A program made the translations under genes and the position numbers. A stretch of 64,000 bases of DNA from a virus, in the IMG/VR virus record IMGVR_UViG_3300031519_006853, positions 96,001 through 160,000 of that record; one strand, 5' to 3'. Positions 1-64,000 of the stretch are shown one piece after another (positions within the stretch are counted from its first letter, which is position 1; every line of letters begins with the position of its first letter). The notes beneath the pieces are model-generated. The model searched no databases and was not told the DNA's origin. It saw nothing but the letters and a program-made list of their open reading frames with translations.

Positions 1-159
1 GTATGGATGGATTGGGCAAACAAGAATGCTAAGGAATGGAGTTATTTACATTCAACTGATGTTGCAAGAAAAGATTTTGGCAGAGCCTTAGCGGTAATGT
101 TAAAAACAGATGATCTTATTATTAAAAAATCAGGAAATAAATTAATAGACTTAAAATAA
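1..159 (+). CDS. 3' end of a hypothetical protein (truncated by the window start)
   Basis: Frame 1 is open from base 1 (VWMDWANKNAKEWSYLH...) to TAA at 157-159. Confidence 0.7.
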   Translation, partial: VWMDWANKNAKEWSYLHSTDVARKDFGRALAVMLKTDDLIIKKSGNKLIDLK

Positions 160-174
160 ATAAAAACAAAAACA

Positions 175-687
175 ATGAAAAAACTATTTACACTTTTATT
201 AGCAGCTACACTATTTGTTGCTTGTAATAATACTAAAAAATCAGAAGGAGACTTAAAGTCAGATTCTGTTACTTCATCTTTAAATGTTATTAATAAAACA
301 GATATGGATCTTTATGTTAACTGTTCATTCTGTGTTGATGTAGTAAATGATACCACTTTAGTAAAATCTAATTCATCTTACTTATTACAATCGAATAATC
401 ATAAAGCTGATGGTACTATTTTTACAATCGGTATACACGGACCTAAAGATGGTTGTGATAGCTTAGCTGTAAATCCTTCAGGGTGGGGTGGTCAACTTCC
501 AGTAGGATATGGTTATTGGGAAGGTTCTGCTCATGTTACAACTCAACCTGAACAGGGTAATGCAAACCCAACAGCAAAAGTACCTGACTATGATGGAAAT
601 TGGATATTTGAATATTCATTTAAAGATGGAAGCCATAATGCACAAGTATTTGATGAGGTAACTATTACTACTAAATGTACTAAATAA
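175..687 (+). CDS. Putative lipoprotein
   Basis: Signal peptide MKKLFTLLLAATLFVA followed by Cys17 (lipobox-like). Confidence 0.7.
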   Translation: MKKLFTLLLAATLFVACNNTKKSEGDLKSDSVTSSLNVINKTDMDLYVNCSFCVDVVNDTTLVKSNSSYLLQSNNHKADGTIFTIGIHGPKDGCDSLAVNPSGWGGQLPVGYGYWEGSAHVTTQPEQGNANPTAKVPDYDGNWIFEYSFKDGSHNAQVFDEVTITTKCTK

Positions 688-689
688 CT

Positions 690-1259
690 ATGAAAAACAT
701 ACCTTCATTTAAAGAATTTAATAATCAACAACTTGTAAAAGAATCATATGATCTTTTAGAAGGTAGTGTAAGCTATGAAGATCTTAACGATATTTTAAAT
801 GAAGGTCTGTTTTCATTTATAAAAGGTATCTTTATTAACCCAGGGCAAAAAAGAAAGCTAAGAAAATTAGGAGATCAATTATTTAAAATAAAAGTTCAGA
901 TTCAAAAATTAGATATAGAGCAAAACGATATTGACAAAGCAGAAGAAGAGCTTAAATCTAAAGATTCTAATTATACGGCAGATCCTGTATTATCGGTAGC
1001 AGTAAATGCAGAAGAAAAGAAAAAGCAAGCCTTACAAAATAAGGAAGGTATTATTATAGATCAAATGGATGCTATAGCTGGTGATAATCAAACTTTAACT
1101 AAATATGTTAATAAAGTTAAATTAGAAGTTAGGATGAAAGCTAATGAAGCTACTATTAAAATAGCTGATGATGAAATGGGAAGAATTCTAAAAAAGATAC
1201 AAACAAAAGATGCTAAAGAAATTCAAAAACTGGATAAAGACTTGGGTAAAGCTGCATAA
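690..1259 (+). CDS. Coiled-coil protein, putative internal head protein
   Basis: N-terminus MKNIPSFKEFNNQQLVKES resembles the T4 capsid-targeting sequence; the rest is Lys/Glu-rich and helical. Confidence 0.5.
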   Translation: MKNIPSFKEFNNQQLVKESYDLLEGSVSYEDLNDILNEGLFSFIKGIFINPGQKRKLRKLGDQLFKIKVQIQKLDIEQNDIDKAEEELKSKDSNYTADPVLSVAVNAEEKKKQALQNKEGIIIDQMDAIAGDNQTLTKYVNKVKLEVRMKANEATIKIADDEMGRILKKIQTKDAKEIQKLDKDLGKAA

Positions 1260-1301
1260 AGAAGATCCTTATGATAATTGGTATCCTGATAGATAATGTA
1301 T

Positions 1302-1333
1302 AAAAGCTGGCTAACGCTGGCTTTTGTAGTTTT
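1302..1333 (+). terminator. Rho-independent terminator
   Basis: Stem AAAAGCTGGC-TAAC-GCTGGCTTTT (two G-U pairs) followed by T-rich sequence. Confidence 0.6.
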
Positions 1334-1372
1334 TGGTAACAATTAATTAACAATTAATTAATATACAAAGGA

Positions 1373-1401
1373 TAAACTTTTAGTTATTTTCTCTATAAAT
1401 A
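1373..1401 (+). promoter_or_regulatory. Putative promoter: TAAAC-N16-TATAA, overlapping TATAAATA
   Basis: AAAC at 1374-1377, TATAAATA at 1394-1401, just upstream of ATG 1406. Confidence 0.4.
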
Positions 1402-1405
1402 TTAT

Positions 1406-1486
1406 ATGGAAACAACAACTAAGATTGATATCTCACCGGTACTTTATATAGCTTTAATGATTATAGTGTTTATACTTGGTCTTTAG
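1406..1486 (+). CDS. 26-aa membrane peptide
   Basis: METTTKIDISPVLYIALMIIVFILGL*, downstream of a promoter motif. Confidence 0.4.
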   Translation: METTTKIDISPVLYIALMIIVFILGL

Positions 1487-1625
1487 TATAACTCTCTTCT
1501 AGATGGGAGATATCTAAATACATATATACATATGTCTAAATCATTATATGATGCTAGCCCCTCTCTATCTTCTTTATAGATTGTTTTAAAGCCACCTCTG
1601 TCTGTTAACTAATAAAATTATGTGT

Positions 1626-1652
1626 AAAACAAATTTCATTTCTTACATATAA
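1626..1652 (+). promoter_or_regulatory. Putative promoter AAAC-N17-TATAA
   Basis: Recurrent motif, 20 nt upstream of ATG 1672. Confidence 0.45.
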
Positions 1653-1671
1653 TAATAAATTAGTTTTTATT

Positions 1672-2151
1672 ATGGACCAAAATAAAGGAAAGATTGGATT
1701 TACTGCTGGTAACTTTGATATAGTTCACCCAGGTTACATCTATACATTTGAATCAGCAAAAAAAGAATGCGATTATTTTATGGTGTTTTTACACGCTGAT
1801 CCTTCAGAAACAAGAAATACTAAATATAAACCAGTAATACCATTACATGAAAGATATAAGACTCTAATGGCATTAAGAGATGTTGATGAAGTAGTTACTT
1901 ATGAATCAGAAGAAGACTTATTACATCTTATTGAATTTTTTAAACCTGATGTTAGAATTTTAGGTGATGATTATATTGGTAAGAGATTCACAGGAGATCA
2001 TTTACCTATTGAAGTAGTTTATACGACAAGAAGTCATGGTTGGTCAACAACTAAATTAAAGAACATGATTACAAGAATGACTATAAAACAAAATCCTAGT
2101 GTTATTCATGATGATGATTTAAACGATGTTGCTAATTTAGGTAGAGATTAA
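1672..2151 (+). CDS. Cytidylyl/adenylyltransferase (TagD/RfaE-like)
   Basis: FTAGNFDIVHPGY (HxGH-like), ERYKTLMALRDVDEV, KPDVRILGDDY, STT motifs. Confidence 0.85.
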   Translation: MDQNKGKIGFTAGNFDIVHPGYIYTFESAKKECDYFMVFLHADPSETRNTKYKPVIPLHERYKTLMALRDVDEVVTYESEEDLLHLIEFFKPDVRILGDDYIGKRFTGDHLPIEVVYTTRSHGWSTTKLKNMITRMTIKQNPSVIHDDDLNDVANLGRD

Positions 2152-2154
2152 GAT

Positions 2155-3099
2155 ATGAGAATAATTGTAACAGGAGGATATGGATTTATTGGATCAGCAT
2201 TTGTAAATTATGTTAGATCAAAGCATCTTGGTGAAGATACTGAAATATTAGTTGTAGATAAATTAACTTATGCAGCAGATGCAAGTAATGTTAATGTACC
2301 TAATATAGATTTTCTTCATAGAGATATCTGCGATGTAACAGCAGAAGAATTAGGAGAGTATGATTATTTAGTACACTTTGCTGCTGAGAGTCATGTAGAT
2401 AATTCTATAACAAATGGCAAACCTTTTATTAGAACAAATGTTGAAGGAACTTTTAATCTTTTAGAATGCGCAAGGCAAAACAAAAGCTTAAAGAAATTTA
2501 TTCATATTTCAACTGATGAGGTTTATGGAGATATGGATGATCCTAAATATAATTCAATTATAGGTATTAAGAAAAAGGCAGATGAAAAGGATTCCTTAGA
2601 AGGTTCTTCTTATTACTCTGCAACGAAAGCTTCATCAGACTTATTAGTCTTAGCTGCTAATAGAACTTTTGGATTACCTTACATAATTACTAGGACTTGT
2701 AATAATTATGGATCACACCAACATAAAGAAAAGTTTTTACCAACTATCATTAGATCAATTAAAGAAGGTAAAGAAATTCCAGTTTATGGTGATGGTAAAA
2801 ATGTTAGAGAATGGATTGATGTTAAAGATAATGTACAACAATTATATAGTTTAATGCTATCAGATTTAACAAATGAAATATTTAATATAGGAACAGGTGA
2901 AACTTATACTAATTTAGATATTGTTGGAATGATTGGGGCCATTATGAAAAAACCTGTAAAATTTAAATTTGTAAAAGATAGGCTAGGTCATGATAAAAGG
3001 TACGCATTAAATTCTAATAAATTAAATCAATACGGTTTTGTTGATGAATACAAAACGTTAAGCAACTTCTTAAAAGAAGAAATTAAAAAATTAAACTAA
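2155..3099 (+). CDS. rmlB: dTDP-glucose 4,6-dehydratase
   Basis: TGGYGFIGS, DKLTYA, HFAAESHVDNSI, HISTDEVYG, YSATK, TRTCNNYG, DRLGHDKRYA. Confidence 0.93.
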   Translation: MRIIVTGGYGFIGSAFVNYVRSKHLGEDTEILVVDKLTYAADASNVNVPNIDFLHRDICDVTAEELGEYDYLVHFAAESHVDNSITNGKPFIRTNVEGTFNLLECARQNKSLKKFIHISTDEVYGDMDDPKYNSIIGIKKKADEKDSLEGSSYYSATKASSDLLVLAANRTFGLPYIITRTCNNYGSHQHKEKFLPTIIRSIKEGKEIPVYGDGKNVREWIDVKDNVQQLYSLMLSDLTNEIFNIGTGETYTNLDIVGMIGAIMKKPVKFKFVKDRLGHDKRYALNSNKLNQYGFVDEYKTLSNFLKEEIKKLN

Positions 3100-3365
3100 T
3101 GGATGAATATTTAGATCAAGCAATTTATAACTCTTACCAAATATTAACTGGATGGATGACAATGGATCAGGTTATAGAGCATTTAGAAATAAGAGGCAAG
3201 GAAGTAGCAGATCCTGAAGATGTATCCATAATACCAGTTTTCTTTATTCCGCCTGGTGAAGAAGCTGACAGTGAACAAATAGACACAATGATATCGCATT
3301 TTGAAGATATGGAATGTTATGAAGAATGCGGTGAATTATTAAAATTAAAAAACAAACAAAAATGA
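3099..3365 (+). CDS. Small protein with C-terminal UVR-like motif
   Basis: FEDMECYEECGELLKL resembles the UvrB/UvrC (UVR) hairpin. Confidence 0.5.
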   Translation: MDEYLDQAIYNSYQILTGWMTMDQVIEHLEIRGKEVADPEDVSIIPVFFIPPGEEADSEQIDTMISHFEDMECYEECGELLKLKNKQK

Positions 3366-3481
3366 AAACAAAGAAACAAGAAATGAAAAATTTCCTATTA
3401 AATCATAAAGGAAATAAGTACAAAGCAAATAACATAGTAAGCTTACTATGGAAATTAGCAACAGGGAAAAAAAGTAAATAA
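3362..3481 (+). CDS. Small basic hypothetical protein
   Basis: 39-aa ORF that fills the gap; ATGA-type overlap with the upstream stop. Confidence 0.4.
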   Translation: MKTKKQEMKNFLLNHKGNKYKANNIVSLLWKLATGKKSK

Positions 3482-3483
3482 GA

Positions 3484-3645
3484 ATGAACATTTGGATTTT
3501 AACAGGAATAATTATATTTGTAGCTGTATGGGTTTGGATTGGTTATGAGCTTATCAATGCTCCTTTAATGCCAGATGATTTTGAATTAAAAGAAGAAGAC
3601 ATTTGGCCATTAGATGAAAGGCCTGAACTTAATGAAGAAGAATAA
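3484..3645 (+). CDS. Small membrane protein
   Basis: MNIWILTGIIIFVAVWVWIGYELINAP followed by an acidic tail. Confidence 0.55.
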   Translation: MNIWILTGIIIFVAVWVWIGYELINAPLMPDDFELKEEDIWPLDERPELNEEE

Positions 3646-3651
3646 ATTTAT

Positions 3652-4920
3652 ATGAAATACGATTTTATAGAAATAGGAACTAGTGATTTTGATACTCTAT
3701 TAGAAACTACTACCAATAAAATTGGTATTTCTATAGAACCTTTAAAATATTATTTAGATAGTTTACCTAATAATGATAAAGTAATTAAAGTTAATTGTGC
3801 TATTAGTGATTCTAATTTTGAAACTGATATTTTTTGGGTTTCTCCTAGTGATATAGAAAAATATAATTTACCAAATTGGTTAAGAGGATGTAATTCTATT
3901 ATATCTTCTCATCCTTCTGTTGTAAAAATCCTTGAAAACACTAATCTCTTAGAAATATATAAAACTTCTAAATGCAAGTGTATTACTTGGTCAACATTAA
4001 TTTCTATATACGATATAACCTCAGTAGATTTATTAAAAATAGATACTGAAGGTCATGATTGTAAAATAATTCAAAACATTTTAATATCCAATGCAATACT
4101 TCCTAATGAAATATTATTTGAACATAATGTTTTAACTAGTGAAAGTGAATTTAAAGATACTATGGATTTATTAAATAAAAAAGGATATTATGAAGTTGAA
4201 AGAGGAGTTGATACTATTAAAGTCAAAAAAATGAAAGTATTAATTTTAGGTGATGGCCTTTTAGGTAATGAAATAAAGAAGCAAACCCAATGGGATTCTA
4301 TTAGTAGAAAAACTCATACATTTGACTTTTGTGATATTACTTCAGTTTATAAGTACTTAAAAGATTATGATGTAATATTAAATTGCATTGCTAACACAGA
4401 TACTTATTCAGATAATAAAGAAGATCACTGGGGAGTAAATTATAAAGCAGTTAGCAGATTGACAGATTGGTGCAGTGAAAATAATAAAAAGCTTGTTCAT
4501 ATTTCCACAGATTTTGTTTATGCAAACTCTACAGGATCTGCTAGTGAAGATAATGTTCCTGTTCATGCTAATAATTGGTATTCATATACAAAACTTTTAG
4601 CAGACGGTTATATTGAACTTAAAGGTAAAGATTACTTAATTATAAGAACATCATTTAAACCTAAACCTTTTCCTTATGATACAGCATTTATAGATCTTAT
4701 AGGAAACTGTGATTATGTTGATGTAATTGCATCAGGGATTATAAATTTAATTAATAAAAAAGCAACAGGGTTATATAATGTTGGTACTGAAATGAAAAGT
4801 ATATATGATTTGGCAAAGGAAACTAAACCAGATGTAAAGAGTGGCTTATCTAGAGGATGGATGCCACAAGATACAAGAATGAACTGTAATAAATTTAAAA
4901 ATGCCAACAAAGAAAATTAG
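3652..4920 (+). CDS. FkbM-family methyltransferase fused to an RmlD-like NDP-sugar reductase
   Basis: FIEIGTSDFD, SIEP and LLKIDTEGHD (FkbM); then MKVLILGDGLLG, HISTDFVY and YSYTK (SDR YxxxK) from internal ATG 4231. Confidence 0.8.
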   Translation: MKYDFIEIGTSDFDTLLETTTNKIGISIEPLKYYLDSLPNNDKVIKVNCAISDSNFETDIFWVSPSDIEKYNLPNWLRGCNSIISSHPSVVKILENTNLLEIYKTSKCKCITWSTLISIYDITSVDLLKIDTEGHDCKIIQNILISNAILPNEILFEHNVLTSESEFKDTMDLLNKKGYYEVERGVDTIKVKKMKVLILGDGLLGNEIKKQTQWDSISRKTHTFDFCDITSVYKYLKDYDVILNCIANTDTYSDNKEDHWGVNYKAVSRLTDWCSENNKKLVHISTDFVYANSTGSASEDNVPVHANNWYSYTKLLADGYIELKGKDYLIIRTSFKPKPFPYDTAFIDLIGNCDYVDVIASGIINLINKKATGLYNVGTEMKSIYDLAKETKPDVKSGLSRGWMPQDTRMNCNKFKNANKEN

Positions 4921-5215
4921 ACAAGAACTTAAAGAAGCAAATCCAAAAGAAGTAAGCTATGCAGTATTTGAAAACTTCTTCTTTGGTTTAAGTGGAGCAA
5001 TGATAGTTCCGTTTATTGCTTTAAGAATGGATATAGCAGTGCTCATAGGTTATATGGTACATTACTTTTATATAAGTAAAGTTATTAATAGACCAAAGTA
5101 CACAACAAGTTTAGCCAAGTTTATTTTATTTCCTATTCCTACGGCGTTAGGTGCATTTATAGGATATAAGATAGCTTACTGGGTTTCACAATACCTAACA
5201 CAATACATACAATGA
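4901..5215 (+). CDS. Membrane protein
   Basis: Two to three hydrophobic segments. Confidence 0.6.
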   Translation: MPTKKIRQELKEANPKEVSYAVFENFFFGLSGAMIVPFIALRMDIAVLIGYMVHYFYISKVINRPKYTTSLAKFILFPIPTALGAFIGYKIAYWVSQYLTQYIQ

Positions 5216-6228
5216 CAAAAGAAGAACAAGATTTTACAATCGATGAAAGATATCAGGAGTTGCTTCAAACTATTTTAGATTTTGGAATAGAAAAGAAAGA
5301 TAGAACTGGGACTGGTACAAAATCAATATTTGGATATACAATAAGGCATGATATGACTCAAGGATTTCCTTTGTTAACTACAAAGAAGATAGCTTATAAG
5401 TCAATGATAACAGAATTAAGATGGTTCTTAAAGGGAGATACAAATATTAAGTACTTAGTTGATAATAACTGTAACATTTGGAATGGCGATGCTTATAAGA
5501 AATATCATCAAGCATTTCCTAAAACCGAAATGTTATCCCAAGAACAATTCATTAACTTGATTAAAACAAATGATGAGTTTGCAGATAAGTGGGGTGACCT
5601 AGGCCCAATCTATGGAAAGCAATGGAGAAGATGGGATGCAGAGAGTGGTGAGGCATACAAAGATCAGATGAAGGATTTACTTAATGATATTAAAACTAAT
5701 CCTGATTCACGTAGGTTAATGGTATCAGCATGGAATCCTGGTGAATTATATAAGATGACTTTACCACCTTGTCATTATGGATTTCAAATTTATACAACTG
5801 AATTAACTCTAAAGGAGAGACAAGAAGAATTTTGTCATAGGTTAGGTAAAGATATTAGTTTTGCAAAAAACCTAGAGCATTTAGATTTAGATAAAGATAA
5901 TGTTCCTAAAAGAAAAATATCATTAATGTGGAATCAAAGATCCGTTGATGTATTTTTAGGGTTGCCCTTTAATATTGCAAGTTATGCATTGCTTCTTGCG
6001 TTAATAGGAAGAGAAGTAAATATGGTACCTGATCAATTAATTGGTAATTTAGGAGATACTCATTTATACCTTAATCATTTAGAACAAGCAAAAGAACAAC
6101 TTAAAAGAGAACCTATAATGTTACCTGAGATTGATTTATTAAATGTAGATATTTTGAATGGAGAGTTTGGATATGCTCTTATAGGTTATGAAAGTCATCC
6201 AAGTATTAAAGCACAATTAAGTAATTAA
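5212..6228 (+). CDS. thyA: Thymidylate synthase
   Basis: DRTGTGT, FPLLTTKK, GPIYGKQWR, LPPCH active site, QRSVD, GLPFNIASY, GDTHLYLNH. Confidence 0.97.
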   Translation: MTKEEQDFTIDERYQELLQTILDFGIEKKDRTGTGTKSIFGYTIRHDMTQGFPLLTTKKIAYKSMITELRWFLKGDTNIKYLVDNNCNIWNGDAYKKYHQAFPKTEMLSQEQFINLIKTNDEFADKWGDLGPIYGKQWRRWDAESGEAYKDQMKDLLNDIKTNPDSRRLMVSAWNPGELYKMTLPPCHYGFQIYTTELTLKERQEEFCHRLGKDISFAKNLEHLDLDKDNVPKRKISLMWNQRSVDVFLGLPFNIASYALLLALIGREVNMVPDQLIGNLGDTHLYLNHLEQAKEQLKREPIMLPEIDLLNVDILNGEFGYALIGYESHPSIKAQLSN

Positions 6229-6230
6229 GA

Positions 6231-6392
6231 ATGAAAAAGATAGCAATAATTGGTGGCCTTAGTTTAATGACAGCTGGGTCAACTTATATGATATGGCATC
6301 CAAAGACTGCCCAATTTAATTTAAATCCAAACACGTTAGCAATTGCAACTGGTGGATTTTTTGTAGGACTAGGTTTAACATATAGATTTTGA
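6231..6392 (+). CDS. Small membrane protein
   Basis: 53-aa ORF with two hydrophobic segments that fills the gap. Confidence 0.55.
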   Translation: MKKIAIIGGLSLMTAGSTYMIWHPKTAQFNLNPNTLAIATGGFFVGLGLTYRF

Positions 6393-6652
6393 AAGACAAG
6401 AAAAGAAATAGAATTATAGAGAGAGATAGGCAATTGACTACATGGGAACGTTTAGCTACAAGGATTGGTTATTTAGGAGCAGGGTTATTAATTGCAGGCC
6501 AATGGACATTGGAACCTGTATTATTTGTAATAGGATTTACTTGTGTTACTATACAAGTTACTGTTAGGAAGCAGTGGAATTTAGTTGTCCTACAATTAAA
6601 CGGATTAATTGCATGGACTGTCCATTTTATTAATAGCTTATCAACATCATGA
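6389..6652 (+). CDS. Small membrane protein
   Basis: Three hydrophobic segments. Confidence 0.6.
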   Translation: MKDKKRNRIIERDRQLTTWERLATRIGYLGAGLLIAGQWTLEPVLFVIGFTCVTIQVTVRKQWNLVVLQLNGLIAWTVHFINSLSTS

Positions 6653-6912
6653 AATTTAGAACAGGTAAATACGCAGGATTAACAATAGATCATGTTAGAC
6701 AAATAGCACCGTGGTATATTCAATGGGTTCGTGAAAATCGACCAGAGATGTTAAAGGAAAGAACAGCTAAACCTAAAGCAGTTAAGACTACTCAACCATA
6801 CAAACCGTATGCAGGTATTAAACCTAACTATGATTTTTTACCAGACAAACCTGCACCATATCTTGCATCACCCGAAGAAGCATTCGGTATGAACTTTCCA
6901 AAACCGTTATGA
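6649..6912 (+). CDS. Hypothetical protein with a GKYxG motif
   Basis: FRTGKYAG...PWYIQWV, a common small phage/Bacteroidota domain. Confidence 0.55.
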   Translation: MKFRTGKYAGLTIDHVRQIAPWYIQWVRENRPEMLKERTAKPKAVKTTQPYKPYAGIKPNYDFLPDKPAPYLASPEEAFGMNFPKPL

Positions 6913-7304
6913 AAAAGAAATATCCAGATGCTGTAGTTTATAATACTAAGACAGGTGAATTTGATGCAAAGATAAAACCTTATCCAACATCAGTGAGCGC
7001 ACCTAGCTTTAAACCTATTAAAGTAGATAAAGGTGATAGTATTAGAGCAAATAAATATTTTGAGTCTAGGATGGCTGAAATTAAAGAAGAGTATAAAAAA
7101 TTAGTAGATGAATATAATTGGACTAGTTTGGTATATGAATCAACATATAACTTTCAGCCTATTATAGGAGAATGTTATTATTTGTATCAAAACAAAGACA
7201 AGAATTTATTTCTAAGCTTGATTGCACCTAATGAGTGGAATATGGAATACTTAGGAACATTTAAATTACTTACAAATGGTAAATGGGAAAAATTAAACAG
7301 CTAA
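6909..7304 (+). CDS. DUF2452-like protein
   Basis: FQPIIGECYYLY...LSLIAPNEW...GTFKL pattern recalled from the Bacteroidota DUF2452 family. Confidence 0.5.
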   Translation: MKKKYPDAVVYNTKTGEFDAKIKPYPTSVSAPSFKPIKVDKGDSIRANKYFESRMAEIKEEYKKLVDEYNWTSLVYESTYNFQPIIGECYYLYQNKDKNLFLSLIAPNEWNMEYLGTFKLLTNGKWEKLNS

Positions 7305-7315
7305 ACAAAGAAAAG

Positions 7316-7993
7316 ATGGGGGTAAATCAGAAAAAAGAAATTATTAACCACTTAATTAAAACTAATAATTTTACAAAATATTTAGAAATTGGGGTATACA
7401 TCCCCAGTGATAACTTTGACTTAATTAATGTCACAACCAAACATTCAGTTGATCCATGTGTTGAATTTGAAACTGATAATGTAGATTATAAATATACATC
7501 AGATGATTTCTTCTCTTATTTAGAAAATGATAAATTAGAATTACCTTCTGATTATAAATGGGATGTTATATTCATAGATGGGTTACACATTTCTACACAA
7601 GTAGATAGAGATTTTAATAATGCATTTAATCATTTATCAGAAAATGGATTTATTTTAATTCATGATGCTAATCCTCCTACATTATGGCATGCTAGGGAAG
7701 ATTATCTTGTTGATGGTGTACAAGCCCCTTGGAATGGTACAGTTTGGAAAGCTATATACAAACTTAATGCACTAAGATCTGATTTAGTAGTTCATACTGT
7801 TGGGGGCGAAGGGGCAGAAGGTTATATTAAAGGTGTTGGTGATTGTGATTGGGGTTTATCTGTAATTCATAGAGGAGAACAGGAATGTTGTGAATTTAAC
7901 AATCCTTTTTATGAATATAGAAAATTTGAAGAAAATAGAAAAAGTCATTTGAATACAATTAATATAGAACAATTTTATCAAATGTACCCATAA
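7316..7993 (+). CDS. Class I SAM-dependent methyltransferase (Methyltransf_24-like)
   Basis: YLEIGV, SVDP, DVIFIDGLH, GFILIHD, WNGTVWK; ATG 7316 preferred over 7283. Confidence 0.8.
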   Translation: MGVNQKKEIINHLIKTNNFTKYLEIGVYIPSDNFDLINVTTKHSVDPCVEFETDNVDYKYTSDDFFSYLENDKLELPSDYKWDVIFIDGLHISTQVDRDFNNAFNHLSENGFILIHDANPPTLWHAREDYLVDGVQAPWNGTVWKAIYKLNALRSDLVVHTVGGEGAEGYIKGVGDCDWGLSVIHRGEQECCEFNNPFYEYRKFEENRKSHLNTINIEQFYQMYP

Positions 7994-9048
7994 TGAAATT
8001 ATTTTTAGCACTTTTAACCAACCACAGGGTTGATAAATTAAAAAGATTAATAAGGAGCGTACAACTCCAATACCCTGAAGAAACAATTGAAATCAATCCT
8101 GTTATTGTAGTGAATACACTTACTGATAGTTACTACCAAGAAGTATTAGAAGCTAATTTGCCATTTAAGGTAATTAGAACTGAAAGTAATGGTAAACCTG
8201 GAAAGGGTAAGAACTCATGCTTGGATCTTTTTCTAGAAAGTGATTGTGATTTCATTACACAAATCGATGGTGATGATTTCCTATACCCCACGTTTCTAAA
8301 TTCTATTGCAAACCATGTTAATCATTACCCAAATATAGATGTGCTAGGTAGAATACCCTTGGATTATATAGCAAAACATAAACCAACTGGAGGTTATACG
8401 TTTATGGCAGATGAAGAAACATATGCTTCTGTTTGGGGGATCTCTATATGCAATTTTGGAGAAAGATATCCTTCCAGAGGAAATTGGCTAGATGAAGGAT
8501 TTCCAGCTCTTGGTACAAGACTTATGCTACAAAGTAGAAAGAGTGCTGAGGTTAAGATGCATGAAGATATCGGAGTTAGAGAAGATCATGTTTATTGTAT
8601 GCAGCTCTTATCAGAACACATTAAAGGAAACCTCGGATTCTATTTAAGCACCTCAAGTGATTTTTCAATAATAGATAAAAGTTTAGAAGACAATATACAG
8701 TCTAAGTTTCAAGAAGACGATGAGTTAGTAGAGCTTTTAAGAAATAAGATGCTTTCGTATGTTTCAGAAAACCGTTCCAGTCTTACTGAGCTGCCCTTAA
8801 TATTTAAAAGTCTTTTGATTAATCAATATGAAAAAGAAGAATTTGTAAAAAATATATACCAAGTGATGAAGCTACAAACCGAAGACTACGAACAACTATT
8901 AGATAGGATTAAAGTAATAAGTAATGTAATAGATAATAATCTTCAGCAACACCCAGTTGCTAAAATACATACTAACATTAAAGACCACATATCAGCAGCC
9001 GTTGATGAATTATATAAAGCAGCAGAGATAGTTAAGAAAAACTGTTAA
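7993..9048 (+). CDS. Glycosyltransferase family 2-like protein with C-terminal extension
   Basis: LKRLIRSV, NGKPGKGKN, TQIDGDDFL (DxD motif), REDH. Confidence 0.65.
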   Translation: MKLFLALLTNHRVDKLKRLIRSVQLQYPEETIEINPVIVVNTLTDSYYQEVLEANLPFKVIRTESNGKPGKGKNSCLDLFLESDCDFITQIDGDDFLYPTFLNSIANHVNHYPNIDVLGRIPLDYIAKHKPTGGYTFMADEETYASVWGISICNFGERYPSRGNWLDEGFPALGTRLMLQSRKSAEVKMHEDIGVREDHVYCMQLLSEHIKGNLGFYLSTSSDFSIIDKSLEDNIQSKFQEDDELVELLRNKMLSYVSENRSSLTELPLIFKSLLINQYEKEEFVKNIYQVMKLQTEDYEQLLDRIKVISNVIDNNLQQHPVAKIHTNIKDHISAAVDELYKAAEIVKKNC

Positions 9049-9059
9049 AAACTGTTAAA

Positions 9060-9157
9060 TTGTTAATAACTTTTTAAAATAACTACGAAAGTATGGCCGG
9101 AATCGCATAGAATTGATTATATTTATATTATAAATAATTAATTAAAACAAAACGGAA
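9060..9157 (+). promoter_or_regulatory. Repeated ~100-bp promoter cassette, copy 1 (subtype A)
   Basis: TTGTTAATAACTTTTTAAAATAAC...TATGGCCGGAATCGC...TTGATTATATTTATA...AAAACGGAA-ATG. Confidence 0.8.
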
Positions 9158-9619
9158 ATGGCAACAATTACAGAACACAGATCAGAATTAGGAAACGGAT
9201 TTTCAATCACTCAACAAGTAAAAGGTAAGCAATACAAATTTCATGCTCATAACCACGGATTATGCTGGGATAAGGAATATGACTACCAAGTTATTACAAA
9301 ATGCCAAGCTGGGTTTTTTACTGTATCAACAGGAAAATCTAAACTAAGTCATATTGTTACAGGTTATAAGACAAACAAATTACATACTGTACAACTTAAA
9401 AATGATAATGGTTTTTATCTAACTGCTCTTGCAATAAAAGGTGGTAAATTCTATTTAATAGATAAAGAAATCCTAGAATGTTTAACAGTAGGAGATATTC
9501 ATTCTAACTTTCCTGCAATGGCTGATCATAATCATTGGAAAAACATCGGTTCTAAAACATGGGCAGATCCAGCATACGGAATGTTAGTTAACTCCACAGT
9601 GGAATTTCAAAATTGTTAA
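9158..9619 (+). CDS. Hypothetical early protein
   Basis: ORF directly downstream of a cassette. Confidence 0.7.
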   Translation: MATITEHRSELGNGFSITQQVKGKQYKFHAHNHGLCWDKEYDYQVITKCQAGFFTVSTGKSKLSHIVTGYKTNKLHTVQLKNDNGFYLTALAIKGGKFYLIDKEILECLTVGDIHSNFPAMADHNHWKNIGSKTWADPAYGMLVNSTVEFQNC

Positions 9620-9713
9620 TAACTTTTTAAAAATAACTGTCTAAGTATGGCCAGAATCGCATAGAAATGATTATATTTATATTAATAATAACAATAACAA
9701 AAACGGAAACATT
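9613..9713 (+). promoter_or_regulatory. Promoter cassette copy 2 (subtype A)
   Basis: Same blocks; middle block TATGGCCAGAATCGC. Confidence 0.8.
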
Positions 9714-10064
9714 ATGAACAACGCATTTGAAACTAAAGCAAATTACAAGGAGTCAGTAACAGTATTAAGAACTCAGATTAAATCTCTGAAAAGTTTGGTT
9801 AAATGTTGCAAAGAAGAACGTGCAACTATCAAACCTATTATAGATGAAAAGGTAAATATGCTGAAGTACATATCAGGTTTGAAATCATGGAACTTTAATT
9901 TTGAAGGTGGTGGTTGGAATTCTAATGTTGCTAAGACCAAAGAAGAATCAATTAAGAAGGCAAAGAAAATGTATAATGCAAGTAAACATACTCAGGTTTC
10001 TGAAACTAGTTTCCGAGTTGCTACTGATGCTGATACAAAAAACTTATTATCGTTATTTTACTAA
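9714..10064 (+). CDS. Hypothetical early protein
   Basis: ORF downstream of a cassette. Confidence 0.7.
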   Translation: MNNAFETKANYKESVTVLRTQIKSLKSLVKCCKEERATIKPIIDEKVNMLKYISGLKSWNFNFEGGGWNSNVAKTKEESIKKAKKMYNASKHTQVSETSFRVATDADTKNLLSLFY

Positions 10065-10157
10065 TTGTTAATAACTTTTTGAAAATAACAAGAATTTATA
10101 GTTCAGAATCACAAAAAAAGTATTATATTTATACTATAATTAAAAAACGGAAATAAT
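10065..10157 (+). promoter_or_regulatory. Promoter cassette copy 3 (subtype B)
   Basis: Same blocks; middle block TATAGTTCAGAATC. Confidence 0.8.
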
Positions 10158-11036
10158 ATGAAAAAAGTTCAAAAAATCAAATCAAGGCTAACTCAGATTA
10201 GCAATGTCAAATATGAGAAAGGTTTATTCGAGGCTCATAAAACAAATACACCATTAGACGGATTATTTAGTATTGATGGCGGAGTTCCAAAAGCAACTAA
10301 CTGGATGGTAGTTGGAGATCCTGGTGTTGGTAAATCTACTGTAACACTAGATATTATTGCAAATGCAAAAAAGACTGGATCTAAAGTACTATTCATCTCA
10401 GCTGAAATGAACCAGGTGGATCTTTACCTTTATGTTAAAAGGTATCCTAAGTTCGGAGAATTAGATATATTCTTTCCACAAGAAATAGAAGACAATGAGG
10501 ATCCGAAACAAGTATTAGAAGAAATACTAAATGAAGGCTATGATATAGTTTTAATAGATTCATTTGTTGAACTACAAGAAACAATCCGAGAATCAGGCAG
10601 AATGACCAGAAACAGTTCAGAAAAATACTTATTGGATTTAATGTACAAACAAAACCTAGGAGCTAATAAAGCTAAATGCTTTACATCATTCCTTAATATA
10701 CAACAAGTAAATAAAGGTGGAACATTTGTAGGATCCAACAAACTGAAACATATGACTACTGGTATGATGGAGATAAGGTTCGTAGATGAAAGGGATCAGG
10801 AGGAAAGGTATGTTACCTTTAGTAAAAACCGTCGCGGTCATGTCGGGAAGCAAATGTACTTCGATCTCTCTGCTAGTGGTAATGTAACATATGATACTGA
10901 AAGGTTCAAGAAAGCTGAAGGATTAAAACAATTAAAGAAAGCTGAAAAAGAAAAAATCAAAAAATCAGGTTTACAATTCGATGCTCTATTCGGATTAGAT
11001 AAAGATCAAGAAGAAGGTGAAACAACGAATAAATAA
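10158..11036 (+). CDS. RecA-superfamily ATPase (RadA/Sms- or KaiC-like)
   Basis: Walker A GDPGVGKST, FISAEM, Walker B VLIDS, KNRRG. Confidence 0.8.
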   Translation: MKKVQKIKSRLTQISNVKYEKGLFEAHKTNTPLDGLFSIDGGVPKATNWMVVGDPGVGKSTVTLDIIANAKKTGSKVLFISAEMNQVDLYLYVKRYPKFGELDIFFPQEIEDNEDPKQVLEEILNEGYDIVLIDSFVELQETIRESGRMTRNSSEKYLLDLMYKQNLGANKAKCFTSFLNIQQVNKGGTFVGSNKLKHMTTGMMEIRFVDERDQEERYVTFSKNRRGHVGKQMYFDLSASGNVTYDTERFKKAEGLKQLKKAEKEKIKKSGLQFDALFGLDKDQEEGETTNK

Positions 11037-11037
11037 A

Positions 11038-11149
11038 TTGTTAATAACTTTAGAAAAATAACTTATATTTATAGTTCAGAAACAGTAAAAATTGATTATA
11101 TTTATACTATATTAATTAAACAAATAACAAAAACAAAAAAGTAAAAATT
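11038..11149 (+). promoter_or_regulatory. Promoter cassette copy 4 (subtype B)
   Basis: TTGTTAATAACTT...TATAGTTCAGAAAC...TTGATTATATTTATA. Confidence 0.8.
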
Positions 11150-12307
11150 ATGAAAGAATTAACTACATTATCGCCAACTGCATTCGCCGCCCGTAAAGCC
11201 GAAGCTGTTAGGAACGAAGTAATGAGAAAAGAAATCAGTTTATCTGAGTTCAATGTAATCGACAATACTCATATCGAGGTTGACGGAGTAAAAATAGAAT
11301 TAACACCATTTGCCTTCAAAAGGTTATTAGGTAGGTTAAGAATACCAACGGCATTTGCTAAAAGGTTCGAAACAGGATTTGGTTCTGATGGACTACAACA
11401 ATTAGTACAGATGATGAAAACTATGAAATCATCTAAGAATGATCAAACTGTAACTCTATTGGTTGATCCAAGAGCAAAGAAAGTTACTAACATATTACCT
11501 GCAGGTTATGCAAGTATTAGTAATGAAGCATTCATTGATTTTGCTGAAGGGTATATCAATCAATACGGATTAGAGGTTAAGGACTTCGGTTCAGATCCAA
11601 ACGGTGGAGCTACAATTAACTGTGTATCTCCTAACTCTGTCTTTTCTGTTCCAGGAATGTCGGATGAAGTATTTAATACTGGTGTAACATTCAGAAATAC
11701 CCCAACCAGAGGATTAGAAGTATCGCCTTATCTAAACCGATTAGTTTGCTCAAATGGTATGTCATCAACATCATTCTCTGAAACATACGGTTTACATGAA
11801 CTAACTGATAAATCAATTAGAGAATTTAATGATCATATGATTAACATGGCATCTACAGGATTTCAACCTGTAGGATTAGCTGACAAAATTAAAATGGCAA
11901 ATAACACTGATGCATCAATTGCTGAAGTACAACGCGCAATGTCCGCTATGTTATCAACTGATAAAAAAATTGATTTTGATTACATGCAAAGGTACTTACC
12001 AATTAACCGAGTTATGAAAGCATACTCTGATATTGGAGCTGAACCATCTACCTTTACTACAAAGCAATTACAAAATGCTAAATCAGGTTTATCAATCTGG
12101 GAAGTAGTAAACGGTATAACAAACTTTGCATCCAATGATGAAAAATACAATATAGATGATCACAAAACTGGTAATCTAATGGTATCAGCTGGAAACCTTT
12201 TAATGAAAAAGAATTTTGATACTGAAGCTCTGATTCAATTTGATCCATTTGCAAATAAGCAATTGCTAAATGAAAATGAATCTGCTCGCCTAATGGGACA
12301 AGCATAA
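11150..12307 (+). CDS. DUF932-like protein
   Basis: YASISN and RLVCSNGM motifs characteristic of DUF932/DUF945-type phage proteins. Confidence 0.55.
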   Translation: MKELTTLSPTAFAARKAEAVRNEVMRKEISLSEFNVIDNTHIEVDGVKIELTPFAFKRLLGRLRIPTAFAKRFETGFGSDGLQQLVQMMKTMKSSKNDQTVTLLVDPRAKKVTNILPAGYASISNEAFIDFAEGYINQYGLEVKDFGSDPNGGATINCVSPNSVFSVPGMSDEVFNTGVTFRNTPTRGLEVSPYLNRLVCSNGMSSTSFSETYGLHELTDKSIREFNDHMINMASTGFQPVGLADKIKMANNTDASIAEVQRAMSAMLSTDKKIDFDYMQRYLPINRVMKAYSDIGAEPSTFTTKQLQNAKSGLSIWEVVNGITNFASNDEKYNIDDHKTGNLMVSAGNLLMKKNFDTEALIQFDPFANKQLLNENESARLMGQA

Positions 12308-12377
12308 TATCCCAATCAACCAAAGGATGAGGTTAGTAGTTTAGATTTCCGTTTATCTACTAATCAAAAATCCACCG

Positions 12378-12414
12378 AAGGCATCTGGGTAACATTACTC
12401 AGGTGCCTTTTTTT
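12378..12414 (+). terminator. Rho-independent terminator
   Basis: Long stem AAGGCATCTGGGTA-ACAT-TACTCAGGTGCCTT followed by a T tract. Confidence 0.8.
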
Positions 12415-12434
12415 GTTTAACCATATATACTAAA

Positions 12435-12551
12435 ATGGATCCAAAGGAAAAAGACTATATCGACAAGTACGACGACACGGAAAATTCCGAATACGATAGC
12501 ATCAGTGTACCAAAAGAAACAGAGTACAACGATGATGATTACGATTATTAA
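12435..12551 (+). CDS. 38-aa highly acidic peptide
   Basis: MDPKEKDYIDKYDDTENSEYDSISVPKETEYNDDDYDY*. Confidence 0.5.
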   Translation: MDPKEKDYIDKYDDTENSEYDSISVPKETEYNDDDYDY

Positions 12552-12570
12552 CCAAACTTAAATATATCTT

Positions 12571-13425
12571 ATGAAAAACTTAATTAAATTAATCTGCATA
12601 GTAGTCTTATTTTTATCAGTAAATAGCTGTGGCGTCTCATGGCAAATACAATCAGTAAACCAAGCTGCTCAGGTAGATACTTTATATGATGTTGATGTAA
12701 TTACCTCTAGGAGACAATTAGATTGGAAAATGCAAAGAGATTGGAACTTTGCTAATAACTATTATTCTTTCCTACAACAACAAAACTACTCATTCTTTGT
12801 AGATCAATATTATAGTAATAGACTATATAGATTCGGATGGAATGGACCGCATGATTATTGGATGAATTGGCAATGGAACTGGCACTCAGGTTATAGCAAT
12901 AGTTGGATGTGGAATCAGTATCCTTATTATGGTAATTGGGGATCAAGTCAGTGGCACTATTATCAGAACTCAGGCCATTGGGGATACTCTCAAATTTATG
13001 GTCCAAGAACTCAGTATTTAGGAAATGTATATGGTAGTCGATATGGTCGTAGATCCTCAAATAGATCTCCCCTGTTTAATTCTAATTCTAGTAGATCTAG
13101 TATATTATTAGACTCAAAGGTCAGCACATCTGAAAGTCGCACATATAATCTAAATACAGCGTCACCAATACAAAATTCAATTATCCGTAACAACTCTAAA
13201 CCACGTGTGCTACCAAACTCAAAACCACCAATAGTCAACAACAAACCTGTAATAATCAACAAACCAATTATTCGTAATAACAACAGGCCAGTAATCAACA
13301 ATAGTAATAGCAAGCCAAGGATCAATAATTCCAGCTCTCGCCCTAATTTTAATCGACCAGTTAGTAGACCAAGTGTTCCAAAAACAAACAGTAATACTAA
13401 TAGAAAAGGCAAGAACCCTAGATAG
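12571..13425 (+). CDS. Putative lipoprotein with aromatic low-complexity region and basic tail
   Basis: Signal peptide plus SVNSC lipobox; W/Y/N/G-rich middle; N/R/S/P-rich C-terminus. Confidence 0.7.
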   Translation: MKNLIKLICIVVLFLSVNSCGVSWQIQSVNQAAQVDTLYDVDVITSRRQLDWKMQRDWNFANNYYSFLQQQNYSFFVDQYYSNRLYRFGWNGPHDYWMNWQWNWHSGYSNSWMWNQYPYYGNWGSSQWHYYQNSGHWGYSQIYGPRTQYLGNVYGSRYGRRSSNRSPLFNSNSSRSSILLDSKVSTSESRTYNLNTASPIQNSIIRNNSKPRVLPNSKPPIVNNKPVIINKPIIRNNNRPVINNSNSKPRINNSSSRPNFNRPVSRPSVPKTNSNTNRKGKNPR

Positions 13426-13499
13426 ATCTGTATATACCTCTGAGCAATCGCGTATACTAGTAATACCATAATATCGGGTAGTATCTCATATTCCTTTCA

Positions 13500-13812
13500 G
13501 TACTATCAGTTAATCCGTTCCGGGAGTCCGATACGCTGAAACTGGCTCATGACTTACAGTTCCAGAGTACTGTGATATATACTAGCTTAAATGGTCCTTT
13601 TCTGTACTCCTGTGATAACCTTTTATCTACTCTAAGTACTCTCATTAACTGTAAGTACACTCAAACGGCCTTTCCAGTGGTCAATGTCTAGTTGAGAAAT
13701 CCAAATCATTCGGCACATGCTAACACCTGACCTAGGCCTCCAGAATCCTACCGAGCTGAATCTGTACTCTGAAGAATCACCAAGATGTACTCATATAGCT
13801 ATAATACTGTAC
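13500..13812. repeat. Non-coding tract with eight GTAC(T) motifs
   Basis: GTAC at 13500, 13567, 13604, 13636, 13655, 13764, 13787, 13809. Confidence 0.7.
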
Positions 13813-13845
13813 TTAGACAGGAAATACCCTGGTTGAGCGAAGCAA

Positions 13846-13940
13846 TTGTTAATAACTTTTTGAAAATAACTGCCTGGTTATGGCTACAATCGCATAGAAT
13901 TGATTATATTTATATTATAATAATTAAAACAAACGGAAAT
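13846..13940 (+). promoter_or_regulatory. Promoter cassette copy 5 (subtype A)
   Basis: Same blocks; middle block TATGGCTACAATCGC. Confidence 0.8.
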
Positions 13941-14333
13941 ATGAAAATTCAAAATTTTGCAAAAGGTAATCTACAAACCCTTAGAGTAGACATGGACAAA
14001 GCACTACAATCAGTTGCTAAGAAATACGGTATTACAATCCACGCTGGTAACGCTAGCTTCAGTGGTAACGAATGTACCTTCAAAGTTAAATGCAATACAG
14101 TAGGATCTGATGGTACTGCTATTACTAGGGAAGCTACTAACTGGGATCGCTATAAAGGACTCCACGGTATGGATCATCTAAATGTTGGTGATACTATTAC
14201 TATCCAAGGTTCTCCTTATATACTAACAGGATTTAATAGTAGAGCAAGAAAGGCTCCTATTAATTTTAAGAACTCAGCAGGCTCTGGTTATAAATGTTCA
14301 GTAAGAATGTTACTAATGGAAAACTCTAAATAA
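13941..14333 (+). CDS. Hypothetical early protein
   Basis: Start reassigned from 13785 to the ATG after the cassette (MKIQNFAKGN...). Confidence 0.7.
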   Translation: MKIQNFAKGNLQTLRVDMDKALQSVAKKYGITIHAGNASFSGNECTFKVKCNTVGSDGTAITREATNWDRYKGLHGMDHLNVGDTITIQGSPYILTGFNSRARKAPINFKNSAGSGYKCSVRMLLMENSK

Positions 14334-14334
14334 T

Positions 14335-14592
14335 ATGGCAATGAATCTACAGTATATTTCGGAAGAATCGGTACAACAATTTATAGATGGAATGGATGAG
14401 GTTACAACTGAATCTCTTCTAGAAGATCCAGGAGTTGAGGAACTACTAACTGGCTCTGTACCTCCACAAATACAGGAGCACGATAATCCTCTTGGTACTA
14501 TAGAATCCTTTCTACAACTTTTTATAGATCGTGAGGAATATGAGATTTGTGCTAAACTGGTCGAGGTACATCCAGAGCTATGCAAAAACTAG
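14335..14592 (+). CDS. Small acidic protein with C-terminal UVR-like motif
   Basis: FIDREEYEICAKL. Confidence 0.5.
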   Translation: MAMNLQYISEESVQQFIDGMDEVTTESLLEDPGVEELLTGSVPPQIQEHDNPLGTIESFLQLFIDREEYEICAKLVEVHPELCKN

Positions 14593-15300
14593 GCAAAATA
14601 TGATGTAAAAACACTCCTTTTTAGGGTGCTAATACCAGGTCTTCTAGACAGCCGCTCTAGAGGGCCTATATTAGTGTGTTATTTGGGCACTATTTGGGCA
14701 TATATAGCCTATATAGAGCGTCCAGTATCGTCAACTATCGTCTAGACCGCCCTATATACACCCTCTAGAGCACTAATATAGCCTATATGGCACCCTATTG
14801 TCCGCTCGAGTCAGCTACATGCCGCTAGTATCGTCATATATAGGTATATAGGGTCCATAGACTGCTATAGCCGCTAACCTCACGCCACAGACCAAAATAG
14901 CCTGCTACGACCACCACAGCACTAAAACAACTACTAAATCATCAATAACCCTAGTACGGTCTAGACAGGCTATAGGGCTCGCTGGACCACCCTAGCAAGC
15001 AACTACCATAGTATAGCAACAAGACAAGCAACTAGCTATATAGTAGACTAGTGGTAGTGGTAGCCATGTGGTAGTGGTCAACCAGGCAATGGTAGCAAGA
15101 GAGCAATAAAGTGAATCTTTCTCTTAAGGTGTATTTTTCTCTTGGGAATCTAGAGGTCTACTGGGCGCATGACTTTTACTAGTCCAGAAATTTCCAGCCA
15201 GAAAAAAGAGCTAGTCCAGATATGTGAACCGATTGCTATGTCTATTCGGATCATTTCTAGTCTGGAAAAAATTGGGCCCGAAAAAAATATGACTAAATAA
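14589..15300. other. Long non-coding, repeat-rich, CTAG-rich tract (candidate terminus, packaging or origin region)
   Basis: No long ORF; visibly less AT-rich than the flanking genes; 15 CTAG sites and many short direct and inverted repeats. Confidence 0.55.
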
Positions 15301-15370
15301 ACTCTTACTACACTTTCAGTTACCTACAGGACTTGTTATAATTATATTAAACAATAACTAATAAAAGACT

Positions 15371-15529
15371 ATGTACGAAGCACTCACTCAAAACTCAACT
15401 GACTTAACAAGTATCTCTCATACCCTCGAAGCTATCAGTCTATCGTTGCAACTCCTAGTATACATGGGGATCTGTATTACGGTAGTATACACTGGTAACA
15501 AAATTAATAATTGGACTAAGAAGGCATAA
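15371..15529 (+). CDS. Small membrane protein
   Basis: 52-aa ORF MYEALTQN... with a hydrophobic stretch. Confidence 0.5.
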   Translation: MYEALTQNSTDLTSISHTLEAISLSLQLLVYMGICITVVYTGNKINNWTKKA

Positions 15530-15531
15530 GC

Positions 15532-15915
15532 ATGAAACTATTATACTGTAATACCTGCAGGGACATCGTGAAACTATCAAGAACTACCAGAACTTGCCAA
15601 TGCGGCGCGACTGGTGGACACTATAAGGAAGACGGATTAAACGCGATCTATTACGGTCCTGCTATTCCATTAGGTTTCGCTAACTCTAGTTTCCGTGATG
15701 CTCGAGATAATCAACCTGAGTTTGGTATGGGTACTGTCTACAACGCATTTGTTATTCCGAAGGTCTGTCCGACTATGGAACATGTAGATCTATTAGATTA
15801 TACAGAAGTTTTTGATATTGAGGAAGATGAGTACAGTGTTGATATTATGATGGCAAGAGCTGAGGATGAAAGAAAACAACGTAAACTTAGAAATGTATTT
15901 AAAGATGAAGACTAA
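15532..15915 (+). CDS. Hypothetical zinc-binding protein
   Basis: CNTC...CQCG. Confidence 0.6.
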   Translation: MKLLYCNTCRDIVKLSRTTRTCQCGATGGHYKEDGLNAIYYGPAIPLGFANSSFRDARDNQPEFGMGTVYNAFVIPKVCPTMEHVDLLDYTEVFDIEEDEYSVDIMMARAEDERKQRKLRNVFKDED

Positions 15916-16042
15916 AGTAATTAAATTTTGTGAAGGTTGCTTATACGGCGTAGGATATGGATTTATGATTGCAATGGGACTACTGATTATTTGTAGTATC
16001 TCATTTGCTTTCTATAATTTGTTCTTAGAGCTGTTTAGTTAA
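15905..16042 (+). CDS. Small membrane protein
   Basis: 45-aa hydrophobic ORF. Confidence 0.45.
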   Translation: MKTKVIKFCEGCLYGVGYGFMIAMGLLIICSISFAFYNLFLELFS

Positions 16043-16126
16043 CTATGTGCTTTCAGAGTATAAAATGTGCGACAGATGTGCGACCGCCCTATAAAGAATG
16101 CAAGTATTAATAATAAATATAGAAAT

Positions 16127-16303
16127 ATGAATAAATGGAATAAGATAAAAAAAGAAGGCTGGCTAGCTTGTATGTTAGTGGGCATCTCTTTATTGACATG
16201 GGCAATTAGCCAAGGGGAATGTTTTACTGGACATATACCTTTAGCATGTTTACTCCTCATCTTTGGGGTGGCGGCAGAAACTTCTAATACTAAAGGAGAA
16301 TGA
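16127..16303 (+). CDS. Small membrane protein
   Basis: Two hydrophobic segments; start reassigned to MNKWNKIK. Confidence 0.5.
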   Translation: MNKWNKIKKEGWLACMLVGISLLTWAISQGECFTGHIPLACLLLIFGVAAETSNTKGE

Positions 16304-16470
16304 ATAATACACTAACTGAAATAGAACAAATAGAACAAGTACTAACTGAAGCACATGCATATAATCTTAGATCTGAGGTTAAGGCAACAGCTGAGGCATT
16401 TATATTAGATGATCAACATTTAAGTAAAATCGCAGCTTACAACATGGCTTATATACAATGGGTGGAATAA
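16300..16470 (+). CDS. Small hypothetical protein
   Basis: 56-aa ORF with ATGA overlap that fills the gap. Confidence 0.5.
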   Translation: MNNTLTEIEQIEQVLTEAHAYNLRSEVKATAEAFILDDQHLSKIAAYNMAYIQWVE

Positions 16471-16661
16471 TGGCAACAATTAATATAATAGCAATTTACT
16501 TATTATGCGGAGTTATATTTTCTGCAGGTTTTGAATACTTAATGAAAAGGATGGGTACTCCTGACCGAGAAAACACTACAAATTACCAGAGAGTTGTTTG
16601 GATTACTATATGGCCTTATTGTATATTCAAATTTTTCATGGGATATACAGGAAATGATTAA
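16470..16661 (+). CDS. Small membrane protein
   Basis: IYLLCGVIF...ITIWPYCIF; start taken at the TAATG overlap. Confidence 0.55.
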   Translation: MATINIIAIYLLCGVIFSAGFEYLMKRMGTPDRENTTNYQRVVWITIWPYCIFKFFMGYTGND

Positions 16662-16676
16662 TAAAATATATTAGAA

Positions 16677-16928
16677 ATGAGTAGATACAATTCAAGAATG
16701 CATGGAGTAACAGAAGACAACGTACATGTTGATCTTAATTGGGGTTTTGATGATGTACTAGGTTATTGGTATGACATTATAGAAACAAGAGATGGTGAGC
16801 AAACTATTATAGAAGATTGGTCATCAACAGTAAACGGTGGAACTCGTAGTACAATGCTAGAATTTTTAATAAAGTATAATTGCCCAAAAGAACATCGTAG
16901 CATGGTAGCATTAGATATGGCATTTTAA
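16677..16928 (+). CDS. Hypothetical protein
   Basis: ORF track; in the main direction of transcription. Confidence 0.6.
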   Translation: MSRYNSRMHGVTEDNVHVDLNWGFDDVLGYWYDIIETRDGEQTIIEDWSSTVNGGTRSTMLEFLIKYNCPKEHRSMVALDMAF

Positions 16929-16937
16929 ATAATGAAT

Positions 16938-17022
16938 GCCGCTGTGATGGAATTGGTAGACATGACAGACTTAAAATCTGTTGAGCTGAAAGCTCGTGGC
17001 GGTTCGAGTCCGCCCAGCGGTA
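16938..17022 (+). tRNA. tRNA-Leu(UAA)
   Basis: Acceptor GCCGCTG/CAGCGGT, D loop AATTGGTA, anticodon arm ACAGA-CTTAAAA-TCTGT, long variable arm, GTTCGAGTC. Confidence 0.95.
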
Positions 17023-17040
17023 CTATAAAATAATAAAGAT

Positions 17041-17217
17041 ATGAATAAAAAACTAAATAGAGGAAACGGTTATATTGGTGGGGTCTGCCAAGGATTAGGA
17101 GAGTGGTCAGGAATACCTTCAATCTTATGGAGGGTTGGCTTTCTATTTTTTATACCAGCAGCTTTTTGGATATATGTTACATTGTGGATTTTTATTGAAA
17201 AAGACTTTCAGAATTAA
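17041..17217 (+). CDS. pspC: PspC-domain protein
   Basis: KKLNRGNGYIGGVCQGLGEWSGIPSILWRVGF...YVTLWIFIE matches the PspC pattern (R...IxGVCxGLxxxxG..R). Confidence 0.8.
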   Translation: MNKKLNRGNGYIGGVCQGLGEWSGIPSILWRVGFLFFIPAAFWIYVTLWIFIEKDFQN

Positions 17218-17264
17218 ACTAAATAGATTATAATTATATTATAACAATTAAACTATAAAATAAC

Positions 17265-17522
17265 ATGGCAGAATTTAAAAATGGCGATAAAGTAAAATGG
17301 ATTGTACCAATGAGTTGTGTACCTCATCCTGAAGGAAAAACTGATAGAAAGGGAGAAGTACTTCCAGTGTTCAGAGATAAAGAATTTATTGGCGAGATAA
17401 TTTCATTATGTGGTAATGGGAAAATACAAGTTAGACCTGAAGGTTTAACATGCGAACTACCAAAAGGTATACCATCTTACTATGATCAGAATATTTCAAA
17501 AAATAACTTAACACTGGTTTAG
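17265..17522 (+). CDS. Hypothetical protein
   Basis: ORF track. Confidence 0.6.
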   Translation: MAEFKNGDKVKWIVPMSCVPHPEGKTDRKGEVLPVFRDKEFIGEIISLCGNGKIQVRPEGLTCELPKGIPSYYDQNISKNNLTLV

Positions 17523-17523
17523 T

Positions 17524-17748
17524 ATGGCTGATATTAAAGTTTTAGAAAGTAAAGAAGTTTGGTCGGCAATTACCACAGAGTATGAATTGGATATAGATGG
17601 TGAAATTACATCTATAAGAATTGCTGAAAATCCAAAGAATACAGAATTCTTTGAATGGAATGAAATTTCAGGTTGGGAAGAAGCTGATATTGATGATGGT
17701 TTAATGAAGCATGTTTATGAAGCATGGTCAAACGGAGAATTAGAATAA
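17524..17748 (+). CDS. Hypothetical acidic protein
   Basis: ORF track. Confidence 0.6.
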   Translation: MADIKVLESKEVWSAITTEYELDIDGEITSIRIAENPKNTEFFEWNEISGWEEADIDDGLMKHVYEAWSNGELE

Positions 17749-17749
17749 T

Positions 17750-17917
17750 ATGAATCATTTTGCAAATAACGGTAAAGAATACCTAAAAAGAATGAAAGAA
17801 AATAATAAGTATAGGCAAGGAAGATCTAAAGAACAAATGAAAGCTTCTTACATTGGAGCATTTATTTCAATAATAGGATTAGTAGTAATAGCAATCTGTC
17901 TTTTGATATTTAGATAA
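17750..17917 (+). CDS. Small membrane-anchored protein
   Basis: 55-aa ORF with a C-terminal hydrophobic helix. Confidence 0.5.
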   Translation: MNHFANNGKEYLKRMKENNKYRQGRSKEQMKASYIGAFISIIGLVVIAICLLIFR

Positions 17918-17923
17918 AGATCT

Positions 17924-18000
17924 GGACCAGTAGCTCAGCTGGATAGAGCATCGCCCTTCTAAGGCGACGGTCAAAGGTTCGAATCCTTTCTGGTTCACCA
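17924..18000 (+). tRNA. tRNA-Arg(UCU)
   Basis: Cloverleaf with anticodon arm TCGCC-CTTCTAA-GGCGA, GTTCGAATC and encoded CCA. Confidence 0.96.
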
Positions 18001-18005
18001 CGACT

Positions 18006-18082
18006 CGGGATGTATCTCCTCAAGCTTATACCTTGTAGAAAGAGTAATTGGTTACATATAGGTTCAAGTCCTGTCTTCCCGA
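18006..18082 (+). ncRNA. Atypical tRNA-like RNA with a UAU (Ile) anticodon loop
   Basis: Acceptor CGGGATG/CTTCCCG (one mismatch), CAAG-CTTATAC-CTTG arm, T arm ATAGG-TTCAAGT-CCTGT; no D arm at the normal position. Confidence 0.6.
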
Positions 18083-18091
18083 CCTTAACCT

Positions 18092-18099
18092 TATAAATA
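18092..18099 (+). promoter_or_regulatory. T4-late-type promoter TATAAATA upstream of rpsU
   Basis: Exact TATAAATA about 20 nt before ATG 18120. Confidence 0.45.
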
Positions 18100-18119
18100 T
18101 AAAAATAAAAAACTTAAAT

Positions 18120-18311
18120 ATGCTAATAATCAAAAAAGGAGAAAAGGAATCAATCGACAAAGTATTAAAAAAATACAAAAGAAAGGTTAGAGAAACAAGA
18201 CTCCTACAAGATATTAGAGAAAGAAAAGAATTTGCAAAACCTTCCACAAAGAAAAGAAAGCAAAAATTAAAAGCAATATACCAGCAAAAATTAAGAAATG
18301 AAAGCAAATGA
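18120..18311 (+). CDS. rpsU: Phage-encoded ribosomal protein bS21
   Basis: MLIIKKGEKESIDKVLKKYKRK...LRERKEF-like...KPS..R...KAIYQQ; start reassigned from 18048. Confidence 0.88.
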   Translation: MLIIKKGEKESIDKVLKKYKRKVRETRLLQDIRERKEFAKPSTKKRKQKLKAIYQQKLRNESK

Positions 18312-18645
18312 TTTATGTTTAGATTGTGGCTTATGTTGTAATGGTACATTATGGCTAGGTGTATATGTTGAAGAATCAAAACATCATTTATTTAAAAATA
18401 TTGTAAAGAAAAAAATTAACTTTGGTCTTGCTAAGCAAGGTGGAGACGGTTGTGAACAATTAGATAATTGCAATTTATGTAAGATTTATGAAAACCGACC
18501 ATCTAACTGTAGAGAATATGAATGCGGTGTCTTAAATGAAGTCAAAAGAAATGATATATCCTTTGCATATGCAGAATTACTAATTAAAGATCTTAAGAAA
18601 AACCCACATGATGAAGAATTAATCAATCGGTTTAAAAATTGTTAA
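18298..18645 (+). CDS. YkgJ-family (CxxCxxCC) cysteine-cluster protein
   Basis: CLDCGLCC...CEQL...CKIYENRPSNCREYEC. Confidence 0.85.
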   Translation: MKANDLCLDCGLCCNGTLWLGVYVEESKHHLFKNIVKKKINFGLAKQGGDGCEQLDNCNLCKIYENRPSNCREYECGVLNEVKRNDISFAYAELLIKDLKKNPHDEELINRFKNC

Positions 18646-18735
18646 TAACTTTTTGAAAATAACGTGAATTTATAGTTCAGAATCCCATTTAATTGATTAT
18701 ATTTATATTATAATAATTAAAACAAAAACGGAACT
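18639..18735 (+). promoter_or_regulatory. Promoter cassette copy 6 (subtype B)
   Basis: Same blocks; middle block TATAGTTCAGAATC. Confidence 0.8.
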
Positions 18736-19143
18736 ATGGCAACATTAAGAATTACAACTCAGTACTACGAAAATTACTCGGACTCTCAAACTCCACACTG
18801 GAAACCAAAAGGTGGACAAACATTTATCATCAAAGATATTGAAGGTGATATGATTATGTACTGTGATAATCTAACAGAGGTTTGTAAAAACCTTGTATCT
18901 GCAAAATCAAATGAGCATTTCAAATATGATTATAGAGATCATGAAGTTGACTTTATAGGCGATGAGGAAATCTCTGTAACCGAACTTACTAAAGAAATAA
19001 GAGATCAATTTAACGGTGATGGTAAATATGCACCGAAGGACATTCCTGGATTTGAAGGTACCTTAGATAAATTAAATGATATCACTATAATGTGTTCGGC
19101 TGACTTAGATAATGAAATGGCTAACGAATCAGAAAACATATAA
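18736..19143 (+). CDS. Hypothetical early protein
   Basis: ORF downstream of a cassette. Confidence 0.7.
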   Translation: MATLRITTQYYENYSDSQTPHWKPKGGQTFIIKDIEGDMIMYCDNLTEVCKNLVSAKSNEHFKYDYRDHEVDFIGDEEISVTELTKEIRDQFNGDGKYAPKDIPGFEGTLDKLNDITIMCSADLDNEMANESENI

Positions 19144-19145
19144 TT

Positions 19146-19466
19146 ATGAGTTTAGATATAACACTACAAACACCAGAAGGAATTACTGGAGATCACAACA
19201 TTACCCATAACTTAAAGAGAATGGCAATAGCCGCAGGATTCGGCCAAGAACTCTGGAGACAAGAAGAAACTGATATTCATTTTGCATCGGATCTAATTGA
19301 AATACTCGCAGTAGGTGTTGCAAGACTAAAAGGTAGACCACTTCACTACGATCAATTTAATGCAGACAATGGTTGGGGTATGAGAGAAGATTTAATTAGG
19401 TTTACTGAAGAGTTATTACAAGATTGCATATACTCACCAGACGCAGAAATACTAACTCACAGATAA
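19146..19466 (+). CDS. Hypothetical phage protein
   Basis: NITHNL...NGWG pattern recalled from phage hypothetical proteins. Confidence 0.6.
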   Translation: MSLDITLQTPEGITGDHNITHNLKRMAIAAGFGQELWRQEETDIHFASDLIEILAVGVARLKGRPLHYDQFNADNGWGMREDLIRFTEELLQDCIYSPDAEILTHR

Positions 19467-19470
19467 AACT

Positions 19471-19683
19471 ATGATAAGAAAAAAAGAAAAACAGATGGGT
19501 CCAATGATTATAGATTTAACAGGACCAGATGGAAATGCATTTGCTCTCTTAAGTTTAGCAAACAGGCTATCCAAAAAATTTGGAGTTGAAAATCCAATAG
19601 TTGAAATGCAAAAAGGCGACTATGAGCATTTAGTAAAAGTGTTTGATAATGCATTTGGGAATTTTGTAATTTTAGAACGATAA
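19471..19683 (+). CDS. Hypothetical phage protein
   Basis: IDLTGPDGNAFAL motif. Confidence 0.6.
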   Translation: MIRKKEKQMGPMIIDLTGPDGNAFALLSLANRLSKKFGVENPIVEMQKGDYEHLVKVFDNAFGNFVILER

Positions 19684-19686
19684 CTT

Positions 19687-19800
19687 ATGAAAGCAATAAA
19701 AAACTATTTAAAGAAAATTGATTCGGTAGACATTGTAATGATTTTAGCAATCTGCTTATATACAACTATTATTGTAATGCAATTAATTAAATGGAATTAA
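19687..19800 (+). CDS. Small membrane peptide
   Basis: 37-aa hydrophobic ORF that fills the gap. Confidence 0.4.
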   Translation: MKAIKNYLKKIDSVDIVMILAICLYTTIIVMQLIKWN

Positions 19801-20372
19801 AAGAAGACATAACTATAGATGTTTTGGAAGAAAAGTTATGGGATCATTATTCCGAACTTCCAAACCCTTTATGGTATGCACAACAAGATAAATTAAAAGA
19901 TATGAAAAAAGACGTAGTAATATTTGACCTTGATGGTACACTTGCTCTTATTGACGATAGGAGAAAACTTGCCACCAATATAAATGGTAAAATGGATTGG
20001 GATACATTTTTTGATCCTGATAATATTAAATTAGATTTGCCTAACGATTCAGTTATTGAAATGGCAAGAACATTAGATGCTCAAGGTTTTAGTATAGTTA
20101 TTTTATCAGGCCGTAGTAAAGCAACCAAAGATGCAACAGCTGCATGGTTGGATAAACACAGTGTTCCATTTAATATAATGAAGATGAGACCGACTGGCCA
20201 TCCCTGGGCTTTTATGCCAGATGATAAGTTAAAGAAAAGTTGGTTAGATGATATATTTCCTGGTGAGAAAAAAGACCGCATCCTTTGTGTATTTGATGAT
20301 AGAACAAAAGTAGTAAATATGTGGAGAGATAATGGCTTAAGCTGTTTCCAAGTAGCACCAGGAGACTTTTAA
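19791..20372 (+). CDS. HAD phosphatase resembling the T4 PseT (PNK) 3'-phosphatase domain
   Basis: IFDLDGTL, LSGR, FDDRTKVVNMWR..GL.CFQVA.GDF; alternative start at 19902. Confidence 0.85.
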   Translation: MELKEDITIDVLEEKLWDHYSELPNPLWYAQQDKLKDMKKDVVIFDLDGTLALIDDRRKLATNINGKMDWDTFFDPDNIKLDLPNDSVIEMARTLDAQGFSIVILSGRSKATKDATAAWLDKHSVPFNIMKMRPTGHPWAFMPDDKLKKSWLDDIFPGEKKDRILCVFDDRTKVVNMWRDNGLSCFQVAPGDF

Positions 20373-20386
20373 ACTAAAATAATAAG

Positions 20387-21163
20387 ATGAACACAATAAT
20401 AGAAAATGAAAAAGTATTTGATTACTTGTTTGTCGTTGGAGATACACATGGCAACAACAAACAATTAGCAAGTCATTTGTTACCTAACTTACCAAAGGAA
20501 AGTAAGAAAGCTATACTTCATGTTGGTGATTTTGGAATGGGTTTTTCTAGCCATCTTGGGGAGTTAGATACTATGCAACACCTTGATAGGAGGTTAAAAA
20601 AGCAAAATGTATGGTTATATGTAATTAGAGGTAACCATGATAACCCCTATTATTTTGAAACTAGTAATACTAAACATGAAGAAATGGAATCTTTTTCCAA
20701 TATTATGTTAATACCAGATCACAGTATGCTTCACTTACAAACTATTGATAATAACAATGTTTGTATATATTGTTTGGGTGGTGCAGTATCAGTTGATAGA
20801 ACAAACAGAGTTCCTAGTAAGTCATACTGGTGGAATGAAATGGTTCCAGATTTACCTCAACAAGAATTAGATAAGATACCTAAAGGAATTGACATTGTAT
20901 TAACACACACTAGACCTCAAGGTATATTTCCAATAGATAAGAATGGTATTGAACACTGGTTACTTAGAGACATGGGGTTGGATCATGATTTGGGTGTTGA
21001 GTTAGGTAGAATTACTAAAGTATTTGATGCTATCAACAAAAAGAATACATGCTACACGCATTACTATGGTCATTTCCACATGAGTAATGTAGAACACTTT
21101 GGAGACATTAAACACCAACTCCTTAATATAGATGAATTAATAGAAGTTAGACTAAAACAATAG
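20387..21163 (+). CDS. Calcineurin-like metallophosphoesterase
   Basis: GDTHG, GDFG, RGNHD, LTHT, GHFH. Confidence 0.9.
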   Translation: MNTIIENEKVFDYLFVVGDTHGNNKQLASHLLPNLPKESKKAILHVGDFGMGFSSHLGELDTMQHLDRRLKKQNVWLYVIRGNHDNPYYFETSNTKHEEMESFSNIMLIPDHSMLHLQTIDNNNVCIYCLGGAVSVDRTNRVPSKSYWWNEMVPDLPQQELDKIPKGIDIVLTHTRPQGIFPIDKNGIEHWLLRDMGLDHDLGVELGRITKVFDAINKKNTCYTHYYGHFHMSNVEHFGDIKHQLLNIDELIEVRLKQ

Positions 21164-21236
21164 AAGTGTAACTTATATGAAACAAAACAAGACAAAATGT
21201 AACTTATATGAAACATTAAAAAACTAAAACAATAGA
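21151..21236. repeat. Nested short direct repeats
   Basis: ACTAAAACAATAGA at 21151 and 21223 flank two copies of TGTAACTTATATGAAACA (21167, 21198). Confidence 0.8.
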
Positions 21237-21237
21237 T

Positions 21238-21462
21238 ATGAAAGCAACACTAACATTCGATCTAGACGATCCACAAGATGTAGAATCGCACTTACAATGT
21301 GTTAAAGCAGCTAAAATGGCTGGATTCATTTGGGAGCTTAAGCATAACTTCTGGAGGAAGTGGAAACACAATGAAGAAGACTTCACTTTAGATAACTACA
21401 AAGAAGCATTAGCAGAATTAATGGATGAACATAATATCAATGTATACGAATTGAACCAATAA
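21238..21462 (+). CDS. Hypothetical phage protein
   Basis: MKATLTFDLDDPQD pattern. Confidence 0.6.
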   Translation: MKATLTFDLDDPQDVESHLQCVKAAKMAGFIWELKHNFWRKWKHNEEDFTLDNYKEALAELMDEHNINVYELNQ

Positions 21463-21473
21463 ACAATAATAAG

Positions 21474-21812
21474 ATGAAAATATTACAAAAGATAGCATGG
21501 TTAACCAGAAGGTGGAATTTATCAATAAGACTATTTGACTTACAATTACATGATGGACATAACTCTTGGGGTTTTCATCTGTTAGCAATTAGACATAATC
21601 ATTCAGTATATTCATTATTAGCATTTGAATGCAGATTACCTAACGGTGGAGACATAAAGGTATTTGCAGTAGATCATGTAGATATATTATTCTTAAGACA
21701 AGTTCTTAACGACTGGGCTTGTGATTTAGAAGAAGATAATATGTGGGCTGGTAGAACTCCTACAAGGTTAGAGAAAATAGGAATAGCTTTAGTTGGTACA
21801 ATCTTTAAATAA
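21474..21812 (+). CDS. Hypothetical protein
   Basis: ORF track. Confidence 0.6.
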   Translation: MKILQKIAWLTRRWNLSIRLFDLQLHDGHNSWGFHLLAIRHNHSVYSLLAFECRLPNGGDIKVFAVDHVDILFLRQVLNDWACDLEEDNMWAGRTPTRLEKIGIALVGTIFK

Positions 21813-21813
21813 A

Positions 21814-21907
21814 TTGTTAATAACTTTTAAAAATAATTAGAGAAGTATGGCTACAATCGCGAAAAATTGATTATATTTATACTATATTAATAATTAAAAA
21901 ATAAAAC
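21814..21907 (+). promoter_or_regulatory. Promoter cassette copy 7 (subtype A)
   Basis: Same blocks; middle block TATGGCTACAATCGC. Confidence 0.8.
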
Positions 21908-22213
21908 ATGAGCAAGTACCAAGAACTATTACAAAACCCACCAACATTCACTGAACTTTATGATAGTGAAAATTTAAGAGAAGTTATTTTTGAACTAATT
22001 AGCTGTATGTGTGATAACAAATATACATTCAAATTAAAAAAGAATTCCGAAGGTGATTTTAAATTACATACATGCGGGTTTGCATTTAGCAATTTTTCAA
22101 TCAAAAACCCTATGCATGATATTGAATGGGAAGCTGATGATAACAATTGGGGAACTGTTGTAAATATGATCAATACCGGTACATCAAAAATTAATACTGT
22201 TAAGTGTAGATAA
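21908..22213 (+). CDS. Hypothetical early protein
   Basis: ORF downstream of a cassette. Confidence 0.65.
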   Translation: MSKYQELLQNPPTFTELYDSENLREVIFELISCMCDNKYTFKLKKNSEGDFKLHTCGFAFSNFSIKNPMHDIEWEADDNNWGTVVNMINTGTSKINTVKCR

Positions 22214-22755
22214 TGAATTGTACTAAATGTAAAGAAGATATTGATTCTAGGCGACTAAAAGCTTTACCACAAACTAAGGTTTGTGTAAACTGCTCAACAG
22301 AAGAGTATGTTAGTTGTGTTGATGTTATCTATCATAAAACAGGAAATACAATACAGATCATGGATAAGGAATCTGCTGATAAGATAAACAAACTTTCTAG
22401 GAGAAGCGGTTTTGGAATTATGGCAGGAATGAAAGGTAGTAGCGGTGGAGGAACCTCATCTAAAGTATTAGGGAATGTTACAGTATTTAGAATACCTACC
22501 GAAGAAGATTATCAACAGACACTAAAAAGAGTAGGTGAAATGATTGATTTTACAAGTCGTGAAAAATGTATTGCATACGTAGAGCGTCAATATGAAAGTA
22601 AGTTAATCAATTCTAAGCATTCTTTTAATCTTAAAACAATAATAGATACATTATTACCCTTGCCTAAAAAGGAAGAAGTTATTATAGATGAAACTTTAGA
22701 TGAAGAAATACTTCATACATTTAGAAACTGGAAAAACTCAAAAATATACAGATGA
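22213..22755 (+). CDS. DksA/TraR-type C4 zinc-finger protein with C-terminal extension
   Basis: CTKCKEDIDSRRLKALPQTKVCVNC. Confidence 0.75.
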   Translation: MNCTKCKEDIDSRRLKALPQTKVCVNCSTEEYVSCVDVIYHKTGNTIQIMDKESADKINKLSRRSGFGIMAGMKGSSGGGTSSKVLGNVTVFRIPTEEDYQQTLKRVGEMIDFTSREKCIAYVERQYESKLINSKHSFNLKTIIDTLLPLPKKEEVIIDETLDEEILHTFRNWKNSKIYR

Positions 22756-23258
22756 TAAAAAATATAATAATGGTACTACCTTTTGCTCTTACCCTAACAG
22801 GATCTGAGAGTAACTATAAAGAGGATATAGAAGTTATGGACAATCTTATTATTGATATTATAGAACCAGAAGTTAACCTCATTAATGGAAAGATTGATAA
22901 CCGAGGAGAACTTATAACGGCTATGGCTTTTGTTGAAAGTGGTGGTAATCCTGCAACAATTGGAGATATTAATTTAGGAACACCTTCGGTAGGACTTTTA
23001 CAAATTAGACCTATTATGGTTAGAGAAGTAAATAGAATATTGAGAAAACAAGGATTAGATAAAAGATTTAAAAATAGTGATAGAAAATCAGCTGATAAGT
23101 CAATTGAGATGTTTAATATCTGGGCTGATGCTTATCACTTAAATAGTTCATATGAAAAGATGGCAAGAAATTGGAATGGCGGACCTAGGGGCTATAAGAA
23201 AACTGCAACTGCTCATTATTGGACTAAAGTAACAAACTATGTAACATTAAATTTATAG
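22752..23258 (+). CDS. Lytic transglycosylase (SLT-like)
   Basis: MAFVESGG (catalytic Glu), GLLQI, ARNWNGGP; hydrophobic N-terminus. Confidence 0.8.
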   Translation: MIKNIIMVLPFALTLTGSESNYKEDIEVMDNLIIDIIEPEVNLINGKIDNRGELITAMAFVESGGNPATIGDINLGTPSVGLLQIRPIMVREVNRILRKQGLDKRFKNSDRKSADKSIEMFNIWADAYHLNSSYEKMARNWNGGPRGYKKTATAHYWTKVTNYVTLNL

Positions 23259-23402
23259 ATGCCTAAGGATTTTATAAAATGTAGTAGATGTAAAGAAACC
23301 TTTGATAGTGGTTTTGGCTATAGGATGCATTTTGATAAGCACATAGATGAATGGTACGAATCTAAAGATAAGAAAAAATATATTAAAAAAACAACACAAT
23401 GA
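23259..23402 (+). CDS. 47-aa protein with a classical C2H2 zinc finger
   Basis: C-SR-C-KET-F-DSGFG-Y-RM-H-FDK-H. Confidence 0.6.
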   Translation: MPKDFIKCSRCKETFDSGFGYRMHFDKHIDEWYESKDKKKYIKKTTQ

Positions 23403-23845
23403 TAAAGGTAAAGGTAGTATACATGAATGGGAAAGAAACTGAATATAATGTTGAGTACCCAAAAGCATATATAGCAAAAATTATGGAAAGTGAAAATGAT
23501 CTAATGCTAGACCAAAAATCTGTAAAAGAAATTTATAAAGAAGATAAACTGATTGCTAAATTTACAAATGGATTTCTAAATGAATTGGTATTAGAAAAAC
23601 CCGAGCCTAAAAAGACTGCAGGTATGGGTAAGTACAAAGGTCATACGGTTCCAGCAGGTTGTGATGTTGGTCAACATCTAATCCCAGAAGTACAAGAGAT
23701 AGAAGATAAGATTAAAGCTGAAGAAGATTGGAATGAATACCAAGCAGAAATCTTACATGCTCAAAAAATACTAAAGGAAAACTTATGGGTAACAGATCAT
23801 ACTGGTGGTAATGTAGATTTGAATTACATTCCTAAGTCTTTATGA
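23399..23845 (+). CDS. Hypothetical protein
   Basis: ORF track. Confidence 0.6.
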   Translation: MIKVKVVYMNGKETEYNVEYPKAYIAKIMESENDLMLDQKSVKEIYKEDKLIAKFTNGFLNELVLEKPEPKKTAGMGKYKGHTVPAGCDVGQHLIPEVQEIEDKIKAEEDWNEYQAEILHAQKILKENLWVTDHTGGNVDLNYIPKSL

Positions 23846-24258
23846 AGAACTTTCATAAAAGGTTTAAAGTTATGTTGACCATATTCATCTCTTAAAATTT
23901 GACCTACAGCTAATGCAAAATCAGCATAAGACATTGAGTCATCTATTTTAATCATTGCTTTATCCATTGCTTTTGCTAAAGCTTCAGACTTTTTAGATTC
24001 AAATATATCAAAAGGAGGTACATGATTTTCATTTTGAGTTTTATCATCCTCATGTTCTTCTTCCCAGTGTGGACTTTTAATATCTTTATCTCTAGTAGGA
24101 TGAACATCAAATCCTTGTCTTACTGGACTATCATACGCGTTAGTATCTTTACCATCTGCTAAGTCGTCAAACATTTGTTTAAACTGGCCAACTGTACCTT
24201 TATAATGTCTAATTGTATCTTGGTCTTTTCTTGACTGATCTTCTTCCTTTGGGTCCAT
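23824..24258 (-). CDS. Putative internal virion protein
   Basis: Last gene of the minus-strand operon; internal PPFDIFES motif. Confidence 0.6.
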   Translation of the reverse strand: MDPKEEDQSRKDQDTIRHYKGTVGQFKQMFDDLADGKDTNAYDSPVRQGFDVHPTRDKDIKSPHWEEEHEDDKTQNENHVPPFDIFESKKSEALAKAMDKAMIKIDDSMSYADFALAVGQILRDEYGQHNFKPFMKVLHKDLGM

Positions 24259-25157
24259 TACTTTTTATATTTTTGCTTAAGCTGATGTATTTGTGTTTGT
24301 ATCTTTAATCTTTGCAAATCCATTTTGTCAAGTGATACTCTTAATTGATAATATTGAACGGCGAAAGGATCTTCTCTATCTTGCGCAGCTCTAAATCTTT
24401 CAATGTTTTGCTGTTCTCTTCTTTTTAATCTTTCAGCTGTTTCATTTGGATTAAATTCATGTTTAGCAGCTTCGGTAACTCCATCATTACCATCCATCGT
24501 ATCGTGAACTGAATTTAGATTTTTAACTGAGTCTGAGATTTTAGAATACATCCAAGCATCTAATGTTTGACCTTGTGACATTCTATCTTTAATCATATCA
24601 GCATAATCAGCGATTCTTTCAAGATCGGTATTTGCCATTTTATTTAAACCGCCTATAGTATCTTCACCTTCAATAACTACTGATTCATTTTCCATTACAT
24701 AAACATAATCTTCACCATCTTCCTTTGCTTTCTTCTTAGCCCATTTCTGAGCATCTGGCCATGACATCCCGTTTGGAATTTGCCACTCATCAGATCCATC
24801 ACGATTATATGAGAACATCCATCCACCATATCCTTTAGGTTTCTTACCATGAGATCTTACGTATCTTTCGGTTTCAATCTTAGCGGCTTCGGTAACTGCT
24901 GATTCACTAAATAATCTCTTACCAGTGTTATCTTCTAAATGTAATAGTGCTTTAGGATACTTTTCTTGCATTACATTAAACGTTGCAGGAGCAACATCTG
25001 GTGTACTTACTGGTTCTTGGTGTATTACCTTACCATCCTGTACAACTACAATTACTGCAGGATAACTTCCCTGCTTTGCAGCCTTGTGTACTTTACGCCT
25101 AGATGCCTCATTTACACTAAAGGATTCAAATCCTGGTATTAAATCTATACTTGCCAT
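24258..25157 (-). CDS. Multi-module putative internal virion protein
   Basis: IPGFESFSVNEA N-terminus; repeated VTEAAK / IEG junctions. Confidence 0.65.
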   Translation of the reverse strand: MASIDLIPGFESFSVNEASRRKVHKAAKQGSYPAVIVVVQDGKVIHQEPVSTPDVAPATFNVMQEKYPKALLHLEDNTGKRLFSESAVTEAAKIETERYVRSHGKKPKGYGGWMFSYNRDGSDEWQIPNGMSWPDAQKWAKKKAKEDGEDYVYVMENESVVIEGEDTIGGLNKMANTDLERIADYADMIKDRMSQGQTLDAWMYSKISDSVKNLNSVHDTMDGNDGVTEAAKHEFNPNETAERLKRREQQNIERFRAAQDREDPFAVQYYQLRVSLDKMDLQRLKIQTQIHQLKQKYKK

Positions 25158-25158
25158 A

Positions 25159-25644
25159 TTAAAATGTTGAATTTATAATTAGTTCTTGGATCTCACTTAT
25201 TAATTGTTTCTTCTCTCTTGATCCTTTTGGATTTCTTCCGTTAATTGCACTTATGTAATTTTTGTCAATTAAATAATCTGAAATTACTGTTGCTAATACT
25301 TTTGCTCCAGATGGTTTATCTTTTCCAGCTACTTGAACCATTGCTTCATCCATAGAACCGTAGTTTTCATATGCTCTATCCATAGATTCATTTACATGCT
25401 TCTTAGCTTCTTTAAGATATGATTCAGCTGTATGATCATTATTATCATTAGTTTCATACATGTTTGCTTGTTCAGCAATATGATTTGAACATGATTCAAT
25501 AATTCCTGTAACAGGAGTCATACTATATCCAGTTTCTGGTGTTGCACCACCTAATCCAAAATTCTGGATTCCTGATTGCCCAAAACCCATAACTGCAATT
25601 TCTTCATTTACTTCGAATTTATCAAAATTTGGTATCTTACTCAT
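25159..25644 (-). CDS. Putative internal virion protein
   Basis: MSKIPNFDKFEVNEE N-terminus; late-type motif upstream. Confidence 0.65.
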   Translation of the reverse strand: MSKIPNFDKFEVNEEIAVMGFGQSGIQNFGLGGATPETGYSMTPVTGIIESCSNHIAEQANMYETNDNNDHTAESYLKEAKKHVNESMDRAYENYGSMDEAMVQVAGKDKPSGAKVLATVISDYLIDKNYISAINGRNPKGSREKKQLISEIQELIINSTF

Positions 25645-25662
25645 AATTAGTTTTATATTTGT

Positions 25663-25671
25663 TTATATATT
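25663..25671 (-). promoter_or_regulatory. Late-type promoter motif AATATATAA
   Basis: Reads TTATATATT on the + strand, 19 nt upstream of the minus-strand ATG at 25644. Confidence 0.55.
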
Positions 25672-25673
25672 TG

Positions 25674-25701
25674 TAAACAAACATTAAGTTGTTGCATATA
25701 A
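25674..25701 (+). promoter_or_regulatory. Putative promoter TAAAC-N18-TATAA
   Basis: Recurrent motif upstream of ATG 25716. Confidence 0.45.
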
Positions 25702-25715
25702 AAATAAACACAATT

Positions 25716-25901
25716 ATGTCAGAATTTTTTAGAACAGCGATGGGTCGTAAATTAATTGATGGAGATATACCTAATTTGGTAAATGTCTTAGAAAGAATTG
25801 CAACTCAATTAGAAAGAAAAAACAAATTAGAGGAAAAGAAATTTATATTAGAAGAAAAAATCCAAAGACTTACAATAAAAGAATCAAATAAAAATGGCTA
25901 A
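25716..25901 (+). CDS. Small coiled-coil hypothetical protein
   Basis: MSEFFRTAMGRKL; start reassigned from 25689. Confidence 0.6.
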   Translation: MSEFFRTAMGRKLIDGDIPNLVNVLERIATQLERKNKLEEKKFILEEKIQRLTIKESNKNG

Positions 25902-26160
25902 AGGGGATATTACATATAAACAATTTATTGCTCACATGGATAAGGGTAGTAAAGTTTATATGAAAAAACCTAAGTCATGGCAAAAAGTCTGGTTTTGGTG
26001 GGAGAGCAAAAAAGACAAATGGTTTTTAAATAAAGCATTTGATAAAAGAACAGATGGAAGAGTAGAACCAGAGCCTTCAGTATGGATAACTGCAAAACAA
26101 ATGGACTCTCATTTTAATTTTATGTCAAGACAAGGTTATAAATATCATATAGATGAATAA
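25894..26160 (+). CDS. Hypothetical protein
   Basis: ORF track. Confidence 0.6.
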   Translation: MAKGDITYKQFIAHMDKGSKVYMKKPKSWQKVWFWWESKKDKWFLNKAFDKRTDGRVEPEPSVWITAKQMDSHFNFMSRQGYKYHIDE

Positions 26161-26497
26161 ATTACTATTAGCATTTGCATTGTTCTTTACTGGGCAAGCT
26201 GCAATATGGTTTCAAACAAATGGACAATTTGTATGGCCTTGGTTTAAAAAGAATCCTTTAACAGTATCAGTTCTATTTGGTACTGCAATTAGTTACATAT
26301 TAATATATGGTACTAAGTTTATGGTTGAATACTATGATGGCTTACTATGGCCAGGTAGATTTATTGCCTTTGGGTCTGGTATTATTTCTTTTACGTTTTT
26401 AACATGGTTTTTTCTTGGTGAAGGAATTACGACTAAAACAGTAGTCTCATTATTCATAGCATGTAGTTTAATTGGTATACAACTTCTTTGGAAATAA
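26153..26497 (+). CDS. Small multi-pass membrane protein (DMT/SMR-like size)
   Basis: Four hydrophobic helices in 114 aa. Confidence 0.6.
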   Translation: MNKLLLAFALFFTGQAAIWFQTNGQFVWPWFKKNPLTVSVLFGTAISYILIYGTKFMVEYYDGLLWPGRFIAFGSGIISFTFLTWFFLGEGITTKTVVSLFIACSLIGIQLLWK

Positions 26498-27324
26498 TGA
26501 AAGACCCTTATAACATATTAGGAGTAGATAAATCTTCATCAGCTGATGATATTAAAAAAGCTTATAGAAAATTAGCTAAAAAATATCACCCAGATACTAC
26601 AAATGGAAATGAAGAAAAATTTAAAGAAGCAGCTGATGCATACGAAACTTTAGGTAATACTCAAAAGAAAGCACAGTATGACCAAATGCAATCTAATCCA
26701 TTTGGTAATTTTGGAGGTGGTGATTTTAATGATAGTATGTTTGAAGATTTACTTAGAAATCAAAATTTTAGTGGGGCGTTTAATCAGAGGTATGGATATA
26801 ATACAAAGGGTAGGAATACAACAGGTGTTTTAAGAATAACTTTAGCTGATGCTTATTACGGAACAAGTAGGGATGTAAACATTGGAATGAAAACAATAAA
26901 ACTTGATATCCCACCAGGAATACGAAATGGACAAAAGCTAAGATTAAAAGGACTAGGGCAAAGAGGCCAAACTGAAGAATTAAGCGGTGATCTTATTATG
27001 AACATTGAAGTTATAAATGATACTAACTTTTTTCTAGATAATCAAGGTTTGCATACTGTTAAGAATATAAGTATGTATGATGCCATACTTGGTGGAAAGG
27101 ATTCTATTAATTGTTATGATAAAATTATATCTTTTTCAATACCAAGAGGAACTACTAATGGAAAAGTATTGAGAGTTAAAGGAAAAGGGTTTCCTGTTTA
27201 TAAACAAGAAGGTAAGTATTCAGATTTACTTATAAGTGTAATAGTTGATATTCCAACTAATTTAGATAAGGAAGATGAAATATTAATTAAAAAAATTAAA
27301 GATAAGCATAATGGAAAAGGGTAA
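26488..27324 (+). CDS. dnaJ: DnaJ class II (CbpA-like) co-chaperone
   Basis: DPYNILGV, KKAYRKLAKKYHPD, short G/F region, C-terminal domain GQKLRLKGLG..GDL; no zinc finger. Confidence 0.92.
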   Translation: MEIMKDPYNILGVDKSSSADDIKKAYRKLAKKYHPDTTNGNEEKFKEAADAYETLGNTQKKAQYDQMQSNPFGNFGGGDFNDSMFEDLLRNQNFSGAFNQRYGYNTKGRNTTGVLRITLADAYYGTSRDVNIGMKTIKLDIPPGIRNGQKLRLKGLGQRGQTEELSGDLIMNIEVINDTNFFLDNQGLHTVKNISMYDAILGGKDSINCYDKIISFSIPRGTTNGKVLRVKGKGFPVYKQEGKYSDLLISVIVDIPTNLDKEDEILIKKIKDKHNGKG

Positions 27325-27601
27325 CGGTTTTAGTGATGATTTTATTAGAAGTCTTTTACTAACATTAGAGCAAACAGATTTTGCTGAATTTATGAAATTA
27401 TCATATCATGTAGTAATGCAGAGTCCTAGCGCAGTTTTAAAAAGAAGAGACTCTATGGAATTAAAGCTAAAAAGTATTAATGGGATGATTAAATATTTTG
27501 AAGAAACTGAAGAATATGAAAAATGTACTAATTTACAAAAATTAAAATCAATGTTATTTGTAATTCCACCAGATGATGATGATCATAAAACTTTTAATTA
27601 A
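27311..27601 (+). CDS. Small protein with C-terminal UVR-like motif
   Basis: YFEETEEYEKCTNLQKL. Confidence 0.5.
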   Translation: MEKGNGFSDDFIRSLLLTLEQTDFAEFMKLSYHVVMQSPSAVLKRRDSMELKLKSINGMIKYFEETEEYEKCTNLQKLKSMLFVIPPDDDDHKTFN

Positions 27602-27613
27602 TTTTACATATAA
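27588..27613 (+). promoter_or_regulatory. Putative promoter AAAC-N17-TATAA
   Basis: Recurrent motif upstream of ATG 27631. Confidence 0.45.
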
Positions 27614-27630
27614 CTAATAAATCAATCAAT

Positions 27631-27801
27631 ATGAACTTTTTAGAATTTATATTTCAATCATTTTGGCATTTTATAGGATGCGTATTTCTTTTAGCTATTG
27701 TAGTTCAGTGGAAACCTTTTGTATCTTCTAGACACCAAGGTCTAACTACCAAACAATTTAATGATATATTAGAAGAGCTTAAAAAGAAAAAGAGTAAGTA
27801 A
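27631..27801 (+). CDS. Small membrane protein
   Basis: MNFLEFIFQSFWHFIGCVFLL, 56 aa. Confidence 0.6.
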   Translation: MNFLEFIFQSFWHFIGCVFLLAIVVQWKPFVSSRHQGLTTKQFNDILEELKKKKSK

Positions 27802-27808
27802 TTTTTAT

Positions 27809-27881
27809 TGTCCTATGGTGTAACTGGCAACACGTCTGTTTTTGGTACAGAAGAGTCGAGGTTCGAGCCCTTGTGGGACAA
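27809..27881 (+). tRNA. tRNA-Gln(UUG)
   Basis: Acceptor TGTCCTA/TGGGACA, anticodon arm TCTGT-TTTTGGT-ACAGA, GTTCGAGC. Confidence 0.92.
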
Positions 27882-27896
27882 CTATTTGTTTTAAAA

Positions 27897-27991
27897 TTGT
27901 TAATAACTTTTTGAAAATAACGTGAATTTATAGTTCAGAACCGAGAAAATTGTATTATATTTATATTATAATAAATTAAACAAAACGGAAT
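27897..27991 (+). promoter_or_regulatory. Promoter cassette copy 8 (subtype B)
   Basis: Same blocks; middle block TATAGTTCAGAACC. Confidence 0.8.
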
Positions 27992-29293
27992 ATGACTGAA
28001 CTAACAAAAAACCTAAATTATCTACAATCATTTATTGATGAAATGAATGATTCATCTTCGGGTAATTACAAAATTGAAACTATTAAGAAACACTCTGATA
28101 GTAAATTTCTACAAATGATTTTTAATTATACTTATAATCCTTATAAGAAATATAATGTAACTTCAAAAAATTGTAAAAAGAATTTTGATTTACTTGGCCA
28201 TGCAAATACTTATGGTAGTATCTTTACTATATTAAATGATTTAGCAAACAGAGTTTCTACTGGGCATACTTCAATTGCAAATGTTAACAGATTTATCTTA
28301 GAAAATAAACAACATGAAACTCTTATTTATAATATTATTGATAGAGACCTTAAAATGGGTGCATCTACCAGTTCTATTAACAAAGTAATTCCAGGATGTA
28401 TACCAACATTCAAGGTTGCATTAGCAAATCCTTATAATGTAAAAAGAGTAGATTTCAAAAGTGGAGACTGGTACGGTTCTAGAAAATTAGATGGAGTTCG
28501 TTGTATTTGCCGAAAAGAAAATGATATAGTAACATTCTTTTCTAGGAGTGGTAAAGAATTTTTAACATTAGGTAATTTAGAAAATGAAATTCTAAAGATT
28601 CCAGGTAACTTTATTTTAGATGGAGAAATCTGTATGGTTGATAAAGATGGCAATGAAGATTTTCAAGGAATCATGAAACAGATTAGAAAAAAGGATCATC
28701 AAATTGAAAAACCTAAATTCTTTGTATTTGATTATTTAACCTTAGAACAATTTGATAATCAAACTGGAACTACACCATTAACATTAAGATTAAGAAATGG
28801 TTATCATAACTTACCAAATGATGTTAACTATGATATGTTAGAATTCTTACCACAAGAACAATTAACTACCGAAGAACAATTTACTGAAATGGCAAAGGCT
28901 GCTGAAGATGCAGGATTTGAAGGAATCATGGTTAGAAAGAATGTAGGCTATGAAGGTAAAAGAAGCCATAATCTACTAAAGGTTAAAAAATTCCATGATG
29001 CAGAATATACCGTCTTAGGAACTACCAATGCATTTATCCGATGGACAGAAAATGGTAAACAAGTAGAAAGAGAATGTTTAAGTAACATTACAATTGAACA
29101 TAAAGGTTGTAAAGTAAATGTAGGATCAGGATTTTCTAAAGAACAAAGAGAAATGTACTTTGATTTTCCACAGAATATTATAGGTAAGACTGTAACAATT
29201 CAATACTTTGAGGAAACTAAAAATCAAAACGGAGGATTCAGTTTAAGGTTTCCTGTATTAAAACATGTTTATACCAATGGCAGAGATTGCTAA
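27992..29293 (+). CDS. lig: ATP-dependent DNA ligase
   Basis: SRKLDGVR (KxDG), LDGEI, EGIMVRK, KVKK, VGSGFS, LRFP. Confidence 0.93.
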   Translation: MTELTKNLNYLQSFIDEMNDSSSGNYKIETIKKHSDSKFLQMIFNYTYNPYKKYNVTSKNCKKNFDLLGHANTYGSIFTILNDLANRVSTGHTSIANVNRFILENKQHETLIYNIIDRDLKMGASTSSINKVIPGCIPTFKVALANPYNVKRVDFKSGDWYGSRKLDGVRCICRKENDIVTFFSRSGKEFLTLGNLENEILKIPGNFILDGEICMVDKDGNEDFQGIMKQIRKKDHQIEKPKFFVFDYLTLEQFDNQTGTTPLTLRLRNGYHNLPNDVNYDMLEFLPQEQLTTEEQFTEMAKAAEDAGFEGIMVRKNVGYEGKRSHNLLKVKKFHDAEYTVLGTTNAFIRWTENGKQVERECLSNITIEHKGCKVNVGSGFSKEQREMYFDFPQNIIGKTVTIQYFEETKNQNGGFSLRFPVLKHVYTNGRDC

Positions 29294-29366
29294 TCACAGA
29301 CACCTTTTAAGTACATCTAGTGAATTAATCCAACTTTGTTGATAAATAATAAAAGGAAAATTTAAA

Positions 29367-29948
29367 GTGAGGCTATTTGAAGCAAATAAAAGAAATGCAA
29401 TTACCATATTTGATGTGGATGATACTCTTGTAGTTACTCGTAGTAAAATTAAAGTTCATAATCCTAAAACTGGCTTTTCAGCTGATCTTACTCCACAAGA
29501 ATTTAATACATTTAAGACTAGACCAAATGATAAAATGGATTTTTCAGATTTTCAAAGTTTGGATATTCTTAAAGCTGGTAAAATTATTGAATGGGTTTTC
29601 TCAATATTAAAAAGAACTATACAAAAAGGTAAGGCTGTTGGTATTATAACAGCAAGAGATGATTCAAAACTTATTCAACAATTTTTGTCTCATAATGGAA
29701 TTAACATAAACCCACAATACATATTTGCTATTAATGATTCTTCATTAGGATTTAAAGGTTCTACATCAGAGAAGAAAAAGGAAGCATTTAAAAAATTCAT
29801 AGATATGGGATTTAATGATTTTACATTTTTTGATGATGATGAAGATAATATTAAATTAGCTAAGTCTTTAAGTAAAGAACCTAATATTAAAATGAAAGCT
29901 AAACTAATTAAAAGCAAATGGATTCCAAAATTCGACGACTTCAAGTAA
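29367..29948 (+). CDS. HAD-superfamily hydrolase-like protein
   Basis: IFDVDDTL, ITAR, FFDDD; GTG start, N-terminus MRLFEA. Confidence 0.7.
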   Translation: MRLFEANKRNAITIFDVDDTLVVTRSKIKVHNPKTGFSADLTPQEFNTFKTRPNDKMDFSDFQSLDILKAGKIIEWVFSILKRTIQKGKAVGIITARDDSKLIQQFLSHNGININPQYIFAINDSSLGFKGSTSEKKKEAFKKFIDMGFNDFTFFDDDEDNIKLAKSLSKEPNIKMKAKLIKSKWIPKFDDFK

Positions 29949-30391
29949 AGATAGAAACCTTTTCTAAAATTTTAGATAATATAAAAAATCTTTCCAATTC
30001 TTCAACAACCAAAGTAGGGTGCATTGCATTAAGAAAGGATTTTAGTAAAATTGCAAGCTTTGGTTATAACGGATCTTATAGTGGTGCAAATGATAATGAA
30101 AAAACAGGTACCGAAGAAGATAGTCTAATACCAGGGGAAAGTGGCTTTATTCATGCTGAGGTAAATATGATTGCTAAATTTAAAGAACATGACCCCGAAA
30201 ATTACATTGTTCTTTTAACATTGTCTCCATGTAAAATGTGTACAAAAATTCTAGTTAATGCTGGATTTAAACATGTATATTGGATTGATGATTATCGTAA
30301 CCTAGATCATTTACAAATTTTTAAACAATGTAATATTACAAATGGGCCTATATCATTACTCGCAGATGACTACCATCTAATCAAAGACTGA
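29918..30391 (+). CDS. dCMP deaminase
   Basis: KVGCI, GYNG, HAEVN, TLSPCKMC. Confidence 0.9.
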   Translation: MDSKIRRLQVKIETFSKILDNIKNLSNSSTTKVGCIALRKDFSKIASFGYNGSYSGANDNEKTGTEEDSLIPGESGFIHAEVNMIAKFKEHDPENYIVLLTLSPCKMCTKILVNAGFKHVYWIDDYRNLDHLQIFKQCNITNGPISLLADDYHLIKD

Positions 30392-30399
30392 ATATATAA
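30391..30399 (+). promoter_or_regulatory. Late-type promoter motif AATATATAA
   Basis: Recurrent intergenic motif. Confidence 0.5.
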
Positions 30400-30416
30400 A
30401 AAAATAATAGATCCCA

Positions 30417-30992
30417 TTGATTTTAGAAGGAATAACATTTAAGTTAGCTTTAGACTTTTTTACCTTTTTGAAAAAAAATAAAATAACCTCTACAAGTATA
30501 AAGGTTGATTTTTTCAATAGAGTGAAACATGAATATATTGATTTTGCAGATGTTACTGCGATGGAAGTATACTACAGTACTAATTATAGTCCTCTTAATA
30601 ATTGTAACTTAGGAGATTTGGTTTCTATTTCATTTTTCTTAGCCACGAGTAATCTTTATGATTTTACAACCGAATTCAAAGCAATGGATGTTACTAATAA
30701 CCTAAAGCTTGAAACAGGTTCTGCATATGATAGACAACGAAAAGCCGGAAGACAAGTATTTATAGATAGGCAAATTCAATTAATCAAGAATGCAGTTACT
30801 GATTATGTAAAGTATTACTCAGAGTTAAAATATATTTATGTAACTGGAATTTATTCACCTTGTTATGCAGTACCAGGTTGGTCTGAAAACACATGGTATC
30901 TTAAATCTTTCCGTGAAGCATTTATTTCACCAAAGGATACTTCGCAGTTTCCATACAATGATGTAAAGATTGAGGAATTCCCCCCAAACTAA
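30417..30992 (+). CDS. Hypothetical protein
   Basis: TTG start downstream of a late-type motif. Confidence 0.6.
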   Translation: MILEGITFKLALDFFTFLKKNKITSTSIKVDFFNRVKHEYIDFADVTAMEVYYSTNYSPLNNCNLGDLVSISFFLATSNLYDFTTEFKAMDVTNNLKLETGSAYDRQRKAGRQVFIDRQIQLIKNAVTDYVKYYSELKYIYVTGIYSPCYAVPGWSENTWYLKSFREAFISPKDTSQFPYNDVKIEEFPPN

Positions 30993-31000
30993 ATATATAA
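30992..31000 (+). promoter_or_regulatory. Late-type promoter motif AATATATAA
   Basis: Upstream of the tail-fibre gene. Confidence 0.55.
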
Positions 31001-31033
31001 AGAAGAAGAATAAATAAAAAAATATTTAACTCA

Positions 31034-34000
31034 ATGGCAACGTCATTTAACCTACAAGAATATATTCTTTTCAGAACAGAAATAAAAAGAGAGCTCACCA
31101 ATAACGAGGTTGATACTAATTTTAAAATGGTAGCTAACCCATGGGAAACTACTAGAATATATGAAATAGGAAACATTGTATATCATCCTGTTATCGTGGA
31201 TGATCCTGCTACTACAGGTGAAGATCAAGTCTTAGCTTGGTGGAGAGCAAATGCAAGAACTACACAAGGTGTATTTGATACTAGTCAATGGGATATAATC
31301 GGTGGATTAGGTTCAGGTAATATTAATATACAAGGATCAGTAGGTTTTGGAAAAATTAATGTAAATTCAACTGCTGCTGCATCATTCCAAGCAGGTAATG
31401 ATGCTTTAATAACTTCAACTACACCTAATGATACTTTTAATTTTATTGCAGGGCAAGGAATGCAACTACAATATGATTTAACTTCTAAGTCAATAAAGTT
31501 AGTAAACACACTAGCTGCTAATCCAGGTGAGGTTAATGTAGGTGAAAATATTGGAACAGGAACTGGGCACCAGGATGTTTATGCTGGTAAGGTTGGTCTT
31601 AATTTACAATTTAATGGATTTCAGTCAACCAATACTGGTACAGGCGATGCATTATCTATAAGTACAAATAGTACACAAAAAAATATTGAATATAATTTTA
31701 ATGAAGGGTTAGTTGATCTTGCTGAATTAAATAGCGGAGTACCAACAATTGGTATGCTATCTGATGTATCTCCGAATGTTCCTAATCCTCAAGATATTTT
31801 ACAATGGAATGTTGGTAATGGTTTATGGACTCCAATACCATTAGGCTCATTAGGACAAGTAAATATTTATGGTAATGATGGAAGTATTGCATCAGCAGGA
31901 AGGATTGTTTCTTTAAATGGTGGGGCTGGGCAATTACAATTTAATAGGATTAATGAAGCTGGTACAGGTATACATTTTGAAAATACAGCAGCTACTCATC
32001 AATTACAATTAAGAAATGCTGCTGCAAATGGAAATGCTGCAACACAATATACTTTAAATGCTTTAATAAAAGCTACAGCGGGTATATTTGGTGGATCTAG
32101 TGAAGATTCATTTGGAATTAATATAGGTACTACCGGGTTAGCAGGTTTATCTGTAGATGCTTTAAGTATATCTAGTAATAGTGAATTATTCATACCTCAG
32201 ATTGCTACAGATACGGTTACAGCAGCGAGTGTTAATTTTAGAATTCCTTTTGTTAATGAGGGAACAGTTGTTCCTGGAAATACTGCGGTGGATACAGGTA
32301 AGTTTGAATCTACTAATAATTATAGATTAAGTTCTTATTCTGATCAAGGCGGAGCTGTTGATATGATTTCTATTTTACATGAAGGAGATTATGCATTAAC
32401 TGGTGTAAGTACTTTAAATACTACTTCAACTACATCATTCTCGTTTGATAATGAACATGACTTTGGTGCTACTTCAGGTTTAAGAGTTGGGTACGGTTTA
32501 TACATGAATTATAAGACACCTACAAATATTGAAGGTGTTAATATTTTACAGTGGATGGATAAGATAAATACTCGCTATATAGGAAGCCAAATACAAACAG
32601 ATTCAACTAGTGATATAGCTACCAAGTATATTGGTTCTAATATTGCACTTGATAATAAAACAGGTGTAGCAATTAATGTTGGTCAAATTATTTCATTTAC
32701 TGGTAGCGGAACAGATCCACAGAGAGTTGGTCTGTATTCTAATGTTATAGATTCAGAAGCAAGCTCTGATAGCGAACCAGTGTTAACTGATTTAATTGCT
32801 GATAATGGTACATGGGCTGGTTATTTTGTAGGTTGTGTTAATATTAAAGATGGTGGATTAGTTCTACCTTCTTCAACTTTTGCAAACAGACCATTATGTA
32901 ATGATGTAAGTGGTGGAACAGTTGCAGATAGAACTCTATGGATTAATTCTGCAAATGGACATTTATATAGAGGAGAGGTTGATGTCGAAGATGTCTTTGG
33001 TTCTATTGGATTAACAAATTTAACTGATGTTGATATTACAAATGTTCAAGATGATCAACTCTTAGTATATAATAGTTCTACAAGTAAATGGGAAAATGCA
33101 AGTTTATCTGCGTATAATTTAAATGCTATTGATTTAACAGGTGGTGGCGTAAGTTTACAATTAAGTGATGGTGTGGCTAGTAGTGATATTGATTTATTGC
33201 CTGGTACAGGTATATCTTTTAGTGTAGATGAAGCAACTGATGAAATAACTATTACTGCAACTGGTGGTAGTGGGGCGCAAGGTGCAGCAGGACAACAAGG
33301 AGCAACAGGAGCAGGACAACAAGGTGCAGCAGGACAGCAAGGTGATAATGGTGCTCAAGGTAATAATGGTGCTCAAGGTAATAATGGTGCTCAAGGTGCA
33401 GCAGGACAACAAGGAGCAACAGGAGCAGGACAACAAGGTGCAGCAGGACAGCAAGGTGATACTGGTGCTCAAGGTGCAGCAGGACAACAAGGAGCAACAG
33501 GAGCAGGACAACAAGGTGCAGCAGGGCAACAAGGTGCAGCAGGACAACAAGGTGCAGCAGGACAACAAGGTGATACAGGAGCTCAAGGTGATACAGGAGC
33601 TCAAGGTGCAGCAGGACAACAAGGTGATACAGGAGCTCAAGGTGCAGCGGGACAGCAAGGTGCAGCAGGACAACAAGGTGCAGCAGGACAACAAGGTGCA
33701 GCAGGACAACAAGGTGCAGCAGGACAACAAGGTGCAGCAGGACAACAAGGTGCAGCAGGACAACAAGGTGCAGCAGGTGGTTGTGTTGAAATATTATCAA
33801 CAAATTATATTTCACGGAATCCATTAAATGCAGGTTCACTTCAAAATTTTGAAGTTGCCGTAGATGTAGTATCTGGAGATTTTACATCAAATATTCAACG
33901 AATATTTTTAGGTTTTACTAGTGGTGCTATACAACCGACTACAGGTTTACCAATAGGTAGTACAATAACACTATCAGAATCGCCTGCAAATACTGTAACA

Positions 34001-34747
34001 TCTGTGTATACTGTAACTGCTTCGTCTGTAGTTGGCGTTACAGGAAATCTATATAATGTTACTTTTCTTTCTGGTAATGATATTAGTAATACTGGGACAC
34101 CGCATCGAGTATGTACTTCAACTGCAGGAATACAAGGTGCGCAAGGTGATATAGGAGCAAGCGGTGGCTTTAGTACTATTGCTCAGTCATCTATGTCAGG
34201 AGGCGGAAATGCCCCAGCTAAAATAACAAATGGTTATGCATTTGGGTATAAGGTTGCTTCATTTGCATCTTCACCAGCTACTTATACTGGATCTGGTGAA
34301 TTAATGATAGAAAATACAGGAGCCTCTTGGCCGATCTACCAATTAGGTGTATTTAATCCTATGGGTGTTACTAGGACGAATACTAGAGCCATGAGATTAA
34401 TTGCAAATATTACTTTACATGGAAATAAATCAGTTACAAATGTACAAAGAACATGCCATTTTATAGTGGAAAGAATTAATGTCTTAGGTCCTAATACTGC
34501 ATTTACTACACTGGGAGCAACAGCAGTTAATGAATACTCATCTACTGATCAAACACCTGCTATAGTATCAGGAGCTACGTTTGCCCATAACTTTCAAATT
34601 TCAGATTCATTTACTATGTTAGCATTCAATAGTGCAGATCTGATATCTGTAGGCTTTGGTTTTTCTGAAGTAGGTGGTGCATTTATACCAGCAGATTTTG
34701 ACTTTAGCCTTACATGGAAAATTGTTGAAGAAGGAGCAGCATCGTAA
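31034..34747 (+). CDS. Tail fibre protein with collagen-like domain
   Basis: [11 protein letters not shown] fibre-type N-terminus, LTNLTDV repeat, about 50 Gly-X-Y triplets, beta-rich C-terminus. Confidence 0.8.
33272..33779 (+). repeat. Collagen-coding tandem repeats
   Basis: 18-bp unit GGTGCAGCAGGACAACAA, six perfect tandem copies at 33659-33766 plus interspersed variants. Confidence 0.95.
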
Positions 34748-34750
34748 TCT

Positions 34751-34777
34751 TAAACAATTATTATATTTAATGTATAA
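34751..34777 (+). promoter_or_regulatory. Putative promoter TAAAC-N17-TATAA
   Basis: Recurrent motif upstream of ATG 34795. Confidence 0.45.
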
Positions 34778-34794
34778 TAATAAATACACAAATA

Positions 34795-35367
34795 ATGCAA
34801 AAGGATAATACTGAGGAAAACATACTAGGTGTGAATTCACCTTTACCTGGTGAGAAAACCGAAGAAGCAACAGATAGTAAATATTTTCAATGGATTAAAG
34901 GTGAAGATACTGGTACAGTAGTTAATATTAAAGATATAGATGATCAATGGATTAATTTTACCAACGGTCGTAGATTGGCTAAAGATCTTAGGGATGAATT
35001 TATTCAACCATTAGATGAAGAGCTTGCTAAAGAATTTATAAAAACTGAAGCAACGCCTACTTTACTATCCACACCAATTAGTGTAGCAGTTAGCAATGAC
35101 GCACCAATTTCTGTAAAGCAAATTTCACCTATTAGAGTTTTATTTAATAAGCAAAAGAAAAATAATAAAGTAAAACTTCTTTTAGAATTTCCTATAAACA
35201 TTCCAACAAAAGGCGTTTATGAATTAATGAGTACATCATTTGATAAAGAAGAGGTTGATGAAAAGTTACATGACTTTATTTCAGAGCAATTAGATGAAGA
35301 TGAAATTACTGATTGTTTATTTGATAGTATTAAATCATTAATCGAGAGCAAGTACAAAGGCGAATAG
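34795..35367 (+). CDS. Hypothetical protein
   Basis: ORF track. Confidence 0.7.
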   Translation: MQKDNTEENILGVNSPLPGEKTEEATDSKYFQWIKGEDTGTVVNIKDIDDQWINFTNGRRLAKDLRDEFIQPLDEELAKEFIKTEATPTLLSTPISVAVSNDAPISVKQISPIRVLFNKQKKNNKVKLLLEFPINIPTKGVYELMSTSFDKEEVDEKLHDFISEQLDEDEITDCLFDSIKSLIESKYKGE

Positions 35368-35384
35368 CATACTTTATAACTAGT

Positions 35385-35393
35385 AATATATAA
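35385..35393 (+). promoter_or_regulatory. Late-type promoter motif AATATATAA
   Basis: Recurrent intergenic motif. Confidence 0.5.
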
Positions 35394-35406
35394 TAAAATC
35401 AATCAT

Positions 35407-35793
35407 ATGAACGAGACTACAAATCAAAGAATACCAAATCGTAGCCAAAGAAGAAGGGCAATGAAACACCAAGGAATCTTAAAAATGAAAAGTAAATTAT
35501 CATTAAAAGATTGGACCGAATTATGCAAACAAACAAGAGAAAAAGGTAATGAGATTCATGCTGCTAATGTTGATGCTTCTGAAAAATCTACTTATGCTGC
35601 ATTAGAAGCTGCTGAGGTTATTCATATAAGTAGATGGAAAGAAGAAGGATATACAGATAAAGAAATAGAAAAATTAAGAGAAGCATATTCTCTTATAATG
35701 ATTAAAGATAAATCTACATGGCATACTGATAAAAAAGTTGCAAGAAAAACAATCAAAGAATTAGCATCTAAATTATATAATAGAAAATCGTAA
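35407..35793 (+). CDS. Hypothetical basic protein
   Basis: ORF track; NRSQRRRAMK. Confidence 0.7.
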   Translation: MNETTNQRIPNRSQRRRAMKHQGILKMKSKLSLKDWTELCKQTREKGNEIHAANVDASEKSTYAALEAAEVIHISRWKEEGYTDKEIEKLREAYSLIMIKDKSTWHTDKKVARKTIKELASKLYNRKS

Positions 35794-36123
35794 ATGATTA
35801 AGATAGTTTTAGAACCTGCCAGGAATGGTGTAATTAAAAAAGTCATTGATGATAATCACGGTGGTGGTAAAGAACACTTTACTTCAACAGATGTTTATGA
35901 ATCAAATGAAAATGATAAGAATCAATTTAGCTATATAAAAAGATTCTTTTTTGATTTATGCGATGATCTTGGTTTAGAGTTAGGTAGTAAATTTGATAAA
36001 AAAGTATTAGATATTAATACACAATGGGGAACTCACTATGAACCTACTGTTAAAGATATTGAATTTAAAATAAAAAGACTTAAGAGTGAGCTTAAGGAAT
36101 TAGAAGAATGGAAGAACATATAG
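35794..36123 (+). CDS. Hypothetical protein
   Basis: ORF track. Confidence 0.7.
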   Translation: MIKIVLEPARNGVIKKVIDDNHGGGKEHFTSTDVYESNENDKNQFSYIKRFFFDLCDDLGLELGSKFDKKVLDINTQWGTHYEPTVKDIEFKIKRLKSELKELEEWKNI

Positions 36124-36497
36124 AATTTAATTTCATATACTCTAGTGATGCATTACGCGTTAAAACATTCTTAGGAAAAGTTCCTAGGAGTATTGAGTGT
36201 ATAAATTATATGGATATATTTAACAAACTTACAAAAAACGACTTTTATCAATATGAACCATCTGATGCAGTAGTATCATCTTATTTAATGAGACAATTAC
36301 AAAATGCAATAGGTCGTAATATTTCTACAACAATATTTTATGTTTTAGGAAATCTTAATAAAGAAACAGTTGGAGGAATACAGTCATATGTAGAATCACT
36401 TTCTGATAAACCTATTACTTATACAATTTATCATTCACCTGATATTACTGTCAACGGAACTGCAGAGCTATTCGATGACATAATAGAGTTTGAATGA
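36108..36497 (+). CDS. Hypothetical protein
   Basis: ORF track. Confidence 0.7.
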   Translation: MEEHIEFNFIYSSDALRVKTFLGKVPRSIECINYMDIFNKLTKNDFYQYEPSDAVVSSYLMRQLQNAIGRNISTTIFYVLGNLNKETVGGIQSYVESLSDKPITYTIYHSPDITVNGTAELFDDIIEFE

Positions 36498-37057
36498 AAA
36501 CACACAGAATATTTAATAAAGGACAGAACGTATACTGCTTGTTAGCATCTCATACTAATCCTAACATTCTTTTACCTGTTAAAGGTATTATACTTGATTC
36601 TAAATGGGATCCTGTAAATCCGCTATATCAAATTCGTATTATTAAGTTTTATGATAATATGAAATTTTTAAAACAACATTTCTTTGATATGAATTTTAGG
36701 CACTTGTTTGAAAACAGAGCCAGGAAGATGATTCTAAAGGCTGAAGATTTTAAAACTGCTAAGGTATTAGAGAATAGATTAAATGAAAAAGATAGAGAAA
36801 GATTTTATGTTGTCATAGAATCAGTAATGTGTACTAAAACAAAGGTTGGTCTTTCAGAATTATTTGAAAAGGTTCAACTATATATGATTTCTAAAAACTT
36901 AAAAGAAATTAGGGATATATCAACCCGGCCTTTTTTTAAAGGGCCACTATCATTAGATAGTCCTAAAGAATTTGATGCAAGGTATAAAAATAGCTGGTCA
37001 GATAAATTTGAAAAAAGTAACCTAGACATAGATAAGTATCTTAATAGCCTAGGTTAA
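36494..37057 (+). CDS. Hypothetical protein
   Basis: ORF track. Confidence 0.7.
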   Translation: MKTHRIFNKGQNVYCLLASHTNPNILLPVKGIILDSKWDPVNPLYQIRIIKFYDNMKFLKQHFFDMNFRHLFENRARKMILKAEDFKTAKVLENRLNEKDRERFYVVIESVMCTKTKVGLSELFEKVQLYMISKNLKEIRDISTRPFFKGPLSLDSPKEFDARYKNSWSDKFEKSNLDIDKYLNSLG

Positions 37058-37065
37058 ATATATAA
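37057..37065 (+). promoter_or_regulatory. Late-type promoter motif AATATATAA
   Basis: Upstream of the baseplate cluster. Confidence 0.55.
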
Positions 37066-37083
37066 TAAAAATAACCTATCTTT

Positions 37084-38883
37084 ATGGCTTTTGATTTTTC
37101 TAATTCAGTTGAGAATATTAATGATGCAATGTACCCTAATCCGTTTAAAGCTAATCCTAATTTAGTAGGACCTTTTGGCGGTGAAGCTATTGGGTTTGCT
37201 AAAGGTGTTGGTGAATTATATAGTAGAAATTTTTACACTGGAGAAGGTACTGTGCCAGATGCTTCAACGGTCCCTAATGGCATGACTAATTCAAAATTAG
37301 CCAGTTCTTTAGCCAATAGGTATGCTTTATTTAATTTTACTGGATTTAATGGATCATTACCACAAAATACAAAAACTAATTATATTGATAGTCCAAATAA
37401 TCCTTTAATGGGTGGAACAAACGCACAAAATGTTTCATTACCAAAGATCATAAATTATTTTGATGAAAATTATCCAAAGATAAGTTATAAACCATCAGAT
37501 TTTTTATATTCTAAATATTACAAGAAAATTCCTGTTAATCATTTAATTACATTAAGAAGGTTTCCAACACCTATCACAGATAATATTTATAATTATAATA
37601 TTAGGCCTAAAGATAGCGAAGATTCTGTTGATGGTACACAGGTTGCTGGTGTAACTGCAATAACCTACTTAGGAGAAACTGCTGGTAATACTTTAGAAGA
37701 ACTTCTTAAAATGTCATTTGGTTTAAACTTTAAAGAATTAACAGCTGAAATGGAAGCTGTTGATACTGGCGGTGCAGGTGGTGGATATACGCAACAACCT
37801 TTTTATAATAAAATAGGTGGAATTGGTAGAGCTGTTTCTGATGCATCAAAAGGAGTAACACCAGGTGCTAAGTTTAGGGCACAAAATGGTGCAGGGACTT
37901 CAACTGCTGATAGGTTAGGTACTACTTATGCAAACTTTGTACTAGGTCCTATTAATGTAGTAGACAAGACAATGATTAGAGATAGAGGTTTAAAGTTTCA
38001 AAATGATATGAAATTACAATTTGAATATGAGCTTAAATCGTTGAGTTATGTTAATCCTAAAATAGCTATGATTGATATTATTAGTAATATGTTAACTATG
38101 ACTACGAACAATGCTCAATTCTTTGGAGGTGGGCATAGATATTATGGTAGTGCTGGTTATGTAGGAAGTCAATTTGGAGATGTTAACAAATTAAGGAATG
38201 GTGATTTTTCTGGTTATATGGGGAGTGTTGTAAATGATGTAGAGAATGGTATGAAAGGTTTATTTGGCGATGCTAATGGTAACTTTGATGCAAACAGTAT
38301 TGTTGATGGTTTAAAGAATGTTGGTAAAACATTATTAGGAAATATGCTTGGTGGCTTTTTAGGTAGCCAGGTTGGTGGCCAAACTGGTACACAGGCAACA
38401 AAAGCTTTTATTAGCGGTGAACCAACCGGTGATTGGCATGTTACTGTAGGTAATCCACTTAATCCAATTGTAATGATGGGTAATATGATATGTGATAATA
38501 CAACAATGACACTAGGCCAAGGATTAGGATACGATGATTTTCCAATGGAAGTTAAATTTGAATTAGATTTAAAACATGGTAAGCCAAGAGATAAAGGTGA
38601 TATAGAAAATATGTTTAATGCTGGACAAGGTAGAATATATGCATCAGCTGCAAATGTTGAGGATGTTTTAAATTTAGCAGGTAAAGAAACTGAAACTTAT
38701 GGATCTGTCCCTGATGTAGGAACTAGTAGTTTACAACCGTCTGCTAACCAAGCACCTGCCGCATCATTTACAAATGAACAGATTAGTAATATTAATAACA
38801 GGACAGCAGCATCATCCCCACAAGCCCAAGCAACATCAGGGGAGTATGTTAGTAATTTAACACAAATGTTAATTGACTCATAA
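37084..38883 (+). CDS. Putative tail/baseplate structural protein
   Basis: Large Gly/Asn-rich ORF in the baseplate cluster; WHVTVGNP...MGNMIC...PMEVKFELDL resembles tube-fold proteins. Confidence 0.55.
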   Translation: MAFDFSNSVENINDAMYPNPFKANPNLVGPFGGEAIGFAKGVGELYSRNFYTGEGTVPDASTVPNGMTNSKLASSLANRYALFNFTGFNGSLPQNTKTNYIDSPNNPLMGGTNAQNVSLPKIINYFDENYPKISYKPSDFLYSKYYKKIPVNHLITLRRFPTPITDNIYNYNIRPKDSEDSVDGTQVAGVTAITYLGETAGNTLEELLKMSFGLNFKELTAEMEAVDTGGAGGGYTQQPFYNKIGGIGRAVSDASKGVTPGAKFRAQNGAGTSTADRLGTTYANFVLGPINVVDKTMIRDRGLKFQNDMKLQFEYELKSLSYVNPKIAMIDIISNMLTMTTNNAQFFGGGHRYYGSAGYVGSQFGDVNKLRNGDFSGYMGSVVNDVENGMKGLFGDANGNFDANSIVDGLKNVGKTLLGNMLGGFLGSQVGGQTGTQATKAFISGEPTGDWHVTVGNPLNPIVMMGNMICDNTTMTLGQGLGYDDFPMEVKFELDLKHGKPRDKGDIENMFNAGQGRIYASAANVEDVLNLAGKETETYGSVPDVGTSSLQPSANQAPAASFTNEQISNINNRTAASSPQAQATSGEYVSNLTQMLIDS

Positions 38884-38898
38884 AAGAAAAATTTAAAT

Positions 38899-39444
38899 AT
38901 GAACATTAAATCTCTTACACTTAAAAATAAGTTGTCAATCGAAAAAACTGGAGAACAGTATTTTGATTTAACTGCGCCATCATTTAAATATAGAAGAGAG
39001 CTAGGTGTAAAAGCTTTACATTATGTTACGCAGGATCAGGTAGGCCGAATTGATAAAATATCAGAAAAGTATTTTGGAACAGGCCAATACATAGATGCTA
39101 TCTGTGTAATCAATAATATATTTAATCCATTTAGTGTTAATGAAGGTGACATTTTAGCAATACCTCAATTAAAAAATGAAAACCTTGTTTACAAAAGACC
39201 TAATCCAGCATCAAGACCAAGTGCTACATTAGCTCAGTATGTTAACACTGAACAACAAAGTGAAATTGATCAATCAAGAATACAAAGATTAATACAAAAA
39301 GCAAAAACTAAAAAGACTGGAGTTAAAGCTCCAATACCACCTAATATGTTACAGCAAGGACAAGCTGCTAAAGTATTCGAAGGTGGCAAAATTAAATTAG
39401 GAGCAAATTTACCAACTAGAAATAGTACTAACACAGAATCATAA
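38899..39444 (+). CDS. LysM-like baseplate wedge protein (gp53-like)
   Basis: HYVTQD..GRIDKISEKYFG...ICVINNIFNPF...EGDILAIP. Confidence 0.7.
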   Translation: MNIKSLTLKNKLSIEKTGEQYFDLTAPSFKYRRELGVKALHYVTQDQVGRIDKISEKYFGTGQYIDAICVINNIFNPFSVNEGDILAIPQLKNENLVYKRPNPASRPSATLAQYVNTEQQSEIDQSRIQRLIQKAKTKKTGVKAPIPPNMLQQGQAAKVFEGGKIKLGANLPTRNSTNTES

Positions 39445-39447
39445 GGT

Positions 39448-40935
39448 ATGTCAAATAGCACAGTTGAAAGAAATATATTAACAGTTATAGAACCTGCTAT
39501 TCTATTGGATCCAATGGAAATATTAGATGTAGAGAGTGATAGCCAAAATTCTGATGATGGAACTATAAAAGAAAAACCTTCAAAGTTTTCTTCTGTTGTA
39601 CCAGATATTAGAATAAACGGTTATGATGTTCAGATGGATAGATTAAATTTCTTTTCATTACAGAATGATTCTTTTTATCCAGAAATTAGAATTCAGTTTT
39701 CAGATGTAGATGGTTTATTTACAGCAAGGTTTTATCCTAAAGATGGTGATTTAATACAATTAAATATTAGGTCACAAGGTGATGAAACAACATTTAAGCC
39801 AATAAGAATTGATTTTACAATAGATGACTGTAAGCCTGTTGGTGGTGGGGGTGGTGTTGCTGCTAATGAATACTTAATAGAAGGTAAAATGTTTGTTCCT
39901 AACTTATTTACTGAAAAGGTAGAATATGAAGAAGAAGTTACAAGCTGGGATGCTTTATTAAATATTTCAGAAAGATTACAATTAGGGTATGCATCAAATG
40001 TTGAAGAGACAGCAGATGTAATGACTTGGACTAATCCTAATGATACAACAGAATCATTTATTAAAGATATTGTTGCAAATAGCTACCTTAGTGACGAAAC
40101 GTTTTTTACTGCATACATTGATCCTTATTATTATTTAACTATGGTTGATGTTAATAGATTGTTTAGCCAAGAAGGAGCAATAGAAGCTAGCCTTGATTTT
40201 AGTCAAAATGCTGGTGATACTATGGGAGCAAATGGTAATGATGGCCAAACGGAAGAATCATTTCCTAATTACTTAAGTAATTTAGTTCAGATGCAAGGAG
40301 GGGCTAGATATATTTCTAAACACCAAATGGTAAATAATAGTGGAGAAATAACTAAAGCAAACGGCTATAAAAGATATACTCAGTATTGGGACCTAGAGGC
40401 TAAAGAATGGGTTAGTGAATTTGTAGATCCTCTAACTAATGATACACCAGGAATGCTTCCTGCTACTAAAGGTAGATTAGTAGACGGTGAAGTAGAAGGC
40501 CCAAGAAATAACCAAGTTAAATATAAATATTTAGGTACACAAGGAGATAACGTGCATGCGGAATATTCACATGCAACAGTTCAAAATTATCAAAATATAA
40601 CTGAGATTAATAAAATGGGAATGACTATAGAATTAGATACAGTTAATCCTGCTTTAGTAAGATACAGTAGAATTTATTGTCAAATATTAGAATATGGTAG
40701 CCCTATTAAAAATGTATTATTAGCTCCAGGGCAAGATCAAATTGAAGGAGAAGAGGCTCCACAGACTAGATCAGGTGGTGATGATGAAAATGACCCGGCA
40801 TCAGAAAATGGTGTTGTAAATGAATACTTAACAGGGTTTTATGTTATTGCTGGTGTAGAATGGATATTAACAAAACCAGGACCTGTCAGAATGAAATTAA
40901 AATTACAGCGCCGAGAGTTTACTCCAACAACCTAA
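39448..40935 (+). CDS. Putative baseplate hub protein
   Basis: Position between the gp53-like and gp5-like genes; C-terminal LTGFYVIAGVEW...LKLQRRE. Confidence 0.55.
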   Translation: MSNSTVERNILTVIEPAILLDPMEILDVESDSQNSDDGTIKEKPSKFSSVVPDIRINGYDVQMDRLNFFSLQNDSFYPEIRIQFSDVDGLFTARFYPKDGDLIQLNIRSQGDETTFKPIRIDFTIDDCKPVGGGGGVAANEYLIEGKMFVPNLFTEKVEYEEEVTSWDALLNISERLQLGYASNVEETADVMTWTNPNDTTESFIKDIVANSYLSDETFFTAYIDPYYYLTMVDVNRLFSQEGAIEASLDFSQNAGDTMGANGNDGQTEESFPNYLSNLVQMQGGARYISKHQMVNNSGEITKANGYKRYTQYWDLEAKEWVSEFVDPLTNDTPGMLPATKGRLVDGEVEGPRNNQVKYKYLGTQGDNVHAEYSHATVQNYQNITEINKMGMTIELDTVNPALVRYSRIYCQILEYGSPIKNVLLAPGQDQIEGEEAPQTRSGGDDENDPASENGVVNEYLTGFYVIAGVEWILTKPGPVRMKLKLQRREFTPTT

Positions 40936-40957
40936 ATAAATATAAAAACAAAAGAAT

Positions 40958-42397
40958 ATGGCAACTAATGGAAATAATAATCAGGCTAATGAGTTAGGGA
41001 ATCCCTTTACTGCTGCAGGTATTGGTGGGTCTGCTTTAAGTGGTGGTTCATTTCCAACTGCTTATGGTTTTGCTAAGAAATTTGTAGATGCTAAAAGTGT
41101 TTATGGAAGTGGTAATAATGGAGTTACATCAATAGATGATCCTACTTATTTAGGTTTTGAATTAATGTTTGATATATCATCACCATTATTTAATGGTACA
41201 AGCTCAGGAGATCCTGGTATAGATGACGGTGGTAGCAGTAGTGATTACCCATCAACACCTTCAGCTATAGGTTATCTTAATAAGATTGGCCAAGCAAACA
41301 GAGTTCAATATTTAAAATCATTCTGCCAAGGGATGTTAGAAATACAAAGAACAAGACCTTATTATTTTCAAACAATTTCTGGATTAGTAGAAGCATTTCA
41401 AAAATCTACTGATTTTGCAATAGACCCTTTTACTGGAAGTACCGGAGCAGATGGTATTGCTGTTGGTTGTTTAGAAGCTTTAGATTTAAAGATAACTGCT
41501 TTATTTAATATGTATAGAATGGCAGTGTATGACATGAGATACAAAAGATTTGTTGTACCTAAGAATTTGTGCAGGTTTGATATTTATATTAATGTACATG
41601 AAATAAGAAAATTTAGAGCTACAGTAGCGGCAAGCGGTGCAGATGCTAAAACTTATGGTAATGTACCAGAGGCAGGTAATACAAATTCTGCCGGAGCCGA
41701 TACTGCCTCAGTTACTAATGAAAATACTTCTCAGATTAGATTTAAGTTTACTGAGTGTATGTTTGATGTTGCTGCTAGTGGTAAAGTTTTTGATGGTGTT
41801 ACAAACAGTGGTGGTGAAATTGCTACTACTGAATTAAAGTTTGGTTATAGTACATTAGAATTAATATCTCAATATTCTGGATTTGCAAGTGCAATGGAAG
41901 AAGATAAACAGCAGACTTCTAGTTCTCCTGGTATGGATAATAAGCAAAAAAGTTTCCTTAAAAGTAAATTAGATGAAGTTGCAAATAAAGCTGCTGCTGT
42001 AGGTGATACTGCATTAGCTAATCTTAAAGCAGCACCAGGTAGAGTTTTGGATGCAGCACAAGCAAGAATAGGTGGTTTAATTGATAGCGCAGTATTAGGG
42101 AATGTTTTTGGTTTGCAAAATCAAATATTAGGTGCACTAACTAACCCAGGTGTAATTAATGCTGCACTAGGCGCAGCTATACAAGGAGGACTAGGTGGTG
42201 CAGGTGGATCTATATCAACTAATTTAGGTGATGCTGCATTTGACCCAGCAGTAGCTCCAGGTAATTCATTAACAGGAAATCAACAAGTGTTTGATCCATC
42301 GACAAATACACTCGGTGGCTTAGGCGCGTCAAACGTATTTGGTCCATCAGGGCCTTCAAATAATTCTGCGTTAAATTCTGAAAACATATTTGATTAA
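40958..42397 (+). CDS. Putative tail-tube/baseplate junction protein
   Basis: Context; FKFTECMFD motif; Gly/Ala-rich C-terminus. Confidence 0.45.
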   Translation: MATNGNNNQANELGNPFTAAGIGGSALSGGSFPTAYGFAKKFVDAKSVYGSGNNGVTSIDDPTYLGFELMFDISSPLFNGTSSGDPGIDDGGSSSDYPSTPSAIGYLNKIGQANRVQYLKSFCQGMLEIQRTRPYYFQTISGLVEAFQKSTDFAIDPFTGSTGADGIAVGCLEALDLKITALFNMYRMAVYDMRYKRFVVPKNLCRFDIYINVHEIRKFRATVAASGADAKTYGNVPEAGNTNSAGADTASVTNENTSQIRFKFTECMFDVAASGKVFDGVTNSGGEIATTELKFGYSTLELISQYSGFASAMEEDKQQTSSSPGMDNKQKSFLKSKLDEVANKAAAVGDTALANLKAAPGRVLDAAQARIGGLIDSAVLGNVFGLQNQILGALTNPGVINAALGAAIQGGLGGAGGSISTNLGDAAFDPAVAPGNSLTGNQQVFDPSTNTLGGLGASNVFGPSGPSNNSALNSENIFD

Positions 42398-43263
42398 TGG
42401 CAAAGGTAGATCCAACAAATTTTAATGCAGATGATTTAAGAACTACTCAGTGGGTAGGTATTGTCGAAGATACTGTAGATGATATCTTTGAAGGGAGATG
42501 TAAGATTAGAGTATATGGAAAAATGAATGATCGTGTAGATCCTGAAGATCCTGAAAGTGCGTATGTAATTCCTACACTTTCATTGCCATGGGCTAGGCCT
42601 CATCAATTAATGTATGGTGGTAGTGCAACAGGTAGTGGCAAATTTGAAATCCCTAAACTAGGATCTATTGTTAGGGTTACATTTGATAATGGAAATCAAT
42701 ACCAACCAGTTTATCATGAAAACATTTATCCTTCAGATGAAACAAAAGGAGAGATAGAAGCATCATACCAAAATTCACATGTATTAATATATGATACTGC
42801 ATTCGGTTTAACTGGTGAGTTACAGGATGGCGTTTCTGAGGTAACAAATGAAAGAGAAGGTGAACATGTTAAAGTTTTCTTTACTGAGGAAAAAGGTTTA
42901 ATGATGGATTATACAACAACAGAAGGTCCAACTACAGTTAATATAAAACCAGATAATTCAGTTGAAATAATAAATGCAAACGGGGATACTGTTGTAATGC
43001 TTAACGATGGAAATATAACATTTACTCATTCTGCAGATGTTAACATAAATTGTGTTAATGCAACGATTACAGCTAGTGGTGAAACTCATATAAATTCGCC
43101 AAGAATCAAATTAGGAGAAGCTGCTGCTGAGGCTGTTATTAAAGGAGATACTTTTGCAGGAATATTTGATGCACATACTCATGTTGGTAATTTAGGTGCT
43201 CCCACTAGTCCACCTATGTCTGTTACTGCACCTTCACTAAGTGCAAAGAATACAACTGACTAA
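42397..43263 (+). CDS. Baseplate central spike (gp5/gpV-like OB fold)
   Basis: WVGIVED..D...GRCKIRVYG, LPWA, IPKLGSIVRVTF, C-terminal HTH (HxH) motif. Confidence 0.85.
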   Translation: MAKVDPTNFNADDLRTTQWVGIVEDTVDDIFEGRCKIRVYGKMNDRVDPEDPESAYVIPTLSLPWARPHQLMYGGSATGSGKFEIPKLGSIVRVTFDNGNQYQPVYHENIYPSDETKGEIEASYQNSHVLIYDTAFGLTGELQDGVSEVTNEREGEHVKVFFTEEKGLMMDYTTTEGPTTVNIKPDNSVEIINANGDTVVMLNDGNITFTHSADVNINCVNATITASGETHINSPRIKLGEAAAEAVIKGDTFAGIFDAHTHVGNLGAPTSPPMSVTAPSLSAKNTTD

Positions 43264-43270
43264 TATATAA
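43262..43270 (+). promoter_or_regulatory. Late-type promoter motif AATATATAA
   Basis: Recurrent intergenic motif. Confidence 0.5.
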
Positions 43271-43293
43271 ACTATAAATTAATATTTTAAAAG

Positions 43294-43590
43294 ATGCCAT
43301 TAATTCCACCTATTTTAAACACTGCATTAACTAGCGCGTTCTCCGCTGCTATGTATGACTTTATTACTGTATCAGCACAACCTGGTACTAATGATGGTGT
43401 TGATAAATCGGCTTTGGCTATTTCAACTGCATCCGCAACCTTTGCAAGTATTGCTGGGCCAGCTATAGATGCTTACATAAGATCACAACTTATAATTTTA
43501 CCACCAGGACAGGCCGTTGCTACTGCAGGATCACCATCAGCACAAGTTGGAGCAACAACTGCTCCTTCACCACCAGCTATTATTACATAA
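43294..43590 (+). CDS. Small Ala/Pro-rich protein next to the spike gene
   Basis: ORF track; context. Confidence 0.6.
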   Translation: MPLIPPILNTALTSAFSAAMYDFITVSAQPGTNDGVDKSALAISTASATFASIAGPAIDAYIRSQLIILPPGQAVATAGSPSAQVGATTAPSPPAIIT

Positions 43591-43593
43591 TCT

Positions 43594-43650
43594 TAAACAA
43601 TCTACATAAGCCTGTGTATAACAATTAAATATGCTAGGTGTAATATATAA
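43594..43650 (+). promoter_or_regulatory. Tandem promoters upstream of the S1 gene: TAAAC-N18-TATAA and AATATATAA
   Basis: Motifs at 43594-43621 and 43642-43650. Confidence 0.5.
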
Positions 43651-43680
43651 TCTATAATAACCACTCTTAAAAATAAAAAA

Positions 43681-44823
43681 ATGACCGAACAAGAAATCAC
43701 CATTCAATTAAGTGATGATCCATTTGATACAAAGAAAGTAAAAGTCCAAGTACCAGAAGGTACAAAGTTAATGTGTAATGAAGCATATGCTGCTGATGCA
43801 TTATCATTATATGGAATTACAGATTCACAAGCTGCAAAAACTCAACTAATAGAAGATAATATTGGTTATATAACTAGAGGTTATATTTCTTTTATATCTA
43901 AGGATGGCGAAAGGGCTCTTGTTGATATTGAATCCAAATACACTGCTTACTGTAGTCTTACTAAAGAACCTGATTATATTGTAGAACAATTAGAGGTTGG
44001 TATGGAAATTGATGTTAAGATTAAAACTAACAAAAAAACTGGTGATGTTATTGCTTCTATATCAGATGCAATAAGAGAAGTTAAATTAAAAGAAATTAAA
44101 GAAGCTATAGGAAATTCTTCAGTTGGATTTACTGCTAAGGTTAAAGAATTAATACACGGTGGATACTGGGTAGACGTTGCAGGTATTAAATGCTTTATGC
44201 CAGGTTCTTTAGCAGGATTAAATAAGCTTCATAATTTTGAGGCTATCGTTGGTAAAGATATTGTGGTTATGCCAATTACATTCTCTAGAGAAAAAGATAC
44301 AATTGTAGTATCTCATAGAGAATATTTAAGAACAATGATTCCAATTACTATTGATAAATTAAATGAAACTATTAAAGAACCTAGAATTGGTTTTGTAACA
44401 GGTACTACTAAATTTGGCGTGTTTGCTGAGTTTGACGAATGTTTAACTGGACTAATTCCTAGAGCTGAATTAAGCGAAGATTTCCAAAAGAAATTAGATG
44501 ATAGAGATATCAAACCTGGTGATGAAATTGAATTCTGGGCTAAGGAAGTTATATCTGATAGAAAAATTATATTAAGCCAACTAGGTCCTAAAATTGATTT
44601 ATGGGATGGTGTAGATGAAAAATATAAACCTATGATGATCACTGAAGGTAAGGTTACAAAAATAACTTCATACGGTGCATTTGTTGAATTAGAAAAAGGT
44701 ATTAGTGGGTTAATACATAAATCTAAATTAAAAGGTGCAGATCTAACTAAAGGAGATACTATAAATATAAAAATCGGTAGTGTAAATGTTAGTGATCGTA
44801 AGATTACAATGAACATAGCATAA
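43681..44823 (+). CDS. rpsA: Ribosomal protein bS1-like protein with four S1 domains
   Basis: GGYWVDVAGIKCFMPGSL...IVVSHREYL (RpsA D2-like), FGVFAEF..LTGLIP, YGAFVELEKGISGLIHKS. Confidence 0.8.
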   Translation: MTEQEITIQLSDDPFDTKKVKVQVPEGTKLMCNEAYAADALSLYGITDSQAAKTQLIEDNIGYITRGYISFISKDGERALVDIESKYTAYCSLTKEPDYIVEQLEVGMEIDVKIKTNKKTGDVIASISDAIREVKLKEIKEAIGNSSVGFTAKVKELIHGGYWVDVAGIKCFMPGSLAGLNKLHNFEAIVGKDIVVMPITFSREKDTIVVSHREYLRTMIPITIDKLNETIKEPRIGFVTGTTKFGVFAEFDECLTGLIPRAELSEDFQKKLDDRDIKPGDEIEFWAKEVISDRKIILSQLGPKIDLWDGVDEKYKPMMITEGKVTKITSYGAFVELEKGISGLIHKSKLKGADLTKGDTINIKIGSVNVSDRKITMNIA

Positions 44824-44827
44824 CATA

Positions 44828-44859
44828 TTCCTGGTTTGAATATATAAACAAATCAGGAA
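44828..44859 (+). promoter_or_regulatory. Hairpin with the late-type motif in its loop
   Basis: TTCCTGGTTTG-AATATATAAA-CAAATCAGGAA. Confidence 0.55.
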
Positions 44860-44863
44860 CTAC

Positions 44864-46156
44864 ATGTATACTAACGAACAGCTAAATGCCATATACTCAT
44901 CCAAGATTGGATTAGAATTTGAATTCTTTGCAAATGAAGCATTAGACGAAGTAAAATATAACTTATCTAATGCATTAAATAAGCAAATTAAAATTGAAGA
45001 AAAGGCTCATAGTGAATTTACACCTACAGATGAAATATTTAAATTAGAGCCTGACAACTCTGGTGGAACTGGGATGATTGAATTAGTTACAGGACCAATG
45101 CCATTTGTTGAATCAAAACTTATCATAGCTAAAACTTTAAAATGGATTCGTGAAAATGGATCTACTAATGAGAGATGCAGTATTCATATTAATGTTGCAT
45201 TTGATGGAAAGAAACTTGGTACACCTACAAATGTGTCTTCTTTAGATATTGGTAAATTTGTACTTAACTTTAATGAAGATGCTGTATATGAAGCATTTCC
45301 AAATAGAAAAGATTCTGTTTACGCTAAATCTATTAAATTTATTGTACCATTGAGTGGTATGACTCAACCTTCCCCAGCAACTATTTCATGGAGAAATTAT
45401 ATGTTTGTTTCTGAAAAATATTATGGTGTAAACTTTTCTAAGATACCTAAAAATTATATAGAATTTAGATATTTAGGTGGAAAGGATTATGAAAAGAAGT
45501 ATAACACAATTATGAATATGACAGAACATTTTGTATTGTCATTATATGATTCTTTAGTAAATCCAAAATATAACCAAAAAGATCTTAAAGTATTAGAAAC
45601 TATTTTAGAAAAACATAGTGGTGTAGTAGACTCATATAAAGACTATCAAACATTTAAAAAGAAATTTCCTAAAATACATTTAATGGTAGATCTAAAAACA
45701 GCCGATCAAATAGTAGAAACATTTTATCCTAAAATGAGAGAAAAGATATTTGAACTTTTAACTAAAGCTGGATTAAAAGAAGGTTTAATTAATTATGATG
45801 CTGATAGTGGCAGGATGCAACTTAAGAATGCCGAGTTAATGAAATGTTTTGAAATAAAAGGTATAGATATTGTTGATAGTAAAGTACAAGGTAACATTTT
45901 AAACTGTGATATATTTAGTTCTGAATTAATTAACTCTTCATTATTTGAAAGTAATATTTTTGGTGCAACTGATGTTAGTGATTCTAAAATAGAGGATTCT
46001 TATGTAAGTAAAAATGTAATGTGTAAAGATTCATATGTATTTGGCGTAAGAGGAATATTCAGTGGTGAAATGGAAGGTGGCATTTTTAGAAAAGGTAGAG
46101 CTACAGAAATGGCGAGATTTGAAAATACCGAAATAATTGAAATAGAAAAAATATAA
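44864..46156 (+). CDS. Putative amidoligase (COOH-NH2 ligase, Amidoligase_2-like)
   Basis: IGLEFEF, LEPDNS, IELVTG, TNERCSIHIN, KYYGVN, YIEFR; C-terminal beta-helix-like repeats. Confidence 0.75.
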   Translation: MYTNEQLNAIYSSKIGLEFEFFANEALDEVKYNLSNALNKQIKIEEKAHSEFTPTDEIFKLEPDNSGGTGMIELVTGPMPFVESKLIIAKTLKWIRENGSTNERCSIHINVAFDGKKLGTPTNVSSLDIGKFVLNFNEDAVYEAFPNRKDSVYAKSIKFIVPLSGMTQPSPATISWRNYMFVSEKYYGVNFSKIPKNYIEFRYLGGKDYEKKYNTIMNMTEHFVLSLYDSLVNPKYNQKDLKVLETILEKHSGVVDSYKDYQTFKKKFPKIHLMVDLKTADQIVETFYPKMREKIFELLTKAGLKEGLINYDADSGRMQLKNAELMKCFEIKGIDIVDSKVQGNILNCDIFSSELINSSLFESNIFGATDVSDSKIEDSYVSKNVMCKDSYVFGVRGIFSGEMEGGIFRKGRATEMARFENTEIIEIEKI

Positions 46157-46162
46157 AATAAG

Positions 46163-47026
46163 ATGGCTAATAAGAATACTTATTGTAATGATCCTGATGA
46201 AGCTGCATGCTTAGATGCATTAATAAAATTAATTAATGATGATCTTACTATTGCATGCCAAATACCGTTTACTGTTCCTAAGAAAGAATTAAACAATATT
46301 ATACAAAGAGCAAAGCAATATTTTTACAAGATATACGAAGATAGTGTAGAGCAAATGTATATTGCTTTACCAGCAGGTGCTGTAAATAAAGCTGATTTTA
46401 AACAAGGAGTTCCTTATGGTACTGGTGCAGCTAATGAAACTATAACTAATAAAAAAAATCTTGCTAACCCAAGAGGTATAGTTCAAATGCCTTCCAGAGT
46501 TTATTCAGTAAATGATGTATTTGAAATTGGTGGATTTAGTGGAGAAGATGGTGGTTTTGGTAGTACTAGTTTTAATGCAGGAGATGTAGATTTTTCAATT
46601 GATAAATTTATTTATGATGATGTTTATGGTGCTGGTATTGGGAGTGAAAATTTAATGTATTATGTAGTTAATTCATTATTTATGGATAATGCAAGACAAG
46701 TTCTTTTACCACAAATATCATATACTTTTAATAGATTAACTAAAAAGTTTAGATTCCAAGGGCAGTTACCAAGAAATGCAGTTATATTTGAAATATTTTC
46801 TACTATTCCTGATTGTGCGTTATTTGAAGATGAGGCCTTTCAACGATATGTTATGGGAATGGCTAAAATACAATTATCTAGAATATTAGGAACCTTTTCA
46901 TTCAATCTGCCAGGTAATATTACTATTAACTATGATATGATTTCATCTGAAGGTAGAGAAGAAGTAGACAGAGTAGTTGAAGAAATTAAAAACGATGAAG
47001 GCGTTGATTACTTTTTCACAGGATAA
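46163..47026 (+). CDS. Neck protein (T4 gp13-like)
   Basis: FQRYVMGMAK..L..ILG.F...LPGNITINYD.I..EG.EE C-terminal signature. Confidence 0.7.
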   Translation: MANKNTYCNDPDEAACLDALIKLINDDLTIACQIPFTVPKKELNNIIQRAKQYFYKIYEDSVEQMYIALPAGAVNKADFKQGVPYGTGAANETITNKKNLANPRGIVQMPSRVYSVNDVFEIGGFSGEDGGFGSTSFNAGDVDFSIDKFIYDDVYGAGIGSENLMYYVVNSLFMDNARQVLLPQISYTFNRLTKKFRFQGQLPRNAVIFEIFSTIPDCALFEDEAFQRYVMGMAKIQLSRILGTFSFNLPGNITINYDMISSEGREEVDRVVEEIKNDEGVDYFFTG

Positions 47027-47057
47027 TTATAATCTGAAAGCTATTAAAGTAAAAGAG

Positions 47058-47066
47058 AATATATAA
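47058..47066 (+). promoter_or_regulatory. Late-type promoter motif AATATATAA
   Basis: Recurrent intergenic motif. Confidence 0.5.
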
Positions 47067-47086
47067 TAAAAAATTAGTGTTCTTCA

Positions 47087-47449
47087 ATGATCAGAGATAT
47101 TTATAGTAGAGATGCATTAGCACCAAAGTATAACGACAATACTTTAGAGGTTAGCGATTCATTATCTCAGTTAATTATTAAGATAGAAAATTGTCTATTT
47201 ACAACCAAAGGCGATGTTTTAGGAGCACCTGGTTTAGGTGCTAATTTAGATGAATTAATATTTTCATTAGTCTTAAACGAGAATACTATACAGAATAATA
47301 TTAATAGTCAAATAACTGCATACTGTTTACCAAACTTTGCAGGTTTTGATGTAGATACAAAAGTTAGCTTTTTTTCTACAGAAGATCGTGACGGGTGTTT
47401 GGTTGATATTTTTGTAAATGAACAAAGAGTCATAGGCGCTCTTTTTTAA
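47087..47449 (+). CDS. Baseplate wedge protein (gp25-like)
   Basis: IENCLFTTKGDVLGAPGLGANLDELIF; immediately upstream of the gp6-like gene. Confidence 0.75.
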   Translation: MIRDIYSRDALAPKYNDNTLEVSDSLSQLIIKIENCLFTTKGDVLGAPGLGANLDELIFSLVLNENTIQNNINSQITAYCLPNFAGFDVDTKVSFFSTEDRDGCLVDIFVNEQRVIGALF

Positions 47450-47462
47450 AATAATAAAGTAA

Positions 47463-49319
47463 ATGTCATTTTTTAGTAAAACAAGATTAAAAGCTACAGA
47501 GTTATTTGAAGATTCATTTCAATATCTCCAGCGTACTTATGATCAAGCCGTAGAGGTATTTACTCCCGCGTCACCGTTTGGACAAGTCTTAACTGTAGTT
47601 TCTAATTTAGGTGAAATGATTTTCTTTTATATAGAGGCAGTAGCTACTGAAATGAATATTTCTCGAGCAAGAAACATTGAGTCTATATATGGATTATCTA
47701 GATTAACTGGTCATGACCCTACGCGAGGTATATCTGCAAGAGGTATTATTGGATTACGATTAAACACAAGTGCATCTAGCCTTCTTAATGGTGATTACGT
47801 TCAGATTATGAATGGTGCCAGTTTTGAAGTAGGACAAAATGGATTAACTTATTACTTAAGATTTAATAGTGATTTTATAAGATTAGATAAAACTAATAAA
47901 CAATTTGTTAATGTTGAAGTAATACAAGGTGAAAAGGATGAACAGTCATTTACTGGTTCAGGTAACCCTTTACAAAGCTTTAACTTAAGCACTAAAGAAC
48001 CTACTGATCAATATTTAGTTGAAGTTTATGTTGATGGTGAATTATGGAAAATAGAAGATTCATTATATGATATGAATAACGGAGAAAAATCTGTTATGGT
48101 AAAAACTAGTGTAAACGGTGGTTTAAGTATATTCTTTGGTAATAATCAATTCGGATTACCTCCTGCTTTAGGTTCTCGTATTAGAGTTACTTATGTAAAG
48201 ACTAGAGGTGTTGCTGGAAATATTGGTGGTAAGGCATTAGACATAAAATTTTCAACTCCTGGAACTGATTCGTCTGGCGAGGAAGCTGATTTAAATGAAA
48301 TCTTATCTATAAACATTACTAGAAATCCAATGTTTGGTTCTGATTCTGAAGATCCAACATTTACCAGATTAATTGCACCATACCAAAGTAATTCTTTTGT
48401 TTTAGCAAATCCTAATAATTATATTTACTATTTAAGTAAGTATGACTTTTGGTCTTTTATAGATGCTTATAATACAAAGAATGATGAATACTTAGATGAT
48501 GATAATATTATTTACTTATTCTTAATACCAGATGTAAAGAAAAAATTAACCAGTGACTTAGATTATTTTAGTGTACCTGAGGTTGAATTTACAATGACTA
48601 CACAGGAAAAAGAGATGACCTATGAAATATTAAACAAAAGCGGAAGACAAGTTGTTACTGCTGAAACTCGAATTGTAGATCCTACTATTAAAAGGTATGC
48701 ATTAAATGTTGTAATAAGATGGTTTGATAATTATGATAAAGATGCTATAAGAATAGAAATAAGAAAAAACTTAGATCAATATTTTTTAAATGTAAATAGA
48801 AGAGATAGAATTCCAAGATCAGATATTATTTCAATAATTGAAAATGTTGACGGCATTGATTCTGTAAATGTATTCTTTATATCAGAAGCAAACGAACAAG
48901 CTATTAGAAATGGTTTTTATTTTGTACCTGTGTACGGTACAGATCCTGTCACAGATCAACGCGTATTAATAGAAAACACCAAAATAGTTTTAAAAGAAGG
49001 CGAAGATCCTCAAATAGGTTTGGATAGTTTTGGAGATGTAATTATTGAAAATAATGATATAGCAATTATTAGAGGTGGATGGAAAGATAGAAATGGAACA
49101 TACTATGAACCTATACCAGAAGCTAATAAAATTGGTTCTCTTAATGTATTCTATAAAGAAGGTATTGCAAATAATCTTTATAATAAAATACAACAAGAAA
49201 AATATAATAAAGTTCAAAGAAGCAGAGGTACTACAATTGCAACAGGTGCTAATTCAGCTGGATTAAATACCGGTAGATTGCAAAATAGCCCTACACTTAA
49301 AGCATTAAAAGGAGAATAA
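47463..49319 (+). CDS. Baseplate wedge protein (gp6-like)
   Basis: ARNIESIY..SR..G, EVIQGE, SIFFGNNQFG..P..GSRI.VTY..T.G..GN, GSDSED. Confidence 0.8.
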   Translation: MSFFSKTRLKATELFEDSFQYLQRTYDQAVEVFTPASPFGQVLTVVSNLGEMIFFYIEAVATEMNISRARNIESIYGLSRLTGHDPTRGISARGIIGLRLNTSASSLLNGDYVQIMNGASFEVGQNGLTYYLRFNSDFIRLDKTNKQFVNVEVIQGEKDEQSFTGSGNPLQSFNLSTKEPTDQYLVEVYVDGELWKIEDSLYDMNNGEKSVMVKTSVNGGLSIFFGNNQFGLPPALGSRIRVTYVKTRGVAGNIGGKALDIKFSTPGTDSSGEEADLNEILSINITRNPMFGSDSEDPTFTRLIAPYQSNSFVLANPNNYIYYLSKYDFWSFIDAYNTKNDEYLDDDNIIYLFLIPDVKKKLTSDLDYFSVPEVEFTMTTQEKEMTYEILNKSGRQVVTAETRIVDPTIKRYALNVVIRWFDNYDKDAIRIEIRKNLDQYFLNVNRRDRIPRSDIISIIENVDGIDSVNVFFISEANEQAIRNGFYFVPVYGTDPVTDQRVLIENTKIVLKEGEDPQIGLDSFGDVIIENNDIAIIRGGWKDRNGTYYEPIPEANKIGSLNVFYKEGIANNLYNKIQQEKYNKVQRSRGTTIATGANSAGLNTGRLQNSPTLKALKGE

Positions 49320-49320
49320 T

Positions 49321-49590
49321 ATGGCAACAGTTAAAAATGATAGAACAGGATTTCCTAGCTTGTATAGAGCTACCTACGAAGAAGGATGGCAACTAAAAAA
49401 TACAGGATTTGATTATTCTAAAGGGTTTTTAAGAAACATGATGGGAAAACAAATGTTTAGAAATAGACACTTAGCTGAATTCTTAGATGATTATCTTAGT
49501 CCTATTATGTTATTTTATATTAATAAAGTAAAGTACTTAAGAATTTATTATAACTTTGCAGTACCTAAGTGGTATCAAAAAATAAATTAA
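49321..49590 (+). CDS. Small hypothetical (baseplate-associated) protein
   Basis: ORF track; context. Confidence 0.6.
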   Translation: MATVKNDRTGFPSLYRATYEEGWQLKNTGFDYSKGFLRNMMGKQMFRNRHLAEFLDDYLSPIMLFYINKVKYLRIYYNFAVPKWYQKIN

Positions 49591-49596
49591 TAAAGC

Positions 49597-52500
49597 GTGG
49601 CTAATTGGAAACATTTATTTTTCTTTGATAAGAACGGGAAGAATTACAACATGGCATATGACAGTACTACTGACAAGTGGTCTGGTGATATCTTTTTGCC
49701 TCAGGTTTCTATTGACTTATTTGAAGTAGGGCAGATATTTATCTTACAAAAAATGGTTAATGCTACTAGCAATACTTTTATGTATGGGTATCCTCATGCG
49801 TATAATGAGTTAGTTACTGGTGATAATTGTGATTGGGATTTTACATGGGATACTACACAGCCTAATGAAATATTTCTTTTTCAGTTTAATAAAGAGTTTA
49901 ACACTGGTACACAATCTGCATTAGTCCAAGAACAAGATGGACCTCCGTTAGAAAAAATTACTAAATTAAATGCACCATTAGAATATGATTCAAATCAAAC
50001 AATAAATAGTGAAGGATATATTGTTACGAATAAAATTAATTCTGAAGCATTACAAATAAACATTGCGTTCTCATCCCCGTTAGAAAATACATATAGAAGA
50101 AAGTTAATTATAACTGATGAGTGTACTAATACTATTATTGCAGAATTTACTGTTTATGCTGAGAGTATAGAAGAAGATGAAAGATTAAGAGTTATGACTC
50201 AAAATATGGGTTATAATGTTATTGCATCTGATAGTGCTGTTTTTAGAGATACAAATATTAAGGAAGTTTTACCTGATTATGTAGAAGTTAATCTTAAGAG
50301 AAAAGAAATAATGATGGATGGGCATAACATATACCCATACATAGGTTCATATAAAGGATTAATAAATGCTATAAAGTTTTTTGGTTATAATAATTTAAAG
50401 CTTAAAGAATTTTGGAAAAATGTAAATGCCAATTCTCCACAATTTGGTAAGTATATCCAAAGTAGCACTGTAGATTTATTTTCACCTACAGTTCAATTTG
50501 ATGACAAGAAAATAACATTACCAAATAAAAACTTTAGAAAGACTAGTTTATTTAGTCTTATTTATAGAATTAATAAAATAGTCCCAGGAAAATTTACTGA
50601 TGAGGATTTACCAGTAACAGAAGAGCTGCAAGATTTTACTATTGAAGAAATTTTAATTAAGCTATTTGGTTTAAAGAGAAAATTAGAAAATGAATATCTT
50701 CCACTTAATGCTCGCATCCAAGGAATTACAGCAGAGGCTGATTACTTTGGTTTATTAGAAGTAACTAATACTATAAGTAGAAATGATACTAATACAATTA
50801 GAGCTGGTATAAATACTGATTTTAAAATATCGCCTAGTGCATGTACATACTTAGAAGATCTTAGAAAATTTGATTCTTTTTGTTTAGAGGAAGCAGGAAT
50901 TGTTGGTCAAGCAATTGTTAATTTCTGTAATGCATATATTGCACCATTAGCTGGAGCTGGCGGCGCAGCAGCAGTTGCACAAAACATGATAATAGATTAT
51001 GTACCAGGACAAGTATTACCACCTTCACCAATTGGCCCAGATCCTAACAGCGTGCTTGGTGCATTACAAGATGGTAGTAATGTGCAAATAAAAGATGTAG
51101 CTGGAGTGTATGCTGCATATTTTTCTAGATACGCGCCTAATTTAAATAAGGTACCAGGACTTAATGATAAAGATGGTTATTCTTCTGAATATTTACCTGA
51201 CCAACCTAACACACCTACTGGTGCTTTAATTACTTTAACTAATGATAGTTTTGGTAATATAACATGGGATAATATTAATAGTACATGGGATCAACTAACT
51301 AATGCAAATGACTTCTTTACTTTTGATTTTAATGTACAAGGCGCGAATGTTGGTGATGTTTACACTATAAGTGATCCTGCATCTGCAACCTCTGCAACTT
51401 ATACTGTAGTTTTTGGTGATACAATACAATCAATTACTACAGCTATCTTTAATCAAGTAGCAGCGTTTAAGACAGCACAAACTGATCCTTGGTTATGGTT
51501 TGATTGGTCACAGGTTACAAATGATATAGGTCCATGTATTAGAGCTTACGGAAATGATGTAAATAGATTTAGAGCAACAGCTACTTTAGCTAATGCTGCA
51601 AGTGGTGGTCAATTTACAGGTATTCAATTACCTGGTGAAACTTTATTTACATGGAGTGGTTTACAATCTGGGAATATTTCAGAAATAGAATGGACTGTAT
51701 ATAAAGATGCATCGGATGTATCTCCTGCATACTTTTTTCAAATAAGAGGTACAATTGGACAATATGGAACTTTACCTATAACCTTACCTTATATTGGTAC
51801 TTATAATGTAGAAATGAAATTATTTGATATGTATAATAATATATCATCTTCAGTAAAGCATGATGCAATTTGTGTTGATGAAAGACAAGTAGAATACTCA
51901 GGGTGGTACCAATCAAGAAAACTTGTATATACATGGAGTAGTGAAGGTAAATATACATGGAAGGATTATGGATCTTTATGGGATTTACCTATACAACCTT
52001 CAGTAACTTGGGATGAAGAAACTCCTAGCTTATATGATTCTCTCGATAGAGTTAATGCAATCTTAAATACTTTTGGTATTGGAACTTCTACGGATTTTCA
52101 ACTATTAAATTATCAAGATAGTGGTAAAGCTAGTTTTAGTGGACCATATCAATGGAAAAATTTAAACAAAAGATTTTGTACTTGGAATAACTCTTATCAC
52201 TTATGGTGGGACATGACAGCAACGACTGGCGATACTCCTGCATTTTTTCAATTTAGTGAAATGAAGCCAGATACTTATTTAAAGATTGTTGATCTTAAAG
52301 GTAATATAGGAACTCATTTCTTTGATGCAGCAACAGATACTCTAGCTGAGGCAGTTGCAGAGCTTAATGTAAGCACTAATAACATTATTAACAAATATGT
52401 TTATAACTTAGTTTTAAATGCATCAAACAGTGCAATGTTTGTACAGGCAGTATCAAGATACTTTGGATTACATGGAGATTTTAAATCCGTTGATATTGTA

Positions 52501-53742
52501 GATATAAATAACTTAAGAGTTTGTTCAAGTGGAACTGGTAATGTTACAGATTATTTTGGAGGGGAGATAGCAGCAACTACACTATACCCACCTTTTGCTA
52601 AAGCATTACCAATAAATGGAATGACCTTACTTTCAGTAGGGGCCATTGGCGGTGCACCTGCAGTAACAGATAATTTTGTAGAAAAAGTTGCAAGATGTGT
52701 GGAAATGATATTAAATCCTGATGGTGCTAGTATAATTTACAATAAACAAGCTGCCGTATTGCAAAAACTACAATCATTAAAAACTATTCAGAGAATAGGT
52801 TATGTTGGAATGGGATCTTATACCCCAAGTTTAGAAGACATGGCAGGTTGGGATAATACTATGGACAGTAATTCAAATGTTGATTTTGTTTGGGAAAATA
52901 CCTCACTATCACCACAAGCGCAAATTACAGAAGTATTAGAACATGTGCTACATACTATAACTACATTTGGTTTACCAGGTGCTTATCCTACGGTGTTTAA
53001 TCAAACTTCTCCATCAGGACCAACTTATGCTGCAATGTCAGAAGCAATTAATAATGGTGTATTTGATACATCAGGATATTCACAACAACCTGGAGAAACC
53101 TTAGACGAATTTAGAGCTCTATTAATGAGAGAGTATTTATACTTATTAATATATGCAGAATGGAATTTTATTACTACTTACGTGAGCGGTGGAACTTTAT
53201 CACCAGAATGGACTGCTGATACACCATCATTGGTTGCATCGACCAATCCATTAGGTCATGCTCTATATACAGATTATATAAGTAAGCTATTAGTAACACC
53301 TAGTACTACTATATTAAATACAATATTTTTAACATCAGCTACCCCATCTGGTTATGTACCATTTGAAATAGATCCTTCTGGTGGAAATGTAGATTGTTTA
53401 AGTAGAATTTACAAGTCAAGCCAAAGTATAACAAGTAATCCTACATGGGGAACTGCTAAATTTATTAATGATGGAAAAGTATTACCACCAATGTCATGGG
53501 CCATGTTTGTCTATGATAAATGTAAGATTGTTGGTAAAGATGCTCCTAAGTGGACTATCTCTAATACTACTAACTCATCCGTGGCTGATATATATTTTGA
53601 AAGCAAGTATCTAACATATCTTTTTAAAGACCCAGGAAAGTATATGATAACATTAGAACTTACTGATACGAATGGGAATAAATATAAAAAAGGTAGAAAT
53701 ATCTTGAATATAAAAGAGATTAAAGAATCTCAACAAATTTAA
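49597..53742 (+). CDS. Large baseplate protein (gp7-like) with an inserted EHxxH domain and C-terminal PKD-like segment
   Basis: YIGSYKGLINAIKFFGY, Trp-rich TW repeats, PGKYMITLELTD; follows the gp6-like gene. Confidence 0.6.
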   Translation: MANWKHLFFFDKNGKNYNMAYDSTTDKWSGDIFLPQVSIDLFEVGQIFILQKMVNATSNTFMYGYPHAYNELVTGDNCDWDFTWDTTQPNEIFLFQFNKEFNTGTQSALVQEQDGPPLEKITKLNAPLEYDSNQTINSEGYIVTNKINSEALQINIAFSSPLENTYRRKLIITDECTNTIIAEFTVYAESIEEDERLRVMTQNMGYNVIASDSAVFRDTNIKEVLPDYVEVNLKRKEIMMDGHNIYPYIGSYKGLINAIKFFGYNNLKLKEFWKNVNANSPQFGKYIQSSTVDLFSPTVQFDDKKITLPNKNFRKTSLFSLIYRINKIVPGKFTDEDLPVTEELQDFTIEEILIKLFGLKRKLENEYLPLNARIQGITAEADYFGLLEVTNTISRNDTNTIRAGINTDFKISPSACTYLEDLRKFDSFCLEEAGIVGQAIVNFCNAYIAPLAGAGGAAAVAQNMIIDYVPGQVLPPSPIGPDPNSVLGALQDGSNVQIKDVAGVYAAYFSRYAPNLNKVPGLNDKDGYSSEYLPDQPNTPTGALITLTNDSFGNITWDNINSTWDQLTNANDFFTFDFNVQGANVGDVYTISDPASATSATYTVVFGDTIQSITTAIFNQVAAFKTAQTDPWLWFDWSQVTNDIGPCIRAYGNDVNRFRATATLANAASGGQFTGIQLPGETLFTWSGLQSGNISEIEWTVYKDASDVSPAYFFQIRGTIGQYGTLPITLPYIGTYNVEMKLFDMYNNISSSVKHDAICVDERQVEYSGWYQSRKLVYTWSSEGKYTWKDYGSLWDLPIQPSVTWDEETPSLYDSLDRVNAILNTFGIGTSTDFQLLNYQDSGKASFSGPYQWKNLNKRFCTWNNSYHLWWDMTATTGDTPAFFQFSEMKPDTYLKIVDLKGNIGTHFFDAATDTLAEAVAELNVSTNNIINKYVYNLVLNASNSAMFVQAVSRYFGLHGDFKSVDIVDINNLRVCSSGTGNVTDYFGGEIAATTLYPPFAKALPINGMTLLSVGAIGGAPAVTDNFVEKVARCVEMILNPDGASIIYNKQAAVLQKLQSLKTIQRIGYVGMGSYTPSLEDMAGWDNTMDSNSNVDFVWENTSLSPQAQITEVLEHVLHTITTFGLPGAYPTVFNQTSPSGPTYAAMSEAINNGVFDTSGYSQQPGETLDEFRALLMREYLYLLIYAEWNFITTYVSGGTLSPEWTADTPSLVASTNPLGHALYTDYISKLLVTPSTTILNTIFLTSATPSGYVPFEIDPSGGNVDCLSRIYKSSQSITSNPTWGTAKFINDGKVLPPMSWAMFVYDKCKIVGKDAPKWTISNTTNSSVADIYFESKYLTYLFKDPGKYMITLELTDTNGNKYKKGRNILNIKEIKESQQI

Positions 53743-53755
53743 AACAAATAATAAA

Positions 53756-54406
53756 ATGGCAATTAGCGTAACAGAAATTTTAGGAACCGATTCTTTATCA
53801 GGATCGAGGTTAGTTATTAATGATAACTTTAATGTTCTTGCTAGTGAAATTAATGCGATGGAGGTATATTTTGCCCCTACTGCTGGTACAATCACTAATT
53901 TAAATAACCTTTCAACCGAGGCATTGAGGGTAGGTTTAAGCACTATCCTACTTGATATTAATGCTAGTACTTTTGATATTTTAACCAATGTCAAAATGAC
54001 GGGAAATTTAACAATGAGTGGTGGTGGAGTATTTAGAAATGATACAAACCCAACACCTCTTAATGATACTACAGCAGGATCGTCAATGACATTGGATGTC
54101 GGTACTAGTACTGCAATACCTGCTTATACAATTAATAGGTGTGGAAATACAGATATTACAGCCCCTCTAGATATATCATTGTATCAAGGAAGTATAGGAC
54201 AAGAGATATTCTTTATGTGTACCGAAGGTAGTGGTGTTGTTAATGTAGCTTCTCCTGCGGGATTAAACTATATTGTAACAACAGGAACGACAAATACTAT
54301 TACTTTAAATGCAGTAGGTGAAAGTGTACATCTTTTAGCAATTGACAATGGATCAGGTATTCCTATTTGGTATATTGTTGGTGGACAAGGATATGTATTA
54401 TCATAA
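53756..54406 (+). CDS. Putative virion structural protein
   Basis: DSLSGSRLVINDNF N-terminus typical of fibre/baseplate proteins. Confidence 0.55.
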   Translation: MAISVTEILGTDSLSGSRLVINDNFNVLASEINAMEVYFAPTAGTITNLNNLSTEALRVGLSTILLDINASTFDILTNVKMTGNLTMSGGGVFRNDTNPTPLNDTTAGSSMTLDVGTSTAIPAYTINRCGNTDITAPLDISLYQGSIGQEIFFMCTEGSGVVNVASPAGLNYIVTTGTTNTITLNAVGESVHLLAIDNGSGIPIWYIVGGQGYVLS

Positions 54407-54429
54407 TTAATTAAAGAAAAAAACTATAC

Positions 54430-56553
54430 ATGGCAACAACGCCCTTAATCAGAACTCCGCAGGCAGATGGGGGAACATTTTATACGTTCTCTTCTTCTGC
54501 TAAAGACTTATCTAGAACTCTCAATAATGATGAGCTTAAATTAGTCTTTTCTAAGTTTGTGCTTCTTAATCTACCAGATATGGATAGATTAGATCCAAAT
54601 ACATTTAGTCAATACCAAAACTATATGCAGTTTGATACTATTGATGGTGCAATATGGAGCGGCGGCTTAAAAGGTGATCCTAATGTTAATTTTACTGAAA
54701 GTCTTCAAAACTATGCGCTTAATTTAGAAGAACTTATAATTAGTGATGCAACATATGATAATACTACAAATTTAACTGTATCTGAAAGAGTATTTTTTAA
54801 ATGGCTTAAGGAAACTGGAGCAATGAGATTTAGAGAAGCTACTGTTTTAGAAAAAGCAAGTGGTATAACAACACCTAGATTTGTTGAGGAAGATGAAGTA
54901 ACTGCAGGTACGCGACAGTACAGAAGAGTAGTTAGATATATTGGTGAAATTGATATTGTAAATAATGTAGATAAGGCCGGAGAAGCGTATACTGAATTGT
55001 ATATTAATGTACCAACAGAAGTAGGTAGAACTCCCACTATCCTCTTTGATTCAATTTCTGATACGAATTATCAACCATCATTAAAGATTACGCGTACAGG
55101 CCCTGGTAGTGAATATATAATGGGAAGGAACTCATCATCAGTTCATCCTCAAGGATTGGATATGTTTGCTTGGTATGATTATGATCAACCATTACAAGGT
55201 GGAGGTCCTGCTGGTTATACTGATCCTGTTGCAAATTGGATGGATGAATCAACACCACCTACTTCAGTAGATTCTTATTTTACAGAGCCTACATCTTTTA
55301 CAAGTGTTCTTAACGCTAATATTATAAAATACCCTGGTGATTATAACAATCCTACTGGTTATGTTGGATCTGCTTATGTAAGATCTGAATTGGATGGAAT
55401 CTCAGTAGATTTTAATCCTAATGATTATCAACAAATTGCACAAGATCCTACTATAAGTACTATTCCACAATTTAATGGAACTGATTTAGCTGAATCATTT
55501 GAATTCAATGCTGTATTGGTTTATTATGATATGGTAGACTTAAGTGATTCAAATAAAACAAAAACAAACTTATATGGTATTTTAATCTTAGATAACATAA
55601 CACCTACAACTGATGGTGGTTATATTCAAAGATATCCAAAATACAAACCTAATCTTACAACTGGACAAAACGGTAACAGTTATGGATTTAAAATTAATTT
55701 AAGATTTGATGCTTCACCAGGTACTGCAGGTATTGATACAATTGTAAATGATTATAATACATTCTCAATGGGATTATTTTCAGATGCATCAGCTCAATTA
55801 CAGGCATCAGCTCAAATATTCCAAAGACAACAATTAGAACTTGCTGATATAGAATTGAGATTAGCTTCTGTTGAAAATACCCTTAATTCTGTTAGTACTT
55901 CTGCTTTTTTACAATCTCAGATTAATAGTCTACAAACGCAACTCGATAATGCTTCATTAGCATTCGCAAGTAGTACTACATTACTTGATTTAATTGCTAA
56001 AAACTCAGATGAAATTCAATCTATAGCTAATGGAAATGTTTCGCAAACTTTACAATATAATACAGATGTTGTAAGACAAGGTACAGGTATATCTGTAAAT
56101 ACAAATACACCTAATCAAATACAAATTTCTAATAATGTACAAGCATACAATTTCATGGTACCTATGGATGCTGGAAATGTTCAAGTTACTATTGCAAATC
56201 CATTAAATTTAAATGTAGTAAACCCAGGAGTATTTGTTGATTTATCAACTTATACAAATATGCTAAGATTAGATACTATTAATACTGCAAAAGGAGACCT
56301 AGTTATTTATATTGATGATACTGATACTCAGTGGAGAACTGGGCAAACTGTAAGGTTAACATTTAATAATGTTCTTCTTATAGGATCACGAGATATAAAA
56401 ATATATACTGATGCACCAAGTAGACTTAATACAGGTTCGTTTGGTAAATTAGCTGCAACTATACCTAATCTTGACCTAAGCAATATTCCAATTATTGATC
56501 TGATTTGTACAGAGCAAGGAGTATTAACTTTTGCATATGATATAGTTAAATAA
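54430..56553 (+). CDS. Putative virion structural protein with a coiled coil
   Basis: Large ORF in the late module. Confidence 0.55.
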   Translation: MATTPLIRTPQADGGTFYTFSSSAKDLSRTLNNDELKLVFSKFVLLNLPDMDRLDPNTFSQYQNYMQFDTIDGAIWSGGLKGDPNVNFTESLQNYALNLEELIISDATYDNTTNLTVSERVFFKWLKETGAMRFREATVLEKASGITTPRFVEEDEVTAGTRQYRRVVRYIGEIDIVNNVDKAGEAYTELYINVPTEVGRTPTILFDSISDTNYQPSLKITRTGPGSEYIMGRNSSSVHPQGLDMFAWYDYDQPLQGGGPAGYTDPVANWMDESTPPTSVDSYFTEPTSFTSVLNANIIKYPGDYNNPTGYVGSAYVRSELDGISVDFNPNDYQQIAQDPTISTIPQFNGTDLAESFEFNAVLVYYDMVDLSDSNKTKTNLYGILILDNITPTTDGGYIQRYPKYKPNLTTGQNGNSYGFKINLRFDASPGTAGIDTIVNDYNTFSMGLFSDASAQLQASAQIFQRQQLELADIELRLASVENTLNSVSTSAFLQSQINSLQTQLDNASLAFASSTTLLDLIAKNSDEIQSIANGNVSQTLQYNTDVVRQGTGISVNTNTPNQIQISNNVQAYNFMVPMDAGNVQVTIANPLNLNVVNPGVFVDLSTYTNMLRLDTINTAKGDLVIYIDDTDTQWRTGQTVRLTFNNVLLIGSRDIKIYTDAPSRLNTGSFGKLAATIPNLDLSNIPIIDLICTEQGVLTFAYDIVK

Positions 56554-56576
56554 ATAATAAAATTGAAACCTAGATA

Positions 56577-59500
56577 ATGGCTGAAAATAATTCAATACAA
56601 ACAATGCTACCGGAACTGTTAAGACTTTTTAACAATTCACTGGAGAGCTTTGAGAAAGTTAATCAAGCAATTACATCAAGCAGAGAATCTGTAACTGTTA
56701 ACATTCAGAATAATGATGGAACAAATGCTAGGATTACTATACCGAGTTTTGGATTTCTTAAAAATTCAGTTGATAGATTAAATACAAACATTAATACTCT
56801 TACTAATTTTAATGATGGTGATAGTTCTATAAGATTAGCAGATGGTACATTTAGAAAATTAGTTTTAGCTAAATTACCAACAGAAGCCTTAGATTTAACT
56901 TCTCTTAATTCTATTAATGAATTCGATGTTAAACCTAATTGGTTTTTTGAAGAATTAATTAATCCATTATTATATGTAGCATTTAATATCACAGGGCAAG
57001 CACCTATTGATACAGAGCGAGCTATTGTTCAAAGATATATTTTAGATACAAATAGCCAAAGCAAAATTAACTTTTTTGAAAATAATTATAATGGCAATGC
57101 TGTAATTGATTATAATACATTTTTACAAGCAATTGTTGAAAAGAATATTTCTTATGTATTAGATGAGGCTGTTGTTGATTTGCCACCTAGAGATAAAAGA
57201 TTTTCAGGTAAATTTAGTGTAATAAGAATTGGAGAAGAAAGTGTAACACAAACAGTTAATGGTGTTGAGCAGACTATTGTACAAAAATTATATAAATTAA
57301 ATAAAATATTTTATTCTGATGCAGAAGCTGATTTTGCAGATACTGTGCAGCTTAAAGTAGGTGATAGCCTAGAAGTAGTATCTACACCTATTGATACAAG
57401 ATATACAGTAACACAAATTGATACAAGTACTAATTCTGTTATTGTAAGATTACAAGAAGGGTCAAGAACTATTAGTATTGGTGCAGATGTTTTAAAGATA
57501 GGATCTGCGTTAAGTGATTCGTTAGAGGTAGATGTAACTGTTGGTTTTAATGAAAGGTGTGTAACTTTTATTAAACCAATTGATCCAGATTCAAAAATAC
57601 CTGCAGTGAATTGGTCACCAGGTAGTGGTTTTTATACAAATGATTTAACAACAATTAATTCTGCAGGTACTGCTCAAACTCTTGCTGACTATTATCAACA
57701 GAATGCTGTTGATTTTGGTAGATATTTATTATCATTTGCACAAGATAAGATTCCAACAAGTAGAGAAGGTTTAATTCCTAATTCTCCAGTACTATCACCA
57801 AATGATTTTACAGTATCATTAATAAATGGACAAGTTAGTCAATCAGATTCAATTGTACAGCTTAAGGATTTAAATAACCAAAAGAATACTATACAATCTA
57901 CATTATCTGAATTAGATGTAGCCATTTCACAAAGTAGAGCACGAATACAAACAACTAATTATTCAACAGAAGTTGAAAGAGATGCTGATAAGAATGCTTT
58001 ACAGGGTTTAATTACCGAAAGAGCTTCACAAGCAAAACTGTATTCTTCAGTAGTAACTGAAATAGATGCATTTGCATCTGATAACTCAGTAAGTAGTATA
58101 ACACCTAAATATAGGGTTAGAGGATTTTGGGCAATGCCTGAGGAAAAATCAGCCCCAGAAACTGGAGTACAAGATATAATTAAATTTAGATATCGTTATA
58201 GATATCTTTCCGCTGATGGTGCAGCTAATGCAGTTGATCAGTTTACATACACTGATGGTAGTGGAACAAGCCAAGGCGCGTTTTCTAACTATGTAATTGT
58301 AGATAGTGTAATAAGACCTAGAACTAAAAATAGTATAACAGGTTTATATGAATGGGCTCCGCTTGATGATGACAATGCAAATTCTGTAAATATCAATCAA
58401 TTAGATATTCCAATTAGAAAAGGGGAACAGGTAGAAATAGAGGTTCAATCTATATCAGAAGCAGGTTGGCCATCTAATCCATTAGAAAGTGAATTCAGTA
58501 CTGCTATAAGAGTTGAGTTTCCAGCAGACTTAAGCTCTGATAATGCATTAGAATCTATACTTGCACAGAATAAAGAAGATTTAGCATCAGTTGCATTAAA
58601 TGAAAATTTAGAATCTATTGGGTTACCTACTCACTTAAGTAGTTCATTTACTGCAAATGAAACATATTATGCGCATTCATCACCAGTAATTGCATCAGGG
58701 TTTTTATCAGAAAATCAAACACCTATTGATCTTTTTACTAAATTGACAGAAATGCAAAATCAATTAGATTTATTTTCTGAAATATTAAATTCTGCACAAG
58801 GTGAATTACAAACAACATTAGTTGATGACACTGGTAATACATTTAATTTAAGGAGAAATGCAGTTACAAAGGTATTTGCTGGTTTTTATTCACAAGAGGT
58901 TGATGGATTAGATGATCCTAGAGGAGCTGTGGTTTCCAAAACTTATTTTATTAATATTGCAAATGCATCACAAACTGCATTACAATTATTGGCAAGAATA
59001 ACAGGTAGTCGTAGTAGGATGGTAAAACAATCTGAAAACCCTGGTGATTATTCACCAACTAATACTGGTGCTTTGGATAACGGATCTGTAATATTACCAG
59101 CAACATATTCATGGTTAGATAATAGTGCTAGTAATCAATCTGATAATAGACAAACATACAGAGGAGATGATACAGATTATAACACAGTTAGGAAATATGA
59201 TTTAACTCCTATTATTCTAACAAATCCTGATGTTACTACTGCTACACAATATGGTCAGATGGTATCAACACCACCATTTGGATCAACACAAAATAAAAAT
59301 CAATTTATATATAGTAGGTTTAGTGATGTATCGGCAGAAGGTAATTTTTATAGTTATCTAAATCCAGATTCACCAACTAATTTATATACATTTAATTTAG
59401 ATACTTTAGAGAATTTTTATAATGCAAACTCAGCAACTACAATAGGAGCACCAACTACCGAATTTATATGGGGTGGTGGTTTTGATGCAGCAGGCTTAGC

Positions 59501-60485
59501 AACAACTACTAGTGGCTACCCTACTAATGATGATGTAGTATCAGTTTCAATTGCTCACCCTTTCTTAACTAATTATACTGCATATAGAAATGCTTACATT
59601 TCTTTGACTGGAGATACTAATACTTTATCAACCACACCTACATTTCCACTAGACTGTTCTAGTGCAGGTAATGGTACAGGTGCTGTAATATTTAGACAAT
59701 CTAAATTTGCACCAATTACAGCAGATACAAAGTATGGCAAGCAGCAAGGAATATATTTAAATGAAAATGTTACTGATTTATTAGACTTATCAAGTGGAAA
59801 TGCAGGCGCAGTTCCACCGATAGTTGCATTGCAGCCAAATTTTGATACTGGGCAAACATTACAACCAAGCCCATCACTCTCATCACCTGCATTGGCTAAC
59901 CTTTGGGATGAATCTGCAGCAGGTTATATTACAGGTGGTTATAGTAGGAATGGAAAAACTTCATTTGAAGGATTTGACCAATATACTTTAGGAAAGCAAT
60001 CATGTGGATCTTATTTGTTTGTTTCTTCTGATAATCATTTAAATATTCAAGTAGATGGAGATTCAATTCAATCTCGAGAAGTTATAGCATTCGGTCAGCA
60101 AAATGCCATTAGCGTTCCACTAGTCTTTCAATATAGAATGACTGATTATTTTGGGGCTACATCAGGAACTGGTTTAGGTAATATTGGTGGAGATAGTACA
60201 GGATCAACTGTTAATTTAACATATGCTAAAAGAATAGGATTTGACTTATTACCAAATAACTCTGAGGTAATACAATTTGATATTGAAATTTCTGCTAAAT
60301 ATAGATCTGATAGATTAAGTATAGATGTATTCCCTAAAGCTACAGTAACTAAAGGCTTAAATGATTTAGAAAAAGTTGTATCAGCGCTAAGACCATCAAT
60401 AAGACAAACTGCCGTAAGCAATAATGGTGGCAGTAGTGGAGGTGGAAGTGGAGGCGGACAATCTTTCATTGGCAACGTATTATAA
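56577..60485 (+). CDS. Large putative virion structural protein
   Basis: 1302 aa, internal coiled coil, Gly/Ser C-terminus. Confidence 0.55.
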   Translation: MAENNSIQTMLPELLRLFNNSLESFEKVNQAITSSRESVTVNIQNNDGTNARITIPSFGFLKNSVDRLNTNINTLTNFNDGDSSIRLADGTFRKLVLAKLPTEALDLTSLNSINEFDVKPNWFFEELINPLLYVAFNITGQAPIDTERAIVQRYILDTNSQSKINFFENNYNGNAVIDYNTFLQAIVEKNISYVLDEAVVDLPPRDKRFSGKFSVIRIGEESVTQTVNGVEQTIVQKLYKLNKIFYSDAEADFADTVQLKVGDSLEVVSTPIDTRYTVTQIDTSTNSVIVRLQEGSRTISIGADVLKIGSALSDSLEVDVTVGFNERCVTFIKPIDPDSKIPAVNWSPGSGFYTNDLTTINSAGTAQTLADYYQQNAVDFGRYLLSFAQDKIPTSREGLIPNSPVLSPNDFTVSLINGQVSQSDSIVQLKDLNNQKNTIQSTLSELDVAISQSRARIQTTNYSTEVERDADKNALQGLITERASQAKLYSSVVTEIDAFASDNSVSSITPKYRVRGFWAMPEEKSAPETGVQDIIKFRYRYRYLSADGAANAVDQFTYTDGSGTSQGAFSNYVIVDSVIRPRTKNSITGLYEWAPLDDDNANSVNINQLDIPIRKGEQVEIEVQSISEAGWPSNPLESEFSTAIRVEFPADLSSDNALESILAQNKEDLASVALNENLESIGLPTHLSSSFTANETYYAHSSPVIASGFLSENQTPIDLFTKLTEMQNQLDLFSEILNSAQGELQTTLVDDTGNTFNLRRNAVTKVFAGFYSQEVDGLDDPRGAVVSKTYFINIANASQTALQLLARITGSRSRMVKQSENPGDYSPTNTGALDNGSVILPATYSWLDNSASNQSDNRQTYRGDDTDYNTVRKYDLTPIILTNPDVTTATQYGQMVSTPPFGSTQNKNQFIYSRFSDVSAEGNFYSYLNPDSPTNLYTFNLDTLENFYNANSATTIGAPTTEFIWGGGFDAAGLATTTSGYPTNDDVVSVSIAHPFLTNYTAYRNAYISLTGDTNTLSTTPTFPLDCSSAGNGTGAVIFRQSKFAPITADTKYGKQQGIYLNENVTDLLDLSSGNAGAVPPIVALQPNFDTGQTLQPSPSLSSPALANLWDESAAGYITGGYSRNGKTSFEGFDQYTLGKQSCGSYLFVSSDNHLNIQVDGDSIQSREVIAFGQQNAISVPLVFQYRMTDYFGATSGTGLGNIGGDSTGSTVNLTYAKRIGFDLLPNNSEVIQFDIEISAKYRSDRLSIDVFPKATVTKGLNDLEKVVSALRPSIRQTAVSNNGGSSGGGSGGGQSFIGNVL

Positions 60486-60506
60486 TTTAACCAATATCTT
60501 TTGGTG

Positions 60507-60515
60507 AATATATAA
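60507..60515 (+). promoter_or_regulatory. Late-type promoter motif AATATATAA
   Basis: Upstream of ATG 60532. Confidence 0.55.
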
Positions 60516-60531
60516 AAAAAGTGAAAGATAA

Positions 60532-63500
60532 ATGGCTGAAAAACTCCTAGATAAAGCGTCGTATAGTTTAGTTAGAACTAATCCTAAATTAACAGGTAAT
60601 GTTAAAGTAGTATCGGATGGTACTGATATTTACTTAGAATCCTTTAGTGCTAATACAAGACTTGCATCTCAGAAATTTAAAGCATTTAAGGTTGATGGTT
60701 CTAGTACCTATGATCGTGATGTTTTTAGATTTTTTGATTTTGGAAAATTTCCTAAAGAAGCTGCGTACGAAATCTTCCAAGAATATGAAGATGATGCAGT
60801 ACTATCTAAATACGGTAATCAATATGAAATGTTTTATTGCGCAGGGACTAGGTCAGTTGCGTCGGAAGCATATTCACAGAGTTTAGCTACATTAGCGCCT
60901 CTTTGGTTAAATGATCAAATGCCTAATTACTTTGTAGTTTTTAGATTAGATAACCCAGCAGCAGTAAATAATTTTAGAGCTGCAACTGAGAATGCTAATA
61001 CTGTAAATGCACAAACATCTGCTGAATTTAGCAAAAATGTTTTGGAGAATTGTACTGCAATTAAAACATTTGATTTAACAGAAAGTACCCCACTAGGATC
61101 TTATATTAGAAATTATAGAAATCAAGAAACATTTCCAGAAGTACCACTAAATGTTTCATGGAGAAAAGACGAGCCTATCTTGTGGAATGGTATATCTTAT
61201 AAAAGTGGAGGGTTTACTAGCACAGGAAATTTTGCATATAATGATATAATCGGTAAAGATTCTACTATTATTCAAGATGAGTATTTATTTACACAAGGGT
61301 TTCAGAATAATGGAATTCTTTTGGCTAATCTTTTAAATATGGAATTCTTATTTGATGATCCTACTGCTGAAGATTATTCAATTAATAGATATTTTGGTAT
61401 GTATGTTAATGATATTGAAGAAGGTAGGTTTGATATATCAGGAGAAGCATTTTATAAAAATACAGAAAAAACACAGTTACCTAAAATAACTACAATAACT
61501 GAAGTTTCACAAGATCTTAATACCCCTTTTACTATAACTAATGAACAAGGTATATTATTATTTTTAGATCCTTTAAAAACAGAAACTATTACAGGATTAC
61601 CAACACCTACTAGAGTAGATGAAGTTGAATCTATTTTTTATGTTAAGGATAAAGAAGATGATTTTCATACAATTAAAAAAGGGGCAATTTGGGGTAAAAA
61701 TCAAATAAGATTATTTGACACTGAGGTTGATGTTTCTTTATTTACAGGTTATAAGGATCCTGATACTTTTGCTAATGCTAGTATTATAAATCGCGCAGGT
61801 GTTGCACAGATGTATATAAAGGTATTAGATAATATTGAAGATGGCTTTAGTATAACTTTTTATGATGGCTCATCTGTCACAGGTAAAATATTTGCTAATA
61901 GTACACTGGCACCAATACCTGGGAAATCATTTGAAAGATTCTTTAATCCTAACGGTACAATACAAGAAGTTGCACAATCTATAACTTCTGCTATTAATAA
62001 TGGTATAGATGAAAATGTTAGATTTTTTGTAGCCTCTTATAATGATAGTACTGTTTATGTTAAGTCAAGATTTAGTGGTAATAGATTTAATAGAATGGGA
62101 TTTCTGTTGGATATACAATTCCCAGAAGCGTTTTCACAATTGCAAACATACCCATTAACCACACTAGTTAGCCCATCTAATACTTTTGTTGGTGGGAATG
62201 ATGTTAAGAATAGTTTGCTAAAAGTTGAATTAGGAGATCAAGATAGATTTACACCTGGTGAGTTTGTACAAACAACTGGTGGTTATGCTGTTATTGGTGA
62301 TTGGGTTCCATACACTGATGAACCTATTTATAATGGTTTTAATGAAATTATAGGATATACTGATATAGATAAATATGCAATCATAACATGTAATGATGAT
62401 GAGATAATAGTTACTAGGTCTAATCAAGTTGCACTCTATTCAGATTACAAGCCATCATTTGGTAGATTTTCATTTTTTGAAGTTAGAGATTTTGATTTTA
62501 ATTTCTATAGTACTATGTATAGTGAAGAAGGTGAATTAGATTTTGAGTTTAAAGAATATAACCAAACTACACCAGGTATAGTACCTCTTCAATATACTGG
62601 AGTAAGTAGCAATCCACAGATTAGAAACTTTTATGATAATGGTGGGTTTTATAATCTTATCGGTTTATTAAATGATGCAGAAGACCAGAACCCTAATGAT
62701 GAATATATTAAAAGTGAATATGTTAGGTTGGAAGAAAACTTTTTAACTTCACAGGCCGCTGCGTCTAGAATTGCACCTTATATTAATAAATGGGGATGGG
62801 TTAACGACGGTAAAGATGTAAGAAATCATCCTTATAGATTGGATGTAAATGAAGCCTTTGGTTTAAATAACTTTGCACCATCTAAATGGGATAAGATACA
62901 AGAGGCTAGTGGTTATTCTCATGAGTGGTATTACTTATCTGAATTTCCAGAATATTTTACTAATGACGCAATTGAAAGCTCTTGGAGTTATTGCGTTAAG
63001 GCACCTACCGATAATATAGAAGCTAATTTATTTACTGGGCAAGTATTTGTGCCAGGTACTTTTCAAAATGTTAACATAAATTATTTTGATGAATATTTTA
63101 TTGTACAAAAATTTGATTTTGGTAATAGCAATATTGTAGAGATAGATAGACAACTAAGATATGGTAGATTTAGCGGTGGTAATGAAGATAATTTTGCTGA
63201 GGCATTTTTACGAGGTGTTAGAATTATAGCAAAGCCTAAATCAATTGGTACAGAAAAACCTGATTTTAATGCTAGATCATTATCATATGTTAGAGATGGT
63301 TCTTTTAATGATTATAGATTTTCTGTTATCATGGTTCCTAATTTACCAGATAGCCCGCCATTTGAAATTAAGTTTATAAAAAATGAAAAGTGGAAAACTA
63401 TAGTAATGTTTATTTCAATTGAATATGCTGTAAAGTGTTTAAATGATAATACTAAATCTATTATAGATAGAACTAGTTTATATTCTTTAAATAGTAATTG

Positions 63501-64000
63501 GGCCGTCAATCCAGCTACATGTGCACCACAAAACATTCCTAACCCATACACTAATACTACAGTGAGTGGTGCAATTGCATTAACGCAATCTTATTTAGAA
63601 CCATCTGGTGATATTATTGTTAAATGGCAACCAGATAAAGATGGTGTTTTACCTGACTTGATTAATGATATTAGAATTTTAGAAGATGGAACTTATGGTG
63701 AGATTAAATTTACAATTGGTTTTGATATCTTTGTAATTAATGGGATTATTAATATTGAAAATTTTAATACACTAAGAGTAGCGGCTAATGGTTTTACGAA
63801 AAATGGTAATGTGCAATCAATTCCATCATCTTCACCAAATAATGTTGAATTAAGAGCTGCAACATACCAAATTAATAAAGGTGGTTATTTACAATATACT
63901 GATAGACTTAATTCAGCTAGCTTTGGAGAAATGTTTGATGCGGTTAATCAAGGTAACCCAAGTGTTATATATGAAACGATTGCAACTGATGGGAGCCAAC
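60532..64000 (+). CDS. Very large putative structural protein, truncated by the window end (missing from the ORF track)
   Basis: MAEKLLDKASYSLVRTNPKLTGNVKVV...; the frame appears open to the end of the window (spot-checked, not translated in full). Confidence 0.8.
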   Translation, partial: MAEKLLDKASYSLVRTNPKLTGNVKVVSDGTDIYLESFSANTRLASQKFKAFKVDGSSTYDRDVFRFFDFGKFPKEAAYEIFQEYEDDAVLSKYGNQYEMFYCAGTRSVASEAYSQSLATLAPLWLNDQMPNYFVVFRLDNPAAVNNFRAATENANTVNAQTSAEFSKNVLENCTAIKTFDLTESTPLGSYIRNYRNQETFPEVPLNVSWRKDEPILWNGISYKSGGFTSTGNFAYNDIIGKDSTIIQDEYLFTQGFQNNGILLANLLNMEFLFDDPTAEDYSINRYFGMYVNDIEEGRFDISGEAFYKNTEKTQLPKITTITEVSQDLNTPFTITNEQGILLFLDPLKTETITGLPTPTRVDEVESIFYVKDKEDDFHTIKKGAIWGKNQIRLFDTEVDVSLFTGYKDPDTFANASIINRAGVAQMYIKVLDNIEDGFSITFYDGSSVTGKIFANSTLAPIPGKSFERFFNPNGTIQEVAQSITSAINNGIDENVRFFVASYNDSTVYVKSRFSGNRFNRMGFLLDIQFPEAFSQLQTYPLTTLVSPSNTFVGGNDVKNSLLKVELGDQDRFTPGEFVQTTGGYAVIGDWVPYTDEPIYNGFNEIIGYTDIDKYAIITCNDDEIIVTRSNQVALYSDYKPSFGRFSFFEVRDFDFNFYSTMYSEEGELDFEFKEYNQTTPGIVPLQYTGVSSNPQIRNFYDNGGFYNLIGLLNDAEDQNPNDEYIKSEYVRLEENFLTSQAAASRIAPYINKWGWVNDGKDVRNHPYRLDVNEAFGLNNFAPSKWDKIQEASGYSHEWYYLSEFPEYFTNDAIESSWSYCVKAPTDNIEANLFTGQVFVPGTFQNVNINYFDEYFIVQKFDFGNSNIVEIDRQLRYGRFSGGNEDNFAEAFLRGVRIIAKPKSIGTEKPDFNARSLSYVRDGSFNDYRFSVIMVPNLPDSPPFEIKFIKNEKWKTIVMFISIEYAVKCLNDNTKSIIDRTSLYSLNSNWAVNPATCAPQNIPNPYTNTTVSGAIALTQSYLEPSGDIIVKWQPDKDGVLPDLINDIRILEDGTYGEIKFTIGFDIFVINGIINIENFNTLRVAANGFTKNGNVQSIPSSSPNNVELRAATYQINKGGYLQYTDRLNSASFGEMFDAVNQGNPSVIYETIATDGSQ

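Follow-up and report, generated by a model that had tools for sequence, protein, structure and literature searches.

Organization of the cassettes

We describe here a repeated cassette of about 95 nt in the genome of an uncultured T4-related myovirus. The window, a 64,000-nucleotide stretch of a virus record of 181,663 bp that is ~65% complete, contains eight copies, all on the + strand, strictly intergenic, and each ending at a start codon. A preliminary description had listed these eight copies, four in each of two subtypes, and the positions are borne out by a mismatch-tolerant scan with shuffled controls; the subtype split is also correct. The genome-wide motif scan that it had proposed returns ten copies in the entire 181-kb record, all in the same orientation, intergenic, and ending at ATG, with none on the minus strand; the two beyond the window are at genome 90151 (a B/A hybrid, TATGGTTCA) and 177257 (type A). 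The shared 15-mer is exact at 9060, 9613, 10065, 13846, 18639, 21814, and 27897 and has one mismatch at 11038, and with up to two mismatches there are 11 matches compared to 1.55 ± 1.41 in shuffles, with none of 100 shuffles reaching 11. The match at 12749 was rejected as a further copy, being a partial chance match with no alignment beyond it.

Read 5' to 3', the cassette begins with an invariant box (ATTGTTAATAACTT), followed by a middle block that varies, a promoter-like core, and an A-rich leader extending to the ATG. In the core, 17 nt separate a -33-like TTCAr from a -7-like TATATTTA. Alignment and a repeat finder recover the same shared blocks that had been described before, namely the box, a second AATAAC, the middle block, TTATATTTATA, and the A-rich leader, in which ACGGAA often adjoins the ATG. 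The 5' edge lies 0–2 nt past the stop codon of the preceding ORF, or overlaps that ORF.

The middle block of type A is TATGGCyrs, 25 nt to TTATATTTA, and that of type B is TATAGTTCAG, with 26 nt. Type A copies are at 9060..9157, before ORF 9158-9619 (153 aa, unknown function); 9613..9713, before ORF 9714-10064 (116 aa), where the TAA within the box is the stop of the upstream ORF; 13846..13940, before ORF 13941-14333, for which 13941 and not 13785 is the true start; and 21814..21907, before ORF 21908-22213 (101 aa). The first of these has an exact box, a TATGGCCGG block, a -7-like box at 9117, and ACGGAA immediately before the ATG, and just 5' of it on the + strand, at 9040..9059, are two tandem 10-nt partial repeats of the 5' half of the box (AACTGTTAAA, twice), with the stop codon of ORF 7993-9048 falling within the first; similar tandem boxes, partial or complete, are seen in relatives. 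Type B copies are at 10065..10157, before a RecA/KaiC-like ATPase gene (10158-11036); 11038..11149, before ORF 11150-12307 (385 aa); 18639..18735, before ORF 18736-19143 (135 aa), with the upstream ORF terminating at a TAA within the box; and 27897..27991, which begins 15 nt past tRNA-Gln and precedes an ATP-dependent DNA ligase gene (27992-29293). About ten non-structural genes begin with a cassette.

The kTTCAr-N17-TATATTTA geometry is found both with and without the box. A box-less core of the same class (TTTCAG, 17 nt, TATAATTA) lies at 15314..15370 on the + strand, before ORF 15371-15529, and its geometry recurs at genome 51276, 78390, and 88640; a further box-less promoter-like site (TTCAGA, 16 nt, TATAAT/TTATAATTATA) is at 17207..17264, also +, before ORF 17265-17522.

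The cassette is widely distributed: some 70 metagenomes yield over 117 viral contig stretches that contain it, and in large relatives there are 8–12 co-oriented boxes per genome. It is kept upstream of orthologous genes even in distant relatives, and the ligase orthologue retains it in dozens of them.

A putative Bacteroidota-style core and start region

The T4-type gene set of the phage includes portal, prohead protease, capsid, sheath, baseplate wedge, topoisomerase II, and gp46-like genes, together with a gp55-like late sigma factor and an additional ECF-like sigma factor. Across 208 starts in the record there is no Shine-Dalgarno (SD) signal, and A is maximal at -11..-15 and at -3, the same SD-less, A-peak pattern as in start regions of Flavobacterium johnsoniae (PMC6847099). 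These SD-less, A-rich start sites indicate a Bacteroidota host, and the MAG bins of small cassette-carrying contigs are Flavobacteriia, Cryomorphaceae, and Bacteroidota; the host is probably Flavobacteriia-like and of marine type.

Sigma-A promoters of Bacteroidota have a -33 TTTG some 19–21 nt upstream of a -7 TAnnTTTG, with the -7 element at -12..-5 (PMC6847099, PMC9723704) and a nearly invariant G at -5 in host promoters (PMC6847099). The cassette motifs fit this geometry with some deviations. TATATTTA agrees with TAnnTTTG at seven of eight positions, with TA..TTT in the same register, although the last base, corresponding to -5, is A rather than G in all copies. Types B and C, the latter found elsewhere in the clade, have the T-rich (G/T)TTC 19 nt upstream of the -7-like box, with C or A in place of the G of the host element, whereas type A has GGCY there and the -33-like hexamer is absent from its proper position. 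The leaders are short, and their start regions are A-rich and SD-less as in Bacteroidota sigma-A genes. The proposal that the cassette is a promoter-plus-translation-start module is supported by the resemblance of its -7-like box to TAnnTTTG and by a leader that fits SD-less Bacteroidota initiation (PMC6847099).

We suggest that the TTCAr-17 nt-TATATTTA core would be bound by RNA polymerase, with the host sigma-A holoenzyme as the most likely form, and that initiation a few bases past TATATTTA would give a predicted leader of 20–45 nt that is unstructured, A-rich, and SD-less. We assign a probability of roughly 0.7 to this reading, in which the cassette supplies the pre-late (early or middle) genes of an uncultured T4-related myovirus, most likely one with a Bacteroidota host, with both an extended promoter and a translation start.

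The invariant box and its spacing

In cassettes from loci fetched by protein homology, TGTTAATAACT is unchanged in 41 of 41, and the -7 box varies there. Among 149 unique cassettes the distance from the box to the -7 box is 48, 57–59, 68–70, or 80 bp, with a periodicity of ~10.7 bp, and box presence is all-or-none and clade-specific. Because these distances correspond to whole helical turns, they argue for a face-dependent upstream activating site, with the box upstream of the core and on a constant face of the helix. The insertions of 10–11 and 22 bp and the 10-bp deletion constitute a natural mutagenesis series that argues in the same direction. In several lineages the extra DNA between box and core shows no relationship to the box. 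Some of the steps are tandem duplications of the 11–12-nt box, which account for part of the helical-turn pattern and would give ~11-bp steps even without selection.

We propose that the box, centered ~65 bp upstream of the putative start, would act as an upstream activating site on the same helix face as polymerase, with the alpha C-terminal domain and a factor of either host or phage origin as candidate binders. UP elements and class I activator sites (e.g. CRP at -61.5) act upstream of bacterial promoters, and the cassette box is similar in lying 50–90 bp upstream of the predicted start and in shifting its distance only by whole turns. However, its sequence is far more rigid than that of UP elements, and it is not enriched in candidate host genomes; there is no enrichment in four Flavobacteriia genomes or in cultured flavobacterial relatives, and a general host UP-element reading is therefore unsupported.

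The phasing also bears on whether the conserved parts act instead as RNA, in read-through transcripts, where they might form a processing site, terminator, riboregulator, or structured 5' UTR. The copies lie between co-directional genes and are therefore contained in any read-through RNA, and ACGGAA is at a fixed distance from the ATG. Yet a ~10.7 bp periodicity is a property of the double helix, and the folding energies of cassette parts do not differ from those of shuffles (z-scores of -2.0 to +1.5 for the flank plus box and for the middle block). Moreover, the leaders are unstructured with minimum free energies near 0, a terminator scan gives background levels with none at the cassette copies, and Rfam has no covariance-model match to the cassette at gathering score, the only matches in the window being three tRNAs. 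An RNA-level role thus seems highly improbable.

Middle blocks and expression timing

The cassettes are concentrated at genome 90–124 kb, upstream of the ligase, the ATPase, and small ORFs. Of 208 genes, 41, mostly structural, follow a T4-late-like motif, ATATAAwA, which is nearly missing from 90–124 kb. Early or pre-late timing is suggested by this gene content and by the distribution complementary to late-type promoters.

The middle blocks, proposed in the preliminary description to mark two separately regulated classes, could reflect a two-tier programme, in which the box and/or middle block dock phage activators that are MotA-like in function, with B and C copies read by host polymerase (early) and A copies dependent on a phage factor (middle), having a conserved rGTATGGCY and no -33-like hexamer. 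The rGTATGGCY block is kept across lineages where C has replaced B, A copies precede only small genes of unknown function and B/C copies precede the ATPase, ligase, and 385-aa genes, and the all-or-none, clade-specific box and the extra ECF-like sigma are also consistent with such a programme. However, the clade contains additional block types (e.g. C) and hybrids such as TATGGTTCA, and for genes 9158 and 21908 the type differs between phages, with A before the gene in one and B or C before its orthologue in another. There is no match to MotA_activ or AsiA in the phage, in searches whose controls were also silent, and among incomplete records, one (G004) encodes an ECF-like sigma and has no A copy, and three (G001-G003) have boxes and no such sigma. 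We regard a two-tier programme as unlikely. As to sigma dependence, the boxes in the three records without the ECF-like sigma favor the promoter reading.

Recombination between copies

Two relatives, L145 and L146, lack precisely the 452-nt unit 9613-10064, their joint falling within the shared box, and in L144, L147, and L149 cassette-plus-gene units are added, replaced, or relocated. Homology blocks often begin at the cassette 5' edge, and for the copy at 18639 homology to relatives starts at 18629-18631. The copies evolve in concert, with A-type spacers sharing 84% identity within the genome compared to 65% between orthologous positions. Of the gene shuffling envisaged in the preliminary description, relatives show unit gain, loss, and relocation, including one deletion joint inside a cassette, but there is no excess breakage at cassette junctions, which are broken in 35 of 60 comparisons (58%) in the region, compared to 416 of 785 (53%) for other gene junctions. 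The copies serve as occasional recombination joints, and a shuffling role is partly supported.

A stronger version holds that the cassettes form a dedicated, PeSL- or integron-like shuffling system, selected mainly as recombination sites and with the box as target of a specific recombination protein. The exact unit indel, the relocated and replaced units, the concerted evolution, the block edges, and the precedent of promoter-early stem-loop (PeSL) cassettes in T4-type phages (PMC2839356, PMC4122927) are all compatible with it. Against it, the breakage frequencies are similar, orthologous genes retain the cassette across distant relatives, and helical phasing to the core is a constraint of transcription rather than recombination. 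No tyrosine or serine recombinase (Phage_integrase, Resolvase) is matched in the 181-kb, ~65% complete record, in searches whose controls were positive, and folding tests reveal no stem-loop or attC-like hairpin at the copies. We consider such a system improbable. An integron has an IntI-type tyrosine recombinase beside the array, folding attC sites, and promoterless cassettes read from a single Pc. Here, each gene unit bears its own promoter-like core, no attC-like folding is seen, and no integrase is found, and the integron-style analogy that had been drawn is therefore abandoned.

We favor the promoter and translation-start reading, with recombination as a consequence of repetition. Because there are ten near-identical copies in direct orientation between small genes, homologous recombination of the phage could occasionally cross over or convert between them, such that single units would be deleted, inserted, moved, or re-promoted. 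In our view, recombination between copies is a side effect, or a benefit of secondary rank at the most, by analogy with the PeSLs of other T4-type phages. A more elaborate scheme, which we think unlikely, is that the box docks a clade-specific protein (either encoded by the phage, and possibly delivered along with its DNA, or hijacked from the host) that switches on some ten exchangeable units, with the A block as the site of a second factor in a two-step pre-late programme unlike MotA/AsiA, and with the box also channeling recombination. If so, new genes would arrive already wired into the regulon.

Relation to known systems

To our knowledge, almost nothing is known of transcription control in Bacteroidota-infecting phages, and we know of no transcription programme worked out for this phage group or host phylum, nor of described promoters in the uncultured T4-related phages of marine-type Flavobacteriia, which are abundant. 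The cassette may provide a precise, searchable marker with which to find a pre-late regulon across environmental phage genomes numbering well over a hundred, and it is a compact candidate for a strong promoter and leader in Flavobacteriia genetic tools. It also offers comparative evidence that promoter repeats act as sites of crossover beyond the T4-type phages of Proteobacteria and cyanobacteria, in which PeSLs were defined.

As the phage is T4-related, the comparison with PeSLs made at the outset is apt; PeSLs are known from T4-type phages including RB49/phi1, PST/T4, and nt-1/KVP40 (PMC2839356, PMC4122927). In PeSLs, mini-circles arise when adjacent copies recombine. Like PeSLs, the cassette is a repeated and conserved composite, in which an AT-rich upstream part is followed by a host-type early promoter (predicted here), a ribosome-binding region, and a start codon, the last two ending all ten copies, SD-less in each as would be expected with such a host. 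It is similarly sited among small non-essential genes in a hyperplastic, highly rearranged region of a T4-related genome, where relatives gain or lose an ORF between two copies by a crossover inside the cassette. PeSLs have an effective stem-loop terminator directly ahead of the promoter, whereas none lies within or ahead of the cassette, which abuts the preceding stop codon, and the cassette is therefore not a strict PeSL. Its promoter is of the -33/-7 style and not TTGACA/TATAAT, there is no SD, and an invariant 14-bp box lies, phased by helical turns, ~58 bp upstream of the -7 box; nor is there a measurable rearrangement excess at its junctions.

The early promoters of T4 form a distinct and unusually long conserved class with A/T-rich, UP-like upstream parts. 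The cassettes are similar in having dozens of conserved bases beyond the core, strong upstream A/T tracts, many copies per genome, and positions before pre-replicative genes. They differ in serving another host transcription system, in having a discrete, all-or-none box instead of graded A/T tracts, and in the several discrete types of middle block. At T4 middle promoters a MotA box at -30 replaces the -35 element and the phage encodes MotA and AsiA, whereas the invariant box here is near -65 relative to the predicted start. By analogy, we regard the cassette as a flavobacterial equivalent of the T4 early promoters and the PeSLs.

Cassette organization and placement

All eight copies that the preliminary description had reported were recovered in the window, with the cassette 15-mer exact at 9060, 9613, 10065, 13846, 18639, 21814, and 27897, and carrying a single mismatch at 11038; all are on the plus strand. 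With up to two mismatches allowed there are 11 matches to the 15-mer where 1.55 are expected, and none of 100 shuffles gets to 11. A match at 12749 was rejected as a copy because alignment shows nothing further in common with the others. The repeat unit of ~95 nt is borne out by alignment and by repeat finding, and runs from an invariant upstream box through A-rich DNA with a second AATAAC, the middle block, TTATATTTATA, and an A-rich leader, often containing ACGGAA, to the ATG. The middle block takes the two forms described earlier, type A in four copies with 25 nt to the -7-like box (a putative core promoter element), and type B in four copies with 26 nt. The complete virus record is 181,663 bp, of which the window is bases 96001–160000, and two further copies lie outside the window at genome positions 90151 and 177257 on the same strand as the rest, with none on the opposite strand of the record. 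Every copy begins 0–2 nt past the preceding stop codon, or else the TAA within the box is itself that stop.

The phage and its probable host

Nearly all of the crude ORFs of the record (208/211) are on one strand. PHROG matches include a T4-type portal, prohead protease, major head protein, tail sheath, baseplate wedge, and large terminase, together with topoisomerase II subunits, a gp46-like nuclease subunit, DNA ligase, a gp55-like late sigma factor, gp4-like head closure, and gp2-like end protector. The terminase has 30–36% identity to those of the cultured phages Sphingomonas PAU, Tenacibaculum PTm1/PTm5/pT24, and Flavobacterium MaF61, and 50% to that of one uncultured huge phage. The sequence preceding 208 start codons is poor in G, and A has maxima at -11 to -15 (62–70%) and at -3 (65%), a pattern reported for Bacteroidetes lacking Shine-Dalgarno sequences (PMC6847099). 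Small contigs with the cassette are binned in Flavobacteriia, Cryomorphaceae, and Bacteroidota MAGs, and this binning together with the start-codon pattern makes a Bacteroidota host likely. We also note at least 22 tandem 18-nt repeats (window 33274-33849) in a collagen-like segment of a 1237-residue tail-fibre-like gene.

Distribution of the cassette

A scan of viral contigs requiring the two end boxes to be 38–48 nt apart finds the cassette in at least 117 contig stretches, and the 80 matches listed derive from ~70 metagenome datasets. Loci collected by a separate route, through homology to the ATPase gene at 10158, gave 41 unique cassettes. The box core TGTTAATAACT is identical in all 41 and the -7 box is exact in only 29; the 41 are the profile matches that align from the 5' end of the model, a selection that favours box-bearing copies. 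In phages whose ATPase identity is 72% or less, the promoters are box-less or have a diverged box. Four other large relatives each have 8–12 co-oriented boxes grouped in one part of the genome.

Megablast and blastn searches of cultured phages revealed no cassette-carrying relative; box matches stay at control level in Tenacibaculum phages PTm1 and pT24, in Flavobacterium phage MaF61, and in the huge phage LR756500. The box is not enriched in four Flavobacteriia genomes, and a bacterial genome scan matched solely small phage-like MAG contigs and a few leader-less chance matches. Literature searches with the box and -7 box strings found neither motif in a relevant context, and one on early promoters of T4-like flavobacterial phages found nothing specific. 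An unrelated repeat of ~90 nt, with at least seven occurrences in a Flavobacterium sp. MAG (L172; G006:C186:29500-36000), starts with GTTGTTAATAACTTTATGG and ends with a small hairpin and T run; it has the box 13-mer without the -7 box or leader.

Spacing of the upstream box

The distance from box start to -7 box start, measured in 149 unique cassettes, is 57–59 bp in 128, 68–70 bp in 13, 48 bp in two, and 56 bp and 80 bp in one each; the sole remaining values, 53–54 bp, come from bacterial genomes, where the matches are due to chance. Distances of 52–62 bp were all that the pattern scan could return; the 48, 68–70, and 80 bp classes came to light as additional copies in the loci fetched, so the search did not impose them. 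Overall the distances step by ~10.7 bp, and the sequence comparison thus indicates that the box would have to face the core promoter from a constant side of the helix, as UP elements and class I activator sites do. Some inserts are tandem box copies 11–12 or 21 nt apart, from which such steps would arise without selection; several are unrelated to the box, namely palindromic T-run/A-run inserts and a different 10-nt insert in the lineage of one relative (G003). The box itself is either perfect or absent, and a degenerate form was never seen.

The palindromic inserts, present in some relatives, are 11–12 nt long (once ~22 nt). With them, the T-run/A-run that follows the box becomes a perfect AT-rich palindrome, T5-6 CTCTCT AGAGAG A5-6, and the spacing grows by exactly one or two helical turns (L159:8947-9030, L151:8677-8760, L153:11147-11230, and L118:3208-3300).

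Putative core promoter and middle-block types

In a survey of all intergenic regions, the type B block was found to hold the hexamer GTTCAG 17 nt upstream of TATATTTA; TTTCAG-17-TATAwTTA without the upstream box is present at genome positions 51276, 78390, 88640, and 110593 (window ~15314), and other lineages have TTTCAA as their hexamer (type C). Read as TTTC-19-TAnnTTTA, the cassette core is similar in arrangement to the Bacteroidota promoter (TTTG / TAnnTTTG), in which the -7 element spans -12 to -5 (PMC6847099, PMC9723704). However, the last base of the cassette -7-like box is always A, whereas the host consensus has a nearly invariant G, and type A copies carry GGCY where the hexamer is expected. 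An AATTG just upstream was rejected as the real -7 element, as it is not kept in relatives; a sigma-70 consensus reading was also discarded, with a scan giving fewer sites than shuffles and the cassettes reaching only 9/12, as was an ECF-type reading of the box (AAC ... CGT), the CGT being in some copies only.

Types A and B are real and are largely stable per gene among close relatives, where the 9714 gene is always A, the ATPase gene B, and the ligase gene (27992) B or C; the 9158 and 21908 genes are A in this phage and B or C elsewhere. Hybrid middle blocks also occur, and one or more additional types besides A and B are common in the clade. The conserved part of A, rGTATGGCY, persists in lineages where B became C, which keeps open a second class that would be separately recognised.

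On the minus strand, the reverse complement of TATATTTATA, which lies at the -7-like box of all copies (e.g. window 9117-9127), includes the T4 late-promoter consensus, TATAAATA, which probably just reflects the near-palindromic AT sequence.

The leader

No structure is predicted in the cassette leaders, the copies have no accompanying hairpin or terminator, and an Rfam search returned tRNAs only. Of 160 unique cassettes, 94 have ACGGAA next to the start codon, its C most frequently lying 6 nt upstream of the ATG (e.g. window 9150-9157, 9700-9707, 10142-10148, 13933-13939, 18724-18730, and 27983-27989); almost no other gene of the genome has it. ACGGAA was rejected as a Shine-Dalgarno sequence, being too close to the ATG in a phage whose starts generally lack G and whose likely host is of the wrong type. 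It could be the target of a translational regulator or a nuclease; a search for a RegA homologue as its binder, run without a positive control, gave no match.

Timing and sigma factors

A second promoter class is T4-late-like: 41 of 208 genes, for the most part structural ones, have yATATAAwA(A)TAAA 10–20 nt upstream of their ATG (background 2%), often directly after a GC hairpin and T run terminator (window 1640-1671, 25680-25715, 47040-47086, and 60490-60531 are examples, with ~35 more sites in the record). This motif is almost missing from the 100–125 kb stretch in which most cassettes sit, and a gp55-like sigma factor is encoded outside the window (G000:C1:15009-15404, L171:1339-1734), adjoining the gp4-like and gp2-like genes; given both, pre-late is the best reading of the cassette class.

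The record also encodes, outside the window, a 212-residue ECF-like sigma factor with Sigma70_r2 and r4_2 (G000:C1:51886-52524, L170:1420-2058), its operon preceded by a box-less core promoter, and a homologue in another genome (G004) is 75% identical. Three box-bearing relatives are without this sigma factor, so the cassettes probably do not depend on it, and comparison across relatives gave no support for tying it to type A copies. The simplest reader of the cassette promoters would be the host polymerase.

Several other features were noted. Several late-type promoters have the short motif TCTTAAACAwT immediately upstream (window 34748-34760 and 43591-43603; genome 53745 and 178085). A strong intrinsic terminator with a 15-pair stem and T run (window 12377-12410), following a 385-residue gene, is the only clear one in the cassette-rich stretch. 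Window 14593-15310 is an ORF-free stretch of ~700 nt with ~39% G+C as against 31%, conserved in relatives (L121, L135) at 71–73% nucleotide identity. It might encode a non-coding RNA, and Rfam has no match there.

Possible gene shuffling and comparison with known systems

The proposal that the cassettes shuffle genes is sustained in part, its integron-style form not. Units are gained, lost, and moved in relatives: gene maps show that, compared with the window, one locus (L144) has an extra cassette with a 62-residue gene, another (L147) has the 9158 gene replaced, two (L145 and L146) lack the 9714 unit, and a fourth arrangement (L149) has the 9158 unit relocated behind the 19791 gene. L145 and L146 match the window's 9158 gene up to the box and continue with the 10065 cassette and the ATPase gene (alignment A2), so that precisely one cassette-to-cassette unit of 452 nt is missing from them and the joint falls within the shared 25 nt. 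Judged by its sequence, this loss is the product expected of recombination between direct repeats, of a kind shown for PeSLs, the promoter-early stem-loop cassettes of T4-type phages (PMC2839356). Type A spacers are 84% identical within one genome versus 65% at orthologous positions across genomes, in a small sample, and these identities would fit conversion among copies.

A dedicated system is unlikely. Testing whether breakpoints are enriched at the cassettes gave a negative result, as neighbouring genes had lost their adjacency in 35 of 60 comparisons at cassette junctions and in 416 of 785 at others; the whole region is hyperplastic, and at the resolution used the cassettes are not preferred breakpoints. 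No integrase or resolvase was found in the record by searches in which the positive controls worked, and this, with the lack of a breakpoint excess, argues against dedicated shuffling.

The cassette shows none of the three integron features tested, and it departs from the PeSL definition at the stem-loop; the composites of terminator and late promoter resemble PeSLs in structure more than the cassette does. In the transcription and translation idiom of the Bacteroidota, the cassette would be the counterpart of a T4 early promoter or of a PeSL cassette. Its novelty lies in the rigid, helically phased upstream box, in having several discrete middle blocks, and in the probable host phylum.
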